Shown: positions 1 to 32,000 of the stretch, piece by piece
Layout of the letters: each line of letters opens with the position of its first letter
How positions within the stretch are numbered: the stretch's first letter is position 1
From: Candidatus Micrarchaeum sp.
GTDB lineage: Archaea; Micrarchaeota; Micrarchaeia; Micrarchaeales; Micrarchaeaceae
DNA length: 32,000 nucleotides
Direction of reading: 5' to 3'
Assembly (NCBI RefSeq): GCF_016806735.1
Contig: NZ_CP060530.1
Span: 240,001 to 272,000, forward strand
Notes under the pieces: generated by a model
Told to the model about the DNA's origin: nothing
The model's input: the letters and a program-made list of their open reading frames with translations, nothing else
Databases searched by the model: none
Program-made: the position numbers and the translations under genes

Positions 1-2663
1 CTCGCAGAAACAAGGTACGGATGCGCGAATCCCACGCTGGCATCGGTGAATCCTATGATCCTGCCGAGCACCCCTGCAGAAGTGTGCGGAGAAAGCGTTA
101 TCACGTAATGGCCTATAAGGTCCTTCTGCTCAGATACGTTGTAAAATTTTTCCAGGCCGTAAAACCTTACCAGCATCTCGTCCATAAATTGCGTGACGTT
201 GATGAAATAATCTGCGCCCCTCCTGTTCAATATTACGTCCTGATGCATGAGCTCGACCAGCTGGTCCCCGCGCTCAAGCGGATTGCCCATATAATCTTTG
301 TCATAGCCTAGCTTCTTCAAGGTCTCTACATCTACGGATATCTCGTCAGGATAGAAATGCGTTATCGGCACATCGGTAGCGTCGAATCTCGATGTTCCGT
401 CTTTGAATATGAATATGTTGTGTGTGCTGCGGAGCAATCCCTTCTCCAGAGGCTCTGCAAGCTTGTCGGCATTCGAAAGCCCCTTAACTCCTTTCATGAG
501 CTTCGGAAGCGAAGTCATTCCAATGTTTTTCATGGCCCTGTTAACCTCGGAAACTATGTTTATTTGCTTCATTTCGCCTCCTTCCATCTGGCCCCCGCAT
601 TTCTCGCATTTCAAGCCAGTCCCGAAGTTTCCGCAAAGCTTGCATTTGCGCATTATCTCTGCCCTGCACTTGTGCTCCTCGCAGTAGAATGAGTTTATGT
701 ACTCGCCACCTTTGGTGCAGAGGTGTCTTGCAAGCTCGACGTTTATGCTCTGCGAATTGAACTTCTTTCCCTGCAGAACGTACGCCTTGGTTATGCTTCG
801 TTCCTTGCCCCCATATTCGCCTATCGGAAACAATATGTGCGGCGCGGGCTTCATCAGCCTCTCTCTTGCCTTTTCCGGCCTTCCCATTCTTCCGCCGATT
901 TTCGTGGAGCGCTTCATTATCTTGAACTTGGCCAGCTTGTTGAGCATCTCAAGCGAGCTCTGTGCCCGCAGCGCATCTTCGGGCAATTCCTCATTTTGGA
1001 TTATATTTCCATTCCTTACGAGCCCGAAGCTGGCAATGAGCGACTTTGCTGTTTCGCCCTCTACGTCTATGCTTTCGTTCCTGTCCATGTGGGGTATGCA
1101 GGCCCTCTCCAAAAGTTCGCGAGCCTTGGCCAGCCTGTCGCCGCTTATGGTAACCGAATGGATTTCATCCAGCATTTTGGCGCCCCCGAGGTCGGCCTCC
1201 TTGAAAGTTTCAACCAGAAAGAGCATGTCCTCAGTGCTTATGTCCGAATAATCGTATATGAATTTTGGATGCATTGGCACTCCGTATTTTTCCGAGATTT
1301 CTAACGCCTCTGCAAAATCCGATACCTTTGGAATCACATCGCATCCTGCTTTTTTGAGCTGAAGCGCCCAGTACTCCTCCACATAGCTCGTCGGGCTTAG
1401 CGGGGTATTTGTCTTCTTGAAATCTCCGTAAGTGACGAGTATGTCGCCAACCGACAAAATCTTTTTTATATGGGGTTCGAGCCTTCTTGCCTCATCTGCA
1501 TCCTTTATCCTGAAAGCCTCGCCAGTATCGAGCTTGACAAACGGCCCCTCTATGGTATCAACTGGCACGGCTACGCAGCCTTTTCCGGGCTTTTCGACCT
1601 TGAGCTGTGTTCCGGTAGCTATAAATTCATCCATAAGGTACATGGTTGCAGGGTTGAAACCCTTAGAAGCTATGCCGGTGAATCTGCTCCTTCCGTATCT
1701 GAGCCTGAAAGCTCCCGAATGTTCCGGATATGCAAATATGGGCCTTCCAGCCACAAGCTCCTGCAGGAATACCACGTCCTTCTTGGTTTCCTTCTGCTCG
1801 GTCTGCTGAGATTTTTCTACCTTTATTATCTGGTTGAGCCAGGACCAGTCCAGCCCGGCTCCTTTCGTGTACTTGAGCACGCTTTTTGCCTTCTGCGCTA
1901 TTCCCTCGCACGAAACAAGGCATATGCCGCTCCTTATCTTGTTTGATATCATCTGCGGCTTCCCGGCAGCGTCAAGCCTGTTTATGTTCCTGTGTATGCC
2001 TATTTCTATCTGTTCCGACGCCAGGCCGTCAAGGCATATCGGGCAGTTCTCGAATATTGTCCTTATGTCCTGTTCCGGTGGCAGGTATTGGAGCCTTGCC
2101 ACTCTTGAATTGTAAATTTGGATCTCCTCCACATATCTGTCCATCTCGGCCTTCGTTGCCTTGTAAGCTCCTATTCCGAGTATCTTCCTCCCATAATCCG
2201 CTAGCGCTACCGAGAGTGCAGCCGCAGTGCCTCCTGCGCCTCTTATCGGCCCTGCATATATTATGGCCGCGTAATCGGTTCCGTCCTGATTCCTGTGAAG
2301 CTCTATTCCCTGAAGCCCTTCCGTCGGCGCAACCAATATGCCCTCAGTAAGGACCGCAAGCCCTACTTTTGTCGCAAGCGAAAGCCTCTTGTCTATGTCG
2401 TCGTTGAACCTTTCGTTGGTGCATACTTCCTTCACCATGGTAAAGGCTAGCTCCTGCCTGGATTTTCCTTCAGAGTTCTTTTTTATAAGCTCAGCCAATC
2501 CCTTTATCCCTATTATTCCCTCCACCCTGGTGGCAAGGTCGGGAGCTGGCAATATCTCTACGAATGGTTCGGGGTCGTAGCCCTTTTTCTTGGCTTCGGT
2601 TGCTACGCTGAATGCCTTCTCGAAATTTTTGTTAAGTTCTGAAAAATATTCGTGTATGTCCAT
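1..2663 (-). CDS. polC: DNA polymerase II (PolD) large subunit DP2, N-terminal ~887 codons; the 3' part lies beyond the left window edge
   Basis: Absent from the ORF track because there is no stop in the window. Manual reverse translation from ATG (2663-2661) is open down to position 3: MDIHEYFSELNKNFEKAFSVATEAKKKGYDPEPFVEILPAPDLATRVEGIIG... Later segments include GRPIFAYPEHSGAFRLRYGRSRFTG, the Cys clusters CEEHKC...CKLCG...KCEKCG, and HYVITLSPHTSAGVLGRIIGF. All are typical of archaeal DP2. The start lies 4 nt after the DP1 stop. Confidence 0.9.
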   Translation of the reverse strand, partial: MDIHEYFSELNKNFEKAFSVATEAKKKGYDPEPFVEILPAPDLATRVEGIIGIKGLAELIKKNSEGKSRQELAFTMVKEVCTNERFNDDIDKRLSLATKVGLAVLTEGILVAPTEGLQGIELHRNQDGTDYAAIIYAGPIRGAGGTAAALSVALADYGRKILGIGAYKATKAEMDRYVEEIQIYNSRVARLQYLPPEQDIRTIFENCPICLDGLASEQIEIGIHRNINRLDAAGKPQMISNKIRSGICLVSCEGIAQKAKSVLKYTKGAGLDWSWLNQIIKVEKSQQTEQKETKKDVVFLQELVAGRPIFAYPEHSGAFRLRYGRSRFTGIASKGFNPATMYLMDEFIATGTQLKVEKPGKGCVAVPVDTIEGPFVKLDTGEAFRIKDADEARRLEPHIKKILSVGDILVTYGDFKKTNTPLSPTSYVEEYWALQLKKAGCDVIPKVSDFAEALEISEKYGVPMHPKFIYDYSDISTEDMLFLVETFKEADLGGAKMLDEIHSVTISGDRLAKARELLERACIPHMDRNESIDVEGETAKSLIASFGLVRNGNIIQNEELPEDALRAQSSLEMLNKLAKFKIMKRSTKIGGRMGRPEKARERLMKPAPHILFPIGEYGGKERSITKAYVLQGKKFNSQSINVELARHLCTKGGEYINSFYCEEHKCRAEIMRKCKLCGNFGTGLKCEKCGGQMEGGEMKQINIVSEVNRAMKNIGMTSLPKLMKGVKGLSNADKLAEPLEKGLLRSTHNIFIFKDGTSRFDATDVPITHFYPDEISVDVETLKKLGYDKDYMGNPLERGDQLVELMHQDVILNRRGADYFINVTQFMDEMLVRFYGLEKFYNVSEQKDLIGHYVITLSPHTSAGVLGRIIGFTDASVGFAHPYLVSA

Positions 2664-2667
2664 TCGA

Positions 2668-4191
2668 CTACCTGTTGAAGTCTATAGATGTCACGCTGTA
2701 ATCCTTCGATTTGAACACCGGCATTATGCACGGGGTTGGTATGTGCCCCTGCCTTACCTGGAAATCCGTCCTTCCCTGCCACGTGCCGCTGTTTATGACC
2801 GTAACTCCGTGATATTTCGTAGTCCCGTTCTTGTGTATGTGACCCATGTGCAATATGTCAGGTATTGTGTCTATGACAAGGTTGTCAGTCTTCGACGGGA
2901 CTATTATGTTGCCTCCGTATATCGGCGAAAGGTGCCTGCGCTTGAGCAGCTCTACCATCGCCTTCTCAGGCACGGAATAGCTGTTGTTCGGTATCGCGCT
3001 TATTATGGAATCCAATGAGGTTCCATGGTAGCCCAATACCTCCAGCCCGTGCAGGGTCATGTACGATGGATTCGATACTATGTGCACGTTGTCCTTCTTG
3101 AAATCCCCAATGAGCTCCTGCGGCAGCGGAGGCTGCGGCTCTGCTCTCTGCACCGCATCGTGGTTTCCCGGCATTATGAAAACGTGTATGTAATCAGGTA
3201 TTGCTTCGACAAAATCGAACAGCATCTTGTACTGTGTGTACATGTCGGAGACTGCGAGGTCCCTGTCCTGGTTCGGGTATACTCCTATGCCGTCGGCATC
3301 GTCCCCGCTTATCACTATATATTTTATGCCTCCTACCATATCCATCTGGGTGTGGTCAGCATCTCCGTTGAGCCACCTTATCATCTTGGAGAAGTTTTTC
3401 TCCATGAAAAGCTTGCTACCCACGTGTATATCGGAGAGGAAAGCTATGTTTATGTTTTCCTCTACCTTCTTCTGCTGCCTTATCGGGACGTCGGGCCACA
3501 CTATCATGTTTGCTATTACGAACGGCCCGGATATCTTGCCCTTTATCGCTATGACTTCATCGTTGGTTATCGAGTTCGCGTTGACGTAGAGCTCCTGCGC
3601 TTCTTTCGAGCTCCCGTTCATGAACATTACTTTCGCATATCCCTCTTCGTCTTCCAGCTCTAGCATGAGGTTGTTGTTCTTTGTTATTATCTTCCTGTTT
3701 ACTATTCCGAATATGTAAACCTCTCTTCCGGAAGCGTAATCGTTTATGTGCTCCAGGCTCTGCAGGAACTGGCCATAGCTGCTGTGCTGCGCTATTATCT
3801 GGCGCATCCTTGCAAGCCTGTCCCTGAAATACATTACGAAATCGTTTATGCTGCCGTTGGTGTGCTCTACTTCTCTGCCCCTTATCTTGTACTGCGCGTC
3901 TATCTCAGCAGCAAGGGGCTTGAAGTCCGCAGACCTGCTCACCTCTATCTTTATCGGCTGCTTCTGCTCCATTATCTTGTCTATCGCCTTCTGGAGCTCC
4001 TCACTGCTCACTATGTGCAGCGTTTCCTCGGAATTCCTGCCCTCTATAAGCTCGTATGCCAATGCCGAAGGGTCAATGTCCTTCAGCATGTCCTCCTTTA
4101 TGTCTCCCCCTATAAGCATCCCTGCCTTGGACAGGGCCGAGGCAAGCTGCTTGAGCGAACCCCTGGCGATTACCTCCTTTTCGCTCTCCAT
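2668..4191 (-). CDS. polB: DNA polymerase II (PolD) small subunit DP1 (3'-5' exonuclease subunit)
   Basis: 507-aa ORF with calcineurin-like phosphoesterase motifs in order: FLSDIHVGS, VISGDDADGIGVYP, MPGNHDA, GYHG, HMGHIH. It sits immediately upstream of DP2 on the same strand. Confidence 0.9.
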   Translation of the reverse strand: MESEKEVIARGSLKQLASALSKAGMLIGGDIKEDMLKDIDPSALAYELIEGRNSEETLHIVSSEELQKAIDKIMEQKQPIKIEVSRSADFKPLAAEIDAQYKIRGREVEHTNGSINDFVMYFRDRLARMRQIIAQHSSYGQFLQSLEHINDYASGREVYIFGIVNRKIITKNNNLMLELEDEEGYAKVMFMNGSSKEAQELYVNANSITNDEVIAIKGKISGPFVIANMIVWPDVPIRQQKKVEENINIAFLSDIHVGSKLFMEKNFSKMIRWLNGDADHTQMDMVGGIKYIVISGDDADGIGVYPNQDRDLAVSDMYTQYKMLFDFVEAIPDYIHVFIMPGNHDAVQRAEPQPPLPQELIGDFKKDNVHIVSNPSYMTLHGLEVLGYHGTSLDSIISAIPNNSYSVPEKAMVELLKRRHLSPIYGGNIIVPSKTDNLVIDTIPDILHMGHIHKNGTTKYHGVTVINSGTWQGRTDFQVRQGHIPTPCIMPVFKSKDYSVTSIDFNR

Positions 4192-4201
4192 GTTATTGCT
4201 T

Positions 4202-4468
4202 TCAATCCTTTATCGATTCAAGTATGCTTAGTACTCCCCATATCACAGTCCTGGCCTGCGGCGGCAGGTTTATGTCGTTGCTCACGGAATCAAGGCTGTA
4301 TATGGCCGAAGACGCCCTTACTGTGAATTCTCCTTCCTCGTTAAGCTTTGACTTCGCTTCGCTTACGGCGCTCCTTACATTCTTAGGCACGCTCGTGTCG
4401 CTTATAAGCATGTCCATCTGCATGTTTGCCTGCTTTATCAGCTCCAGCACTTCATCTTTCTTTGGCAT
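4202..4468 (-). CDS. UPF0147-family small protein
   Basis: 88 aa. DTSVPKNVRSAVSEAKSKL...VRASSAIYSLDSVSNDINLPPQARTVIWGVLSILESI matches my recollection of the archaeal UPF0147 consensus (TSVPRNIRR...VRA...L..VS.DPN.P...RT.IW). The stop is 10 nt upstream of the DP1 ATG, so the three genes are probably one operon. Confidence 0.65.
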   Translation of the reverse strand: MPKKDEVLELIKQANMQMDMLISDTSVPKNVRSAVSEAKSKLNEEGEFTVRASSAIYSLDSVSNDINLPPQARTVIWGVLSILESIKD

Positions 4469-4572
4469 ATTATCACCGATAATTAGTACATTTACAGCTA
4501 GTATTGCATTTAAGCTATTTATAGCTGAGCCTCTGCCCTGCTTTTAAGCATCCTACCCTAAAAGCGAAAACG

Positions 4573-4585
4573 CATAAATATTTTT
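4573..4585 (+). promoter_or_regulatory. TATA-like box (cataaatattttt) about 20-25 nt upstream of ATG 4601; would give a leaderless transcript
   Basis: AT-rich TATA-like element at archaeal promoter spacing from the ATG at 4601. Assigned by sequence pattern only. Confidence 0.3.
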
Positions 4586-4701
4586 GCAGGTATAGAAAAT
4601 ATGCTTAGCCAAAAGCAAAGGGATTCGGAAATCTTCGTTTACAATCCAATGCCTGCTCCTGTTCCTGTCCACATAGGAAACAAAAATACCTAAACCAGTC
4701 C

Positions 4702-5133
4702 TTGGAACTTAAGAATCCAAGGGAAGACGCGGTAAAGATTGCGCTTCTAGACCTTGGCATACCGGCATACTACGAATACATGCGCTATCCATTGAGCAAC
4801 GGCAGGGCATACTATCCAGATTTCATGACGTCAATATTCCTGAACGGGCGCCAGGTCATACTCGAGCCCCACAGCACGGTGAACGATACCGGATACCTGA
4901 AAAAGCTTAGCGAGTTCATAAATACTTACGATTTTTATCTGGTTTTGATATCTAACAGGTCGCACAGAAAGCTAATCGAGCATGGTTCTGATCCTGAGGA
5001 ATTCGTAGACAAATACTGGTTCATAAACAACTTTTACAACGATGAAAGCTTTGTCAAGCAGAATTCTGAAAAGGTGAAGAAGAAGCTCAAGAATCTTCTA
5101 AGAAGGCCCGAAGCCGAAATAATCAAAGAGTGA
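4702..5133 (+). CDS. hypothetical protein, possibly Vsr/PD-(D/E)xK-like nuclease fold; the true start is probably ATG 4601 in another frame (apparent frameshift)
   Basis: 143-aa ORF starting at TTG. The motif AYYPDF...(11 aa)...VILEPHS resembles the xxDF...hhhE core of Vsr/DUF559-type endonucleases (weak). A 30-codon ORF (4601-4693) with a well-placed TATA box fuses in frame if the A5 run at 4682-4686 is read as A6. Confidence 0.5.
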   Translation: MELKNPREDAVKIALLDLGIPAYYEYMRYPLSNGRAYYPDFMTSIFLNGRQVILEPHSTVNDTGYLKKLSEFINTYDFYLVLISNRSHRKLIEHGSDPEEFVDKYWFINNFYNDESFVKQNSEKVKKKLKNLLRRPEAEIIKE

Positions 5134-5370
5134 ACACACCCAATAATTGATATGCGGATTAAGCAAAGGTTGGTATTTTATACGTTATTTCTTTGATGAA
5201 AACTTCAGGCAAAACGCATGAGCAATGAAAGTGTCGGCCCGAGAAATGAAAATACGCTGCAGAACTACATCAGGAGGCAGGGCATTTCAGGGCAGCTGCA
5301 TCTTGCCGTTTAACCCAAGTGATACTGCGGCCTTTAGGTCGCAGAGAAGGTCATATTTTTATAGTTATAT

Positions 5371-6700
5371 TTATTTTTTTCCAGCCACAGGAGTAGAAGC
5401 ATAGCTTTCTTTTGCAAGACGAGCTGGTGCGTACTCGCTATCCTGAAGCATTCCGTTCAGCAGCCGGCTTATAGCATAAACCGATGCGTATGAAACAGTA
5501 AAAACAAATGCTCCGACTACTACTACGGCCATGGCTTCAAGCCCAAGCTGGTGCAGCGCCATGATGCCGCCGCCAAACAGTATCCCGTTCGGAAGGTTCG
5601 AAGCGCCGGAAGCAGCTGCAAATGGGGTCTGCGCGAAGAACGCTATCATGAGCAGGCCAAATACACCGCCAACCAGATGCCCAGGCAGCACTCCTATCGG
5701 ATCACTGTACCATTTAGGCTTGGAGAATATACTTTCCGCAAAGACAAATATTGGCCCACTGATAAGTCCTAGAATGACAGCACTCCCCGGGCTCACATAG
5801 CCGGCAAGGGGAGTTATGACTATAAGCCCCATCAGAACACCATTAACGGCGTATATCAGCCCAGGATCCCGCTTTGAAACAAGGAATTTAGTAAGCGTGG
5901 TTGAAACCATTGCAGAAGCAGCAGCTAGGAACGTGGTTATCACAACTATAATCGTTTCAGTTGTGAAGGCGAGTTCGCTTCCCGGATTGAAGCCAAACCA
6001 GCCAACCCATAACAGTATGATGGAAAGCGTTAGCCAGCTAGAGTTCAGGTTCAGGCGTTCCTTCTTCGACTGTTTCAGGCCCCTTTCTTTTCCTCCTGCC
6101 ATATTCGAACCATTATAGCAAGAGCAGCGAATCCTGCAGCGCCATGGACAATTAGGCCTCCGGCGAAATCACGAACGCCCAGCATATACAGCCAGCCTGT
6201 CGGATTCCATATCCATGCGGCAGGAATGGTCCATATAAATATGAAGTATACGATCGAAAATAACATGAAAGCTGACATTTTCATCTTTCGTAGTACGACC
6301 ACGCCAACAAGCGCCAGTGTTACTGAGGCGAATGCCGTTTCAAAGAGAAAATACGTGCCCGTCGAAAGGCCTGTACCAAAAAATTTGGCACCTGTAAGCC
6401 AGAAAACGCCAGTCAATTCACCAGGCAGATTTGAAGAAAAAAGTCCGAGGAATATATTGCTATAGCCCGGATTTCCAATTATGCCGCCTATCGTTGGCGC
6501 GAAAGCAATATCAAATCCGAAAGGCCCATAAAAAATAATGAAAAACAGGTTATTATAACAGCCTTATACAGGCTTCTATCCATTCTGTGGTTGATTTCAC
6601 CTATTTCCAGAAGACCAACGGATACAGTCATCGTAAATACAAGAAGACTTGCAAGCAAAACCCAGAGATTATTTATAAGATCTAGAGACATCAGAATCAC
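5371..6700 (-). pseudogene. amt: ammonium transporter (Amt/MEP family) split into three ORFs by two frameshifts
   Basis: ORFs 6488-6700, 6075-6416 and 5371-6102 are colinear Amt segments: N-terminal TMs, then ...FETAFASVTLALVGVVV...DFAGGLIVHGAAGFAALA..., then ...LLWVGWFGFNPGS...GVLPGHLVGGVFG... Frame breaks fall at the A6 run 6530-6535 and in the C4/T3/T4 runs at 6080-6091. Adding one base at each restores a single ORF. Confidence 0.85.
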
Positions 6701-6729
6701 TTATGGGCAAGTTATCAATATCGGGTATT

Positions 6730-7188
6730 TTAGTATTTAGGCAAGAATTCCGCGCTAAGTTCCGAAACTGCCTCCTTGATCTGATCAGTGCTTCTGTGCA
6801 AGGCTCTATCGGCAGGGTTGCTGTGGAAATTGTCGCTCTTGCCTGGCAAAATATGCACATGGTAATGCGGGACTGTCCTTCCTGCGCTTGCACCCACACG
6901 CTCTATCTTGGAATAGCCGTCAAGCCCGTGCTTTTTGTAGAACCTAGCCACGAGCGATTCCGCCCTTTGCATGTCCTTTAATTCTGTTTCCGTAAGCTCT
7001 GTAAAATCCCCCCTGTGCTCTATGGGCATCAGAAGGAAATGGAAATCATGGTCTGCATCTTTCGATGCAACTATCCTGATTGCGCCAACTTTCGTTATAG
7101 TAGAGACGCCTATGATTTTCTCATCGTCAAATATGTCTGCCATAGCCTTGCCCTGCTGCCTTGTTTTTTCCACCATTAACGCACCCAA
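6730..7188 (-). CDS. HIT (histidine triad) family hydrolase
   Basis: 152-aa ORF with the histidine triad HYHVHILPG (HxHxHxx). The track start at 7188 is TTG. ATG alternatives are at 7176 and 7143 (MADIFDD...). Confidence 0.75.
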   Translation of the reverse strand: MGALMVEKTRQQGKAMADIFDDEKIIGVSTITKVGAIRIVASKDADHDFHFLLMPIEHRGDFTELTETELKDMQRAESLVARFYKKHGLDGYSKIERVGASAGRTVPHYHVHILPGKSDNFHSNPADRALHRSTDQIKEAVSELSAEFLPKY

Positions 7189-7299
7189 GCATACAGCATA
7201 ATTTTATTGCAACAATAATCTAAAAATATGCCGCATGCAGCCTAAACAGCAAAGGACAAGCAAGATGCGAGGTAGTCAGGCTCTTGGCATTGCAGGATT

Positions 7300-7371
7300 C
7301 GCCTCGGTCGGGATTCGAACCCGAGTCGCAACCGTGACAGGGTCGTATGCTAACCACTACACCACCGAGGC
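7300..7371 (-). tRNA. tRNA-Asp (anticodon GTC), no intron, CCA not encoded
   Basis: Manual fold of the reverse complement. Acceptor GCCTCGG/CCGAGGC, anticodon stem CGACC/GGTTG, loop CTGTCAC, T-arm TCGGG-TTCGAAT-CCCGA, discriminator G. Confidence 0.9.
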
Positions 7372-7396
7372 TCTGCAGAATATTTCTGCATTGTCA

Positions 7397-7408
7397 GCTA
7401 TAAATAAC
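7397..7408 (-). promoter_or_regulatory. TATA-like box (GTTATTTATAGC on the minus strand) 26-37 nt upstream of the tRNA-Asp 5' end
   Basis: Position and composition fit an archaeal TATA element. It lies between the stop of the 7420-7896 ORF and tRNA-Asp. Confidence 0.35.
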
Positions 7409-7419
7409 TTCTTGTCTTG

Positions 7420-7896
7420 CTACTTCTTCATGAGTCCCAGTGCTCCTCCTATTATTCCCAGGATCATGCCTACTAAGAATCCTCCGTCTCCGAGTATGCT
7501 TATGAGCGAGAATATTATGGCAACTATGGAGAATATCTTGAGCCTGTTCCCCTTGGGATTGTATGACATGATTCCGCTAAGCATGACAACGATTCCGCAT
7601 ATTACGCCAACTGCTGCTACTGCATATATTACATCCGCCAGCGCCCCGCTGTTCACATAATTGTTTATTAGCCTTATCTCAGTGGCGTTGTGCGCTAGTG
7701 CAGGATTAGAAGCAGTGAGGTTTGCTATTATCGAATTGGCCGAAACAGAACTGATAGCGCTGACCGCGCTCAACTCGTAGATTCCTCCCAAAAGTATGAG
7801 TACGCCTCCTATAAGCATGAAAATAAACGGGAGCGTGTGCTTCTGCTGTCCCGCTGATGGAGACATGAACTTTTCTGTTGCGCTTTTTCCTTGCAT
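7420..7896 (-). CDS. hypothetical integral membrane protein (about 4 TM helices)
   Basis: 158-aa ORF with four hydrophobic segments: LPFIFMLIGGVLILLGGIY, VIYAVAAVGVICGIVVMLSGIM, IFSIVAIIFSLISILG, FLVGMILGIIGGALGLM. No family recognised. The ATG is only 14 nt downstream of the tRNA-Tyr 3' end. Confidence 0.6.
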   Translation of the reverse strand: MQGKSATEKFMSPSAGQQKHTLPFIFMLIGGVLILLGGIYELSAVSAISSVSANSIIANLTASNPALAHNATEIRLINNYVNSGALADVIYAVAAVGVICGIVVMLSGIMSYNPKGNRLKIFSIVAIIFSLISILGDGGFLVGMILGIIGGALGLMKK

Positions 7897-7910
7897 AATT
7901 ACACCTTATT

Positions 7911-8004
7911 TCCCGTTGGAGCGAGTCGAACGCTCAACCTGCCGGTATCTTCTTGACGAAGAATCAAACTACAGCCGGCCGCTCTGCCATTGAGCTACAA
8001 CGGG
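7911..8004 (-). tRNA. tRNA-Tyr (anticodon GTA) with a 22-nt intron at the canonical 37/38 position (intron = 7947-7968)
   Basis: Manual fold. Acceptor CCCGTTG/CAACGGG (C1:G72, the archaeal Tyr identity pair), discriminator A, D-arm GCTC-AATGGCA-GAGC. Anticodon stem GCCGG/CCGGC encloses CTGTAG[TTTGATTCTTCGTCAAGAAGAT]A. T-arm GAGCG-TTCGACT-CGCTC. A 3-4-3 bulge-helix-bulge can be drawn around both splice sites. Confidence 0.9.
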
Positions 8005-8025
8005 CATAACACTTATTTCGGCAAG

Positions 8026-8037
8026 AATATTAATAAG
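8026..8037 (-). promoter_or_regulatory. TATA-like box (CTTATTAATATT on the minus strand) 22-33 nt upstream of the tRNA-Tyr 5' end
   Basis: AT-rich element at archaeal promoter distance. A second element (cttataaattta, 8043-8054, plus strand) could serve the divergent 8109-8882 gene. Confidence 0.3.
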
Positions 8038-8108
8038 TTTACCTTATAAATTTATCTTACTGCCATTCCAAGTCTCTTGCACATCCAACGTGCGGTGCAG
8101 GTGATTAA

Positions 8109-8882
8109 ATCACGAACATACTAAAATCCTTCTACGAATCCGCTTTCGGGAAAGTCCTCGCCGAAAAGTACAGCCACGGAGCAAGGATAAGGATAATAAA
8201 GAAGGGCCCGTACAAGGAGCTGATATACAACAGCACGGTCTTTTCGCGCATAGTAGAGGGGCGCCTCCTCACCGGAAGCTATTGGGACTACTTCCTGCCT
8301 CTTCCATCACTGTTCGAAAATCCCAAAATACTGATAATAGGCCTTGGCGGAGGCACGATACCGTACCAGATAGAATCTTTATACCCTAACGCGAGCATAG
8401 ACGTAATAGAGATTGACGAGGCCATAGCGTCCATGTACAAGATATTCATAGGCAAGAACCTAAAGTCAAACATAATACTTGGCGATGGGATAGAGTACAT
8501 GGAGTCCCACGGCAACATGTACAATATTGTGATACTTGATGCATATGTAGACGAGAACATGCCAGAGGAATTTTTCTCCGACAGGATGATAAATGCCGCG
8601 AGCTCATCGCTCATGGGAAACGGGGTTCTGGCAATAAACTATACGCTTACCTCGCTTGGAATAGCGAATTCGAAGAAGCTCACCAAAGCTCTTGCCAAAA
8701 TGTTTGAAGTATACACTCTTTCAATGCCTCCAATATCGGGGAACAGGGTTGTAATATGCCTAAAGGGTGTCGATGCAGGAAAACTCAGGGCCATAGGCAG
8801 CATGCCCAAGCTCAAGGAGGAGCATGCATACATAACCAAGGCGTATTCCAACATGGATGAAGACAATCAGGAAGTAATTTAG
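8109..8882 (+). CDS. spermidine-synthase-like / class I SAM-dependent methyltransferase-fold protein; start codon unresolved
   Basis: The track ORF (8433-8882) begins mid-domain. The same frame is open back to 8109 and encodes ...GPYKELIYNSTVFSRIVEG...PKILIIGLGGGTIPYQIE...IDVIEIDEAI...ILDAY..., a spermidine-synthase-type Rossmann motif. There is no ATG/GTG/TTG in frame between 8109 and 8433. GTG at 8095 or 8101 joins the frame if the A3 run 8107-8109 is A4. Confidence 0.7.
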   Translation: MTNILKSFYESAFGKVLAEKYSHGARIRIIKKGPYKELIYNSTVFSRIVEGRLLTGSYWDYFLPLPSLFENPKILIIGLGGGTIPYQIESLYPNASIDVIEIDEAIASMYKIFIGKNLKSNIILGDGIEYMESHGNMYNIVILDAYVDENMPEEFFSDRMINAASSSLMGNGVLAINYTLTSLGIANSKKLTKALAKMFEVYTLSMPPISGNRVVICLKGVDAGKLRAIGSMPKLKEEHAYITKAYSNMDEDNQEVI

Positions 8883-8890
8883 TGTTGACC

Positions 8891-8903
8891 TAATAAATAA
8901 AAT
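8891..8903 (+). promoter_or_regulatory. TATA-like box (taataaataaaat) about 26-38 nt upstream of the cysS ATG 8929
   Basis: The spacing would give a leaderless or near-leaderless cysS mRNA. Pattern only. Confidence 0.3.
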
Positions 8904-8928
8904 CGGTGCTGTTTTGCCTTCAATAAAG

Positions 8929-10383
8929 ATGTACAATACCATGTCCCGCAGGATAGAAGACTTCAAGCCTTTGAATCCTCCAAAGGTGTTGATGTATGCA
9001 TGCGGGCCTACGGTTTATTTCTATGCCCACATAGGCAACATGCGCGCCTATGTGTTTGAGGACATGCTTAGGAGAACGCTGGCACACGAGGGCTACGAAG
9101 TAAACCATGTAATGAACCTTACCGACGTTGGGCATCTGGCCAGCGACGCCGATACTGGGGAAGACAAGATAAGAAGGGAAGCCTCAAAGGAGCACAAGAG
9201 CATGTCGGAAATCGCTGACTTCTACACAAAGGCCTTCATGAAAGACCTATCGCTGCTCAACATAACGACTCCGACAACCATGGCAAAGGCTTCAGACCAC
9301 GTCAACGAAATGCTTTCGCTTATAGGCACATTGGACAAGGAGGGATATCTATATACGATAAAGGATTCCAGCAGCGGAGTATACATGGACACATCCAAGG
9401 TGAAAGACTATGGAAAGCTTTCGGGAAGGACATTTGAAGAGCTGAACAAGAGCCAGCAGGCAGGCGCAAGGGTCGACAGGCCTGAAGGGCTCAAGAACAT
9501 AACGGATTTTGCAGTATGGCGCTTCGCCCCAGAAAGCTTAAAGGAGATGGTATGGGATTCGAAGTTCGGGAGGGGCTTTCCAGGATGGCACATAGAATGC
9601 AGCGCAATGAGCATGAAATACCTTGGCAATACTTTCGACATACACTGCGGAGGTATAGACCACATACCAATACATCACACCAACGAGATAGCCCAATCCG
9701 AATCCGCTACTGGCGCGACGTTCGTCAACTACTGGTTTCACGTAAATTTCCTGACCGTAGACGGAGAAAAGATGGCGAAATCTCTTGGCAACATATACAC
9801 GCTTGATGACATAATCAAAAGAGGCTTCTCGCCGCTAGCCTACAGGTATTTCCTCCTTAGCTCGCATTACAGGAGCCAGCAAAACTTCACCTTCGACGCG
9901 CTGCAAAACGCCCAGAATACGATAAATTCCATATATACCGTAGCACAGAAGCTGGCAAAGGTATCCGCCAAATTCGACAAGCTCGACAAGGAAACGATAA
10001 AGTTTGCTGAGAACATACGCGTCAAATTCTTCAGCGCTATATGCAACGACTTCAACACTCCGGAAGCCCTTGCGGCCATGCACGAGCTTGTGTCAAAGGC
10101 TGCCAACCTGGTAGAAACCGGCACCATAGGCATAGATGCATCATCTCTTGTGCTGAACGTACTCCTGGATTTCGATTCGGTTCTTGGCATAAGCATAGAC
10201 AATTATGCAAAGGAAAAGAGCCTTCCTTCCGGGTCCGAAGAGCTACTTAAAGCTCGCGATCAGGCACGTGCATCCAAGGACTTCGCCAAGGCCGACGAGC
10301 TGCGCAAGGAGCTGGAAGAAAAGTTCGGAGTAATCGTTGAAGACACGCAGGAGGGCAGCAAATGGTTTTTGAAGGCGCAATGA
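8929..10383 (+). CDS. cysS: cysteinyl-tRNA synthetase
   Basis: MYNTMSRRIEDFKPL..MYACGPTVYFYAHIGNMRAY (HIGH-type motif), DIHCGGIDHIPIHHTNEIAQSE, KMAKSLGN (KMSKS). The track start at 8914 is TTG. ATG 8929 is preferred because of the N-terminal alignment (M.YNT.sR) and the TATA spacing. Confidence 0.92.
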   Translation: MYNTMSRRIEDFKPLNPPKVLMYACGPTVYFYAHIGNMRAYVFEDMLRRTLAHEGYEVNHVMNLTDVGHLASDADTGEDKIRREASKEHKSMSEIADFYTKAFMKDLSLLNITTPTTMAKASDHVNEMLSLIGTLDKEGYLYTIKDSSSGVYMDTSKVKDYGKLSGRTFEELNKSQQAGARVDRPEGLKNITDFAVWRFAPESLKEMVWDSKFGRGFPGWHIECSAMSMKYLGNTFDIHCGGIDHIPIHHTNEIAQSESATGATFVNYWFHVNFLTVDGEKMAKSLGNIYTLDDIIKRGFSPLAYRYFLLSSHYRSQQNFTFDALQNAQNTINSIYTVAQKLAKVSAKFDKLDKETIKFAENIRVKFFSAICNDFNTPEALAAMHELVSKAANLVETGTIGIDASSLVLNVLLDFDSVLGISIDNYAKEKSLPSGSEELLKARDQARASKDFAKADELRKELEEKFGVIVEDTQEGSKWFLKAQ

Positions 10384-10985
10384 GCATGCATGGAAAGGAG
10401 CCAAAAGACGAAAACTTCGGTTTCTTCACGTCGAGGCTTTACAAAGTATTCTCGAACACTTTTCCAAGCATGAAATCATTCTACTCGTTCATACTTTCCG
10501 ACATCGCGAATTACAAGTTCTCATCCATGCTAGACATAGGTTGCGGCCCAGGTATTCTGGATGTGAAAATTGCGCAGATGTTTCCCAAAGCCAAAATATG
10601 CGGGATAGATCCATCAAAGGACATGATAAAGCAGGCGGATTCGCTCTCCAAGCGAATGGACATCAAAAACCTCGAATTCGCAATAGGCAAAAACACCGAA
10701 ATACCCTTCGATCTTCAATTCGATATTGTGATAACTACCTTGTCATTCCACCACTGGGCTGTAAAGCGCAAGGCCTTGGAATACATAGCCAAGCGCATTG
10801 CTCCCCGGGGCAAAATGGCAATATATGAATTCCTCAAGCCCGAAAAGGGCATGGGAATTTCTGGAAGCCATTCGCTTAGCGTAAGGGAAGCAAATACATA
10901 CTCCAATATTCCCGGCCTTGAGCCGGCAAAAGTGTCAACAGAAAAAGGATTCATAAAGGTAATTCTGGAAAAGTCTTCTAAGTAG
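10380..10985 (+). CDS. class I SAM-dependent methyltransferase
   Basis: Motif I LDIGCGPG, followed by ICGIDPS and DIVITTLSFHHW. ATG 10380 overlaps the cysS TGA as ATGA, which suggests translational coupling. The track start 10362 lies inside cysS. Confidence 0.75.
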   Translation: MSMHGKEPKDENFGFFTSRLYKVFSNTFPSMKSFYSFILSDIANYKFSSMLDIGCGPGILDVKIAQMFPKAKICGIDPSKDMIKQADSLSKRMDIKNLEFAIGKNTEIPFDLQFDIVITTLSFHHWAVKRKALEYIAKRIAPRGKMAIYEFLKPEKGMGISGSHSLSVREANTYSNIPGLEPAKVSTEKGFIKVILEKSSK

Positions 10986-13347
10986 TGGAATTGGCATAGC
11001 TTATCTTGAATATCCTGCTGTCCGAGTTCTGGTAAATGAGTTTCATGCTTACTCCTGTTCCATTTCCATAATCGCAGCTTGCCTTCGAGCATCCGTAAAG
11101 GAACTCGAACATGTTGCTTCTAGTAAAGTTTTGGCCAACGAGCGCTGCACTAGTTATATTGTGCCCGGAATATGTCATGAAGAACGTATAATTCACAGGC
11201 GATCCGGTCACGTTGTGCTCTATATAAGTGCCATTTGCGAAATTGTACAAAATGGTGTGCTTTAAGATGGTGTATCTGCCGTTGCTTCCCAACGCCGTTT
11301 CGACATCGCCAGGGTTGGAGAGATTCAGAAGCATTACGCCTTCGAGGCCGCTGTTTCCCTGCGCTACAAAGAAAATTCTTTCGAACGTGCTGTTGCTTGT
11401 TACGTTTACGCTGCTGAATGCGTCATAGCCATAAGTTGCTGCTATCGTGTTGCTCAGGTTGCCTTCGGTAGCTATGCCTCCGAGTTCCTGCAGCCAATAA
11501 TATCTTGCCAGAAGGTATTCTGGCCTATGCGTCTCGTTTAATAGGTAATGTGCATCCGGGCTTGTGTTTAGTATAAATCTTGCGAAGCCTGCTATAAGCT
11601 TAGGATTCTGGCCTCCAACGCTGTCCATTGCACTGGTCCTGTTCGCCCAGCCCTCTATGACAGAGCCATCAGGCCAAACTGCCAGGAATGTTGCGTTGCT
11701 CGGGGTATTATTTTTCACCCATGTAAGCGCAGAAAGGAAATTGGCGTTTATGCCGTCAGCCTGTACCGACGTGAAAGACTCTAGATTTGTCAAATAAAGC
11801 ATGTATACGAGTATGAATATAGCTACGGCAGCGAACATGAGCCTGCCATAAGTCCGAATCCCTTTCTTCGCGTTCTTCAAGACATTTTTGTCGAATCCCA
11901 AAAGCCTGCCTATCGCGTAAAGCCCATAAGCTGCAAATATCGCTATAGGCACAGCTACTATCGAATTGAACCTTACCGCATTGATTTGCAGGTAAAAGGT
12001 AGCCACGAAATAAGCAAGCATTACCAAGAATTCGGGCGAGAACTTGAGCCTGTGCAGCATCGTGTACTTCTGTCCCGGGTGTATCCTGTCTGCAAAGAGC
12101 AGGTAAAGGATTATGCCGACCGGAGCAAGAAAGAGCTGGTACGCAAAGCTTGCCCAAAGGAATGCAAACGTCGGAGGCTGCAGCTCCTGTATTGTGGTAT
12201 CCAGGTGGCTGCTCGCTATCACGAGCCCGTCGCCGCTAGCCACCTGCGCAAGGAATCCTCCGAAGAATACGAGGATTACAACCAAAGCTACTACTATTAC
12301 CGCAACAACAAATTTTGCCCTTGCTGCCATGTTCATAGTAAATGAAGGGAACCTGTTTCTTTCCCGTATAAGGTAATAGGCAAGAAGCGTGCCTATAACT
12401 ACCGGGCCATAGAATATGAAGAAGTGCAGGCTTGAGAGTGCCTGCGTTCCCCTTATTATTGTAAGTGCCATCCACATGTGCTGCATCGCATATGTCAGCA
12501 GCAGCGCAAAGGTCAGCAAAAGCGAATCCTTGAGCAGCTGAAGGTCAGACGTTATGTAACCAAGCACTGTTATTAATATTACTGCAAGCATGTACACTAT
12601 TATTGTAAACGGCGCGCCATTCCACACTGCGGTGCCAACTCCCAGGACGAAAGCAGCCAGCAGCGCAAATAGCACCTTCTTTCTGGCGCTCTTGGCCCTG
12701 AATACCGCTATAAAGAATATGAGCGAAAGTATCATGAAAGAGGTTATGAAGCCGTCTCCCCTGTATACGAGCGCAGCTGTCCTGGCTATGTCGCCGCTTG
12801 ATATTGCTACAAAAAACATTGCCAGAAATGCCAGAACCCTGCTTTTGGCAAAATACCTTACAATGTAATATGCGCCTATTGCGTCAAGGACACCGAAGAG
12901 TATTGGCACAAGCCTCATCATGGTGTAATAGCTTGCACCGAAGTACCTCAATACCGCATACGGAAAAAGCGTGACGAAATAGAGTCCCAGCGGCTCCGTG
13001 ATCGGGAAATGCGTAGGAAATCCTGAAAGAACCAACGTCTTAGGTATTGCAAACCCGTGCGTGACCGCGGCCCTTATGACCGAAAAATGATAAAAGCCGT
13101 CGGGCTCAAAGAATCCTGCATACTTAAGCATCCCGGTCCTTAGGTATATGTCAAGTATTATTACGATTATGAAAAGCGCTATTGCAGCATAGCCGTATTT
13201 GCCTATGGTGAACCTGGCCTTTTTGCCGTTACCTGCATTGGCATTATGCTCTGCTGGCGTTGACGAGTCAGCTCCAACGCTGACCTGCGGTATGCTCTCC
13301 TCGTGCTTCTCGGCAATCTCCGGTTGTGCTTCCTGTCCAGAATCCAT
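10978..13347 (-). CDS. aglB: AglB/STT3-like oligosaccharyltransferase (GT-C fold), degenerate WWDYG motif
   Basis: 789 aa, with a long multi-pass hydrophobic N-terminal region and a soluble C-terminal region. First-loop motif FFEPDGFYHFSVIR (D..YH..R type). VWPDGSVIEGWANRTSAMDSVGG (nt 11647-11676 for WPDGSVIEGW) sits where STT3/AglB proteins carry WWDYG. Overlaps the convergent methyltransferase by 8 nt. Confidence 0.65.
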   Translation of the reverse strand: MDSGQEAQPEIAEKHEESIPQVSVGADSSTPAEHNANAGNGKKARFTIGKYGYAAIALFIIVIILDIYLRTGMLKYAGFFEPDGFYHFSVIRAAVTHGFAIPKTLVLSGFPTHFPITEPLGLYFVTLFPYAVLRYFGASYYTMMRLVPILFGVLDAIGAYYIVRYFAKSRVLAFLAMFFVAISSGDIARTAALVYRGDGFITSFMILSLIFFIAVFRAKSARKKVLFALLAAFVLGVGTAVWNGAPFTIIVYMLAVILITVLGYITSDLQLLKDSLLLTFALLLTYAMQHMWMALTIIRGTQALSSLHFFIFYGPVVIGTLLAYYLIRERNRFPSFTMNMAARAKFVVAVIVVALVVILVFFGGFLAQVASGDGLVIASSHLDTTIQELQPPTFAFLWASFAYQLFLAPVGIILYLLFADRIHPGQKYTMLHRLKFSPEFLVMLAYFVATFYLQINAVRFNSIVAVPIAIFAAYGLYAIGRLLGFDKNVLKNAKKGIRTYGRLMFAAVAIFILVYMLYLTNLESFTSVQADGINANFLSALTWVKNNTPSNATFLAVWPDGSVIEGWANRTSAMDSVGGQNPKLIAGFARFILNTSPDAHYLLNETHRPEYLLARYYWLQELGGIATEGNLSNTIAATYGYDAFSSVNVTSNSTFERIFFVAQGNSGLEGVMLLNLSNPGDVETALGSNGRYTILKHTILYNFANGTYIEHNVTGSPVNYTFFMTYSGHNITSAALVGQNFTRSNMFEFLYGCSKASCDYGNGTGVSMKLIYQNSDSRIFKISYANSTT

Positions 13348-13497
13348 AAACAGACCAAACTCGCTACTGAAAATTAAGTCAATAAAGCCTTTTTGTTATG
13401 AACTTTTTTAATGCTTATCCTAACATTCATGGCATCTAGCCTAAAAATGCCTGCCAGCCTTTACGATAAAGAAAATAAAAATACTAATAAATATATC

Positions 13498-13511
13498 AGA
13501 TAAATATACAT
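13498..13511 (+). promoter_or_regulatory. TATA-like box (gataaatatacata) upstream of the surface-protein operon; GGAG Shine-Dalgarno-like element at 13537-13540
   Basis: Lies in the 198-nt AT-rich divergent intergenic region between aglB (ATG 13347, minus strand) and ATG 13546. Pattern only. Confidence 0.3.
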
Positions 13512-13545
13512 ATCGAACTATGCCGCGCTCAGGTCTGGAGATATC

Positions 13546-15552
13546 ATGGATACCACAAAATACAAAGCGATAGCTTTCGTCTTCATGTTTTCATTTATTC
13601 TCATTGCATCCTATTCATCATATTCGAATGCGAATACGGTTGCTGTCAATGCTTCGATAAATGCCGTGTGCCAGTTCGCACTGTACAATACGCATTCTGT
13701 CGTTTATCCGCTGCTCTCAAACATTTCGGTCAGCTTTGCCTCCCAAGATCTTGCAAACTGCTCAATATCAAGCATGCCAGGCACTATGACAGTTTTCTAT
13801 CCTAACGGTACCAGAGCCTTGAACTTCAGCTCTGAGTTCTACAATTTTACAGATTCCCAGACACAATACAATTTTCCCGCTTCTTTCAACGGCCTCAAGC
13901 AGGGCAATTATACCGCAAACATAACCCTCAAAGAGACGCCCACATACAAAAATTCGACTACAATATCGCTAATACTTCTCAATCCTCCGAACGTTATAGC
14001 CAGCAACATGATAGTGGGAAACGTAAGCTATGGCTCTCAGCTTCCTGTTTCCCTGCGCCTCCATAACAACGGTTCCCTGGCCTCAAACACGATCACGCTT
14101 TATATAAGAATAAACGGCACTGCCGCGTTCAATAAAAGCTATGTCCTAAGCCCAATAGCCCCTAACCAGACATTCCCAATAATACTGTCACTAAGCAATG
14201 TCACCAACACTCCCGGCCCATACAAAATATATGCATATGCTGGCTTCAGCGAATATGGCAGGACGTTCCTGTCTAATGTGGTAAAGGCGAACTACACCGT
14301 TCCATCTCCTCCCTCTACTTCGAAAATACCCTCTAACAGAACTACTACGCCAATAGTAAAGCCTCCTTACGTGGAGATAACTACGGTGCCTATATACTCT
14401 TCAATACCTTACGGTACTTCTGCCGTATCGTCGCTAGGGCTTAAAGACATAATAGCACAGCCAGAAACCGTCACGCTAAGCATAAACAGCTCGTATTCCA
14501 ACCTGATGAGCATTTCGGCTACTTCCCTTTCGCTCAAAGCGAACCAGACCGAACTGGTGCAGGTATACGCCAATGGAAAATCCAACAAGCCAGGCAGCTA
14601 CATAGTTCCGATAGCGATAAACGCCACCTTGGCTAACGGCACATCATCCCTGCAAACCGAATATGTATCGTTTACCGTTTACAATAAGACAAATTCAACG
14701 GCATCAATAAATTACAACGTAGCTCTGCAAAATGACACAACGTCCGCTCTAGGCACTGTTACAGTTTCAGGTGCCGTAAATACGAGCCTGAAGAACACAA
14801 CACTGCTCACCATAATACCGGAGGCAGAGGTTTCATCGTCAAACGACATAAACGCCTACGGCCTGCCTAACAGGATAGAAGTCGTCAACAATTCCTATTA
14901 TATAATATGGAACATAAGCAGCATACCCGCATCCAAGCAGGTAATAGTGTATTATTCGATAAGTAATCCGAAAAGCCAGTCTCTTCTCAGCGACATACAG
15001 AACATACTATACTCTCCTTCTTCCATATCCTTCCTCAAGCTTTTCAAGATAACAAGCCTTTCACTCCCCACGCTCTTTACAAATTCATACGGGCTAATCA
15101 ACGTTTCTGCAATATATACTGGGGTATTGCCGAGCACGGTATCGCTTTATCTCGTAAGCTCCACCGGGCTCAAGGCCATAAACGCTTCATACAGCCAGGG
15201 TATAGTGCCAAACCAGCAGGTTTTCCACTCTTTCAGGGTAGCTTCAGGTCCGGTTCCTGGGACGTATCTGCTGTACATGTATGCTTCCGCTGCAGGCGTA
15301 AACTACAACTATACGCTGCCCCTGCTGGTTGAAAAGCTGGTTCCATCAACTACCGTGCTCACAACAGTGCCGCCTACTCCGGTGCTCGAAAGAAACATAT
15401 ACACCTATGCCGCTTATGCGGCTATCGCCATAATATTGATAGCAATCGCCACGTACGCTGCATATAAATATAAAAACAAGCCCAGATACAATCCGAAAGT
15501 TGCAAAGGAGCTTGTAGAGATCACCAAAAAGGAGCGTTCTAAGAAGGGTTGA
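13546..15552 (+). CDS. secreted, C-terminally membrane-anchored, sequon-rich beta-sandwich (CARDB-like) surface glycoprotein; S-layer-type candidate
   Basis: Sec-type signal MDTTKYKAIAFVFMFSFILIASYSSYSNA. Very dense N-x-S/T sequons (NAS, NIS, NCS, NGT, NFS, NFT, NYT, NIT, NST within the first ~130 aa). CARDB-like segments, e.g. LRLHNNGSLASNTITLYIRINGTA...GPYKIYAYAGF and FRVASGPVPGTYLLYMYA. C-terminal TM YAAYAAIAIILIAIATYAAY followed by the basic tail KYKNKPRYNPK...KKERSKKG. Confidence 0.7.
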   Translation: MDTTKYKAIAFVFMFSFILIASYSSYSNANTVAVNASINAVCQFALYNTHSVVYPLLSNISVSFASQDLANCSISSMPGTMTVFYPNGTRALNFSSEFYNFTDSQTQYNFPASFNGLKQGNYTANITLKETPTYKNSTTISLILLNPPNVIASNMIVGNVSYGSQLPVSLRLHNNGSLASNTITLYIRINGTAAFNKSYVLSPIAPNQTFPIILSLSNVTNTPGPYKIYAYAGFSEYGRTFLSNVVKANYTVPSPPSTSKIPSNRTTTPIVKPPYVEITTVPIYSSIPYGTSAVSSLGLKDIIAQPETVTLSINSSYSNLMSISATSLSLKANQTELVQVYANGKSNKPGSYIVPIAINATLANGTSSLQTEYVSFTVYNKTNSTASINYNVALQNDTTSALGTVTVSGAVNTSLKNTTLLTIIPEAEVSSSNDINAYGLPNRIEVVNNSYYIIWNISSIPASKQVIVYYSISNPKSQSLLSDIQNILYSPSSISFLKLFKITSLSLPTLFTNSYGLINVSAIYTGVLPSTVSLYLVSSTGLKAINASYSQGIVPNQQVFHSFRVASGPVPGTYLLYMYASAAGVNYNYTLPLLVEKLVPSTTVLTTVPPTPVLERNIYTYAAYAAIAIILIAIATYAAYKYKNKPRYNPKVAKELVEITKKERSKKG

Positions 15553-15563
15553 GGTTCTTCAAA

Positions 15564-16310
15564 ATGACAAAAACATATAGCATAATCATTGCTTCCATAA
15601 AGGGCGGTGTCGGAAAGACCACCGTGGCGGTCAACCTTGCAATAGCGCTAAGCATAGCCGGATACAAGACATTGCTCTACGAAATGGACACGGTAAATCC
15701 GGGGGTGGGCTATCACCTAGGCAAGCTTGACGACGAATCCCGCGTTCAGGTTTACAAACCGACTGGGCTTCAATATGTTCCTGCACGCGTATCAGAATCT
15801 TCCGATGCAATGGTGCCAGAGCGCGTCTCGCAGCTGGAATCGGAAATTAAAAATGGCGACTATGATTTTGTGATAGTAGACACGCAATCGGCCGAAAAAT
15901 CCCTGTTGAAGAAACATTTTGACAACGGCCTTATAATAATAAATCCGGACGAGCAGTCTTGCGCTGCCGGAATAATGGCCAAAGACATGGTCGAATCTTC
16001 AGGTGCCAAATGCAATATAATGCTGAACAGGGGGTTCGAAAAGCCTTATGCGCTTAGCGACAAAGAGATAGAAGAGATGTTTGGAACTCCGATAATGGCC
16101 AGGGCAGAAGAGGACCTTTCGTTGCGCAAGAGCCTTCTGAGCCATGTTCCGAATGTCCTGACAGAAAATGCACCTAAATTCAATGACCAGATAAACAAGC
16201 TGGCGAGAGTATATGCTGCGATGATTGACGAAGATTACGCGCAAAAGTTCGAAAATTTCAGCAAGGAACTCAACAGGGCGAAATCCGAAATCAAAAAATT
16301 GCAGAAGTAA
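15564..16310 (+). CDS. MinD/ParA-family (SIMIBI) P-loop ATPase with deviant Walker A
   Basis: SIKGGVGKTTVAVNLA (xKGGxGKT deviant Walker A with signature Lys), Walker B-like DFVIVDT, and a C-terminal charged/amphipathic stretch NFSKELNRAKSEIKKLQK. GAGGT lies 8-12 nt upstream of ATG 15564. The track start 15549 (TTG) overlaps the upstream stop. Confidence 0.8.
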   Translation: MTKTYSIIIASIKGGVGKTTVAVNLAIALSIAGYKTLLYEMDTVNPGVGYHLGKLDDESRVQVYKPTGLQYVPARVSESSDAMVPERVSQLESEIKNGDYDFVIVDTQSAEKSLLKKHFDNGLIIINPDEQSCAAGIMAKDMVESSGAKCNIMLNRGFEKPYALSDKEIEEMFGTPIMARAEEDLSLRKSLLSHVPNVLTENAPKFNDQINKLARVYAAMIDEDYAQKFENFSKELNRAKSEIKKLQK

Positions 16311-16323
16311 AACACTTGGTCGA

Positions 16324-16470
16324 ATGAGAAGCGAAACAGTCAAAGCGTCTGCAGGTTTTGCAGGAAAGCCACTAAGGCAGCAGAGCGTTGTGGAATTCGT
16401 ACTTACATATGGCTGGGCCATACTTCTCATTGCCATAGTGCTGGGTGCGATGTACGCTGTCGGCCTTTTC
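16324..16470 (+). other. class III (type IV pilin-like) signal peptide and hydrophobic pilin helix
   Basis: Short basic leader ...KPLRQ | QSVVEFVLTYGWAILLIAIVLGAMYAVGLF. With cleavage before the second Gln, Q is +1 and E is +5. The E[FY].xTYGWAIL helix is the form I recall from archaeal class III signal peptide proteins. Confidence 0.7.
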
Positions 16471-19400
16471 AGGCCCAGCATACCTACAACATGCCTTCCA
16501 AATTCCGGGTATCTGTGCGAATCCCCTATAATGAATACTAGCGGCTATGTTGCAGTAAAGTTCGGAACTGTCAACCAGCAAAACATAGTAATAACGGGCC
16601 TGGGATGCTCGAGCGGAGACGTCGTGCCTTCAAATATAAGCTCAACCAATCTGCCTGTTTCCTCTGGCCAAGTAAAAGCCCTTGTCTTCAAGTGCCCGGT
16701 CCAGGCCCATTCAATAAATTCGCATTTTACCGGCACTCTATGGCTTCAATATACTTCCGACGGCATACCTGGCCAGCTGGGCGAAATTGGTACTCTTAGC
16801 GCGGCCGAAAGCACTCCTGACATAGTCGCTACTGCTTTCGTAAGTTCAAATTCCACATCAACAAGCACAAGCACGACTTCGACTAGCACATCCACAACTA
16901 CCACTTCAACTTCAACGACTTCAACTTCTACCACTACCTCTACGTCTACTATTCCGTACGTGCCAATAATACTTAAAAATTCACAGTCGTCAAACACTCC
17001 TGCGCCGTTCCAGCAGATGGTCATAGCCAACAGCACAAAATACGCAAGCTATATCCATTCCGGATGGTCCAATGTCGAATTCACCACCGGGCCAGCAGCA
17101 ACTGGCAATACTATAAGCGCATGGATAGAAAGCAATGCAACAAATTCATCCAAGACTACCGTAGTATGGCTAAAACTATTGTCAGGAATAAAAGCAAACA
17201 ATTCCAGCGTAGTATACATGGATTTCATGCCTGGCAATGTGCTGTCCTCCAACGGGCCAACCGGCGAAGCTCCTCAGCTTTCGCCATCATACGCCGAATA
17301 CGACGACGGTGCAAGCGTGTTCGACTTCTACGCTAATTTCGCAGGAACATCTTTGTCGTCAAACTGGACGTCTGGAGAAAGCGACGGAACCATTTCGGTA
17401 AATAACGGATTGACGGAAACAATACCGTATGATGCTGCAACTGGCAGCTATACATATGTTTCTACCTCACTGTATAAAATCAATGGTCCCGTAATTGCAG
17501 AAAGCTATGCCAACCTGAACGGGTTTGATACTACTAATTTCAGGATGGTCCCGGTAGCATTAACTCAATACAATAATCAGACTTGGCACGCAGATAATAG
17601 TGAAAATGAAAACGCAGCGGGGTGGTCTGGTAATGTTCAGGCCAATCCAACAATATCGGCAGAAACAACTACTTCGTCAGCAGCTGACGAATTTGAAAGT
17701 TCACAGATTTCGTCAAGTAACGCCTATCAATTATTTGGAATATTATATCCAGATAATGGTTCTGTATCAGTCCAATATAATTACCAAAATTGGGGTTCAA
17801 CAACAACTTACGTGCCATCAACACCTCTTTATCTGACAATATCGAATTGGTTAAATCCGGCGCAATCGGAGTACTCAACAACATATCCTATTAATGTTGA
17901 TTGGATACGTGTACGCGCATATCCGCCCAACGGCGTAATGCCTTCTGTCACTTTCTGGAATCAGGATGCTTCGCCATTATTAAAAATACAGAATAATACA
18001 ACAGTTTATGCATCATCAAATGATATAATAAATGCAACCGCCCTATTTCCAAATACAAGCATCGAACTACTAAGAAACGGTAGTGTCATAGCTTCCGGGA
18101 CGGGCAGCGTATCGTATATATTGAATTCCAACAGCAGTTCTACATGGGCGGCAGGCAGATACTATATAACCGCTTACGAACCCGGGGTAGGGGTTCCAAA
18201 CACTATACAAAATATTACTATATCAAAAGCAACTCCAAAAATAAACGAAAGCGTAAGCAATCTCAATACATTTAACACAGGAACAATTTACAACTACAGC
18301 ATCAAATATTCTGTAAATTCCTTCGACAACCAGCTTGATGCATACCTTTCAATAAATGGGATAAATGTATCATCAACTAACTCCATAAGCACCTACACTT
18401 TCAATATGTCAAATACTACTTCATTTTATGCTTTTACACCTGGCAACGCCAACTATACTGCGGTTGCCTTAAACAAGACAAGCGTGTATGTGGTAAGGTA
18501 TCCGTACTACGTGCCCATAACAATATACAACAACCAGTCAAGCAATACTCCGGCCCCGTTCCAGCAGCTCATAAAAATAAACATGTCAAAATACGCTAAT
18601 TATGCATCCGATAACCTTAGCAACATTTTCTTCTTCTACCAAAACAAGACTATAATACCTTCTTGGCAGGAGAGTGGCACAGCAGGGGCTACATTCAACG
18701 GCGCGCCTGCTTATATGATGCAAGAAGGCGGATATAAATGGATGAACAACGCAGCACAGCACTTTACAATATCTATATGGGTAAATCCTTCCTCACCAAA
18801 CGGCGTAATACTAGACGAGCTGAACCAAAGCGATAGCTGGCATGACTCCTGGCTAGACTTAGTTAATGGAAACGTACAAATGAGGATATGGAATCTAGGG
18901 TGCGTGAATCTCGGTGCTATACCAGATAATCAGTGGAGCAACATAGTAATGGAGTACAACGGTTCTACTTATTCCGGATACATTAACGGCAACTTTGCCG
19001 GATCTGGCACCGGAACGCGTTCGGTCCCTGGCGGTTCATATGCCCTGTCCTACGCACTTGGCAAGAACGATACAACGAATTGCGGCTCAGGCTCTGCATT
19101 TGACGGGCTTATGCTTAACTACCAAATATACAACACAACGCTGCAGCCCAGCGGCATAAAAAGCATATATTCAAATGGAAAATACGGAACACCTCCATTC
19201 AATTCGTCCGAAGGGCTAAGCGGCTGGTGGCAGCTCAAATACAACTCCAGCGCACAGGAAGGCGGTGACAACATGGTATACAGCAACGTCAACTTTACAA
19301 GCTTGAATACTTATTATTGGCTCAAGCTCAATAATGGCATACCTGCGAACAGCAATCTTACTGTATACATGGGCTTCGCCAACAAGAGCGACATGCTGTT

Positions 19401-22400
19401 CAATAAACTTACAACCGGCGAAGCCCCGCAGCTTTCGCCATCATACGCCGAATACGACGACGGTGCAAGCGTGTTCAACAACTACTGGAACTTTGCTGGA
19501 ACAACGCTGCCAAGTGGATGGACATCTACTACAGATTTTACGGGAAGTGTCAATAATGGACTAACAGTTACAAGCTCCTCTGCTTGGGCTGGTGTTGCTT
19601 CTGGTGCAATTACTGCATCCCCGCCAATCATATTGGATGCTTATGACGAAGTTACTTCAGAGCAAGCAGCTAACATTGGCTTCAGCTCAGGCACAAGTTT
19701 TAGTTCGACTTATTCATATTACGATTCTTACCAATACCTCCAGGCATCTGGCTCTTCGTACACGACAGCAAATATATATTATGCTACAAGTTCGGCGCAA
19801 ACGGCTATTGTTACTGGCACGCTTCCTACTGCATCGAACTCTGGGTATAATGTTTATAGCGCGGTATTCACTGCTTCAAACGTGGCGCAGCTTCAAAACT
19901 ATGCAAGCGTAGATTCCGCATCAACTACTGATTTATCATCCGCTTCGTATGTTTTTGCTTCAGTATACAGTGGAGCAACGGAAAAAATCCAGTGGATGCG
20001 TACGCGTGCATATCCTCCCAACGGCGTAATGCCTAGTTATAACATAGGGCTTACTTACGCTCCTGCTGCCCCAGAACTGCTAATAAACAAATCTACGATA
20101 TCATATGGACACACGGACGCCATAGCTACATCCTCACAGATAAGCGGTGACGAGGTAGAGCTTTCGATAAACGGCAATGTTGTTTCGGGACCGACGTCGA
20201 ACACAATAAATTATGATTTCCCAATAAGCGTTCCAGGAACTTACATAGTAAATGCTACCAATATAAACAATTCAAAAACTACCTCGCTGCAAATTACTGT
20301 AGTAAAAGCCGTTCCTGAAATCCACGGCCCAAAACCGGGATTTTATTCTAATAGCTACAATTCCACGTACTCAATCTCTACAGTTTCGAATCAGCTTACA
20401 GGAAACCTGTACGTAAACGGCGTAAAAGTCTCCGCGACGAACTCGTCCAATACTATAGAATTAAACGCCCTGGGCACATATGCGCTTATATTCAATACTA
20501 CTGGCAATGCAAATTATACTTCTGCAACAACGGGCATAATAAATGTAGACATAATAAACCAGAGCGTGCCATATAAAATTCCCGATAACATCTATTATTA
20601 TTCAGTAGTGCATGTGCATAACAGCCAATCTGTTCCTACAATAAAGCAGCCACAGGAATACCTGCAAATAAACGCGAGTGCATTTGAAAATTATATAAAC
20701 TATAACTACAGCAGTGCAAACTTCGAATTCTTCTCGGCTAACGGCACAATCGTGCCAGGGTGGATAATAGATAATGTTTCAGGCGAAATAGGCATATGGC
20801 TAAAGCTGCCCGAAAGCATACCTGCAGGGTCAAACGAGACTGTTTATCTGGGTTTTGCACAAAAGGCCACAAACCTTCTCTCAAGCTCAGGCACAACAGG
20901 CATAGGCGAGGCACCACAGTTAAGCTCAACCTACGCCGAATACGACGACGGTACAGGCGTTTTCCAGGCCTATTTCAATGGGGTAACTCCACTTTCAGAT
21001 TTCAGCGTCCAGAGTGGTTACAGCTCAGCTCAGGCATCCGGCCAGTGCGCTACAAGCCTCAATTGCAGGTCAAGCACGGTCTATTACATAAAGTCATCAG
21101 GATCTGGGGCAAGGGCGTTCGACGTTGCATACAACAAGGCATTTCCAGATAACGCAACATTAGTGCTGGGATCGAACATAGATACGACGCTAACCAACGA
21201 AGGCTTCGTGAGCCTAGGCGCAGCTTCAATGTCCTCTTCTCCTCCTGGGATAGACTATTCTGCAGGAAACGGAGACTCGTTATCAACTACGTGGCTACAG
21301 GGCGGCAACTATGGCGGTTCTCCTGGTTCAACTTCATCCACACCTCCACCATATCTTTATTACGAAATGAGTTATGTGCCAGGAGCATCTGACGTAGTAA
21401 GCACGATATACGACGAGGGTGCTTCCGTAAGCTATAACAACTATATTCCATCTTCATACTCAGGAGGTCTATACATAGGGATAGCATCCGCGACAGAATA
21501 CGTAAACGAACTGGACTACTCTAGCTGGATGGCAGCTGCACAGTCCACAAGCACTGGCGTATTCCCTGCAGCAAACGTTACAAGAAATGCGCAGCCTGTA
21601 GGTTCTATAGAGCTCCTAATAAACAGCCAAAGGGAAAACACAACTCTGAATTACTCAATAATAAATATAACTGCAACATCCCTTTCCGGAATATACTCAA
21701 CAGACACTGTAGAAGTGCTGCTAAACGGCAATATTATATGCACAGGAGTTGGAACATGCACCTACGATAGCCCTATCGCAGCCTCAACTTCAACATATAA
21801 CGTTACAGCAAAGAACTTGAATACTTCAGCCGAGCGGACCTTCGGCCTCAAGGTGGACAAGGCCGTTCCGGAAATAAGAACAAACGCACCATATTACGGG
21901 ATTAACAACGGAACAATGTACTACTCGGTCAACACTATAAATTCGCAGATAAGGGCTTACTTGTATGTGAATGGAGTCCAGGTTTCCAACACAATAAGCG
22001 AATCGAGCTACGTAGTAAATGCCATAGGCAACTACAGCCTGTATGCTTCTACGCCAGGAGATTCAAACTATACCAATTTTACAACGCCGACAAAGACAAT
22101 GCACATAATACCTTCGCCAAAGTTCTTTATCCCCATACTCATAACAAACAACCAAAGCGTAGCTACTCCGGCCCCGTTCCAGCAAGAGCTCACGTTCAAC
22201 AGTCTAACGTATAAATATGCCGAAGCTGGCAACCTTGACAACGTTCTATTCTTCTATGCAAACGGAACCGTAGTACCTTCATGGCTCGAATCAGGCAACA
22301 GCAACACTAGCACAAGCACGATATACTGGCTCAACATAAGCCACGGCATTCCAGCAAAGAGCTCTATAACAGTATACCTTGGCATTACAGCCAAGAACTA

Positions 22401-25400
22401 TAGCGTATTTAACAACGTGTCAATCGGCGAAGCAGCACAGCTGTCATCCCCATACGGCGAATATGACAATATTGCCCATGTAATGGACAAGGGGCTCCTA
22501 TACCAGATATGGGGCTGGGGCGGCTCAGGCATACAGTCGCAGTCGGAACTATACCAGTCTAGCATGACTCCAGGGTCCAGCTTCACTTTTGGCACTACCA
22601 CAGCAACGGCGTCCCAGACATTGTATAATGCCAACTTTACCGGAGTTACGGAAGACGTTGACGGTTCATCGGAGCCATACGTAATAATAAACTACCAGAA
22701 CGGCTATTCTGGAGGAGCACCGCCTCCAAACCCTCCGGTATCAAACGACAATTTCTGGCTTCTCAAAGCGATAGGATTCGTGCATTACACATCTGGCGTA
22801 TCTCTCTACGGGATAGCTGACGACGCCATAGGCTTGGGATATAGCCAATATTCGACAGGCAGCATAGGGTCCTGGATCGGAGGTACAAACAATCCAAACA
22901 ACACGATAAGCGAATGGAAAGCAGAGGGTGCAACCGTATATTCAGGCACAATATCGAGCAGCGGGGATTATCCGATAGAACTAGATTTCGAGAACCAGAA
23001 TGGCCCTGGGTATATAGGCATGTGGTCGAATTCACCTCTAAATTACTACTCTGCAGCATATCCTCCTGACGGCGTAATGCCGAGCGCTGGTGTGGAAGCC
23101 ATAAACGGGCCTCCAGCGCTGAACATAACCTACGATACCATAGCGTATTCGAACACAACGGATTATATATACGCCACTGGACGCCCTTCGAACAACACTG
23201 TCGAAATACTCATAAATGGAAACGTTGTCGATACGGGCATAGGGACATTGAACTACACTCTGCCAATACTTCCTGCAGGAACATACAAAATAGAGGCATA
23301 TGACACTAACAAAAACCTTTCAACAAACGGCACCATAACTATAATCAAAGCAGTTCCTGAAATAACAGAGACAAGCGGCGGCACATATTCCAAAAACTAT
23401 ACGATAGGCTTCGCTTCCAACACTGTAAACGACCAGCTTACGCTCAACCTTTACGTGGACAATGCAATAGTGGCATCCACAAATTCCGTTTCAGACTATC
23501 CAATAAACAAGGTGGGCAATTACACATTCTTCGCAGGCACTGCAGGCAATGCCAACTACACGGCCAGGAATCTTACTTTGCAGCAGCTGCACGTGATACC
23601 TAAACAGGTGCCATCAATTGTTCCTAATGACATTGCCTATTATGTTCCGATTGTGATAGCCAACAATCAGCCAGTCGCTACGCCTGCGCCCTTCCAGGAA
23701 ATGCTTACTGTCGATAGCGCGCTGTATAAGCAATATGAAAACGGCTCTTTGGAGAACGTCAAATTCTTCTATTCAAACGGCACCACAGTGCCCTCGTGGC
23801 TCTATTCTGGCAATTCGAACCACAGCACCTCTTCGATATACTGGGTAAAGCTTTCCGGAGGCATAAGCGCAGACTCGTACCAGACAATATTCATGGGATT
23901 CAGCACAATGGAAGCCGTCATAATGAACAACAGGACAACCGGTGAAGCCCCACAGCTGAGCAAGGTATATGGCCAGTATGACGATATAGCTGGCGTAATG
24001 AACCCTGGCCTGCTATACGAGGTGTATTACAACGGTGCCGTAACCGGATGCGTCCCGACTGATAACGACGTATATGCTGCAGTAGTGTACAGCGGCTATT
24101 CGATAAACGGATCATGCAGTCCAATAACTTCGAGCACGCTGCCATCGCTGACTCCGGTAACCGGGACATCTCAGTCTGTTGACGGAACGGGGGAGAACAA
24201 CGTGCTTATAAACGTTGAAGGGGGCTATACCGGCGGCTCTCCGTTCCCGAACCCCCCAGTTTCCAACTACGATGATATAATAGTCACCAAGAGCATAGGA
24301 TTTGCAGATTCAAAGCAGCCTGTCAATTTCTATGTCAAAATAGACGATGCAGGCCAGCTCGGCTATTCGAACTACACCCTTAACGGCTCGGAAGAAAACT
24401 GGCTGGGCAGTTATTCAAATTCCTACAATATAATCAACGAATGGCACGCCGAAGCCGCAACACAATACAATGGCATAGTGACTGGCACAGGCGCCTACCG
24501 CATACAATATGACTACGCCAACCAGGGCGGTCCAGGCTATTGGAGCTTATGGTCCAATTCAAGCGTTAACTATTACAGCCCTTCTGCACAGCCAAACGGC
24601 GTAATGCCCGCTTACACAACAGGCCAGCTCGGCTACGGCATGAACAGGCTTATAATAGCCAATAACCCCGCACAGTACCACGTAAAGAGCGGGGTCATAG
24701 CTGTAGGGCTAAACCTTACCAACAATATCGACATATATGTCAATGGCTCATTCGTCAAAAACGGCACTGGCATAGTCAATTATACCGAAGACAACCTTCC
24801 ACTTGGCAATTTCAGCGTCAAGAGCGTGAACCTGGCAACAAGCAACACCATAACCGAAAACCTGCGCATAATACCGAACGACCCGTTCCTTATAATACAG
24901 TTCCCGCAGTCGCTCTACGGGGACCAGAACAATATAACTGGAATATCAAACGTCACAGGTGACAGGATAGAGCTGCGCCTCGAGGACGGAGTCATACTGT
25001 CAACAGCATCAAACACTGTTGTTTACGATGGCAATACGCTAAAGCCCGGCAAGTACAACATAACCGCAATAGACCTAAACCAGCCGGCATATTCGCAAAC
25101 AAAAAGCCTTACGATACTGCCTCCGAACGTGACTCTTAGCATACAGCACCAAACTGCACTATATTATACTAATGACCTTCTGAACGCAACGACCTCCCAG
25201 CCGCTAGACCATGTGACCATAGCCATAAACGGCACGGTTGTCGCAAATTCGACTTCGAAGACTTCATATACGGAAAACTCGCTGCCCCTGGGGGTTTATC
25301 CTGTGCAGGCGTGCGATGCGGATTCGCTCACGTGCACCAACATCGAAAACCTTACGATAGCTCCTAACGACCCGCACATATCCATACAAAACAGGCTTGC

Positions 25401-28400
25401 CGAATTCGGCCAGAACGACACGATAACTGCAACGTCAAACGTCACCGGAGACAATGTCAGCATAATAATAAACGGGAAGGTTGTGGCATCGGGCGCAGGT
25501 GCTGCATACTTCAATACTGCGTCGCTGGTTCCTGGAACGTACAACGCCACTGCTGAAGATACTGTGCAGCCGGCTTATTCGCAGCCCTTGCAATTCGAAG
25601 TGACCGGCCAGGTGGTTTCACCTGCAGGAATACTTAACTATGTTCCAATACTGATAACAAACAACCAGAGCGTAGCTACGAAAGCGCCATTCCAGCAGAT
25701 GATAGAAGTAAACGCCCAGAACTACGTCTCATACGAATCCGGAGGCATGCAAAATGTCGAATTCTCCTACTCAAACGGCACCATAATACCTTCGTGGTTC
25801 GAGGGCAGTCTGGCAAACGAATCCAAAACGACATCCCTCAACGAGTCTGCAGGCGATGTTTACTGGCTTAAAATAGCAAACGGCATCCCAGCAAAGAGCT
25901 CCATAACAGTATACATGGATTTCGCGGCAGTAGGCAAGAATCTGCTCAATTCAAATTCAACCGGAGAGGCCCCGCAGCTAAGCTCAACATATGCGCAATA
26001 TGACAACGGTGCGAACATATTCAACAATTATTGGAATTTCGCCGGGACATCGATGCCGAGCGGATTTACCGAATACTCAAATGGCGGTTCTACGAGCGTT
26101 GACAACGGCCTCAACATTGATCTTGCAAGCAGCGGAGATTATATGTCATTCGTATACGGGACTCCAATAAGTGCAAATGACACGATAGTTGAGACCTACG
26201 ATTCTGGAACAAGGGGCAATGGCCCTACAGACCTTGGAATGTACCAGTCAAACAGTGGCAGTGCAGGCGGCTATGCCGGCGTTGCAAACACGTGGGGCTG
26301 GGGATATGGCACCATAAGCAGCGGCTACAGCAACCTGGGCAGGCCTTTCGACATTTCCGACGGCGACGGTGTAGCTAGCATATACTGGATAGGCAGCGGA
26401 AACGAGGGCGTAGGGTGGAATTATGATTTTGTTTCAAGCACAAACACCAACGAGGCGTTCCATAGCAGCGCATACATGACAATCGGAATCGGCTATGCAG
26501 CTGCAGGCTCCGACATCAATTATTACTGGCTCCGCACAAGATATTATCCTCCCAACGGCGTAATGCCTTCAGTAGACTTCGGCACTGAGAGATCAACAAC
26601 TGGCGCTTATCTAAACATAAGGCACAATCCATCGCTCTACAGGACAAACGACACTTTCACCGCAATAGCTTCGAATGCCACTTACATAATAGAAATACTC
26701 AAGGACGGCACCCTTGTCTCAAGAGGCTCGGGCAGCACTTCCTACACCGAAAACGATTTTGCCATAGGCGCATACAATATAACTGCAGACAACCTCAACA
26801 CCGGCAATACTACAACGCTAAAACTTTCAGTGATACAAAATCCTCCAAGGCTGAGCGTATCTAAAACAAAGCTTCTATTCGGCCAGGAGGACACAATAAG
26901 CGCCTATTCGAACGTCACCGGAGACAAGATTGCGATAGAAATATCCAATTCCATAGTTTCTGAAGGAATAAACAACGCCACATATGCAGAAACAAACTTA
27001 AGCATAGGCAACCACACGGTAGTGGCTGAAGACCTAAACGCCAGCAACTTGGCCCAGTCGGCACCACAGGTCATAACGGTTCTCAAGAACCCGCCAAGGC
27101 TTGAGATTGAATCCTCAAATTCGCCTTACGGCAAGGACGACAATATCACTGCAATATCCAATGTCACCGGCAACAGGGTTCAGATACTGGTCAACAACGC
27201 AATAGTCGCGAACGCAACTGGCACCACAGTATACAACGCCAACACGCTGACAGTCGGTACATACAACATAACAGCAAGGGACATAAGCCCCAACGACACT
27301 TCGCAGACGTCCAACACCCTTACCATAGAACCTCCAAACATAGAGCTATATTTCACATCCAATCCGAGCTTCTATGGCAACAGGAACGAAATTACCGCGG
27401 AAGCCTCGATTGGCATCGACAACGTTACGCTTAGCATAAACGGAAACTTAGTGGCAATAGGCGTTGGCAAGGCTAACTTCACAGAATCAAATTTCAGCGT
27501 GGGCAACTATACTGTCCAGGGCTGCGACACTACTGCGAAGTTCTGCACAGCCAATACAACGCTAAGGGTGGAGCCGAACCCTCCACTGCTGACAATCCAG
27601 CACAATCCGATGCTGTACGATCAGGACAACAACATAACTGCAAAAGCCAACAATACTGGGTCAGGCATAAAGCTGCTGATAAATGGCACGGTTGTAGAAA
27701 ACGGCACCAATGAGGTCTTCTACAACGCGAAATCGCTGGCTCTCGGCACATACAACATAACCGCGGAAAGCCTGAGCGACAACGTGCTTGCGGTAACAAC
27801 TGCAAAACTCACAGTCAACAAGAACCTTCCGATACTGTCGATACAGAACCGCACTCCGCTATACAGGAATACAAACCTCATATCGGTGCTGGCAAATGTA
27901 ACAGGATATCCGATAGAGCTCTTAATAAACGGCACAGAGGTGGCCAACGGAATAGGAAACATAACCTATGATGCGGACACGCTCAAGCCTGGCAACTATT
28001 CTGTCATAGCTGCAGATACAAATTCGTCCAATCCATCTACCGTAAATTCCACGATAAAGGTCCTGGCTCCAAAGGTATCAATAACTCCTGTCAAAGGATC
28101 ACCGGAATACGGGCTTAACTTCACCCTTGAGGCCAACACCACGCAGAAACTCGATACCGTCAACATGTCAATAGGCAACACTCTTATAGGAAGGTCAGCT
28201 TCGCATTTCAACTATACAGAGGACAATTTGAGCATAGGCACATACAACATAACCGCGTGCGATGTCAATGCAAGCGTGTGCGCAAAGTACTCGCTCACAA
28301 TATCCAAAAATTATCCTTCGCTGAAGCTCAGCCAGAATCCGTCGCCATACGGAACTCCGAACTATGCAACCGTAAACACGTCACTGCACGGCAAGGTTGT

Positions 28401-31400
28401 TGCGCTCTCGATAAACGGAAACGTCGTGGCACGTTCGCCGAACGGCCTGGTATACAACCTTACAAACCTGACCACGGGCACTTACAGCCTACTCGCACAG
28501 GTCAACGACAGCGCGGATGACAACGCCACGACTTCGGTATCGCTTTCAGTAACGACCCCGCAGGCATACATAAGGATAAGCAACGACCCGGAGCTCTTCA
28601 ACCAGAGCGGCTACATAAACGCCTCGGCTTCGCTCAAGACCGCTCCTGTTGCGCTTTACATAAACGGCACCAAGGTTGCCAATGCAACCGGCAGCGTATC
28701 GTACAGCGAGGCCAAGCTAAAGATAGGCAGCTATTCGATAAAGGCCTGCGATACGTATTCAGGCGCGTGCTCGTACTCTTCGCTAGTGGTTGTGCCAAAC
28801 CCACCAGGGCTTTCGGTGCAATACTATAAGCCGCTCTACAACCAGAACGACACGGTAGTGGCTGTGACAAACATAAGCAGCTACGGCATACAGGTAAAGC
28901 TCAATGGCAACGTCATAGCGAACAATACCAAGTTTTACAGCTTCAATACAAAGGGCTTTGCGCCGGGGCTCTACAACGTGACTGCAACCGAACTGGATGC
29001 AAACGATTCGTACGCCGAATCCACCGCCTTTATAACAGTGGAAAAGCCTGCGATAAGCCTAAGCTTTACAAGCAATACTCCATATTATTCTGCCACAGAT
29101 GTCATAAACGCAACAACCTCGCAGCCTTCTGACATTATAGCCCTATACATAAACGGCAACGTAATCTCAAAGTCCAAGTCAAGGGTCTCTTATTCGGAGA
29201 ACAGCCTTGCCATAGGCACATACAACATAACCGCATGCGATCTCAACGCGAGCTCGTGCGGTTCTGCCAAGATTTACGTAATGCCAAATCCTCCAATACT
29301 TGCAATAAAGAGGAGCCCTGAGCTGTACAGCGCCAACGACACGATAACGGCAACCGCAAACGTCACCGGCAACAGGGTTCAGATACTGGTCAACAACGCA
29401 ATAGTCGCGAACGCAACGGGCAGCGCCACTTACAACGCAAACGTGCTTTCTACCGGCACATACAACATAACAGCAAGGGACATAAGCCCCAATGACACTT
29501 CGCAGACGTCCAGGCAGCTTGACGTCATACCAAACCCTCCATTGCTCACAATCCAGCACAACCCGAACGTCTATTCAAGGAACGATACCATAAGCGCAAG
29601 GGCCAACCTGTCTCTGAACAGGGTGTCGCTCTTCATAAACGGCAAGGCAGTAGTATCAAACGCCATAAATGCCACTTACAATGCCAACGTGCTTGCAGTT
29701 GGCACATACAACATAACAGCAGAAGACCTAAACGCCAGCAACATAGCTTACTCCACTGAATACCTCTCCATAGTGCCAAACCCTCCGCTGCTCACAATCC
29801 AGCACAACCCAGTTTTGTACGGCGTCAACGATTCCATAAGGCTGGAATCAAACATAACAGGAAACCCTGTGGCACTATTCATAAACGGCACAGAAGTGGC
29901 CAACGCCATAGACAATCTGACTTATGTGGAAAATGCATTGGCGATAGGCAACTACATACTGACGGTCAAGGACACAAGCCCGTCCAACCCTGCAAGCTTT
30001 AACACTACTCTATACGTGCTTCCAAACGATCCGCTGCTAAGGGTACAGGGCAATCCGGCTATGCCAGGGCAGAACGATACGATAAGCGCCATAGCAAACA
30101 AGAGCAGCGATTCTGTAGAGCTCCTGATAAACGGTACCGAAGTGGCATCGGGCATCGGAACCGTAAACTACGACACCAACAGGCTTGCCGTAGGGTACTA
30201 TTCATTGGTTGCTGTCGACACCGTACAGCCGGCGTATTCGAAGAAACTGGTGTTCGCGGTGGCGAACACGCCGATTGCTCCTACAAACATAACATCGCTC
30301 ATACCTATACTCATAACAAACAACCAAAGCGTAGCTACTCCGTCACAGTTCCAGCAGCTGCTGCACATAAACAGCAGCGCCTATTCGACTGCCGAAAAGG
30401 CAAACCTCTCCAACGTTGAGTTCTTCTACGGCAACGGCACAGTGATACCCGCATGGATAGAGCAGAACGCAACATCATCTTCAAAACAGACTGCTTATTG
30501 GATAAAGCTGCTTTCAAGCATACCTGCAAAAGGCAGGCAGATAGTGTACATGGGCTTCTCGAACTCCGACATATTCTCACAGCACACAACCGGAGAAGCT
30601 GCACAGCTCTCTTCAACCTATGCAGAATACGACAACGGGCAGAATGTCTTCAATTATTATACGGACTTTGCAGGGACTAGCGCCAATACTAGCCAGTACA
30701 CTGTCAACGGTATAGCAACTATAGACAACGGGCTGATTCTGCCTCCGGGCAACAAGACCAGCTACGTTTCAAGCGTCAAGGAATACGATACCGCAACAAA
30801 CGAGTCCGACATATACTGGGATGCAACTACGCCGCTCAAGAACGCAATAACGCTTGGATACAACGCTTCGCACTCAGTCACAGTAGTGAACGCACTGTTC
30901 TGGGCCGTCAACAACCATAACTACAGGCTATTTACCGCAAAGAGCATATTCAACAACTTCGAGAACGGGCTGGACCTTTCCGGGGATTACGTGTTCTCCA
31001 ACTACAACATAGGCAACAGAAGCTACGGCTCATATTCAAGCCTGGCACAGGAGCAGAACTATACGTCATACAATACGTCAACATACTCATTCAACAGCAA
31101 GGCGTTCCTGCAGGTTGAGAACAACCCGAACAACAGGACCACAGGCGTTTCGGTAGATGTCTACTGGATGAGGACAAGGTCAACGCCTCCAAACGGCGTA
31201 ATGCCATTAGCAAGCTACGGGCTTCTCCACACTCATTCGGTTGGCAGCTGCAACATAACTGCTTCAACGAGCCGCATAAGCCTGGGCACGCTGTTCGCCA
31301 ACACCAGCGAGGCGACCAAGGAGCCGATAGCGCTTACAAACCACGGCAACTCAACTGCGTACGTATACGCATACGGCAGCAAATGGGTATCGCAGTCGCA

Positions 31401-31608
31401 CTACTTCGGCCCGACAAACACTACGTACGCCAACCTAACCGGGGTTCCATGGGCTCTTGCAGGAAGGATATTCAACATACAGAGGAACTGGATAGTCAGC
31501 ATAGCACCTGGCTCCTCGGCGACAGTGTACATAGGTGCAGACATACCGAACTCCACCTATGAAGGCAATTACTCGCAGAGCATATACTTCGTGAGCGACT
31601 GCGCCTGA
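16324..31608 (+). CDS. giant (5,094 aa) pilin-anchored surface protein: class III signal + 7 DUF2341-like/lectin-like modules + ~27 Ig-like units + Cys-bracketed C-terminal domain
   Basis: Single open frame. The track start 16225 is replaced by ATG 16324, 13 nt after the MinD stop, which yields MRSETVKASAGFAGKPLRQQSVVEFVLTYGWAILLIAIVLGAMYAVGLF. The domain order was read directly from the translation (see sub-features). All minus-strand ORFs inside are shadow ORFs. Confidence 0.85.
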   Translation: MRSETVKASAGFAGKPLRQQSVVEFVLTYGWAILLIAIVLGAMYAVGLFRPSIPTTCLPNSGYLCESPIMNTSGYVAVKFGTVNQQNIVITGLGCSSGDVVPSNISSTNLPVSSGQVKALVFKCPVQAHSINSHFTGTLWLQYTSDGIPGQLGEIGTLSAAESTPDIVATAFVSSNSTSTSTSTTSTSTSTTTTSTSTTSTSTTTSTSTIPYVPIILKNSQSSNTPAPFQQMVIANSTKYASYIHSGWSNVEFTTGPAATGNTISAWIESNATNSSKTTVVWLKLLSGIKANNSSVVYMDFMPGNVLSSNGPTGEAPQLSPSYAEYDDGASVFDFYANFAGTSLSSNWTSGESDGTISVNNGLTETIPYDAATGSYTYVSTSLYKINGPVIAESYANLNGFDTTNFRMVPVALTQYNNQTWHADNSENENAAGWSGNVQANPTISAETTTSSAADEFESSQISSSNAYQLFGILYPDNGSVSVQYNYQNWGSTTTYVPSTPLYLTISNWLNPAQSEYSTTYPINVDWIRVRAYPPNGVMPSVTFWNQDASPLLKIQNNTTVYASSNDIINATALFPNTSIELLRNGSVIASGTGSVSYILNSNSSSTWAAGRYYITAYEPGVGVPNTIQNITISKATPKINESVSNLNTFNTGTIYNYSIKYSVNSFDNQLDAYLSINGINVSSTNSISTYTFNMSNTTSFYAFTPGNANYTAVALNKTSVYVVRYPYYVPITIYNNQSSNTPAPFQQLIKINMSKYANYASDNLSNIFFFYQNKTIIPSWQESGTAGATFNGAPAYMMQEGGYKWMNNAAQHFTISIWVNPSSPNGVILDELNQSDSWHDSWLDLVNGNVQMRIWNLGCVNLGAIPDNQWSNIVMEYNGSTYSGYINGNFAGSGTGTRSVPGGSYALSYALGKNDTTNCGSGSAFDGLMLNYQIYNTTLQPSGIKSIYSNGKYGTPPFNSSEGLSGWWQLKYNSSAQEGGDNMVYSNVNFTSLNTYYWLKLNNGIPANSNLTVYMGFANKSDMLFNKLTTGEAPQLSPSYAEYDDGASVFNNYWNFAGTTLPSGWTSTTDFTGSVNNGLTVTSSSAWAGVASGAITASPPIILDAYDEVTSEQAANIGFSSGTSFSSTYSYYDSYQYLQASGSSYTTANIYYATSSAQTAIVTGTLPTASNSGYNVYSAVFTASNVAQLQNYASVDSASTTDLSSASYVFASVYSGATEKIQWMRTRAYPPNGVMPSYNIGLTYAPAAPELLINKSTISYGHTDAIATSSQISGDEVELSINGNVVSGPTSNTINYDFPISVPGTYIVNATNINNSKTTSLQITVVKAVPEIHGPKPGFYSNSYNSTYSISTVSNQLTGNLYVNGVKVSATNSSNTIELNALGTYALIFNTTGNANYTSATTGIINVDIINQSVPYKIPDNIYYYSVVHVHNSQSVPTIKQPQEYLQINASAFENYINYNYSSANFEFFSANGTIVPGWIIDNVSGEIGIWLKLPESIPAGSNETVYLGFAQKATNLLSSSGTTGIGEAPQLSSTYAEYDDGTGVFQAYFNGVTPLSDFSVQSGYSSAQASGQCATSLNCRSSTVYYIKSSGSGARAFDVAYNKAFPDNATLVLGSNIDTTLTNEGFVSLGAASMSSSPPGIDYSAGNGDSLSTTWLQGGNYGGSPGSTSSTPPPYLYYEMSYVPGASDVVSTIYDEGASVSYNNYIPSSYSGGLYIGIASATEYVNELDYSSWMAAAQSTSTGVFPAANVTRNAQPVGSIELLINSQRENTTLNYSIINITATSLSGIYSTDTVEVLLNGNIICTGVGTCTYDSPIAASTSTYNVTAKNLNTSAERTFGLKVDKAVPEIRTNAPYYGINNGTMYYSVNTINSQIRAYLYVNGVQVSNTISESSYVVNAIGNYSLYASTPGDSNYTNFTTPTKTMHIIPSPKFFIPILITNNQSVATPAPFQQELTFNSLTYKYAEAGNLDNVLFFYANGTVVPSWLESGNSNTSTSTIYWLNISHGIPAKSSITVYLGITAKNYSVFNNVSIGEAAQLSSPYGEYDNIAHVMDKGLLYQIWGWGGSGIQSQSELYQSSMTPGSSFTFGTTTATASQTLYNANFTGVTEDVDGSSEPYVIINYQNGYSGGAPPPNPPVSNDNFWLLKAIGFVHYTSGVSLYGIADDAIGLGYSQYSTGSIGSWIGGTNNPNNTISEWKAEGATVYSGTISSSGDYPIELDFENQNGPGYIGMWSNSPLNYYSAAYPPDGVMPSAGVEAINGPPALNITYDTIAYSNTTDYIYATGRPSNNTVEILINGNVVDTGIGTLNYTLPILPAGTYKIEAYDTNKNLSTNGTITIIKAVPEITETSGGTYSKNYTIGFASNTVNDQLTLNLYVDNAIVASTNSVSDYPINKVGNYTFFAGTAGNANYTARNLTLQQLHVIPKQVPSIVPNDIAYYVPIVIANNQPVATPAPFQEMLTVDSALYKQYENGSLENVKFFYSNGTTVPSWLYSGNSNHSTSSIYWVKLSGGISADSYQTIFMGFSTMEAVIMNNRTTGEAPQLSKVYGQYDDIAGVMNPGLLYEVYYNGAVTGCVPTDNDVYAAVVYSGYSINGSCSPITSSTLPSLTPVTGTSQSVDGTGENNVLINVEGGYTGGSPFPNPPVSNYDDIIVTKSIGFADSKQPVNFYVKIDDAGQLGYSNYTLNGSEENWLGSYSNSYNIINEWHAEAATQYNGIVTGTGAYRIQYDYANQGGPGYWSLWSNSSVNYYSPSAQPNGVMPAYTTGQLGYGMNRLIIANNPAQYHVKSGVIAVGLNLTNNIDIYVNGSFVKNGTGIVNYTEDNLPLGNFSVKSVNLATSNTITENLRIIPNDPFLIIQFPQSLYGDQNNITGISNVTGDRIELRLEDGVILSTASNTVVYDGNTLKPGKYNITAIDLNQPAYSQTKSLTILPPNVTLSIQHQTALYYTNDLLNATTSQPLDHVTIAINGTVVANSTSKTSYTENSLPLGVYPVQACDADSLTCTNIENLTIAPNDPHISIQNRLAEFGQNDTITATSNVTGDNVSIIINGKVVASGAGAAYFNTASLVPGTYNATAEDTVQPAYSQPLQFEVTGQVVSPAGILNYVPILITNNQSVATKAPFQQMIEVNAQNYVSYESGGMQNVEFSYSNGTIIPSWFEGSLANESKTTSLNESAGDVYWLKIANGIPAKSSITVYMDFAAVGKNLLNSNSTGEAPQLSSTYAQYDNGANIFNNYWNFAGTSMPSGFTEYSNGGSTSVDNGLNIDLASSGDYMSFVYGTPISANDTIVETYDSGTRGNGPTDLGMYQSNSGSAGGYAGVANTWGWGYGTISSGYSNLGRPFDISDGDGVASIYWIGSGNEGVGWNYDFVSSTNTNEAFHSSAYMTIGIGYAAAGSDINYYWLRTRYYPPNGVMPSVDFGTERSTTGAYLNIRHNPSLYRTNDTFTAIASNATYIIEILKDGTLVSRGSGSTSYTENDFAIGAYNITADNLNTGNTTTLKLSVIQNPPRLSVSKTKLLFGQEDTISAYSNVTGDKIAIEISNSIVSEGINNATYAETNLSIGNHTVVAEDLNASNLAQSAPQVITVLKNPPRLEIESSNSPYGKDDNITAISNVTGNRVQILVNNAIVANATGTTVYNANTLTVGTYNITARDISPNDTSQTSNTLTIEPPNIELYFTSNPSFYGNRNEITAEASIGIDNVTLSINGNLVAIGVGKANFTESNFSVGNYTVQGCDTTAKFCTANTTLRVEPNPPLLTIQHNPMLYDQDNNITAKANNTGSGIKLLINGTVVENGTNEVFYNAKSLALGTYNITAESLSDNVLAVTTAKLTVNKNLPILSIQNRTPLYRNTNLISVLANVTGYPIELLINGTEVANGIGNITYDADTLKPGNYSVIAADTNSSNPSTVNSTIKVLAPKVSITPVKGSPEYGLNFTLEANTTQKLDTVNMSIGNTLIGRSASHFNYTEDNLSIGTYNITACDVNASVCAKYSLTISKNYPSLKLSQNPSPYGTPNYATVNTSLHGKVVALSINGNVVARSPNGLVYNLTNLTTGTYSLLAQVNDSADDNATTSVSLSVTTPQAYIRISNDPELFNQSGYINASASLKTAPVALYINGTKVANATGSVSYSEAKLKIGSYSIKACDTYSGACSYSSLVVVPNPPGLSVQYYKPLYNQNDTVVAVTNISSYGIQVKLNGNVIANNTKFYSFNTKGFAPGLYNVTATELDANDSYAESTAFITVEKPAISLSFTSNTPYYSATDVINATTSQPSDIIALYINGNVISKSKSRVSYSENSLAIGTYNITACDLNASSCGSAKIYVMPNPPILAIKRSPELYSANDTITATANVTGNRVQILVNNAIVANATGSATYNANVLSTGTYNITARDISPNDTSQTSRQLDVIPNPPLLTIQHNPNVYSRNDTISARANLSLNRVSLFINGKAVVSNAINATYNANVLAVGTYNITAEDLNASNIAYSTEYLSIVPNPPLLTIQHNPVLYGVNDSIRLESNITGNPVALFINGTEVANAIDNLTYVENALAIGNYILTVKDTSPSNPASFNTTLYVLPNDPLLRVQGNPAMPGQNDTISAIANKSSDSVELLINGTEVASGIGTVNYDTNRLAVGYYSLVAVDTVQPAYSKKLVFAVANTPIAPTNITSLIPILITNNQSVATPSQFQQLLHINSSAYSTAEKANLSNVEFFYGNGTVIPAWIEQNATSSSKQTAYWIKLLSSIPAKGRQIVYMGFSNSDIFSQHTTGEAAQLSSTYAEYDNGQNVFNYYTDFAGTSANTSQYTVNGIATIDNGLILPPGNKTSYVSSVKEYDTATNESDIYWDATTPLKNAITLGYNASHSVTVVNALFWAVNNHNYRLFTAKSIFNNFENGLDLSGDYVFSNYNIGNRSYGSYSSLAQEQNYTSYNTSTYSFNSKAFLQVENNPNNRTTGVSVDVYWMRTRSTPPNGVMPLASYGLLHTHSVGSCNITASTSRISLGTLFANTSEATKEPIALTNHGNSTAYVYAYGSKWVSQSHYFGPTNTTYANLTGVPWALAGRIFNIQRNWIVSIAPGSSATVYIGADIPNSTYEGNYSQSIYFVSDCA
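16843..16950 (+). repeat. Ser/Thr low-complexity linker (SSNSTSTSTSTTSTSTSTTTTSTSTTSTSTTTSTST)
   Basis: About 36 codons of almost pure ACN/TCN/AGC codons between the 4-Cys N-terminal head and the first DUF2341-like module. Confidence 0.9.
16951..17946 (+). other. module 1: DUF2341-like + ConA/LamG-like domain
   Basis: IPYVPIILKNSQSSNTPAPFQQMVI...NVEFTT...ISAWIES...VVWLKLLSGIKANNSSVVYMDF...GEAPQLSPSYAEYDDGASVF...NFAGTSLSSNWTS...VDWIRVRAYPPNGVMPS. Confidence 0.6.
17947..18498 (+). repeat. Ig-like pair 1 (type B unit + type C unit)
   Basis: B: ...IELLRNGSVIASGTGSVSYIL...GRYYITAYE...ITISKATPKI. C: ...NQLDAYLSINGINVSSTNSISTYTF...FTPGNANYTAVALNKTSVYVV. The same B+C pair recurs after modules 2, 3 and 4. 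Confidence 0.55.
18499..20037 (+). other. module 2: DUF2341-like domain interrupted by a nested LamG-like domain, then ConA/LamG-like domain
   Basis: YPYYVPITIYNNQSSNTPAPFQQLIKI...IIPSWQESG[~165-aa insert]...YYWLKLNNGIPANSNLTVYMGF...GEAPQLSPSYAEYDDGASVF...IQWMRTRAYPPNGVMPS. Confidence 0.6.
18694..19185 (+). other. nested Laminin_G_3-like (ConA-like lectin) insertion inside module 2
   Basis: FNGAPAYM...HFTISIWVNPSSPNGVILDE...LVNGNVQMRIW...IPDNQWSNIVMEYNGSTYSGYINGNFAGSG...ALGKND...FDGLMLNYQIYNTTLQPSGIKSIYSNG follows the Laminin_G_3 consensus as I recall it (FtvsaWv...W.hva.tydG....lYvdG......lG.....f.G.iDevriynraLs..ei..ly). Confidence 0.6.
20038..20592 (+). repeat. Ig-like pair 2 (B + C)
   Basis: ...VELSINGNVVSGPTSNTINYDF..GTYIVNATN...ITVVKAVPEI ; ...NQLTGNLYVNGVKVSATNSSNTIEL...NTTGNANYTSATTGIINVDI. 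Confidence 0.55.
20593..21567 (+). other. module 3: divergent DUF2341-like + lectin-like domain (degenerate terminal motif)
   Basis: YYYSVVHVHNSQSVPTIKQPQEYLQI...FEFFSANGTIVPGWIID...IGIWLKLPESIPAGSNETVYLGF...GEAPQLSSTYAEYDDGTGVF... It ends ...STGVFPAA instead of PPNGVMPS. Confidence 0.5.
21568..22122 (+). repeat. Ig-like pair 3 (B + C)
   Basis: ...VEVLLNGNIICTGVGTCTYDS...YNVTAKN...LKVDKAVPEI ; ...SQIRAYLYVNGVQVSNTISESSYVV...STPGDSNYTNFTTPTKTMHII. Confidence 0.55.
22123..23085 (+). other. module 4: DUF2341-like + PA14-like domain
   Basis: FFIPILITNNQSVATPAPFQQELTF...VLFFYANGTVVPSWLES...IYWLNISHGIPAKSSITVYLG...GEAAQLSSPYGEYDN, then LLYQIWGWGG...FWLLKAIGFVHYTSGVSLYGIADDAIGLGYS...GDYPIELDFENQNGPGYIGMWSN...YPPDGVMPS (PA14-like pattern). 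Confidence 0.5.
23086..23637 (+). repeat. Ig-like pair 4 (B + C)
   Basis: ...VEILINGNVVDTGIGTLNYTL..GTYKIEAYD...ITIIKAVPEI ; ...DQLTLNLYVDNAIVASTNSVSDYPI...GTAGNANYTARNLTLQQLHVI. Confidence 0.55.
23638..24612 (+). other. module 5: DUF2341-like + PA14-like domain
   Basis: YYVPIVIANNQPVATPAPFQEMLTV...VKFFYSNGTTVPSWLYS...IYWVKLSGGISADSYQTIFMGF...GEAPQLSKVYGQYDD, then LLYEVYYNG...FYVKIDDAGQLGYS...GAYRIQYDYANQGGPGYWSLWSN...AQPNGVMPA. Confidence 0.5.
24613..25638 (+). repeat. tandem array of 4 Ig-like units (~80-90 aa each)
   Basis: Units begin ...RLIIANNP, PNDPFLIIQ, PPNVTLSIQ, PNDPHISIQ. The third carries the Cys pair ACDADSLTC (TGC at 25312 and 25333). Confidence 0.65.
25639..26571 (+). other. 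module 6: DUF2341-like + ConA/LamG-like domain
   Basis: YVPILITNNQSVATKAPFQQMIEV...VEFSYSNGTIIPSWFEG...VYWLKIANGIPAKSSITVYMDF...GEAPQLSSTYAQYDNGANIF...NFAGTSMPSGFTE...YYWLRTRYYPPNGVMPS. Confidence 0.6.
26572..30300 (+). repeat. tandem array of 15 Ig-like units (average ~83 aa / ~249 nt)
   Basis: Unit boundaries were read from recurring N-P-P-x-L-x-I/V and P-x-I/V-x-L starts. The core is ...NVTG..V.L.INGT.VA...G...Y.A..L..GTYNITA.D... Four units (4, 7, 9, 11) belong to a Cys-pair subtype. Confidence 0.75.
30301..31206 (+). other. module 7: DUF2341-like + ConA/LamG-like domain
   Basis: IPILITNNQSVATPSQFQQLLHI...VEFFYGNGTVIPAWIEQ...AYWIKLLSSIPAKGRQIVYMGF...GEAAQLSSTYAEYDNGQNVF...DFAGTS...VDVYWMRTRSTPPNGVMP. 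Confidence 0.6.
31207..31605 (+). other. C-terminal ~130-aa Cys-bracketed domain of unknown family (no TM or sorting signal)
   Basis: LASYGLLHTHSVGSCNITASTSRISLGTLFANTSEATKEPIALTNHGNSTAYVYAYGSKW...SIAPGSSATVYIGADIPNSTYEGNYSQSIYFVSDCA. One Cys lies near each end, the pattern looks beta-rich, and there is no hydrophobic tail. Confidence 0.5.
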
Positions 31609-32000
31609 TCAAGCAAGGCATCTTCTTTGCGCTATGCAAACAAAAGCCCCAAGATACAATATAATATACTATAAAGGCCATATGTATGCAAGGCCATTGC
31701 ATTGTTGCTGGCAAATACGCTACATTGGCTTTGCATATCATGCAATTTTGCACTCAATAACTGTATTTCCATCGCTAGTTTACGCGTGCATACGGAAAAT
31801 ACCATAAAAGCGGAAAATCCCTGTTTCGAGGCACAAATCCGTTGATAAAAGAAACCAACCCTGACAATCAACGTAGTTCGGTATTAAACGTATAAAACAA
31901 ATTTTAAATAAGTCCAAAGCTTTAAATACTTTTCATAAAATGGTATTCACAAACAAACGTGTAAAGCGTTTAAGTGATAGAATGAAAAGTCTAAACCCAA

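Follow-up and report, generated by a model that had tools for sequence, protein, structure and literature searches.

A stalk, MinD-type ATPase and adhesin cassette conserved across Micrarchaeota, with a probable role in host attachment

We identified a stalk protein, a MinD-type ATPase and a large adhesin, encoded by three adjacent genes, as a real cassette that is conserved across Micrarchaeota and probably serves host attachment. The explanation that we favour for the whole, with moderate confidence, is a conserved Micrarchaeota adhesin cassette in which the ATPase would control the stalk and the giant adhesin would bind glycans. The cassette lies in a 32,000-nucleotide stretch of DNA (hereafter, the window) that is an exact match to Ca. 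Micrarchaeum harzensis A_DKE, with exact protein matches to QRF73769-71, locus tag Micr_00289 among them. Public records label some near-identical MAG proteins as Marsarchaeota or Methanothrix; the organism here is Ca. Micrarchaeum. The region is the envelope gene neighbourhood of a DPANN archaeon attached to a wall-less Thermoplasmatales host, and the cell-envelope gene neighbourhood of Ca. M. harzensis has already been published. For the question of how DPANN archaea recognize and hold their hosts, Ca. M. harzensis is one of only a few systems in culture, and transcriptome, proteome and cryo-ET datasets on it are available.

All three cassette genes lie on the plus strand. Micr_00289 (13546-15552; QRF73770) encodes the membrane-anchored stalk protein of 668 aa, Micr_00290 (15564-16310; QRF73771) a MinD/FlhG/FleN-type deviant-Walker-A ATPase of arCOG00589 (248 aa from ATG) and Micr_00291 (16324-31608) a putative giant modular surface adhesin of 5,094 aa, again from ATG. 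Since QRF73771 is the MinD-like gene and QRF73773 is Micr_00292, the giant would by numbering correspond to QRF73772 and slp would be the next annotated coding sequence. Stalk and ATPase genes are separated by 11 nt (15553-15563), with a GAGG motif 8 nt ahead of the start codon of the ATPase gene, and ATPase and giant genes by 13 nt (16311-16323). Divergent to the cassette on the minus strand, Micr_00288 (10978-13347; exact match QRF73769.1) encodes a 789-aa STT3/AglB-like oligosaccharyltransferase (OST). The AT-rich spacer between them (13348-13545; 198 nt, 33% GC against 47% for the window) is a putative divergent promoter region for the STT3 gene and the cassette. A scan of the DNA for bacterial promoters and terminators, models of which are uninformative for an archaeon, gave a signal not above that of shuffled controls. 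An earlier sequence-only reading of this DNA had given the ORF coordinates and the 198-, 11- and 13-nt gaps exactly, and ORFs and gaps support the tight three-gene plus-strand unit of surface proteins and a MinD-type ATPase that it described. It had erred in naming the OST as the only enzyme nearby, because methyltransferase and CysRS genes also adjoin the locus.

Published mRNA levels of the cassette are ordinary, with TPM values of 0.93 for Micr_00289, 1.40 for Micr_00290 and 0.95 for Micr_00291. These values are compatible with the proposed co-transcription, but similar TPM alone is no proof of a single transcript. Beyond the giant gene lies an intergenic region (31609-31982; 36% GC) with the archaeal TATA-like box TTTAAA at 31903 and 31921, which is probably a separate, strong promoter. 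The gene that follows on the plus strand starts at 31983, and its first six codons (MKSLNP) run to the end of the available sequence at 32000; from locus-tag and accession numbering it is most probably slp (Micr_00292), which encodes a 978-aa glycosylated S-layer protein and has a published TPM of 124.8. The earlier reading had overlooked this S-layer gene directly beyond the giant. In the proteome of the S-layer preprint the S-layer protein (SLP) ranked first, and the three cassette genes are absent from the supplementary file of that preprint, proteome table included. At sites of contact, cryo-ET has revealed thin filaments between the Micrarchaeon and its host (PMC8975820). With cassette genes at about 1 TPM and absent from that file, filaments built from the giant would be rare.

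We next consider the conservation of gene order, which carries the case for a cassette. The stalk family emerged from an exhaustive search (215 representatives, 147 of them at E ≤ 1e-30); this was required because word-indexed searching, whether started from the 668-aa protein or from a 30-sequence profile, did not reach beyond one set of 10 close relatives. The related-locus search used a five-sequence subset sharing REQIKRS. A MinD-like gene comes after the stalk gene in the same-genus loci L007-L009, in L010 and L011, and in all ten GTDB Micrarchaeota genomes (L014-L023), where the two genes overlap by 8-17 nt in first-start ORF calls. Outside the genus this order holds in 11 of 11 loci, 10 of them labelled Micrarchaeota, and a large secreted protein is encoded downstream in 10 of these 11, the exception being L014, which has the stalk/ATPase pair without a large protein downstream. 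In most other loci the third-gene protein begins not with a class III signal but with a hydrophobic leader of Sec-like type, and the 933-aa protein in this position in L020 is without the Cys-capped domain described below. Of the synteny expected from the window, then, the stalk–MinD pair and the large secreted protein held in distant relatives, but STT3 did not, being found within 10 kb of the cassette in none of the 11 distant loci. No pilus ATPase, platform protein, pilin or peptidase was found in the window or among the ORFs scanned and clustered within 10 kb of the cassette in these 11 loci, and S_layer_N had no match among the cassette-neighbour proteins scanned in other loci.

The stalk protein has a type I plan: a signal peptide leads into five Ig-like beta-sandwich domains, which are followed by a membrane helix and then by a cytoplasmic one. 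Its AlphaFold2 model (pLDDT 84.7, pTM 0.70) places the membrane helix at residues 618-643 and the cytoplasmic helix at 650-666; the membrane helix and the conserved cytoplasmic tail (aa 644-668) are encoded at 15397-15549. Foldseek with this model returned only generic tandem-Ig matches (TM 0.13-0.23), and the family has no Pfam model. The hit behind the description of the protein as CARDB-like is sub-threshold (CARDB PF07705, 16.9 bits; threshold 22.7), and the model indicates only generic Ig-like sandwiches. Micr_00289 and the L010 stalk share 27% identity over 660 residues (E 2e-49). Across the family, the mean top-residue frequency is 0.49 in the tail, 0.48 in D5, 0.40-0.44 in D1-D4 and 0.26 in the membrane helix, so that conservation of the tail equals that of the best-conserved ectodomain. 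Near-invariant tail positions are Y648, R652, L656, I663 and R665, and all of these except I663 were counted in 50-52 of about 61 sequences. The tail of Micr_00289 itself deviates, with V for R652 and S for R665. We infer from this conservation that the tail is probably the contact for the MinD-type ATPase.

Micr_00290 matches Pfam CbiA, ParA and AAA_31 and carries the P-loop SIKGGVGKTT; K13, K18, D42 and D106 are invariant among 18 cassette ATPases. The closest solved structures are archaeal MinD proteins (1HYQ, 1ION and 1G3Q; 3e-39 to 7e-36), followed by FlhG and FleN. Scores remain below cut-off for both TIGR01969, minD_arch (6.8e-17, 61.5 bits; cut-off 201.75) and the tyrosine kinase model TIGR01007 (37.8 bits; cut-off 108), and only two tyrosines, not clustered, occur among the last 40 residues. 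The C-terminus is charged (...FSKELNRAKSEIKKLQK) and without an amphipathic membrane-targeting helix, and other cassette ATPase copies end in GFFxxLxRLFGR-like helices. This helix was lost in the genus Micrarchaeum, the same genus in which the stalk tail diverged, and it is possible that tail and ATPase C-terminus co-diverged there. Tandem ATPase duplicates occur inside the cassette in five loci (L018, L019, L020, L022 and L023). Two MinD-like proteins at 28-29% identity (P0018 and P0025) occupy unrelated contexts and were excluded as different paralogues.

The giant Micr_00291 consists largely of repeated binding and spacer modules. An internal-repeat HMM detected seven full copies of a DUF2341/LamG-like lectin module (E 1e-93 to 1e-126), the first at 16966-17958 and six more at 19159-20049, 20608-21582, 22135-23097, 23650-24624, 25648-26583 and 30307-31221. 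Pfam recognizes a Laminin_G_3 domain at 18754-19158 (5.3e-14, 53.1 bits against a cut-off of 27.6), preceded by a partial DUF2341 start (aa 732-795); DUF2341 itself is borderline, at 23.1 and 24.1 bits against a cut-off of 23.4. Of 24 Ig-like repeats, 15 of about 76 residues each form a consecutive array (26593-30246) and nine are scattered between lectin modules, with support from summed Pfam Big_3_5 and BiPBP_C hits. Tandem Repeats Finder detected no DNA-level repeats in the giant gene, and the Ig-like copies have therefore diverged. The N-terminus (16324-16467) is prepilin-like and resembles class III by motif: a basic leader is followed by R-Q-Q-S-V-V-E-F and a 24-residue hydrophobic helix, and predicted cleavage before QSVVEF puts Glu at +5. 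Residue −1 is Q and not the canonical G/A of the class III motif [KR][GA]. Relatives share the consensus R-Q-Q-S-A-M-E-F-L-L-T-Y-G-W, and in L010 and L020 further large proteins encoded within 10 kb of the cassette have related QSA[IT]EF N-termini. The N-terminus had no match in Pfam or NCBIfam, class III HMMs included, and its single-sequence AlphaFold model is poor (pLDDT 52), with a helix at 22-45 and then a beta-rich region. The description of the giant as pilin-fused has this motif behind it and no HMM match.

At its other end (31222-31605) the giant carries a beta-rich domain of about 125 residues that we call Cys-capped, because in 13 aligned copies a Cys stands at the domain start and at the last or penultimate residue. 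The copy in the giant matches a 1,138-aa protein of L010 (BLASTP 2e-13), and a family HMM built without the Micr_00291 copy matches the giant at 1.6e-17. The domain is common to proteins with LamG, NHL, Kelch or Flg_new_2 heads and to small companion proteins. It has no Pfam, NCBIfam or PDB relative, and profile comparison found it unrelated to the stalk family. A metagenome scan with the C-terminus of the giant matched only a distant, virus-like locus.

By profile comparison, Micr_00288 is a distant member of the STT3 family, matching Pfam STT3 PF02516 over residues 78-420 (1.8e-9, 38 bits; cut-off 24.5) and archaeal STT3 TIGR04154 at 5.8e-22 (77.9 bits, below the cut-off of 450). The AglB/PglB motifs are defined as D/ExD in the first external loop and TIXE in EL5. 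On inspection, Micr_00288 has both an external-loop motif, FFEPDGFYHF (EPD), and an EL5 motif, TTIQELQPP (TIQE), and both are kept in the 74%-identical orthologue of the related species L007. The WWDYG motif is degenerate, with AVWPDGS aligned opposite AWWDYGY of yeast Stt3 (2LGZ); the VWPDG form is likewise present in L007. The genome encodes a second STT3 paralogue, Micr_00082. Both structural proteins of the cassette are sequon-rich, as claimed, with 31 sequons in the stalk against 13.2 ± 3.1 expected and 205 in the giant against 112.6 ± 8.2 expected (composition-matched); all 16 sequons of Micr_00288 lie in its extracellular C-terminal 260 residues, and no such enrichment was found in cytoplasmic proteins of the window. 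The S-layer protein has been reported to have numerous putative glycosylation sites and to be positive in glycan staining. A sequon-rich STT3 domain and a glycosylated S-layer protein indicate that glycosylation is a general envelope feature, and heavy N-glycosylation of all three extracellular proteins would reflect this rather than a dedicated partnership with the adjoining STT3. We conclude that the OST is a neighbour of the cassette only within the genus and that its link to the cassette is incidental.

In the model that we favour, the ATP-bound ATPase dimer would engage the basic cytoplasmic tail of the stalk, much as MinE, ParB or CapA peptides engage their ParA/MinD-type partners, and might thereby set where and when the stalk enters the membrane. 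The third part would be a large secreted protein with a variable head (lectin here, NHL or Kelch propellers elsewhere) and a Cys-capped C-terminus, to which the stalk ectodomain, small companion proteins or both may dock. In the genus this adhesin appears to have grown to its present 5,094 residues, and its prepilin-like helix could hold it in the membrane or feed it into pilus machinery encoded elsewhere. The giant would project through the S-layer and bind host glycans by means of its seven DUF2341/LamG modules. It carries both an N-terminal membrane helix and a C-terminal docking-type domain, a pairing that this simple model leaves unexplained.

We considered two other readings of the cassette. 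One, which we regard as possible but doubtful, makes it an accessory of a type IV pilus: the giant would be a modular minor pilin or tip adhesin, processed by an EppA-type peptidase, on a FlaI/TadC pilus, the MinD-like ATPase would act as a TadZ/FleN-type hub, and the 668-aa protein would correspond to the 'S-layer-like' accessory in the model of Makarova and colleagues. It accommodates the R-Q-Q-S-V-V-E-F segment, hydrophobic helix and predicted +5 Glu of the giant and the nearby QSA[IT]EF proteins of L010 and L020. Genes for FlaI (Micr_00422), Flp-like pilins (Micr_00375 and Micr_00425), TadC (Micr_00444) and EppA/PulO (Micr_00634) are present elsewhere in the genome, TadZ is related to arCOG00589 (PMC6668835), and DUF2341 proteins, FleN/MinD ATPases and S-layer-like proteins occur in clade 1 pilus loci (PMC4858521). 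However, pilus machinery genes are missing from the window and were not seen within 10 kb in the 11 distant loci, the third-gene proteins elsewhere have Sec-like and not class III leaders, and the giant has Q at −1 and no class III HMM match. The other reading, which we consider unlikely, is a hitherto undescribed, pilus-independent Micrarchaeota attachment organelle composed of the stalk, the ATPase or ATPases, Cys-capped-only membrane-anchored small proteins, a 250-aa protein, 'fam3', and the variable-head protein. Its Cys-capped domains would polymerize, possibly joined head to tail by disulfides between first and last Cys that would be stable in acidic oxidizing water; the polymer would be the thin filaments seen by cryo-ET, and the ATPase, through the stalk tail, would determine from the cytoplasmic side where on the cell and in what number they form.

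The flanking genes suggest roles that fit the cassette less well. SlaB, which anchors SlaA in Sulfolobales, consists of beta-sandwich domains and then a C-terminal membrane helix, a plan that the stalk shares, so the stalk might anchor the S-layer protein in the same manner and the ATPase direct new S-layer insertion. The next gene is most probably slp, and the anchoring of SLP_Mh is stated as unknown in PMC8975820. We nevertheless judge this role improbable: stalk mRNA is 134-fold below that of slp, which has a probable promoter region of its own, Micr_00289 is absent from the supplementary file in which SLP ranks first, and S_layer_N is unmatched in the scanned cassette neighbours of other loci. 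S-layer domains (S_layer_N and TIGR01564) also have no match in Micr_00289 or Micr_00291. On the opposite flank, divergent genes across an AT-rich spacer and the sequon excess in both structural proteins made a dedicated OST, glycosylating two co-located proteins from a shared divergent promoter, a tempting idea; STT3 adjacency is kept in L007, a GT2 glycosyltransferase directly follows the cassette in L018 and L023, and L018, L020, L021 and L023 have a GT4 enzyme encoded 4-5 kb upstream. But the whole CysRS–methyltransferase–STT3 neighbourhood is collinear within the genus, so that adjacency there carries little information, and STT3 is missing within 10 kb of the cassette in all 11 distant loci. 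The STT3 extracellular domain is as sequon-rich as its supposed substrates, the S-layer protein is reported to stain for glycan, and the paralogue Micr_00082, encoded elsewhere, has higher mRNA (TPM 1.73) than Micr_00288 (0.52), whose WWDYG motif is degenerate. We therefore removed the OST from the conserved unit as unsupported, and a dedicated system is very unlikely. There is, finally, little chance that Micr_00290 is an ordinary cell-division MinD between unrelated surface-protein genes. Its best solved matches are archaeal MinD proteins and its KEGG label is 'septum site-determining protein MinD', but it falls far under the minD_arch cut-off, its close linkage with the stalk gene is kept at all loci, it is duplicated in tandem inside five cassettes, and the surroundings of the MinD-like proteins at 28-29% identity are unrelated.

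The conserved adhesin cassette would thus provide a phylum-wide candidate attachment apparatus with a proposed coupling from cytoplasm to surface, from ATPase to stalk tail. Neither Pfam nor NCBIfam has a model for two of its protein families, and it yields a prediction for the filaments at contact sites.

Parts of this arrangement are familiar, and the view that it is not a described system was too strong. In 2016 Makarova, Koonin and Albers (PMC4858521) described archaeal loci for type IV pili in which large DUF2341 adhesin candidates are linked to proteins with class III signal peptides, FleN/MinD ATPases of arCOG00589 and S-layer-like proteins, and a 2026 preprint (10.64898/2026.04.22.720090) connects MinD-like ATPases to large adhesins rich in Ig domains. 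That a MinD/FleN ATPase can be paired with a large DUF2341 adhesin is therefore already known; for the stalk/ATPase pair and the Cys-capped domain we found no description in the literature consulted. Clade 1 (Epd-like) pilus loci, or TFF subsystem 4G, resemble the cassette in combining an arCOG00589 ATPase with large DUF2341/Ig-rich adhesins and an 'S-layer-like' protein, in the class III signal peptides of locus proteins and in a proposed role in adhesion. The cassette differs in lacking a pilus ATPase, platform, major pilin and peptidase, in its DPANN (Micrarchaeota) lineage, in the Sec-like leader of the large protein in most other loci, and in its core, the stalk/ATPase pair, which we did not find described in PMC4858521 or the preprint.

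The remaining parallels concern single components. The bacterial TadZ/CpaE and FlhG/FleN proteins and Haloferax MinD4 are deviant-Walker-A ATPases of ParA/MinD type with a role in positioning pili, flagella, archaella and chemosensory arrays. The cassette ATPase is likewise encoded with a surface component and would be expected to exert spatial or numerical control, not to energize assembly; unlike in those systems, its proposed partner is the tail of a single-pass Ig-domain protein, and Micr_00290 is without an amphipathic helix. In the split bacterial tyrosine kinases CapA/CapB (PDB 3BFV and 4JLV), the C-terminal cytoplasmic tail of a membrane protein encoded just upstream activates a MinD-like P-loop protein, and a profile of the cassette ATPases finds CapA/CapB chimeras at about 1e-18. 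The cassette has no C-terminal tyrosine cluster, Wzz-type two-helix activator or polysaccharide export genes, so the analogy is mechanistic only. For the giant, a precedent is PilC of Streptococcus sanguinis, a modular type IV pilin with a concanavalin-A-like (LamG) module grafted onto its pilin-like N-terminus; PilY1-type proteins are tip adhesins. The giant has LamG binding modules and, by motif, a pilin-like N-terminus, but with 5,094 residues, seven lectin modules and 24 Ig repeats it far exceeds the single grafted module of PilC. A PilY analogy has been drawn by Makarova (PMC4858521). With regard to lifestyle, the giant resembles SPEARE in being a very large, multi-domain, lectin-containing surface protein of a host-dependent, nano-sized archaeon. 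The SPEARE proteins of Ca. Nanohaloarchaeum antarcticus are very large, contain lectin domains and are thought to mediate host contact; the giant differs from them in its domain set and in being encoded alongside a MinD-type ATPase and a stalk in a conserved cassette.

Proteins encoded in the window match Candidatus Micrarchaeum sp. records QRF73769-71 exactly, the 668-aa protein bearing locus tag Micr_00289, and the source is Ca. Micrarchaeum harzensis A_DKE, whose genome is closed. This cultivated acidophilic DPANN archaeon has a wall-less member of the Thermoplasmatales as its host (PMC8975820). Public proteins 87–100% identical to Ca. Micrarchaeum also bear the names 'Candidatus Marsarchaeota archaeon', 'Methanothrix sp.' and 'Thermoplasmatales archaeon ARMAN', and such labels on near-identical MAG contigs are probably binning or naming errors. 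We re-called the four ORFs that a sequence-only reading had assigned to a glycoprotein locus and found every coordinate exact: Micr_00288, an STT3/AglB-like protein (10978–13347, minus strand, 789 aa), followed on the plus strand by the stalk gene Micr_00289 (13546–15552, 668 aa), the MinD-like ATPase gene Micr_00290 (15564–16310, 248 aa) and the giant Micr_00291 (16324–31608, 5,094 aa); the three plus-strand genes are referred to here as the cassette. The divergent spacer (13348–13545) is 198 nt long with 33% GC, compared with 47% for the window; the gaps within the cassette are 11 nt and then 13 nt, and a GAGG lies 8 nt 5′ of the Micr_00290 ATG. The same reading described both structural proteins as saturated with N-x-S/T sequons, which is borne out for the stalk (31 against a composition-based expectation of 13.2 ± 3.1) and for the giant (205 against 112.6 ± 8.2). 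We observed no excess over composition in the window's cytoplasmic proteins. Supplementary annotation in the organism's two papers lists Micr_00288 as AglB-like (arCOG02044), Micr_00289 as hypothetical and Micr_00291 as a 5,094-aa LamG protein.

We compared gene order across relatives. Among same-genus loci (L001–L009), the order CysRS–methyltransferase–STT3–stalk–MinD–giant is fully collinear, and the STT3 of one of them (L007) is 74% identical to that of the window. The more distant L010 and L011 encode a stalk (27% identity, E 2e-49), a MinD-like protein (35% identity) and a 1,138-aa protein in that order, with an NADH dehydrogenase operon as upstream neighbour. Scanning GTDB genomes with stalk-family patterns yielded ten further Micrarchaeota loci, in all of which a MinD-like gene lies directly 3′ of the stalk gene, the two overlapping by 8–17 nt in first-start ORF calls; five of these (L018, L019, L020, L022 and L023) carry a tandem second ATPase copy. 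A large secreted protein is encoded downstream of the pair in 10 of the 11 distant loci (L010 counted), and in none of the 11 is an STT3-like protein detectable within 10 kb. MinD-like proteins of 28–29% identity occupy unrelated gene contexts. Since the stalk–MinD order is kept in all distant loci and STT3 was detected in none, we conclude that the stalk and ATPase genes, in most loci joined by one for a large secreted protein, are the conserved unit and that the OST lies outside it; of the synteny proposed from the sequence, the stalk–MinD order holds in all relatives compared and the large protein in almost all, but adjacency to aglB is confined to the genus. Five loci share a further conserved cassette gene, fam3, for a protein of about 255 aa (L010 15370–16122; L016 19349–20113; L018 17686–18465; L020 18498–19286; L023 19530–20300), with a hydrophobic N-terminal leader, weak Ig-like Pfam matches and a probable membrane segment; no family could be assigned to it at significance, and the window, whose last bases are the start of the S-layer gene, shows no copy. 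Elsewhere in the window, an ammonium transporter (PF00909; 5371–6700, minus strand) is broken into three ORFs (243, 113 and 70 aa), of which the first and second are also separate in L002 and L003; it is either a pseudogene or a strain-shared frameshift. The segment from the PolD small subunit to DUF6114 (4200–7200), which holds these fragments and a HIT gene, is a strain-variable island; in L001 (733–1700, GCA_041825655.1) a UPF0147 gene and an ORF of 184 aa take its place. A tRNA-Asp lies at 7300–7371, and the 94-nt length of tRNA-Tyr(GTA) (7911–8004, minus strand) suggests an intron.

The stalk protein belongs to no Pfam or NCBIfam family, and its earlier description as CARDB-like corresponds to a sub-threshold match, at 16.9 bits against 22.7. 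An exhaustive profile search gathered 215 representatives, and 147 of these had E ≤ 1e-30; most run to 650–690 residues, and those without the first domain to about 550. The AlphaFold2 model (64-sequence alignment; pLDDT 84.7, pTM 0.70) comprises a signal peptide, five Ig-like β-sandwich domains (D1–D5), a disordered stalk segment, a membrane helix (618–643) and a cytoplasmic helix (650–666), and its Foldseek matches were generic tandem-Ig proteins only. The 25-residue cytoplasmic tail, with a mean top-residue frequency of 0.49, is conserved to the level of the best-conserved ectodomain (D5, 0.48; D1–D4, 0.40–0.44; membrane helix, 0.26). Its consensus is P-[RK]-Y-x-x-[ED]-R-A-x-x-L-x-R-[IL]-[RK]-E-Q-I-K-R, in which Y, R, L and R are each kept in 50–52 of about 61 sequences. 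ParA/MinD-type ATPases are engaged by short basic partner peptides, as in MinE, ParB and CapA. Because the tail is likewise short, basic and strongly constrained, and the stalk gene runs into the ATPase gene, the analogy points to a putative direct contact between tail and ATPase.

Eighteen cassette ATPases share, without variation, the lysines of the deviant Walker A motif and the P-loop and the aspartates of the switch and Walker B motifs. The closest structures to their profile are the archaeal MinD proteins 1HYQ, 1ION and 1G3Q (3e-39 to 7e-36); next come bacterial MinD, FlhG and FleN, and after these the CapA/CapB chimeras at about 1e-18. Micr_00290 itself scores well under curated MinD cut-offs and belongs to the ParA/MinD superfamily, but is not a curated MinD. 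Genus Micrarchaeum ATPases, including that at 15564–16310, lack both the MinD-like C-terminal amphipathic helix (GFFxxLxRLFGR) with which all other cassette ATPases end and a 15-residue insert present in L010 and L014–L023. The stalk tail has also diverged in this genus, and the coincidence is weak evidence that tail and ATPase may have co-evolved. L020 and L023 encode a third ATPase paralogue, with KGGVGKS.

At its N-terminus the giant has a basic leader, then QSVVEF and a hydrophobic helix of 24 residues; a four-cysteine domain of about 125 residues and a Ser/Thr linker come next. It contains seven full DUF2341 plus LamG-like modules, a partial DUF2341 start followed by a Pfam Laminin_G_3 domain, and 24 Ig-like repeats, of which a single array accounts for 15, ahead of a C-terminal domain. 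These last ~125 residues are homologous to the C-termini of third-gene proteins (the large secreted proteins 3′ of the pair) in other loci (E 2e-13; family HMM 1.6e-17), whose heads differ: NHL propeller, Kelch propeller or Flg_new_2 repeats. In L020 and L021, where the third-gene protein has a DUF2341 head, the domain was not found; the L021 protein is cut by a contig end. The cassettes of other loci also encode small companion proteins built of this domain: some join one copy to a hydrophobic N-terminal segment, others have two copies in tandem, and others a single copy by itself. Every copy opens with a Cys, and its final residue is almost always another Cys; this Cys-capped domain is unrelated to the stalk family and has no relative in the PDB. 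A tail kept constant beneath heads that vary is what is usually seen where interchangeable binding proteins carry a module for docking or assembly, a role that the domain may have. A 1,364-aa protein of L024 (8831–12925, JGI Ga0080006_1231658) also carries a DUF2341/LamG module, with 32% identity to the last one of the giant, and its gene sits among about 15 small same-strand ORFs without match in the other loci examined; this run looks like an archaeal virus or provirus, in which the module may serve in a receptor-binding protein.

Taken together, these observations suggest a Micrarchaeota-wide surface-adhesin cassette, in which a MinD/FlhG-type ATPase would be coupled across the membrane to an Ig-domain stalk that, perhaps with the small Cys-capped proteins, would hold a large adhesin. 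In genus Micrarchaeum, the adhesin would be the giant lectin-rich protein, able to extend across the S-layer as far as the glycan-covered membrane of the host. Cryo-ET of the same co-culture showed thin filaments joining the partners at contact sites (PMC8975820); that these are Micr_00291 is speculation, and given its low mRNA such filaments would be rare. The main rival, compatible with an adhesin cassette and the published model for similar gene sets, holds that the cassette is a type IV pilus accessory and the giant a modular minor pilin or tip adhesin. At motif level the giant's N-terminus is prepilin-like, with Glu at +5 if cut before QS, and EppA/PulO, FlaI, TadC and Flp-like pilins are encoded elsewhere in the genome. 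However, the −1 residue is Q, the N-terminus has no profile match and a poor single-sequence structure model, the other third-gene proteins have Sec-like leaders, and no pilus genes were seen among the ORFs examined within 10 kb of the cassette in the 11 distant loci.

Two further explanations concern the neighbouring genes. The stalk might anchor the S-layer, whose protein SLP_Mh (Micr_00292, QRF73773; 978 aa, glycosylated) heads the proteome ranking and comes third in that of the transcriptome. Consecutive accessions and an ORF beginning at 31983, behind a 374-nt spacer that contains TTTAAA boxes, make slp very probably the next gene, running past the window end at 32000. Co-culture TPM values in the papers' supplementary tables are 0.52 for Micr_00288, 0.93, 1.40 and 0.95 for the three cassette genes, and 124.8 for slp (SMC, 1.43 and SufB, 0.53, for scale). 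Cassette mRNA levels are thus ordinary and alike, which is compatible with a single transcript without proving it, and slp is clearly driven separately; the 134-fold gap makes an S-layer anchor unlikely. A dedicated OST system for the cassette proteins is not supported, given that no STT3-like protein was detected within 10 kb in the distant loci. Micr_00288 meets the Pfam STT3 model and has ExD and TIXE motifs; it falls under the archaeal subfamily cut-off, with VWPDG where WWDYG is expected, and its 16 sequons all lie within the extracellular C-terminal 260 residues. A second STT3 paralogue, Micr_00082, has a TPM of 1.73. A GT2 glycosyltransferase directly 3′ of the cassette in one sublineage (L018, 19039–19713; L023, 20875–21549) and an AglH-like GT4 enzyme 4–5 kb upstream in L018 (4264–5313), L020, L021 and L023 indicate at most a loose envelope-gene neighbourhood in which the OST is not involved. 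The methyltransferase gene (10362–10985, plus strand) overlaps the CysRS 3′ end by 22 nt and the convergent STT3 3′ end (10978–13347, minus strand) by 8 nt.

The locus does not qualify as a type IV filament system. The initial view that it is not a described system stands only in part, because the literature already links FleN/MinD ATPases to large adhesin candidates that are DUF2341-containing or Ig-rich. The stalk and Cys-capped families are found neither in Pfam or NCBIfam nor in the searched main text of the organism's papers. What appears to be undescribed is the stalk family and its conserved tail, the obligate pairing of stalk with ATPase, and the family of Cys-capped domains.

What the first reader, a model, noticed from the sequence alone, without database searches (positions are those of the whole stretch)
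16324..31608. One 15.3-kb ORF encodes a 5,094-aa pilin-anchored, multi-lectin, Ig-repeat giant surface protein
A single uninterrupted frame (ATG 16324 to TGA 31608) fills 48% of the window. The translation has an ordered architecture. It opens with a class III (type IV pilin-like) signal, a 4-Cys head and a Ser/Thr linker. Seven DUF2341-like modules follow, each with a ConA/LamG-like or PA14-like domain and most closing with W.R.R.YPPNGVMP. There are about 27 Ig-like units of 80-90 aa, then a Cys-bracketed terminal domain. No C-terminal TM or sorting signal is present, so the only membrane or filament anchor is the N-terminal pilin helix and the C-terminus would be distal. Carbohydrate-binding-type folds strung on a long Ig stalk and fused to a pilin N-terminus are not an archaeal adhesin class I know to be characterised. 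If the Ig units lie in a line at a typical 3.5-4 nm each, the stalk alone would be on the order of 100 nm (estimate). In a small-genome acidophile-like archaeon (DPANN/ARMAN-like or Thermoplasmata-like; inferred, not proven), it is a candidate cell-cell or host-attachment fibre.
Basis: partly seen in the sequence, partly recalled or inferred. Interest (0 to 1): 0.9.

Follow-up and report, generated by a model that had tools for sequence, protein, structure and literature searches.

The report
Giant pilin-headed multi-lectin surface adhesin
This 15.3-kb gene of the ultrasmall acid-mine archaeon Candidatus Micrarchaeum encodes a real 545-kDa surface protein: seven lectin-like modules strung on 27 heavily glycosylatable Ig-like spacers behind a type-IV-pilin-like head, a greatly enlarged member of an archaeal family already predicted to be pilus-associated adhesins and a good candidate for attaching to its host.

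Summary
ATG 16324 to TGA 31608 is one open frame of 5,094 aa. It has a class-III-type signal, a 4-Cys beta head, a Ser/Thr linker, seven DUF2341 modules, 27 Ig-like units and a Cys-bracketed end domain, with no C-terminal anchor.

The window is Candidatus Micrarchaeum. The gene is Micr_00291 of the PacBio-closed A_DKE genome, where it is annotated only as "ConA-like" and transcribed at an ordinary level. It sits next to a FleN/MinD "pili-biosynthesis" ATPase, AglB and the S-layer gene.

It is not a new class. Hundreds of 350-580-aa archaeal proteins (arCOG03508/DUF2341) share the same signal, head, linker and module. Makarova et al. 2016 predicted them to be type IV pilus tip adhesins. Multi-module giants also occur in Parvarchaeum ARMAN-5 (4,123 aa) and other metagenomes.

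New here:
- The scale: seven modules, of which four are ConA-type (one with an extra LamG insert), two are PA14-like and one has an unassigned variable half.
- Sequons concentrated in the Ig spacers.
- A strain-level swap of the variable half of module 1, only about 30% identical between nearly identical flanks.

Most likely it is a glycan-binding host or biofilm attachment fibre. Presentation by a pilus, as opposed to a plain membrane anchor, is unresolved.

The parts
16324..16458 (+). Class-III (prepilin-like) signal: basic leader aa 1-19 (MRSETVKASAGFAGKPLRQ), predicted cleavage before Q20, Glu at +5, hydrophobic helix aa 20-45
   Evidence: Alignment with relatives. It is the only TM-like segment. 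The AF2 model gives helix 22-45.
16459..16833 (+). All-beta 'head' domain with 4 Cys (57, 65, 95, 124), shared with small modular relatives
   Evidence: The AF2 model gives strands 56-163 with pLDDT about 86-96.
16834..16953 (+). Disordered Ser/Thr-rich linker
   Evidence: Sequence. pLDDT is below 50 for aa 173-205.
16954..17958 (+). Module 1: DUF2341 plus ConA-like jelly roll. Its variable half (window about 17314-17886) is replaced in other strains.
   Evidence: Pfam DUF2341 at 25.5 bits. AF2 pLDDT is above 90, and Foldseek matches Emp47p and GH16. Cassette swap.
17959..18498 (+). Ig-like units 1-2 (type 1 + type 2)
18499..20043 (+). Module 2: DUF2341 split by an inserted Laminin_G_3 domain (aa 811-945, window 18754-19158), plus a ConA-like half
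   Evidence: Pfam Laminin_G_3 at 1.7e-14. The profile match is split, with hmm 40-239 and hmm 236-483 lying about 200 aa apart.
20044..20568 (+). Ig-like units 3-4
20569..21618 (+). Module 3: DUF2341 with a divergent variable half and a degenerate closing motif
   Evidence: Profile match at 125 bits. No Pfam or NCBIfam hit for the variable half.
21619..22098 (+). Ig-like units 5-6
22099..23097 (+). Module 4: DUF2341 plus PA14-like domain
   Evidence: A profile of modules 4 and 5 plus 2 homologues hits only PA14 structures: 6qe7 at E 4e-4 and 6qdi. The AF2 model is poor, pLDDT 56.
23098..23598 (+). Ig-like units 7-8
23599..24639 (+). Module 5: DUF2341 plus PA14-like domain (46% identical to module 4)
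24640..25608 (+). Ig-like units 9-12
25609..26583 (+). Module 6: DUF2341 plus ConA-like half
   Evidence: Profile match at 325 bits
26584..30258 (+). Ig-like units 13-27: 15 units, 6 sequons per 100 aa, and Cys pairs in four of the units (16, 19, 21 and 23)
30259..31209 (+). Module 7: DUF2341 plus ConA-like half
   Evidence: Pfam DUF2341 at 4.2e-7. Profile match at 281 bits.
31210..31608 (+). C-terminal 132-aa beta-type domain bracketed by Cys4976 and Cys5093, then the stop codon. The same kind of end domain closes several relatives.
   Evidence: P0209 aligns over module 7 plus this domain, and several relatives end in ...G.Y.Q.I.I.N.C.
15564..16310 (+). FleN/MinD-family ATPase (Micr_00290, arCOG00589 'involved in pili biosynthesis'), 13 nt upstream and probably co-transcribed
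   Evidence: Role in archaeal T4P loci: PMC4858521.
13546..15552 (+). 668-aa surface protein (Micr_00289): Sec signal, CARDB-like beta domains, C-terminal TM and basic tail. First gene of the probable operon.
10978..13347 (-). AglB/STT3 oligosaccharyltransferase, divergently transcribed. The likely enzyme for the 205 sequons.

Best explanation
Micr_00291 is a giant modular type-IV-pilin-like adhesin of the archaeal DUF2341/arCOG03508 family.

Shown:
- The N-terminus is a prepilin-type signal plus hydrophobic helix and a small beta head. Many small relatives use this same unit as a 'carrier' for various cargo domains.
- Behind a flexible Ser/Thr linker lie seven DUF2341 modules. Their variable halves are ConA/LamG-type in modules 1, 2, 6 and 7, PA14-type in modules 4 and 5, and unassigned in module 3.
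- The modules are separated by 27 Ig-like spacers that carry most of the 205 N-glycosylation sequons.
- There is no other membrane or wall anchor.

Inferred:
- The protein is exported by Sec.
- The leader is cut by the genome's prepilin peptidase (Micr_00634).
- The pilin-like helix either stays in the membrane or is lifted into the tip of a filament built by the type IV pilus machinery encoded elsewhere (Micr_00442-00445). The adjacent FleN/MinD ATPase may assist.
- The glycosylated Ig stalk, about 100-150 nm if extended, carries the lectin-like modules through and beyond the S-layer.
- There they bind glycans of the wall-less Thermoplasmatales host or of the shared biofilm matrix, giving multivalent attachment.
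- Swapping the variable half of a module between strains retunes ligand specificity.
For: Family membership:
- 890 word-seeded hits and 11,570 cluster representatives at E<=1e-3.
- Single-module relatives, including the paralogue Micr_00366, have the same order of parts: class-III signal, head, S/T linker, and a module ending ...W.R.RAYPPNGVMPSVxFGSV.

Pilin-like N-terminus:
- It is shared by 88 relatives, with K/R at -2 in 77 of them, Q at +1 and E at +5.
- The AF2 model has mean pLDDT 85.5, with helix 22-45 followed by a beta head.

Machinery in the same genome, all transcribed:
- Prepilin peptidase, a CpaF-type ATPase, two TadC proteins and small pilins.
- The gene directly upstream is the FleN/MinD ATPase that Makarova et al. 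associate with these loci, and they predict DUF2341 proteins to be tip adhesins.
- The DUF2341 gene of the M. maripaludis epd pilus locus was hit repeatedly in a screen for transformation-defective transposon mutants.

Lectin-like folds:
- Foldseek E 2e-7 and TM 0.6-0.7 to Emp46p/Emp47p, VIP36 and GH16.
- Laminin_G_3 at 1.7e-14.
- PA14 profile hit at E 4e-4.
- No GH16 catalytic ExDxxE motif.

Surface exposure and glycosylation:
- 205 sequons against 112.5 +/- 8.7 in shuffles (z = 10.7), at 5-8 per 100 aa in spacers and about 2 per 100 aa in most modules.
- AglB is adjacent.

Selection:
- The frame stays open in strains 79-98% identical.
- dN/dS is 0.04-0.13 over modules 2-5.
- The variable half of module 1 is replaced by a roughly 30%-identical allele between nearly identical flanks.

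Biology:
- The gene is transcribed in co-culture (TPM 0.95, against 1.43 for Smc).
- The host matrix binds galactose- and mannose-specific lectins, and cryo-ET shows thin filaments between host and Micrarchaeon.

Precedent: bacterial modular pilins, in which a vWA or ConA-like lectin module is grafted onto a pilin and presented at the tip.
Against: - No experiment links this protein to a filament, a ligand or the host.
- The -1 residue of the predicted cleavage site is Gln. No relative has that: among 88, the count is A 42, L 18, S 17, G 8, M 2, V 1. Classical prepilin peptidases prefer Gly or Ala there, so processing is unproven.
- Pfam and NCBIfam have no hit for the N-terminus, and no solved pilin matches by sequence.
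- No pilus ATPase, TadC or pilin gene lies in the window.
- The cryo-ET filaments were described as contacting but not penetrating the Micrarchaeon S-layer, and their origin is unknown.
- At 545 kDa it is about six times larger than the 860-residue 'most extreme' multi-domain pilin cited in the 2021 bacterial survey, so whether it can be lifted into a filament is uncertain.
- Sugar-binding residues were not examined.
- The module 4 model is low-confidence.
- No proteomic detection was found in the material I could read.
Confidence: 0.6

Rival explanations
1. The molecule is the same, but it is never part of a pilus. The class-III-like N-terminus is not cleaved, or is cleaved but not polymerised. 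It then acts simply as an N-terminal membrane anchor, and the protein is a free-standing fibrillar adhesin rooted in the cytoplasmic membrane and threaded through the S-layer. This would resemble the Sulfolobus sugar-binding proteins that carry class III signals without forming pili.
For: - Gln at -1 is unique among 88 relatives.
- No pilus genes other than the FleN/MinD ATPase lie in the locus.
- The neighbours are envelope genes rather than pilus genes: AglB, a C-terminally anchored surface protein, and the S-layer gene.
- The size is extreme for a pilin.
Against: - The -1 position is not restricted to small residues in this family; Leu, Met or Val occur in 21 of 88 relatives.
- The invariant Q+1, E+5 and TYGW core is the part pilins need for assembly.
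- Makarova et al. place DUF2341 proteins in T4P loci.
- Full T4P machinery is encoded and transcribed.
Confidence: 0.3
2. A matrix or self-recognition protein rather than a host adhesin. The lectin-like modules would bind the organism's own N-glycans or biofilm polysaccharide. That would hold Micrarchaeum cells in the biofilm, or organise the S-layer and glycocalyx, without host specificity.
For: - Cultivation of the Micrarchaeon depends on biofilm formation, and the matrix is rich in mannose and galactose conjugates.
- The gene lies beside the S-layer and glycosylation genes.
- Expression is constitutive and moderate.
Against: - Cassette replacement of a module's variable half between otherwise nearly identical strains fits changing external targets better than a conserved self-ligand.
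- Related families are expanded specifically in host-dependent DPANN archaea.
Confidence: 0.15
3. A surface-tethered glycoside hydrolase array. The jelly-roll modules would be GH16-type enzymes that release sugars from host or matrix polymers for an organism that cannot make activated sugars.
For: - Foldseek hits include many GH16 glucanases.
- InterPro listed a GH16 signature for the protein in the published annotation table.
- A relative, P0203, has a weak Glyco_hydro_16 hit.
Against: - No ExDxxE catalytic motif occurs anywhere in the 5,094 aa, and the single ExDxE lies in the PA14-like module 4.
- No Pfam Glyco_hydro_16 hit in this protein.
- The best structural matches are non-catalytic L-type lectins.
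Confidence: 0.04
4. An assembly artefact or decaying pseudogene: a collapsed or chimeric repeat array that only by chance stays open.
For: None beyond the general risk with repeat-rich genes in metagenomes.
Against: - The same 5,094-aa ORF occurs in a PacBio-closed genome and four further assemblies.
- Repeats are at most 85% identical at the DNA level.
- Purifying selection holds across most of the gene.
- The gene is transcribed.
Confidence: 0.01

Closest known systems
[quoted passage not shown]
   Same: - Same class-III signal motif, head, S/T linker, DUF2341 core (GEAPQLS..YAEYDDG) and closing W.R.RAYPPNGVMP strand.
- Association with a FleN/MinD arCOG00589 ATPase.
   Different: - Typical members are 350-580 aa with one module that ends the protein.
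- This one has seven modules of at least two variable-domain types, an inserted LamG, 27 Ig spacers and an extra end domain, about ten times the usual size.
- It lies outside a pilus gene cluster.
- It has Gln at -1.
Bacterial modular type IV pilins (Streptococcus sanguinis PilB with a vWA module, PilC with a ConA-like lectin module; CofB/TcpB)
   Same: A pilin 'carrier' is fused through a linker to a ligand-binding 'effector', including ConA-like lectin domains, and is proposed to sit at the filament tip. The head-plus-linker of this family likewise carries varied cargo: HINT, beta-propellers, DUF2341.
   Different: - Those are bacterial, with an IPR012902 N-methylation motif.
- They usually carry one effector module, and the 'most extreme' multi-domain example cited has 860 residues.
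- They are experimentally shown to be in pili and to act as adhesins.
- No detectable sequence homology to them was found here.
Giant fibrillar adhesins with long Ig-repeat stalks and distal PA14/lectin domains (for example the Marinomonas primoryensis ice-binding adhesin and LapA/SiiE-type RTX adhesins) - from my own knowledge
   Same: A long extender of tandem Ig-like domains projects sugar-binding (PA14) modules away from the cell. Half-megadalton scale.
   Different: - Those are bacterial type I secretion substrates with RTX repeats and an N-terminal outer-membrane retention module.
- This protein has no RTX nonapeptides, LPXTG or PGF-CTERM.
- Its lectin modules are interspersed along the stalk rather than clustered distally.
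Large LamG/jelly-roll and other giant surface proteins of DPANN archaea (LamG expansion in Ca. Mancarchaeum Mia14; 4,123-aa DUF2341 protein of Ca. Parvarchaeum ARMAN-5)
   Same: - Host-dependent acidophilic DPANN archaea.
- LamG-like jelly rolls, some linked to T4P loci and proposed to mediate host contact.
- The ARMAN-5 protein has a PA14-type module 46% identical to module 4.
   Different: - The ARMAN-5-type giants have a different N-terminus (K[AV]HFT[AT]FL...) and lack these Ig units.
- None of them has been characterised.

Membership tests
Type IV pilin-like proteins (class III signal peptide) | Short basic leader ending [KR]-[G/A] immediately before the cleavage site | tested here: inconclusive
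   The leader has 19 aa with Arg at -2 but Gln at -1. Among 88 relatives the -1 residue is A 42, L 18, S 17, G 8, M 2, V 1 and never Q. So the family does not obey the G/A rule, and Gln is unprecedented.
Type IV pilin-like proteins (class III signal peptide) | Conserved mature N-terminus (Q+1, Glu+5) followed by a hydrophobic helix of about 20 aa | tested here: met
   The sequence QSVVEFVLTYGWAILLIAIVLG has Q20, E24, T28, Y29 and W31 invariant in alignment A1. The TM-like segment is aa 20-53.
Type IV pilin-like proteins (class III signal peptide) | N-terminal alpha-helix packed against a beta-sheet globular domain | tested here: met
   The AF2 model gives helix 22-45 and strands 56-163 at pLDDT about 86-96. 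It is a prediction only, and there is no sequence match to a solved pilin.
Type IV pilin-like proteins (class III signal peptide) | Cognate prepilin peptidase and assembly ATPase/TadC in the genome | tested here: met
   From the published annotation table of the same genome: Micr_00634 (EppA/FlaK), Micr_00442 (CpaF) and Micr_00444/445 (TadC), all transcribed. None lies in the window.
Type IV pilin-like proteins (class III signal peptide) | Actual cleavage and incorporation into a filament | not testable with these tools
   This needs N-terminal proteomics and immuno-EM.
DUF2341 / arCOG03508 | Match to the DUF2341 model or family profile | tested here: met
   Pfam PF10102 is above its cut-off for module 1 (25.5 bits) and module 7 (26-30.8 bits), against a cut-off of 23.4. 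A 78-sequence family profile matches all seven modules at 125-580 bits.
DUF2341 / arCOG03508 | Family architecture: class III signal, head, S/T linker, and a module closed by W.R.RAYPPNGVMP | tested here: met
   In the giant the closing strand is followed by Ig units instead of the C-terminus.
DUF2341 / arCOG03508 | Genomic linkage to a type IV pilus locus | tested here: inconclusive
   Only the FleN/MinD ATPase (arCOG00589) is adjacent. The ATPase, TadC and pilin genes lie elsewhere in the genome.
Concanavalin A-like lectin/glucanase (LamG) superfamily | Beta-jelly-roll fold | tested here: met
   Foldseek of the high-confidence module 1 model gives E 2e-7 to 1e-5 and TM(target) 0.55-0.70 over about 210-230 columns to Emp46p/47p, VIP36 and GH16. 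Laminin_G_3 scores 54.7 bits for the module 2 insert.
Concanavalin A-like lectin/glucanase (LamG) superfamily | Carbohydrate- or metal-binding residues | not tested
Glycoside hydrolase family 16 | Catalytic ExDxxE (or ExDxE) motif in the jelly roll | tested here: not met
   There is no ExDxxE anywhere. The single ExDxE (ELDFE, aa 2219) lies in the PA14-like module. No Pfam GH16 hit.
PA14 domain | Sequence or structure match to PA14 | tested here: inconclusive
   - A profile of modules 4 and 5 plus 2 homologues hits only PA14 proteins in the PDB: 6qe7 RsgI3 at E 4e-4 and 6qdi at E 0.38, over the ..DDG..L.. and G.Y.I..ey.n.G....lWSS motifs.
- The same two entries rank first by Foldseek, but the model is poor (pLDDT 56) and the probability is 0.33 or less.
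- Pfam PA14 gives no hit.
RTX / sortase / archaeosortase-anchored giant adhesins | RTX nonapeptides, LPXTG, or a PGF-CTERM/C-terminal TM anchor | tested here: not met
   None of these motifs is present. The maximum 19-aa hydropathy in the last 120 aa is 1.08.

The most novel reading that the evidence does not exclude
Micr_00291 would be by far the largest pilin known. It would be primed at the tip of a type IV filament and would itself be the thin fibre seen by cryo-ET between Ca. Micrarchaeum harzensis and its Thermoplasmatales host. The recombining variable halves of its lectin modules (shown here for module 1) would be the determinants of host range. Strains would then switch or broaden hosts by cassette exchange, much as phage receptor-binding proteins do.
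Probability: 0.15. Interest if true: 0.8.

Novelty: new variant of a known kind. Interest (0 to 1): 0.55.

Why it matters
How DPANN archaea recognise and hold on to their hosts is an open question, and very few systems can be cultivated. This gene belongs to one that can: Ca. Micrarchaeum harzensis A_DKE grown with Ca. Scheffleriplasma hospitalis. It is transcribed there and lies in a cell-envelope gene cluster next to the S-layer gene.

It is the most elaborate candidate attachment molecule in that genome, taking up 1.5% of the chromosome. It also gives concrete handles for experiments:
- individual lectin-like modules for glycan arrays;
- an end domain for antibodies;
- a naturally swapped module for specificity tests.

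It also extends the 'modular pilin' idea from about 0.9-kaa bacterial proteins to a 5-kaa archaeal one. The family and its proposed role were already predicted, so the advance is one of scale, detail and testability rather than a new principle.

Tried and rejected
- Pfam and NCBIfam scans of the N-terminus alone, looking for Class_IIIsignal or pilin models, gave no hits. The motif is too short, so I used alignment with relatives instead.
- PDB sequence searches with module 1, module 4, the C-terminal domain and the head profile gave nothing, or only low-complexity S/T matches.
- The homologue search with the head returned only 6 hits, probably because S/T-linker words swamped the candidate list.
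- The homologue search with the PA14-like half gave only 2 hits, so the module 4 alignment was shallow and its model poor.
- The genome-contig scan with the head was wasted.
- The exact look-up of the giant itself failed: it is not in the collection under this sequence, and it is too long for the look-up of encoding contigs.
- Two metagenome scans for the 3' end and C-terminal part found no orthologues. Strain comparison therefore covers only the first 3,010 aa or so.
- The alternative TTG start at 16225 (5,127 aa) was rejected. It overlaps the upstream gene, would bury the signal, and gene callers in five assemblies use ATG 16324.
- I first took Gln at -1 as evidence against processing. I softened this after finding Leu, Met or Val at -1 in 21 of 88 relatives.
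- No paper mentions Micr_00291, and no proteomic entry was found in the one supplement held.
Full report
1. THE OBSERVATION

The frame from ATG 16324 to TGA 31608 is open for 5,094 codons, 15,285 nt or 47.8% of the window. The longest mechanical ORF starts at a TTG at 16225. That start overlaps the preceding gene, which stops at 16310, and gene callers in five independent assemblies use ATG 16324.

The product is 545 kDa with pI 4.6. It is rich in S, N and T (32.6% together) and has 24 Cys.

2. WHERE IT COMES FROM

Neighbouring proteins are identical to proteins of Candidatus Micrarchaeum, both the closed 989,838-bp genome of Ca. M. harzensis A_DKE and the AZ1/ARMAN MAGs. By locus-tag order the gene is Micr_00291.
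- The published annotation table lists it at the same length, with only a ConA-like (PF13385) hit.
- Its mean TPM in co-culture is 0.95, similar to housekeeping genes such as smc (1.43). The S-layer gene Micr_00292 immediately downstream has 124.8.
- That chromosome was assembled from PacBio RSII reads and polished with Illumina reads.
- No paper discusses the gene.

Window context:
- PolD small subunit, a split Amt gene, two tRNAs, CysRS and a methyltransferase.
- AglB/STT3 on the minus strand.
- A probable operon of a 668-aa surface protein (Sec signal, CARDB-like domains, C-terminal TM), a FleN/MinD ATPase, and the giant. The gaps between these genes are 11 and 13 nt.

3. IS IT AN ARTEFACT?

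No.
- DNA repeats inside the gene are old. The best pair is 85% identical over 177 nt, and the 15 units of the long Ig run average 33% aa identity.
- Four other assemblies call a 5,094-aa product and differ at 0-1 of the first 9,987 nt.
- More distant strains (L006, L011, L012, L008) keep the frame open to the ends of their contigs at 79-98% aa identity.

4. ANATOMY

Signal, head and linker:
- aa 1-19: basic leader.
- aa 20-45: hydrophobic helix. The only TM-like segment in the protein is aa 20-53.
- aa 56-163: all-beta head with Cys 57, 65, 95 and 124.
- aa 173-205: disordered S/T linker.

Seven modules:
- They are marked by GEA[PA]QLS..Y.EYD and mostly closed by W.R.R.YPPNGVMP.
- A 78-sequence family profile matches all seven.
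- Module 2 is matched in two pieces about 200 aa apart. This is because a Pfam Laminin_G_3 domain (aa 811-945, E 1.7e-14) is inserted into it.
- Pfam DUF2341 passes its cut-off for modules 1 and 7.

Ig-like units total 27:
- 25 by an iterated HMM, plus two 'type-2' units.
- They are arranged 2, 2, 2, 2, 4 and 15 after modules 1 to 6.
- Pfam Big_3_5 (3.8e-14), BiPBP_C and Big_7 support an Ig-like fold.

C-terminus:
- The last 132 aa are bracketed by Cys4976 and Cys5093.
- They resemble the end domain of several relatives...G.Y.Q.I.I.N.C.
- There is no C-terminal TM, RTX, LPXTG or PGF-CTERM.

5. FOLDS

aa 1-545:
- AlphaFold2 on this stretch with 78 homologues gave mean pLDDT 85.5, with module 1 mostly above 90.
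- Foldseek against the PDB matched the ConA-like jelly roll. Hits were the L-type lectin domains of Emp47p/Emp46p and VIP36, GH16 glucanases, and the botulinum toxin Hc domain, at E down to 2e-7 and target TM 0.55-0.70.
- The GH16 catalytic motif ExDxxE is absent from the whole protein. The modules therefore look like lectins rather than enzymes.

Modules 4 and 5:
- The shallow alignment gave a poor model, pLDDT 56.
- A profile of both modules plus two homologues hit only two PDB sequences, both PA14 proteins: RsgI3 (6qe7) at E 4e-4 and 6qdi at E 0.38. The matches fall over the hallmark ..DDG..L.. and G.Y.I..ey.n.G...lWSS segments.
- Foldseek of the poor model ranked the same two first.
- I rate PA14-likeness as probable, not proven.

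Module 3's variable half and the end domain remain unassigned.

6. THE FAMILY

The module alone finds 890 word-seeded homologues. A full HMMER scan finds 11,570 cluster representatives at E<=1e-3 and 2,214 at E<=1e-30.

Typical members:
- They are 350-580 aa, from Micrarchaeota, Parvarchaeota, Marsarchaeota and Saccharolobus.
- They have exactly the giant's front end and one module: [KR][A/S/G/L]|QSA[ML]E[YF]LMTYGWAILII, a head, an S/T linker and a DUF2341 module. The protein then ends ...W.R.RAYPPNGVMPSVxFGSV.

What the literature says:
- Makarova, Koonin and Albers (2016) identified these DUF2341 proteins in the complex 'clade 1' archaeal T4P loci. They proposed that they sit at the pilus tip as adhesins, and listed a FleN/MinD ATPase (arCOG00589) as a usual companion. 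arCOG00589 is the family of the gene 13 nt upstream of the giant.
- In M. maripaludis the DUF2341 gene of the epd pilus locus was hit repeatedly in a screen for transformation-defective transposon mutants.
- Golyshina et al. (2017) noted an expansion of LamG-like jelly-roll proteins in another micrarchaeon, some of them linked to T4P loci.

The A_DKE genome encodes and transcribes a prepilin peptidase, FlaI/CpaF ATPases, two TadC proteins and small pilins elsewhere.

The head-plus-linker also carries other cargo in relatives: a HINT domain, a Gly-rich tail, or beta-propellers with InlB repeats, LamG and DUF2341. It therefore behaves as a carrier module, as in the bacterial 'modular pilins' PilB and PilC of S. 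sanguinis.

7. HOW UNUSUAL IS THE GIANT?

Multi-module relatives are not rare among the top-scoring representatives.
- There are proteins of 4,712 aa (7 matched stretches), 4,123, 3,956 and 3,621 aa.
- The 4,123-aa one belongs to Ca. Parvarchaeum acidophilus ARMAN-5. It has a module 46% identical to module 4, but a different N-terminus and none of these Ig units.
- A 2,472-aa fragment 71% identical to aa 232-2728 shows that a more distant orthologue exists.

The class is therefore known in outline. This protein is its largest and most elaborate member found in these searches.

8. NEW DETAILS

(a) Sequons.
- There are 205 N-x-S/T sites against 112.5 +/- 8.7 in composition-preserving shuffles (z = 10.7).
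- They lie at 5-8 per 100 aa in the Ig spacers and about 2 per 100 aa in most modules (4.4 in module 7).
- Several sites are conserved within the repeat unit.
- With AglB adjacent and a glycosylated S-layer protein next door, a glycan-coated stalk with comparatively bare binding modules is the natural reading. This is an inference.

(b) Cassette swap.
- In two MAGs (L006, L011) the ParA gene is identical in protein sequence, and most of the giant differs by dN about 0.002 and dS about 0.03-0.05, giving dN/dS 0.04-0.13.
- The variable half of module 1 is different. Over gene nt about 990-1560 (window about 17314-17886) it is replaced by a sequence only about 30% identical in protein and about 30 aa shorter. 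The change begins right after the conserved YAEYDDGA.VF and ends before the W.R.RAYPPNGVMP closer. The following Ig unit is 80-90% identical.
- Metagenomic fragments 70-77% identical to the window's allele also exist.
- This is what one expects if the variable half determines ligand specificity and is exchanged by recombination at the conserved module borders.
- Only the first 3,010 aa or so could be compared.

(c) The signal.
- The -1 residue is Gln in every strain.
- Among 88 relatives it is A 42, L 18, S 17, G 8, M 2 and V 1.
- The family clearly does not follow the classical Gly/Ala rule, but Gln is unprecedented, so cleavage must be tested.

9. MECHANISM

Committed view, about 0.6 overall:
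- Export is by Sec, and the leader is removed by the prepilin peptidase.
- The protein is anchored through the pilin-like helix in the membrane or, following the family model, at the tip of a T4P filament.
- A glycosylated Ig stalk follows, roughly 100 nm for the Ig units alone and perhaps 140-160 nm with the modules if fully extended. This is an estimate from typical domain sizes.
- The stalk presents seven or eight lectin-like domains for multivalent binding to glycans of the wall-less Thermoplasmatales host or of the biofilm matrix.

Supporting biology from the culture system:
- The host matrix binds galactose- and mannose-specific lectins.
- Thin filaments bridge host and Micrarchaeon in cryo-ET, although they were described as contacting but not penetrating the S-layer, and their origin is unknown.

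Rivals:
- The same molecule acting as a plain membrane-anchored fibre with no pilus involvement (0.3).
- A self or matrix binder (0.15).
- A GH16-type enzyme array (0.04).
- An artefact (0.01).

10. VERDICT

The functional idea is reasonable but untested. The claim that this is an uncharacterised class is too strong: the family and its pilus-adhesin role were predicted in 2016, although no member has been characterised biochemically.

I rate it a new variant of a known kind, with moderate to good interest. It is an experimentally tractable candidate for DPANN-host attachment, with a natural specificity-swap allele.

Noticed in passing
window 5371-6416 (- strand): The ammonium transporter (Amt) is split into two overlapping ORFs: 243 aa covering Pfam positions 173-377 of 399, and 113 aa for the N-terminal part. 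Three other assemblies (L004-L006) call the 243-aa part, and L004 and L005 also call the 113-aa part, so this is a fixed frameshift, pseudogene or split gene rather than a sequencing error.
   Followed up: partly
window 7911-8004 (-) and 7300-7371 (-): tRNA-Tyr(GTA) is 94 nt long and probably contains an intron. tRNA-Asp(GTC) is normal at 72 nt.
   Followed up: no
window 13546-15552 (+): The 668-aa protein Micr_00289 has a Sec-type signal, weak CARDB-like beta domains with many sequons, and a C-terminal TM (aa 617-641) with a basic tail. [quoted passage not shown] This neighbour is a candidate.
   Followed up: partly
window 31609-32000: An AT-rich intergenic region has TTTAAATA-like boxes around 31903-31930 and an ATG at 31983 (MKSLNP...). 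It probably holds the promoter and start of the very highly expressed S-layer gene Micr_00292, which runs off the window. This is an inference from locus-tag order.
   Followed up: no
L003:1-2400 (GCA_041825655.1) versus window about 4200-7900: In this otherwise identical strain, the segment holding the split Amt and HIT genes is missing. A 184-aa ORF sits between the UPF0147 gene and the DUF6114 gene instead. The window has a 184-aa ORF at 697-1251. This looks like a small strain-level rearrangement.
   Followed up: no
P0076, P0080, P0203 (relatives of aa 1-215): The same class-III signal, head and S/T linker is fused to unrelated cargo: a Gly-rich tail, a HINT domain, and a 2,499-aa chain of InlB-type repeats, beta-propellers, LamG and three DUF2341 modules. 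The head therefore behaves as a general carrier module in these archaea.
   Followed up: partly
P0202 (Conexivisphaera sp. MAG, 332 aa): The PA14-like domain of modules 4 and 5 also occurs alone, directly behind a different, crenarchaeal-style hydrophobic N-terminus (MKRHAVSQMLAALILMAIVLIG...). The PA14-type unit therefore seems to move between pilin-like carriers.
   Followed up: no
P0238, P0230, P0275, P0252, P0265 and others: Some large DUF2341-containing relatives end in a C-terminal TM helix with a basic tail instead of starting with a pilin-like signal. One is labelled as from a gammaproteobacterial MAG. The module is thus used with at least two anchoring modes.
   Followed up: no

What the first reader, a model, noticed from the sequence alone, without database searches (positions are those of the whole stretch)
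16324..16842. A complete pilin-like N-terminus (class III signal + 4-Cys head) is fused to ~4,900 aa of cargo
From ATG 16324 the protein reads MRSETVKASAGFAGKPLRQ|QSVVEFVLTYGWAILLIAIVLGAMYAVGLF. This is a short basic leader, then Q at +1 and E at +5, then a ~25-aa hydrophobic helix with the TYGWAIL signature I associate with archaeal class III signal peptide proteins. A ~120-aa segment with four Cys follows (TTCLPNSGYLCES...GLGCSS...FKCPV), about the size of a stand-alone pilin head. The -1 residue would be Gln rather than the usual Gly/Ala/Ser, so processing is uncertain. In bacterial type IV pili, minor pilins carrying large C-terminal lectin domains sit at the pilus tip and prime assembly. 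By analogy this could be a tip-located initiator-adhesin. No prepilin peptidase, PilB/FlaI-type ATPase or PilC/FlaJ-type platform gene lies in this window.
Basis: partly seen in the sequence, partly recalled or inferred. Interest (0 to 1): 0.75.

Follow-up and report, generated by a model that had tools for sequence, protein, structure and literature searches.

The report
Giant pilin-headed adhesin of a Micrarchaeon
A 5,094-residue surface protein of the tiny symbiotic archaeon Candidatus Micrarchaeum harzensis starts with a pilin-type module from a large, unannotated Micrarchaeota family, so it looks like an extreme "modular pilin" that could carry a host-binding adhesin, although cleavage and pilus loading are unproven.

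Summary
ATG 16324 opens a 5,094-aa ORF. Its first ~165 residues are a basic leader, the protein's only hydrophobic helix and a 4-Cys beta-sandwich head.

This module belongs to a large family found almost only in Micrarchaeota (5,653 cluster representatives at E<=1e-3). No Pfam or NCBIfam model detects the family. Its consensus is [K/R]-A|QSAMEYLMTYGWAIL, with Gln +1 in 217/217 and Glu +5 in 216/217. That is the signature of substrates of the archaeal prepilin peptidase EppA. Half the members in genomes are stand-alone ~165-aa proteins. The rest carry C-terminal cargo of up to ~1,100 aa. The window protein is about five times larger than any other seen.

[quoted passage not shown] Its published annotation lists an EppA-type peptidase, a CpaF ATPase and two TadC platform proteins elsewhere in the genome.

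The cargo is seven DUF2341/ConA-like modules and at least 26 Ig-like repeats. A MinD/FlhG gene lies 13 nt upstream and the S-layer gene lies just downstream.

Gln at -1 is rare (3/217) and fails the FlaFind rule, so cleavage, and therefore a pilus-tip location, remains inference. I rate this a new variant of a known kind (modular pilins and class III signal-peptide surface proteins). Interest is moderate to high.

The parts
16324..31608 (+). Whole gene, 5,094 aa plus stop. It is Micr_00291 of Ca. Micrarchaeum harzensis A_DKE.
   Evidence: ORF and translation. Same gene call in four assemblies. Locus-tag assignment and from Suppl Data S5 of PMC8975820, which gives a co-culture TPM of 0.95.
16324..16380 (+). 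Leader peptide, aa 1-19 (MRSETVKASAGFAGKPLRQ), net charge +3. Arg is at -2 and an atypical Gln is at -1.
   Evidence: Read from the sequence. Family leaders have a median of 8 aa and a 90th percentile of 21 aa. The family has K/R at -2 in about 199/217 members. At -1 it has A 125, S 38, L 32, G 9, V 4 and Q 3.
16381..16470 (+). Predicted mature N-terminus and hydrophobic alpha-helix, aa 20-49 (QSVVEFVLTYGWAILLIAIVLGAMYAVGLF), with Gln +1, Glu +5 and Phe +6.
   Evidence: Only hydrophobic segment in the protein. Q20, T28, Y29, G30 and W31 are invariant, and E24 is nearly invariant, in 30 family members. AF2 places a helix at residues 22-46 with block-mean pLDDT of about 77-95.
16471..16818 (+). 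Head domain, aa 50-165: an 8-strand beta-sandwich with Cys57, Cys65, Cys95 and Cys124.
   Evidence: C57, C65, C95 and C124 are invariant in alignment A2. Only C57 and C65 are invariant across the stand-alone members in A3, and the domain has 2 or 4 Cys across the family. AF2 mean pLDDT is 83.2. Foldseek matches to archaeal pilins 8fk7, 8q30 and 8fj5 are weak.
16837..16950 (+). Ser/Thr-rich linker, aa 172-209, between the pilin-type module and the cargo.
   Evidence: Read from the sequence. The role as a flexible, probably glycosylated tether is inferred.
16948..31233 (+). Cargo: seven DUF2341 + ConA/LamG-like modules. In aa they are about 209-548, 726-1245, 1423-1775, 1932-2262, 2437-2775, 3103-3425 and 4656-4970. 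Ig-like repeats lie between them.
   Evidence: Pfam DUF2341 scores 29.6 and 24.1 bits against a cut-off of 23.4. Laminin_G_3 has E=5.6e-14. Seven NNQS..TPAPFQQ and seven GEAPQLS motifs are present. The seven modules align.
26638..30279 (+). Tandem array of 15 Ig-like repeats of about 80 aa (aa 3439-4652). They are part of at least 26 such repeats in the protein.
   Evidence: Iterated HMM self-search. Pfam Big_3_5 has E=4.4e-11.
31234..31605 (+). C-terminal ~124-aa domain with no transmembrane segment and no sorting-signal-like tail.
   Evidence: Translation and hydropathy scan. No Pfam hit.
15549..16310 (+). MinD/FlhG-type P-loop ATPase (Micr_00290, arCOG00589). Its stop is 13 nt before the giant gene. 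ATG 15564 is the alternative start.
   Evidence: [quoted passage not shown] The family's association with archaeal T4P is described in PMC4858521.
13546..15552 (+). 668-aa type I membrane protein (Micr_00289) with an N-terminal signal, weak CARDB-like similarity and a C-terminal transmembrane anchor. It is probably the first gene of the same operon.
   Evidence: Translation. CARDB match is below threshold, E=0.0077. Spacing and an AT-rich upstream region. The operon is inferred.
10978..13347 (-). AglB/STT3 oligosaccharyltransferase, transcribed divergently. It is a candidate glycosylating enzyme for the 205 N-X-S/T sequons of the giant protein.
   Evidence: Pfam STT3 E=1.8e-9 and TIGR04154 E=5.8e-22, which is below its cut-off. 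Sequon count. The functional link is inferred.
31983..32000 (+). Probable start of slp_Mh (Micr_00292), the S-layer protein gene. It runs off the window.
   Evidence: ATG at 31983. Micr_00292 follows Micr_00291 and is the S-layer protein. The exact start was not verified.

Best explanation
Coordinates 16324-16842 encode the N-terminal carrier module of Micr_00291, a 5,094-aa surface adhesin of the DPANN archaeon Ca. Micrarchaeum harzensis.

Shown:
- The module is a true member of a large, lineage-specific, so far unannotated family of type IV pilin-like proteins.
- The family has an EppA/Flp-type class III signal. Its consensus is K/R-A|QSAMEY followed by TYGWAIL, a hydrophobic helix and a disulfide-containing beta-sandwich head.
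- Members are either stand-alone ~165-aa proteins or are fused to diverse extracellular cargo.

Inferred mechanism:
- The basic leader stays in the cytoplasm.
- The single helix inserts N-in/C-out, and the ~4,900-aa cargo is exported and N-glycosylated.
- The cargo is seven DUF2341/ConA-like lectin-type modules on at least 26 Ig-like stalk repeats. It projects beyond the S-layer and binds glycans on the Thermoplasmatales host or in the biofilm matrix.

Most likely, but unproven:
- The module works as in bacterial modular pilins. The genome's EppA-type peptidase (Micr_00634) trims the leader. The CpaF/TadC machine (Micr_00442, 00444, 00445) then lifts the helix out of the membrane onto the end of a short filament built from stand-alone family members. 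A subunit this bulky could only sit at the tip.
- The upstream MinD/FlhG ATPase would regulate or position this step.
- Gln at -1 may make cleavage slow or absent. In that case the same helix simply anchors the adhesin in the membrane.
For: Family membership:
- E=7.8e-49 to a stand-alone 165-aa homologue.
- 5,653 representatives at E<=1e-3 and 3,388 clusters at E<=1e-5, mostly labelled Micrarchaeota.
- More than 599 genomic matches, almost all in Micrarchaeota MAGs.

Class III signature in the family:
- -2 is K/R in about 199/217.
- -1 is Ala in 125/217.
- +1 is Gln in 217/217 and +5 is Glu in 216/217.
- +6 is Tyr in 194/199.
- 80/96 stand-alone members satisfy a FlaFind-type rule.
- These are the features reported for EppA substrates in M. 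maripaludis (+1 Gln, +5 Glu; PMC3875500).

Size classes: 52 of 97 genomic members are 140-200 aa and 32 are 350-700 aa. Arrays of several family genes occur in 24 of 80 loci.

Cargo diversity in relatives: DUF2341, PKD, NHL, Kelch and WD40-like propellers, and InlB B-repeats.

Structure: helix 22-46 plus a beta-sandwich, pLDDT 83. Archaeal T4 pilins appear at ranks 2, 7 and 11 of the PDB fold search.

Topology: there is a single hydrophobic segment and no C-terminal anchor.

Machinery elsewhere in the same genome, from Suppl Data S5 of PMC8975820:
- EppA-type peptidase (arCOG02300).
- CpaF ATPase (arCOG01819).
- Two TadC (arCOG01811 and arCOG01812).
- All are transcribed, as is Micr_00291 at TPM 0.95 (one search gives the column headers).

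Context:
- MinD/FlhG arCOG00589 lies 13 nt upstream.
- Large DUF2341 proteins, FleN/MinD, EppA and two TadC are described as hallmarks of clade-1 archaeal T4P systems, with the DUF2341 proteins proposed as tip adhesins (PMC4858521).

Precedent: bacterial modular pilins, including one with a ConA-like lectin module, are modelled at pilus tips (PMC8179133).
Against: - The protein has Gln at -1, seen in only 3/217 family members, and Phe at +6. It matches no FlaFind-type site.
- No Pfam or NCBIfam pilin model hits it or any of 82 relatives, even at E<=1.
- There is no sequence match to solved pilins.
- Fold matches to pilins are weak (TM 0.31-0.44, rmsd about 16 A). They are mixed with other 'TM helix + beta-sandwich' proteins such as PmoB and TRAP.
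- No ATPase, platform or peptidase gene was detected within 6 kb of 80 family loci by a crude motif and BLAST screen, and MinD was near only 1 of 80. The pilus locus in this genome is about 150 genes away.
- Cargo-bearing members deviate from Ala/Gly at -1 far more often than stand-alone ones (60/103 versus 14/96, Fisher p=1e-10). This could mean that many cargo-bearing members are not processed.
- Pili have not been reported for this organism in the papers read.
Confidence: 0.6

Rival explanations
1. Exapted membrane anchor. The pilin-derived module is no longer a peptidase or pilus substrate. The uncleaved helix is a type II signal-anchor and the head acts as a pedestal. The giant adhesin is therefore a membrane-rooted fibril that crosses the S-layer with no pilus involved.
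For: - Gln at -1 fails the FlaFind-type rule, and -1 is non-canonical in 60/103 cargo-bearing relatives versus 14/96 stand-alone ones.
- The gene is not next to pilus assembly genes.
- It sits next to the S-layer gene and an AglB gene, in a cell-envelope island.
- The single N-terminal helix is sufficient for anchoring.
Against: - Gln +1, Glu +5 and the TYGW motif are strictly kept in this protein and in other cargo-bearing members. A charged Glu inside a plain membrane anchor has no obvious reason to be conserved.
- Leu and Ser at -1 are common in the family, so the lineage's peptidase may be tolerant.
- A MinD/FlhG gene of a T4P-associated family is probably co-transcribed with it.
Confidence: 0.3
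2. Ordinary Sec signal peptide. Signal peptidase I removes the N-terminus and the protein is released, or is held only by non-covalent binding to the S-layer.
For: A basic n-region followed by a hydrophobic stretch is also the general layout of Sec signals. The genome encodes a signal peptidase I, Micr_00002.
Against: - The hydrophobic stretch is about 28-30 residues, and AF2 models it as one continuous 25-residue helix. From general knowledge, that is much longer than a Sec h-region.
- No small-x-small site follows it (...AVGLFRPSIP).
- The conserved positions lie at the start of the helix (K/R-A|Q...E-Y), which is the class III layout, not at its end.
Confidence: 0.04
3. Artefact: a mis-assembled or fused repeat region, or a decaying pseudogene, so that the pilin-like start and the cargo are not really one protein.
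For: The gene is very long and highly repetitive, with 15 tandem Ig-like units. In a related nanopore-type contig a homologous gene is frameshifted.
Against: - The frame stays open for 15,285 nt.
- The same 5,094-aa product is called in four independent assemblies, and the upstream neighbour is found on 16 contigs.
- The N-terminus is identical in all four assemblies.
- The gene is present in the closed 989,838-bp genome and is transcribed.
Confidence: 0.02

Closest known systems
Bacterial modular type IV pilins (Streptococcus sanguinis PilB with a vWA module and PilC with a ConA-like lectin module; CofB/TcpB), Raynaud et al. 2021, PMC8179133
   Same: An N-terminal pilin module is joined by a linker to functional modules that are not specific to pili. 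A ConA-like/PF13385 lectin module is among the cargos. The bulk of the cargo implies a tip location. Adhesion is the common theme.
   Different: The bacterial class is defined by IPR012902 (Gly at -1, N-methylated +1). The largest example noted in that survey is 860 aa. The protein here has an archaeal EppA/Flp-type motif, Gln at -1, a different head fold family with no database model, and 5,094 aa. Its incorporation into a filament is untested.
EppA-dependent Epd pilins of Methanococcus maripaludis (DUF361/PF04021) and the clade-1/'system 1' archaeal type IV pilus
   Same: Gln at +1 and Glu at +5 are shared. The same genome is annotated with an EppA-type peptidase, a CpaF-type ATPase, two TadC genes and a FleN/MinD ATPase. 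System 1 is reported in some DPANN archaea.
   Different: Epd signal peptides end in Gly, whereas this one ends in Gln. PF04021 does not match this protein or its family. The Micrarchaeota family also has Tyr at +6, which is Flp-like and is absent in M. maripaludis pilins.
Large DUF2341 proteins (arCOG03508 and others) encoded in clade-1 archaeal T4P loci and proposed to be PilY1-like tip adhesins (Makarova et al. 2016, PMC4858521)
   Same: DUF2341 domains, large size, association with a FleN/MinD ATPase, and a proposed tip-adhesin role.
   Different: Here DUF2341 occurs seven times and is fused directly to a pilin-type module. The gene lies far from the ATPase/TadC locus. No PilY1-type beta-propeller was detected.
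[quoted passage not shown]
   Same: A class III signal and N-terminal helix are used to display a functional extracellular protein, possibly on a short filament. The genes lie away from the assembly machinery.
   Different: The bindosome cargo is a solute-binding protein and the peptidase is PibD. There is no conserved pilin-like head domain between the helix and the cargo, as far as those papers describe.
Subsystem 4G archaeal TFF loci of Pyrobaculum/Thermoproteus (MinD-like ATPase + S-layer-like protein with a C-terminal TM + large Ig-rich adhesin)
   Same: The same three kinds of gene sit side by side here: the 668-aa protein with a C-terminal TM anchor, MinD, and the Ig-rich giant adhesin.
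   Different: Here the three genes are not linked to an ATPase or platform gene, and the lineage is different. No sequence relationship was tested.
Giant surface proteins of other DPANN archaea (for example the SPEARE proteins of Nanohaloarchaeota; from my own knowledge, not checked here)
   Same: Multi-thousand-residue, multi-domain surface proteins in host-dependent, genome-reduced archaea, which are thought to mediate host contact.
   Different: The domain content is different. No pilin-type N-terminus has been reported for them, to my knowledge.

Membership tests
Archaeal class III (type IV pilin-like) signal peptide, FlaFind-type definition | Cleavage motif [KRDE][GA] | [ALIFQMVED][ILMVTAS]x3 near the N-terminus | tested here: not met
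   The window sequence R-Q|Q-S-V-V fails only at -1 (Gln). The regex finds no match in the first 40 aa. At the aligned site, 80/96 stand-alone relatives and 32/103 cargo-bearing relatives pass. The regex was written from memory of FlaFind; the program itself was not run.
Archaeal class III (type IV pilin-like) signal peptide, FlaFind-type definition | A short, charged leader followed immediately by a hydrophobic stretch of about 20 or more residues | tested here: met
   The leader is 19 aa with net charge +3. The hydrophobic helix spans aa 20-49 and is the only such segment in the protein.
Archaeal class III (type IV pilin-like) signal peptide, FlaFind-type definition | Match to curated profile models (Pfam PF04021 Class_IIIsignal, archaeal pilin N-terminal models, NCBIfam) | tested here: not met
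   The 175-aa, 56-aa and 36-aa N-terminal queries gave no pilin-family hits. None of 82 family members hit such a model at E<=1.
Archaeal class III (type IV pilin-like) signal peptide, FlaFind-type definition | Actual cleavage by a prepilin peptidase (PibD/FlaK/EppA) | not testable with these tools
   This needs N-terminal proteomics or an in vitro cleavage assay.
EppA-type (Epd/Flp-like) pilins | Gln at +1 and Glu at +5 | tested here: met
   Q20 and E24 are present. In the family, +1 Gln is 217/217 and +5 Glu is 216/217. The criterion comes from PMC3875500.
EppA-type (Epd/Flp-like) pilins | Signal peptide ends in Gly (or another small residue) at -1 | tested here: not met
   Gln19 is at -1. 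Q is found at -1 in only 3/217 relatives.
EppA-type (Epd/Flp-like) pilins | The genome encodes an EppA-type peptidase, a CpaF-type ATPase and two TadC platform proteins | tested here: met
   Micr_00634 is arCOG02300 EppA/PulO. Micr_00442 is arCOG01819 CpaF. Micr_00444 and Micr_00445 are TadC. All come from the published annotation table of the same genome. I did not re-derive these from sequence.
Unnamed Micrarchaeota 'QSAMEY-TYGW' pilin-like family (defined here) | Profile match over helix and head, with conserved Q+1, E+5, T-Y-G-W, C57 and C65 | tested here: met
   E=7.8e-49 to P0001. Q20, S21, T28, Y29, G30, W31, F49, C57, C65, G74, C95, C124, G137 and W140 are invariant in 30 sequences, and E24 is nearly invariant (>=90%).
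Modular type IV pilins (sense of Raynaud et al. 2021) | An N-terminal pilin module plus at least one domain not specific to pilus biology | tested here: met
   The pilin-type module is supported. The cargo domains Laminin_G_3, DUF2341 and Big_3_5 are above Pfam cut-offs. The bacterial defining signature IPR012902 was not tested, and no Pfam pilin model hit.
Modular type IV pilins (sense of Raynaud et al. 2021) | Polymerised into a type IV filament | not testable with these tools
   This needs purification of filaments, immunogold labelling or cryo-ET.
PilY1-like / DUF2341 pilus-associated adhesins | DUF2341 domain | tested here: met
   PF10102 scores 29.6 and 24.1 bits against a cut-off of 23.4. 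Seven copies were found by motif search and alignment.
PilY1-like / DUF2341 pilus-associated adhesins | PilY1-type C-terminal beta-propeller | tested here: not met
   No propeller family appears among the Pfam hits for either half of the protein.

The most novel reading that the evidence does not exclude
Micrarchaeota have a lineage-specific, database-invisible pilin family that serves as a universal carrier for surface display, and Micr_00291 is by far the largest modular pilin known. The Epd/Tad-like machine would push it through the S-layer on a short filament. It would then form the thin filaments seen by cryo-ET at contact sites between Ca. M. harzensis and its Thermoplasmatales host (PMC8975820). 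This would make it the primary host-recognition device of a cultivated DPANN archaeon. It would also imply that the lineage's EppA-type peptidase accepts Gln, Leu or Ser at -1.
Probability: 0.2. Interest if true: 0.8.

Novelty: new variant of a known kind. Interest (0 to 1): 0.55.

Why it matters
How DPANN archaea recognise and hold on to their hosts is an open question. Ca. Micrarchaeum harzensis is one of the few cultivated models.

If this protein is displayed by a type IV pilus-like machine, three things follow. It gives a concrete, antibody-addressable candidate for the contact filaments seen by cryo-ET. It extends the modular-pilin principle to Archaea, and to a size about six times beyond the largest bacterial example noted in the 2021 survey. 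It also reveals a family of thousands of pilin-like proteins that Pfam, NCBIfam and FlaFind-type rules miss in whole or in part. That means surface-structure inventories of Micrarchaeota are being underestimated.

The size-dependent variation at -1 also poses a testable question about the substrate range of EppA-type peptidases.

Tried and rejected
- Pfam and NCBIfam scans of the N-terminus at 175, 56 and 36 aa gave nothing relevant. Scans of three homologues and of 82 family members also gave nothing relevant.
- PDB sequence searches with the single sequence and with the family profile gave no pilin match.
- A word-indexed homology search with the first 68 aa returned only one near-identical fragment. 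That search was wasted.
- The genomic context of stand-alone relatives showed no assembly genes nearby.
- A motif and BLAST screen of 80 family loci found only SRP54, ABC transporters, kinases and one MinD. My GxGDxK regex may miss GxHyD-type peptidases.
- I tried to identify Micr_00375 (arCOG07792 pilin) as a family member through cluster look-ups and neighbourhood. This failed.
- AlphaFold2 of a DUF2341/ConA module with only seven internal paralogues gave pLDDT 40.6, so the model was not used.
- A metagenome scan with the window N-terminus found nothing.
- Four assemblies carry an identical N-terminus, so there is no natural variation at -1 to exploit.
- The paper PMC1797317 (the FlaFind/EppA original) is not held.
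- Rejected ideas: a Sec signal (the hydrophobic region is too long and conservation lies at the wrong end); an assembly artefact (the gene is reproduced in a closed genome and is transcribed); and a C-terminal anchor (no hydrophobic tail).
Full report
**1. The observation**

The sequence is as described. ATG 16324 opens a frame that stays open to the stop at 31606-31608 and encodes 5,094 aa. Public gene calls on four independent assemblies use the same start and length. The first 175 aa are identical in all four.

The protein begins MRSETVKASAGFAGKPLRQ|QSVVEFVLTYGWAILLIAIVLGAMYAVGLF. The Cys residues are at 57, 65, 95 and 124. A hydropathy scan finds only one hydrophobic segment in the whole protein, at aa ~20-53, and no C-terminal anchor.

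**2. Source organism**

The upstream 668-aa protein is Micr_00289 of 'Candidatus Micrarchaeum sp.', on a 989,838-bp contig. This is the closed genome of Ca. Micrarchaeum harzensis A_DKE, a cultivated acidophilic DPANN archaeon that grows with a Thermoplasmatales host.

In the published annotation table (PMC8975820, Suppl Data S5):
- The giant gene is Micr_00291. It carries only a ConA-like Pfam hit and no arCOG.
- Its co-culture TPM is 0.95, similar to many housekeeping genes in that table.
- The next gene, Micr_00292, is the S-layer protein SLP_Mh, with a TPM of 124.8.

**3. What the N-terminus is**

Curated models are blind to it. Pfam, NCBIfam and PDB sequence searches give nothing for the N-terminus.

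Homology is nevertheless strong:
- The closest relative is a stand-alone 165-aa protein (E=7.8e-49, 49% identity).
- A profile finds 5,653 cluster representatives at E<=1e-3.
- It finds 3,388 clusters at 90% identity with E<=1e-5. Where named, nearly all are 'hypothetical protein, Candidatus Micrarchaeota/Micrarchaeia' and none has a Pfam domain.
- A genome scan found more than 599 matches, almost all in Micrarchaeota MAGs and often several per genome.

Across 217 N-termini the family consensus is [K/R]-A|Q-S-A-M-E-Y-L-M-T-Y-G-W-A-I-L:

| Position | Result |
|---|---|
| -2 | K/R in about 199 |
| -1 | A 125, S 38, L 32, G 9, V 4, Q 3 |
| +1 | Gln 217/217 |
| +5 | Glu 216/217 |
| +6 | Tyr 194/199 |

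This is a class III (prepilin) layout. Specifically, it is the signature reported for EppA substrates in Methanococcus maripaludis (+1 Gln, +5 Glu). The added E-Y pair is typical of Flp pilins (PMC3875500).

The head is conserved too. C57 and C65 are invariant throughout, and C95 and C124 are conserved in a large subset.

AlphaFold2 with an 82-sequence alignment gives a helix at 22-46 followed by an eight-strand beta-sandwich, with mean pLDDT 83. In a PDB fold search, three archaeal type IV pilins rank 2, 7 and 11: Pyrobaculum 8fk7, Sulfolobus Aap 8q30 and Haloferax 8fj5. TM-scores are only 0.31-0.44, however, and other 'TM helix + sandwich' proteins score alike. The fold is therefore compatible with a pilin but does not prove one.

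**4. The family is a carrier module**

In 80 genomic loci, 52 of 97 complete members are 140-200 aa and 32 are 350-700 aa. The largest is 878 aa from the predicted mature N-terminus. Among the 150 best representatives the maximum is 1,085 aa.

Cargo in the longer members is varied: DUF2341, PKD, NHL, Kelch and WD40-like propellers, InlB B-repeats and Ig domains.

The window protein is thus an outlier, about five times larger than any other member seen. For comparison, a survey of bacterial modular pilins named an 860-aa protein as its most extreme case (PMC8179133).

**5. The cargo**

After a Ser/Thr-rich linker (aa 172-209) come seven modules. Each starts with a DUF2341 domain and ends with a ConA/LamG-like region closing in ...YPPNGVMPS. 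Module 2 has an extra Laminin_G_3 insert (E=5.6e-14).

Between the modules lie at least 26 Ig-like ~80-aa repeats. Fifteen of them form one tandem run at aa 3439-4652. A final ~124-aa domain has no database hit.

There are 205 N-X-S/T sequons, and an AglB/STT3 gene is adjacent.

This is the architecture of a fibrillar, glycan-binding adhesin. That reading is an inference from domain content.

**6. Machinery**

The window has no peptidase, ATPase or platform gene among its called genes. The genome annotation lists the following elsewhere:
- An EppA-type prepilin peptidase (Micr_00634, arCOG02300).
- A CpaF-family ATPase (Micr_00442) followed by two TadC genes (Micr_00444 and Micr_00445) and an 1,103-aa protein.
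- A second FlaI-like ATPase with a Flp-like 68-aa pilin.
- A 159-aa 'pilin with class III signal peptide' (Micr_00375).

All are transcribed. I did not re-derive these assignments from sequence.

Directly upstream of the giant gene, separated by 13 nt, is a MinD/FlhG ATPase of arCOG00589. Makarova et al. list this family, EppA, two TadC genes and large DUF2341 proteins as the hallmarks of clade-1 archaeal type IV pili. They propose the DUF2341 proteins as PilY1-like tip adhesins (PMC4858521). The 668-aa gene, minD and the giant gene are 12-13 nt apart behind an AT-rich region, which suggests one operon (inference).

**7. What remains open**

The protein itself has Gln at -1 and Phe at +6, and it fails a FlaFind-type rule. 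Gln at -1 occurs in only 3/217 relatives.

The -1 residue depends on size. Stand-alone members have Ala/Gly in 82/96, whereas cargo-bearing members have it in only 43/103, with Ser 29 and Leu 19 (Fisher p=1e-10). Either the lineage's peptidase is tolerant at -1, or many cargo-bearing members are cleaved poorly and stay membrane-anchored.

Family genes are not linked to assembly genes in the 80 loci examined. This is also true of pilin genes in several studied archaea, so it decides nothing.

No pili are reported for this organism in the papers I could read. Filaments were, however, seen by cryo-ET at host contact sites.

**8. Verdict**

It is now backed by family-level evidence and by the presence of a matching peptidase and machine in the genome. 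The tip-adhesin and initiator role is a reasonable analogy. It agrees with a published hypothesis for DUF2341 proteins, but it is untested.

My estimates:
- About 0.85 that the module is homologous to type IV pilin-like proteins.
- About 0.75 that the protein is an adhesin.
- About 0.6 for the overall 'modular pilin-type carrier + adhesin' explanation.
- About 0.3 that it actually sits on a filament tip.

The main rival is an uncleaved, exapted membrane anchor (0.3).

I rate it a new variant of a known kind. The concept of modular pilins and class III signal-peptide surface proteins is known. The Micrarchaeota head family, the non-canonical -1 residue and the extreme size are not described in the literature I could search.

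Noticed in passing
window 31983-32000 (runs off the end): An ATG (MKSLNP...) lies 374 nt downstream of the giant gene, behind an AT-rich spacer. It is most likely the start of slp_Mh (Micr_00292), the S-layer protein and most abundant protein of Ca. M. harzensis. The giant adhesin gene and the S-layer gene are therefore neighbours.
   Followed up: partly
window 10978-16310: A cell-surface gene island sits upstream: AglB/STT3 oligosaccharyltransferase (10978-13347, -), a 668-aa CARDB-like type I membrane protein (13546-15552, +) and a MinD/FlhG arCOG00589 ATPase (15549/15564-16310, +). The last two are 12-13 nt from their downstream neighbours, so they probably form one operon with the giant gene. 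The set of C-terminal-TM protein, MinD and Ig-rich adhesin resembles what is described for subsystem 4G type IV filament loci in Thermoproteales.
   Followed up: partly
window 5371-6416, - strand: The ammonium transporter (Pfam Ammonium_transp) is split into two overlapping ORFs of 243 and 113 aa in different frames. It is called as two genes in other assemblies and is missing from one related contig (L001). This points to a frameshifted pseudogene or a strain-variable gene.
   Followed up: no
family-wide (proteins P0001-P0256; loci L010-L089): In the Micrarchaeota pilin-like family, the residue at -1 correlates with protein size. Ala dominates in stand-alone ~165-aa members. Ser, Leu and others are common in cargo-bearing members (Fisher p=1e-10). 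Leu at -1 usually comes with very short leaders (MKL|Q, MAKL|Q).
   Followed up: partly
loci L010-L089, e.g. L060 (5 copies within 12 kb), L036, L052, L070: Family genes often occur several to a locus: 24 of 80 loci have more than one copy on the same strand. Some Micrarchaeota genomes carry many copies, which suggests sets of major and minor subunits or rapid diversification.
   Followed up: no
L005 (ENA contig_67573), gene at 10001-10699: The homologue P0003 has a nonsense-looking C-terminal tail. Neighbouring EF-G and H+-PPase genes are split into pieces. The contig therefore carries frameshift errors, and P0003 is probably the start of a longer protein.
   Followed up: no
loci L011 and L074; cluster members: A few family members and window-identical proteins sit in MAGs labelled Candidatus Acidiferrales bacterium, Methanothrix sp., Marsarchaeota or 'Thermoplasmatales archaeon ARMAN'. 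These are most likely binning or labelling errors rather than real occurrences outside Micrarchaeota.
   Followed up: no
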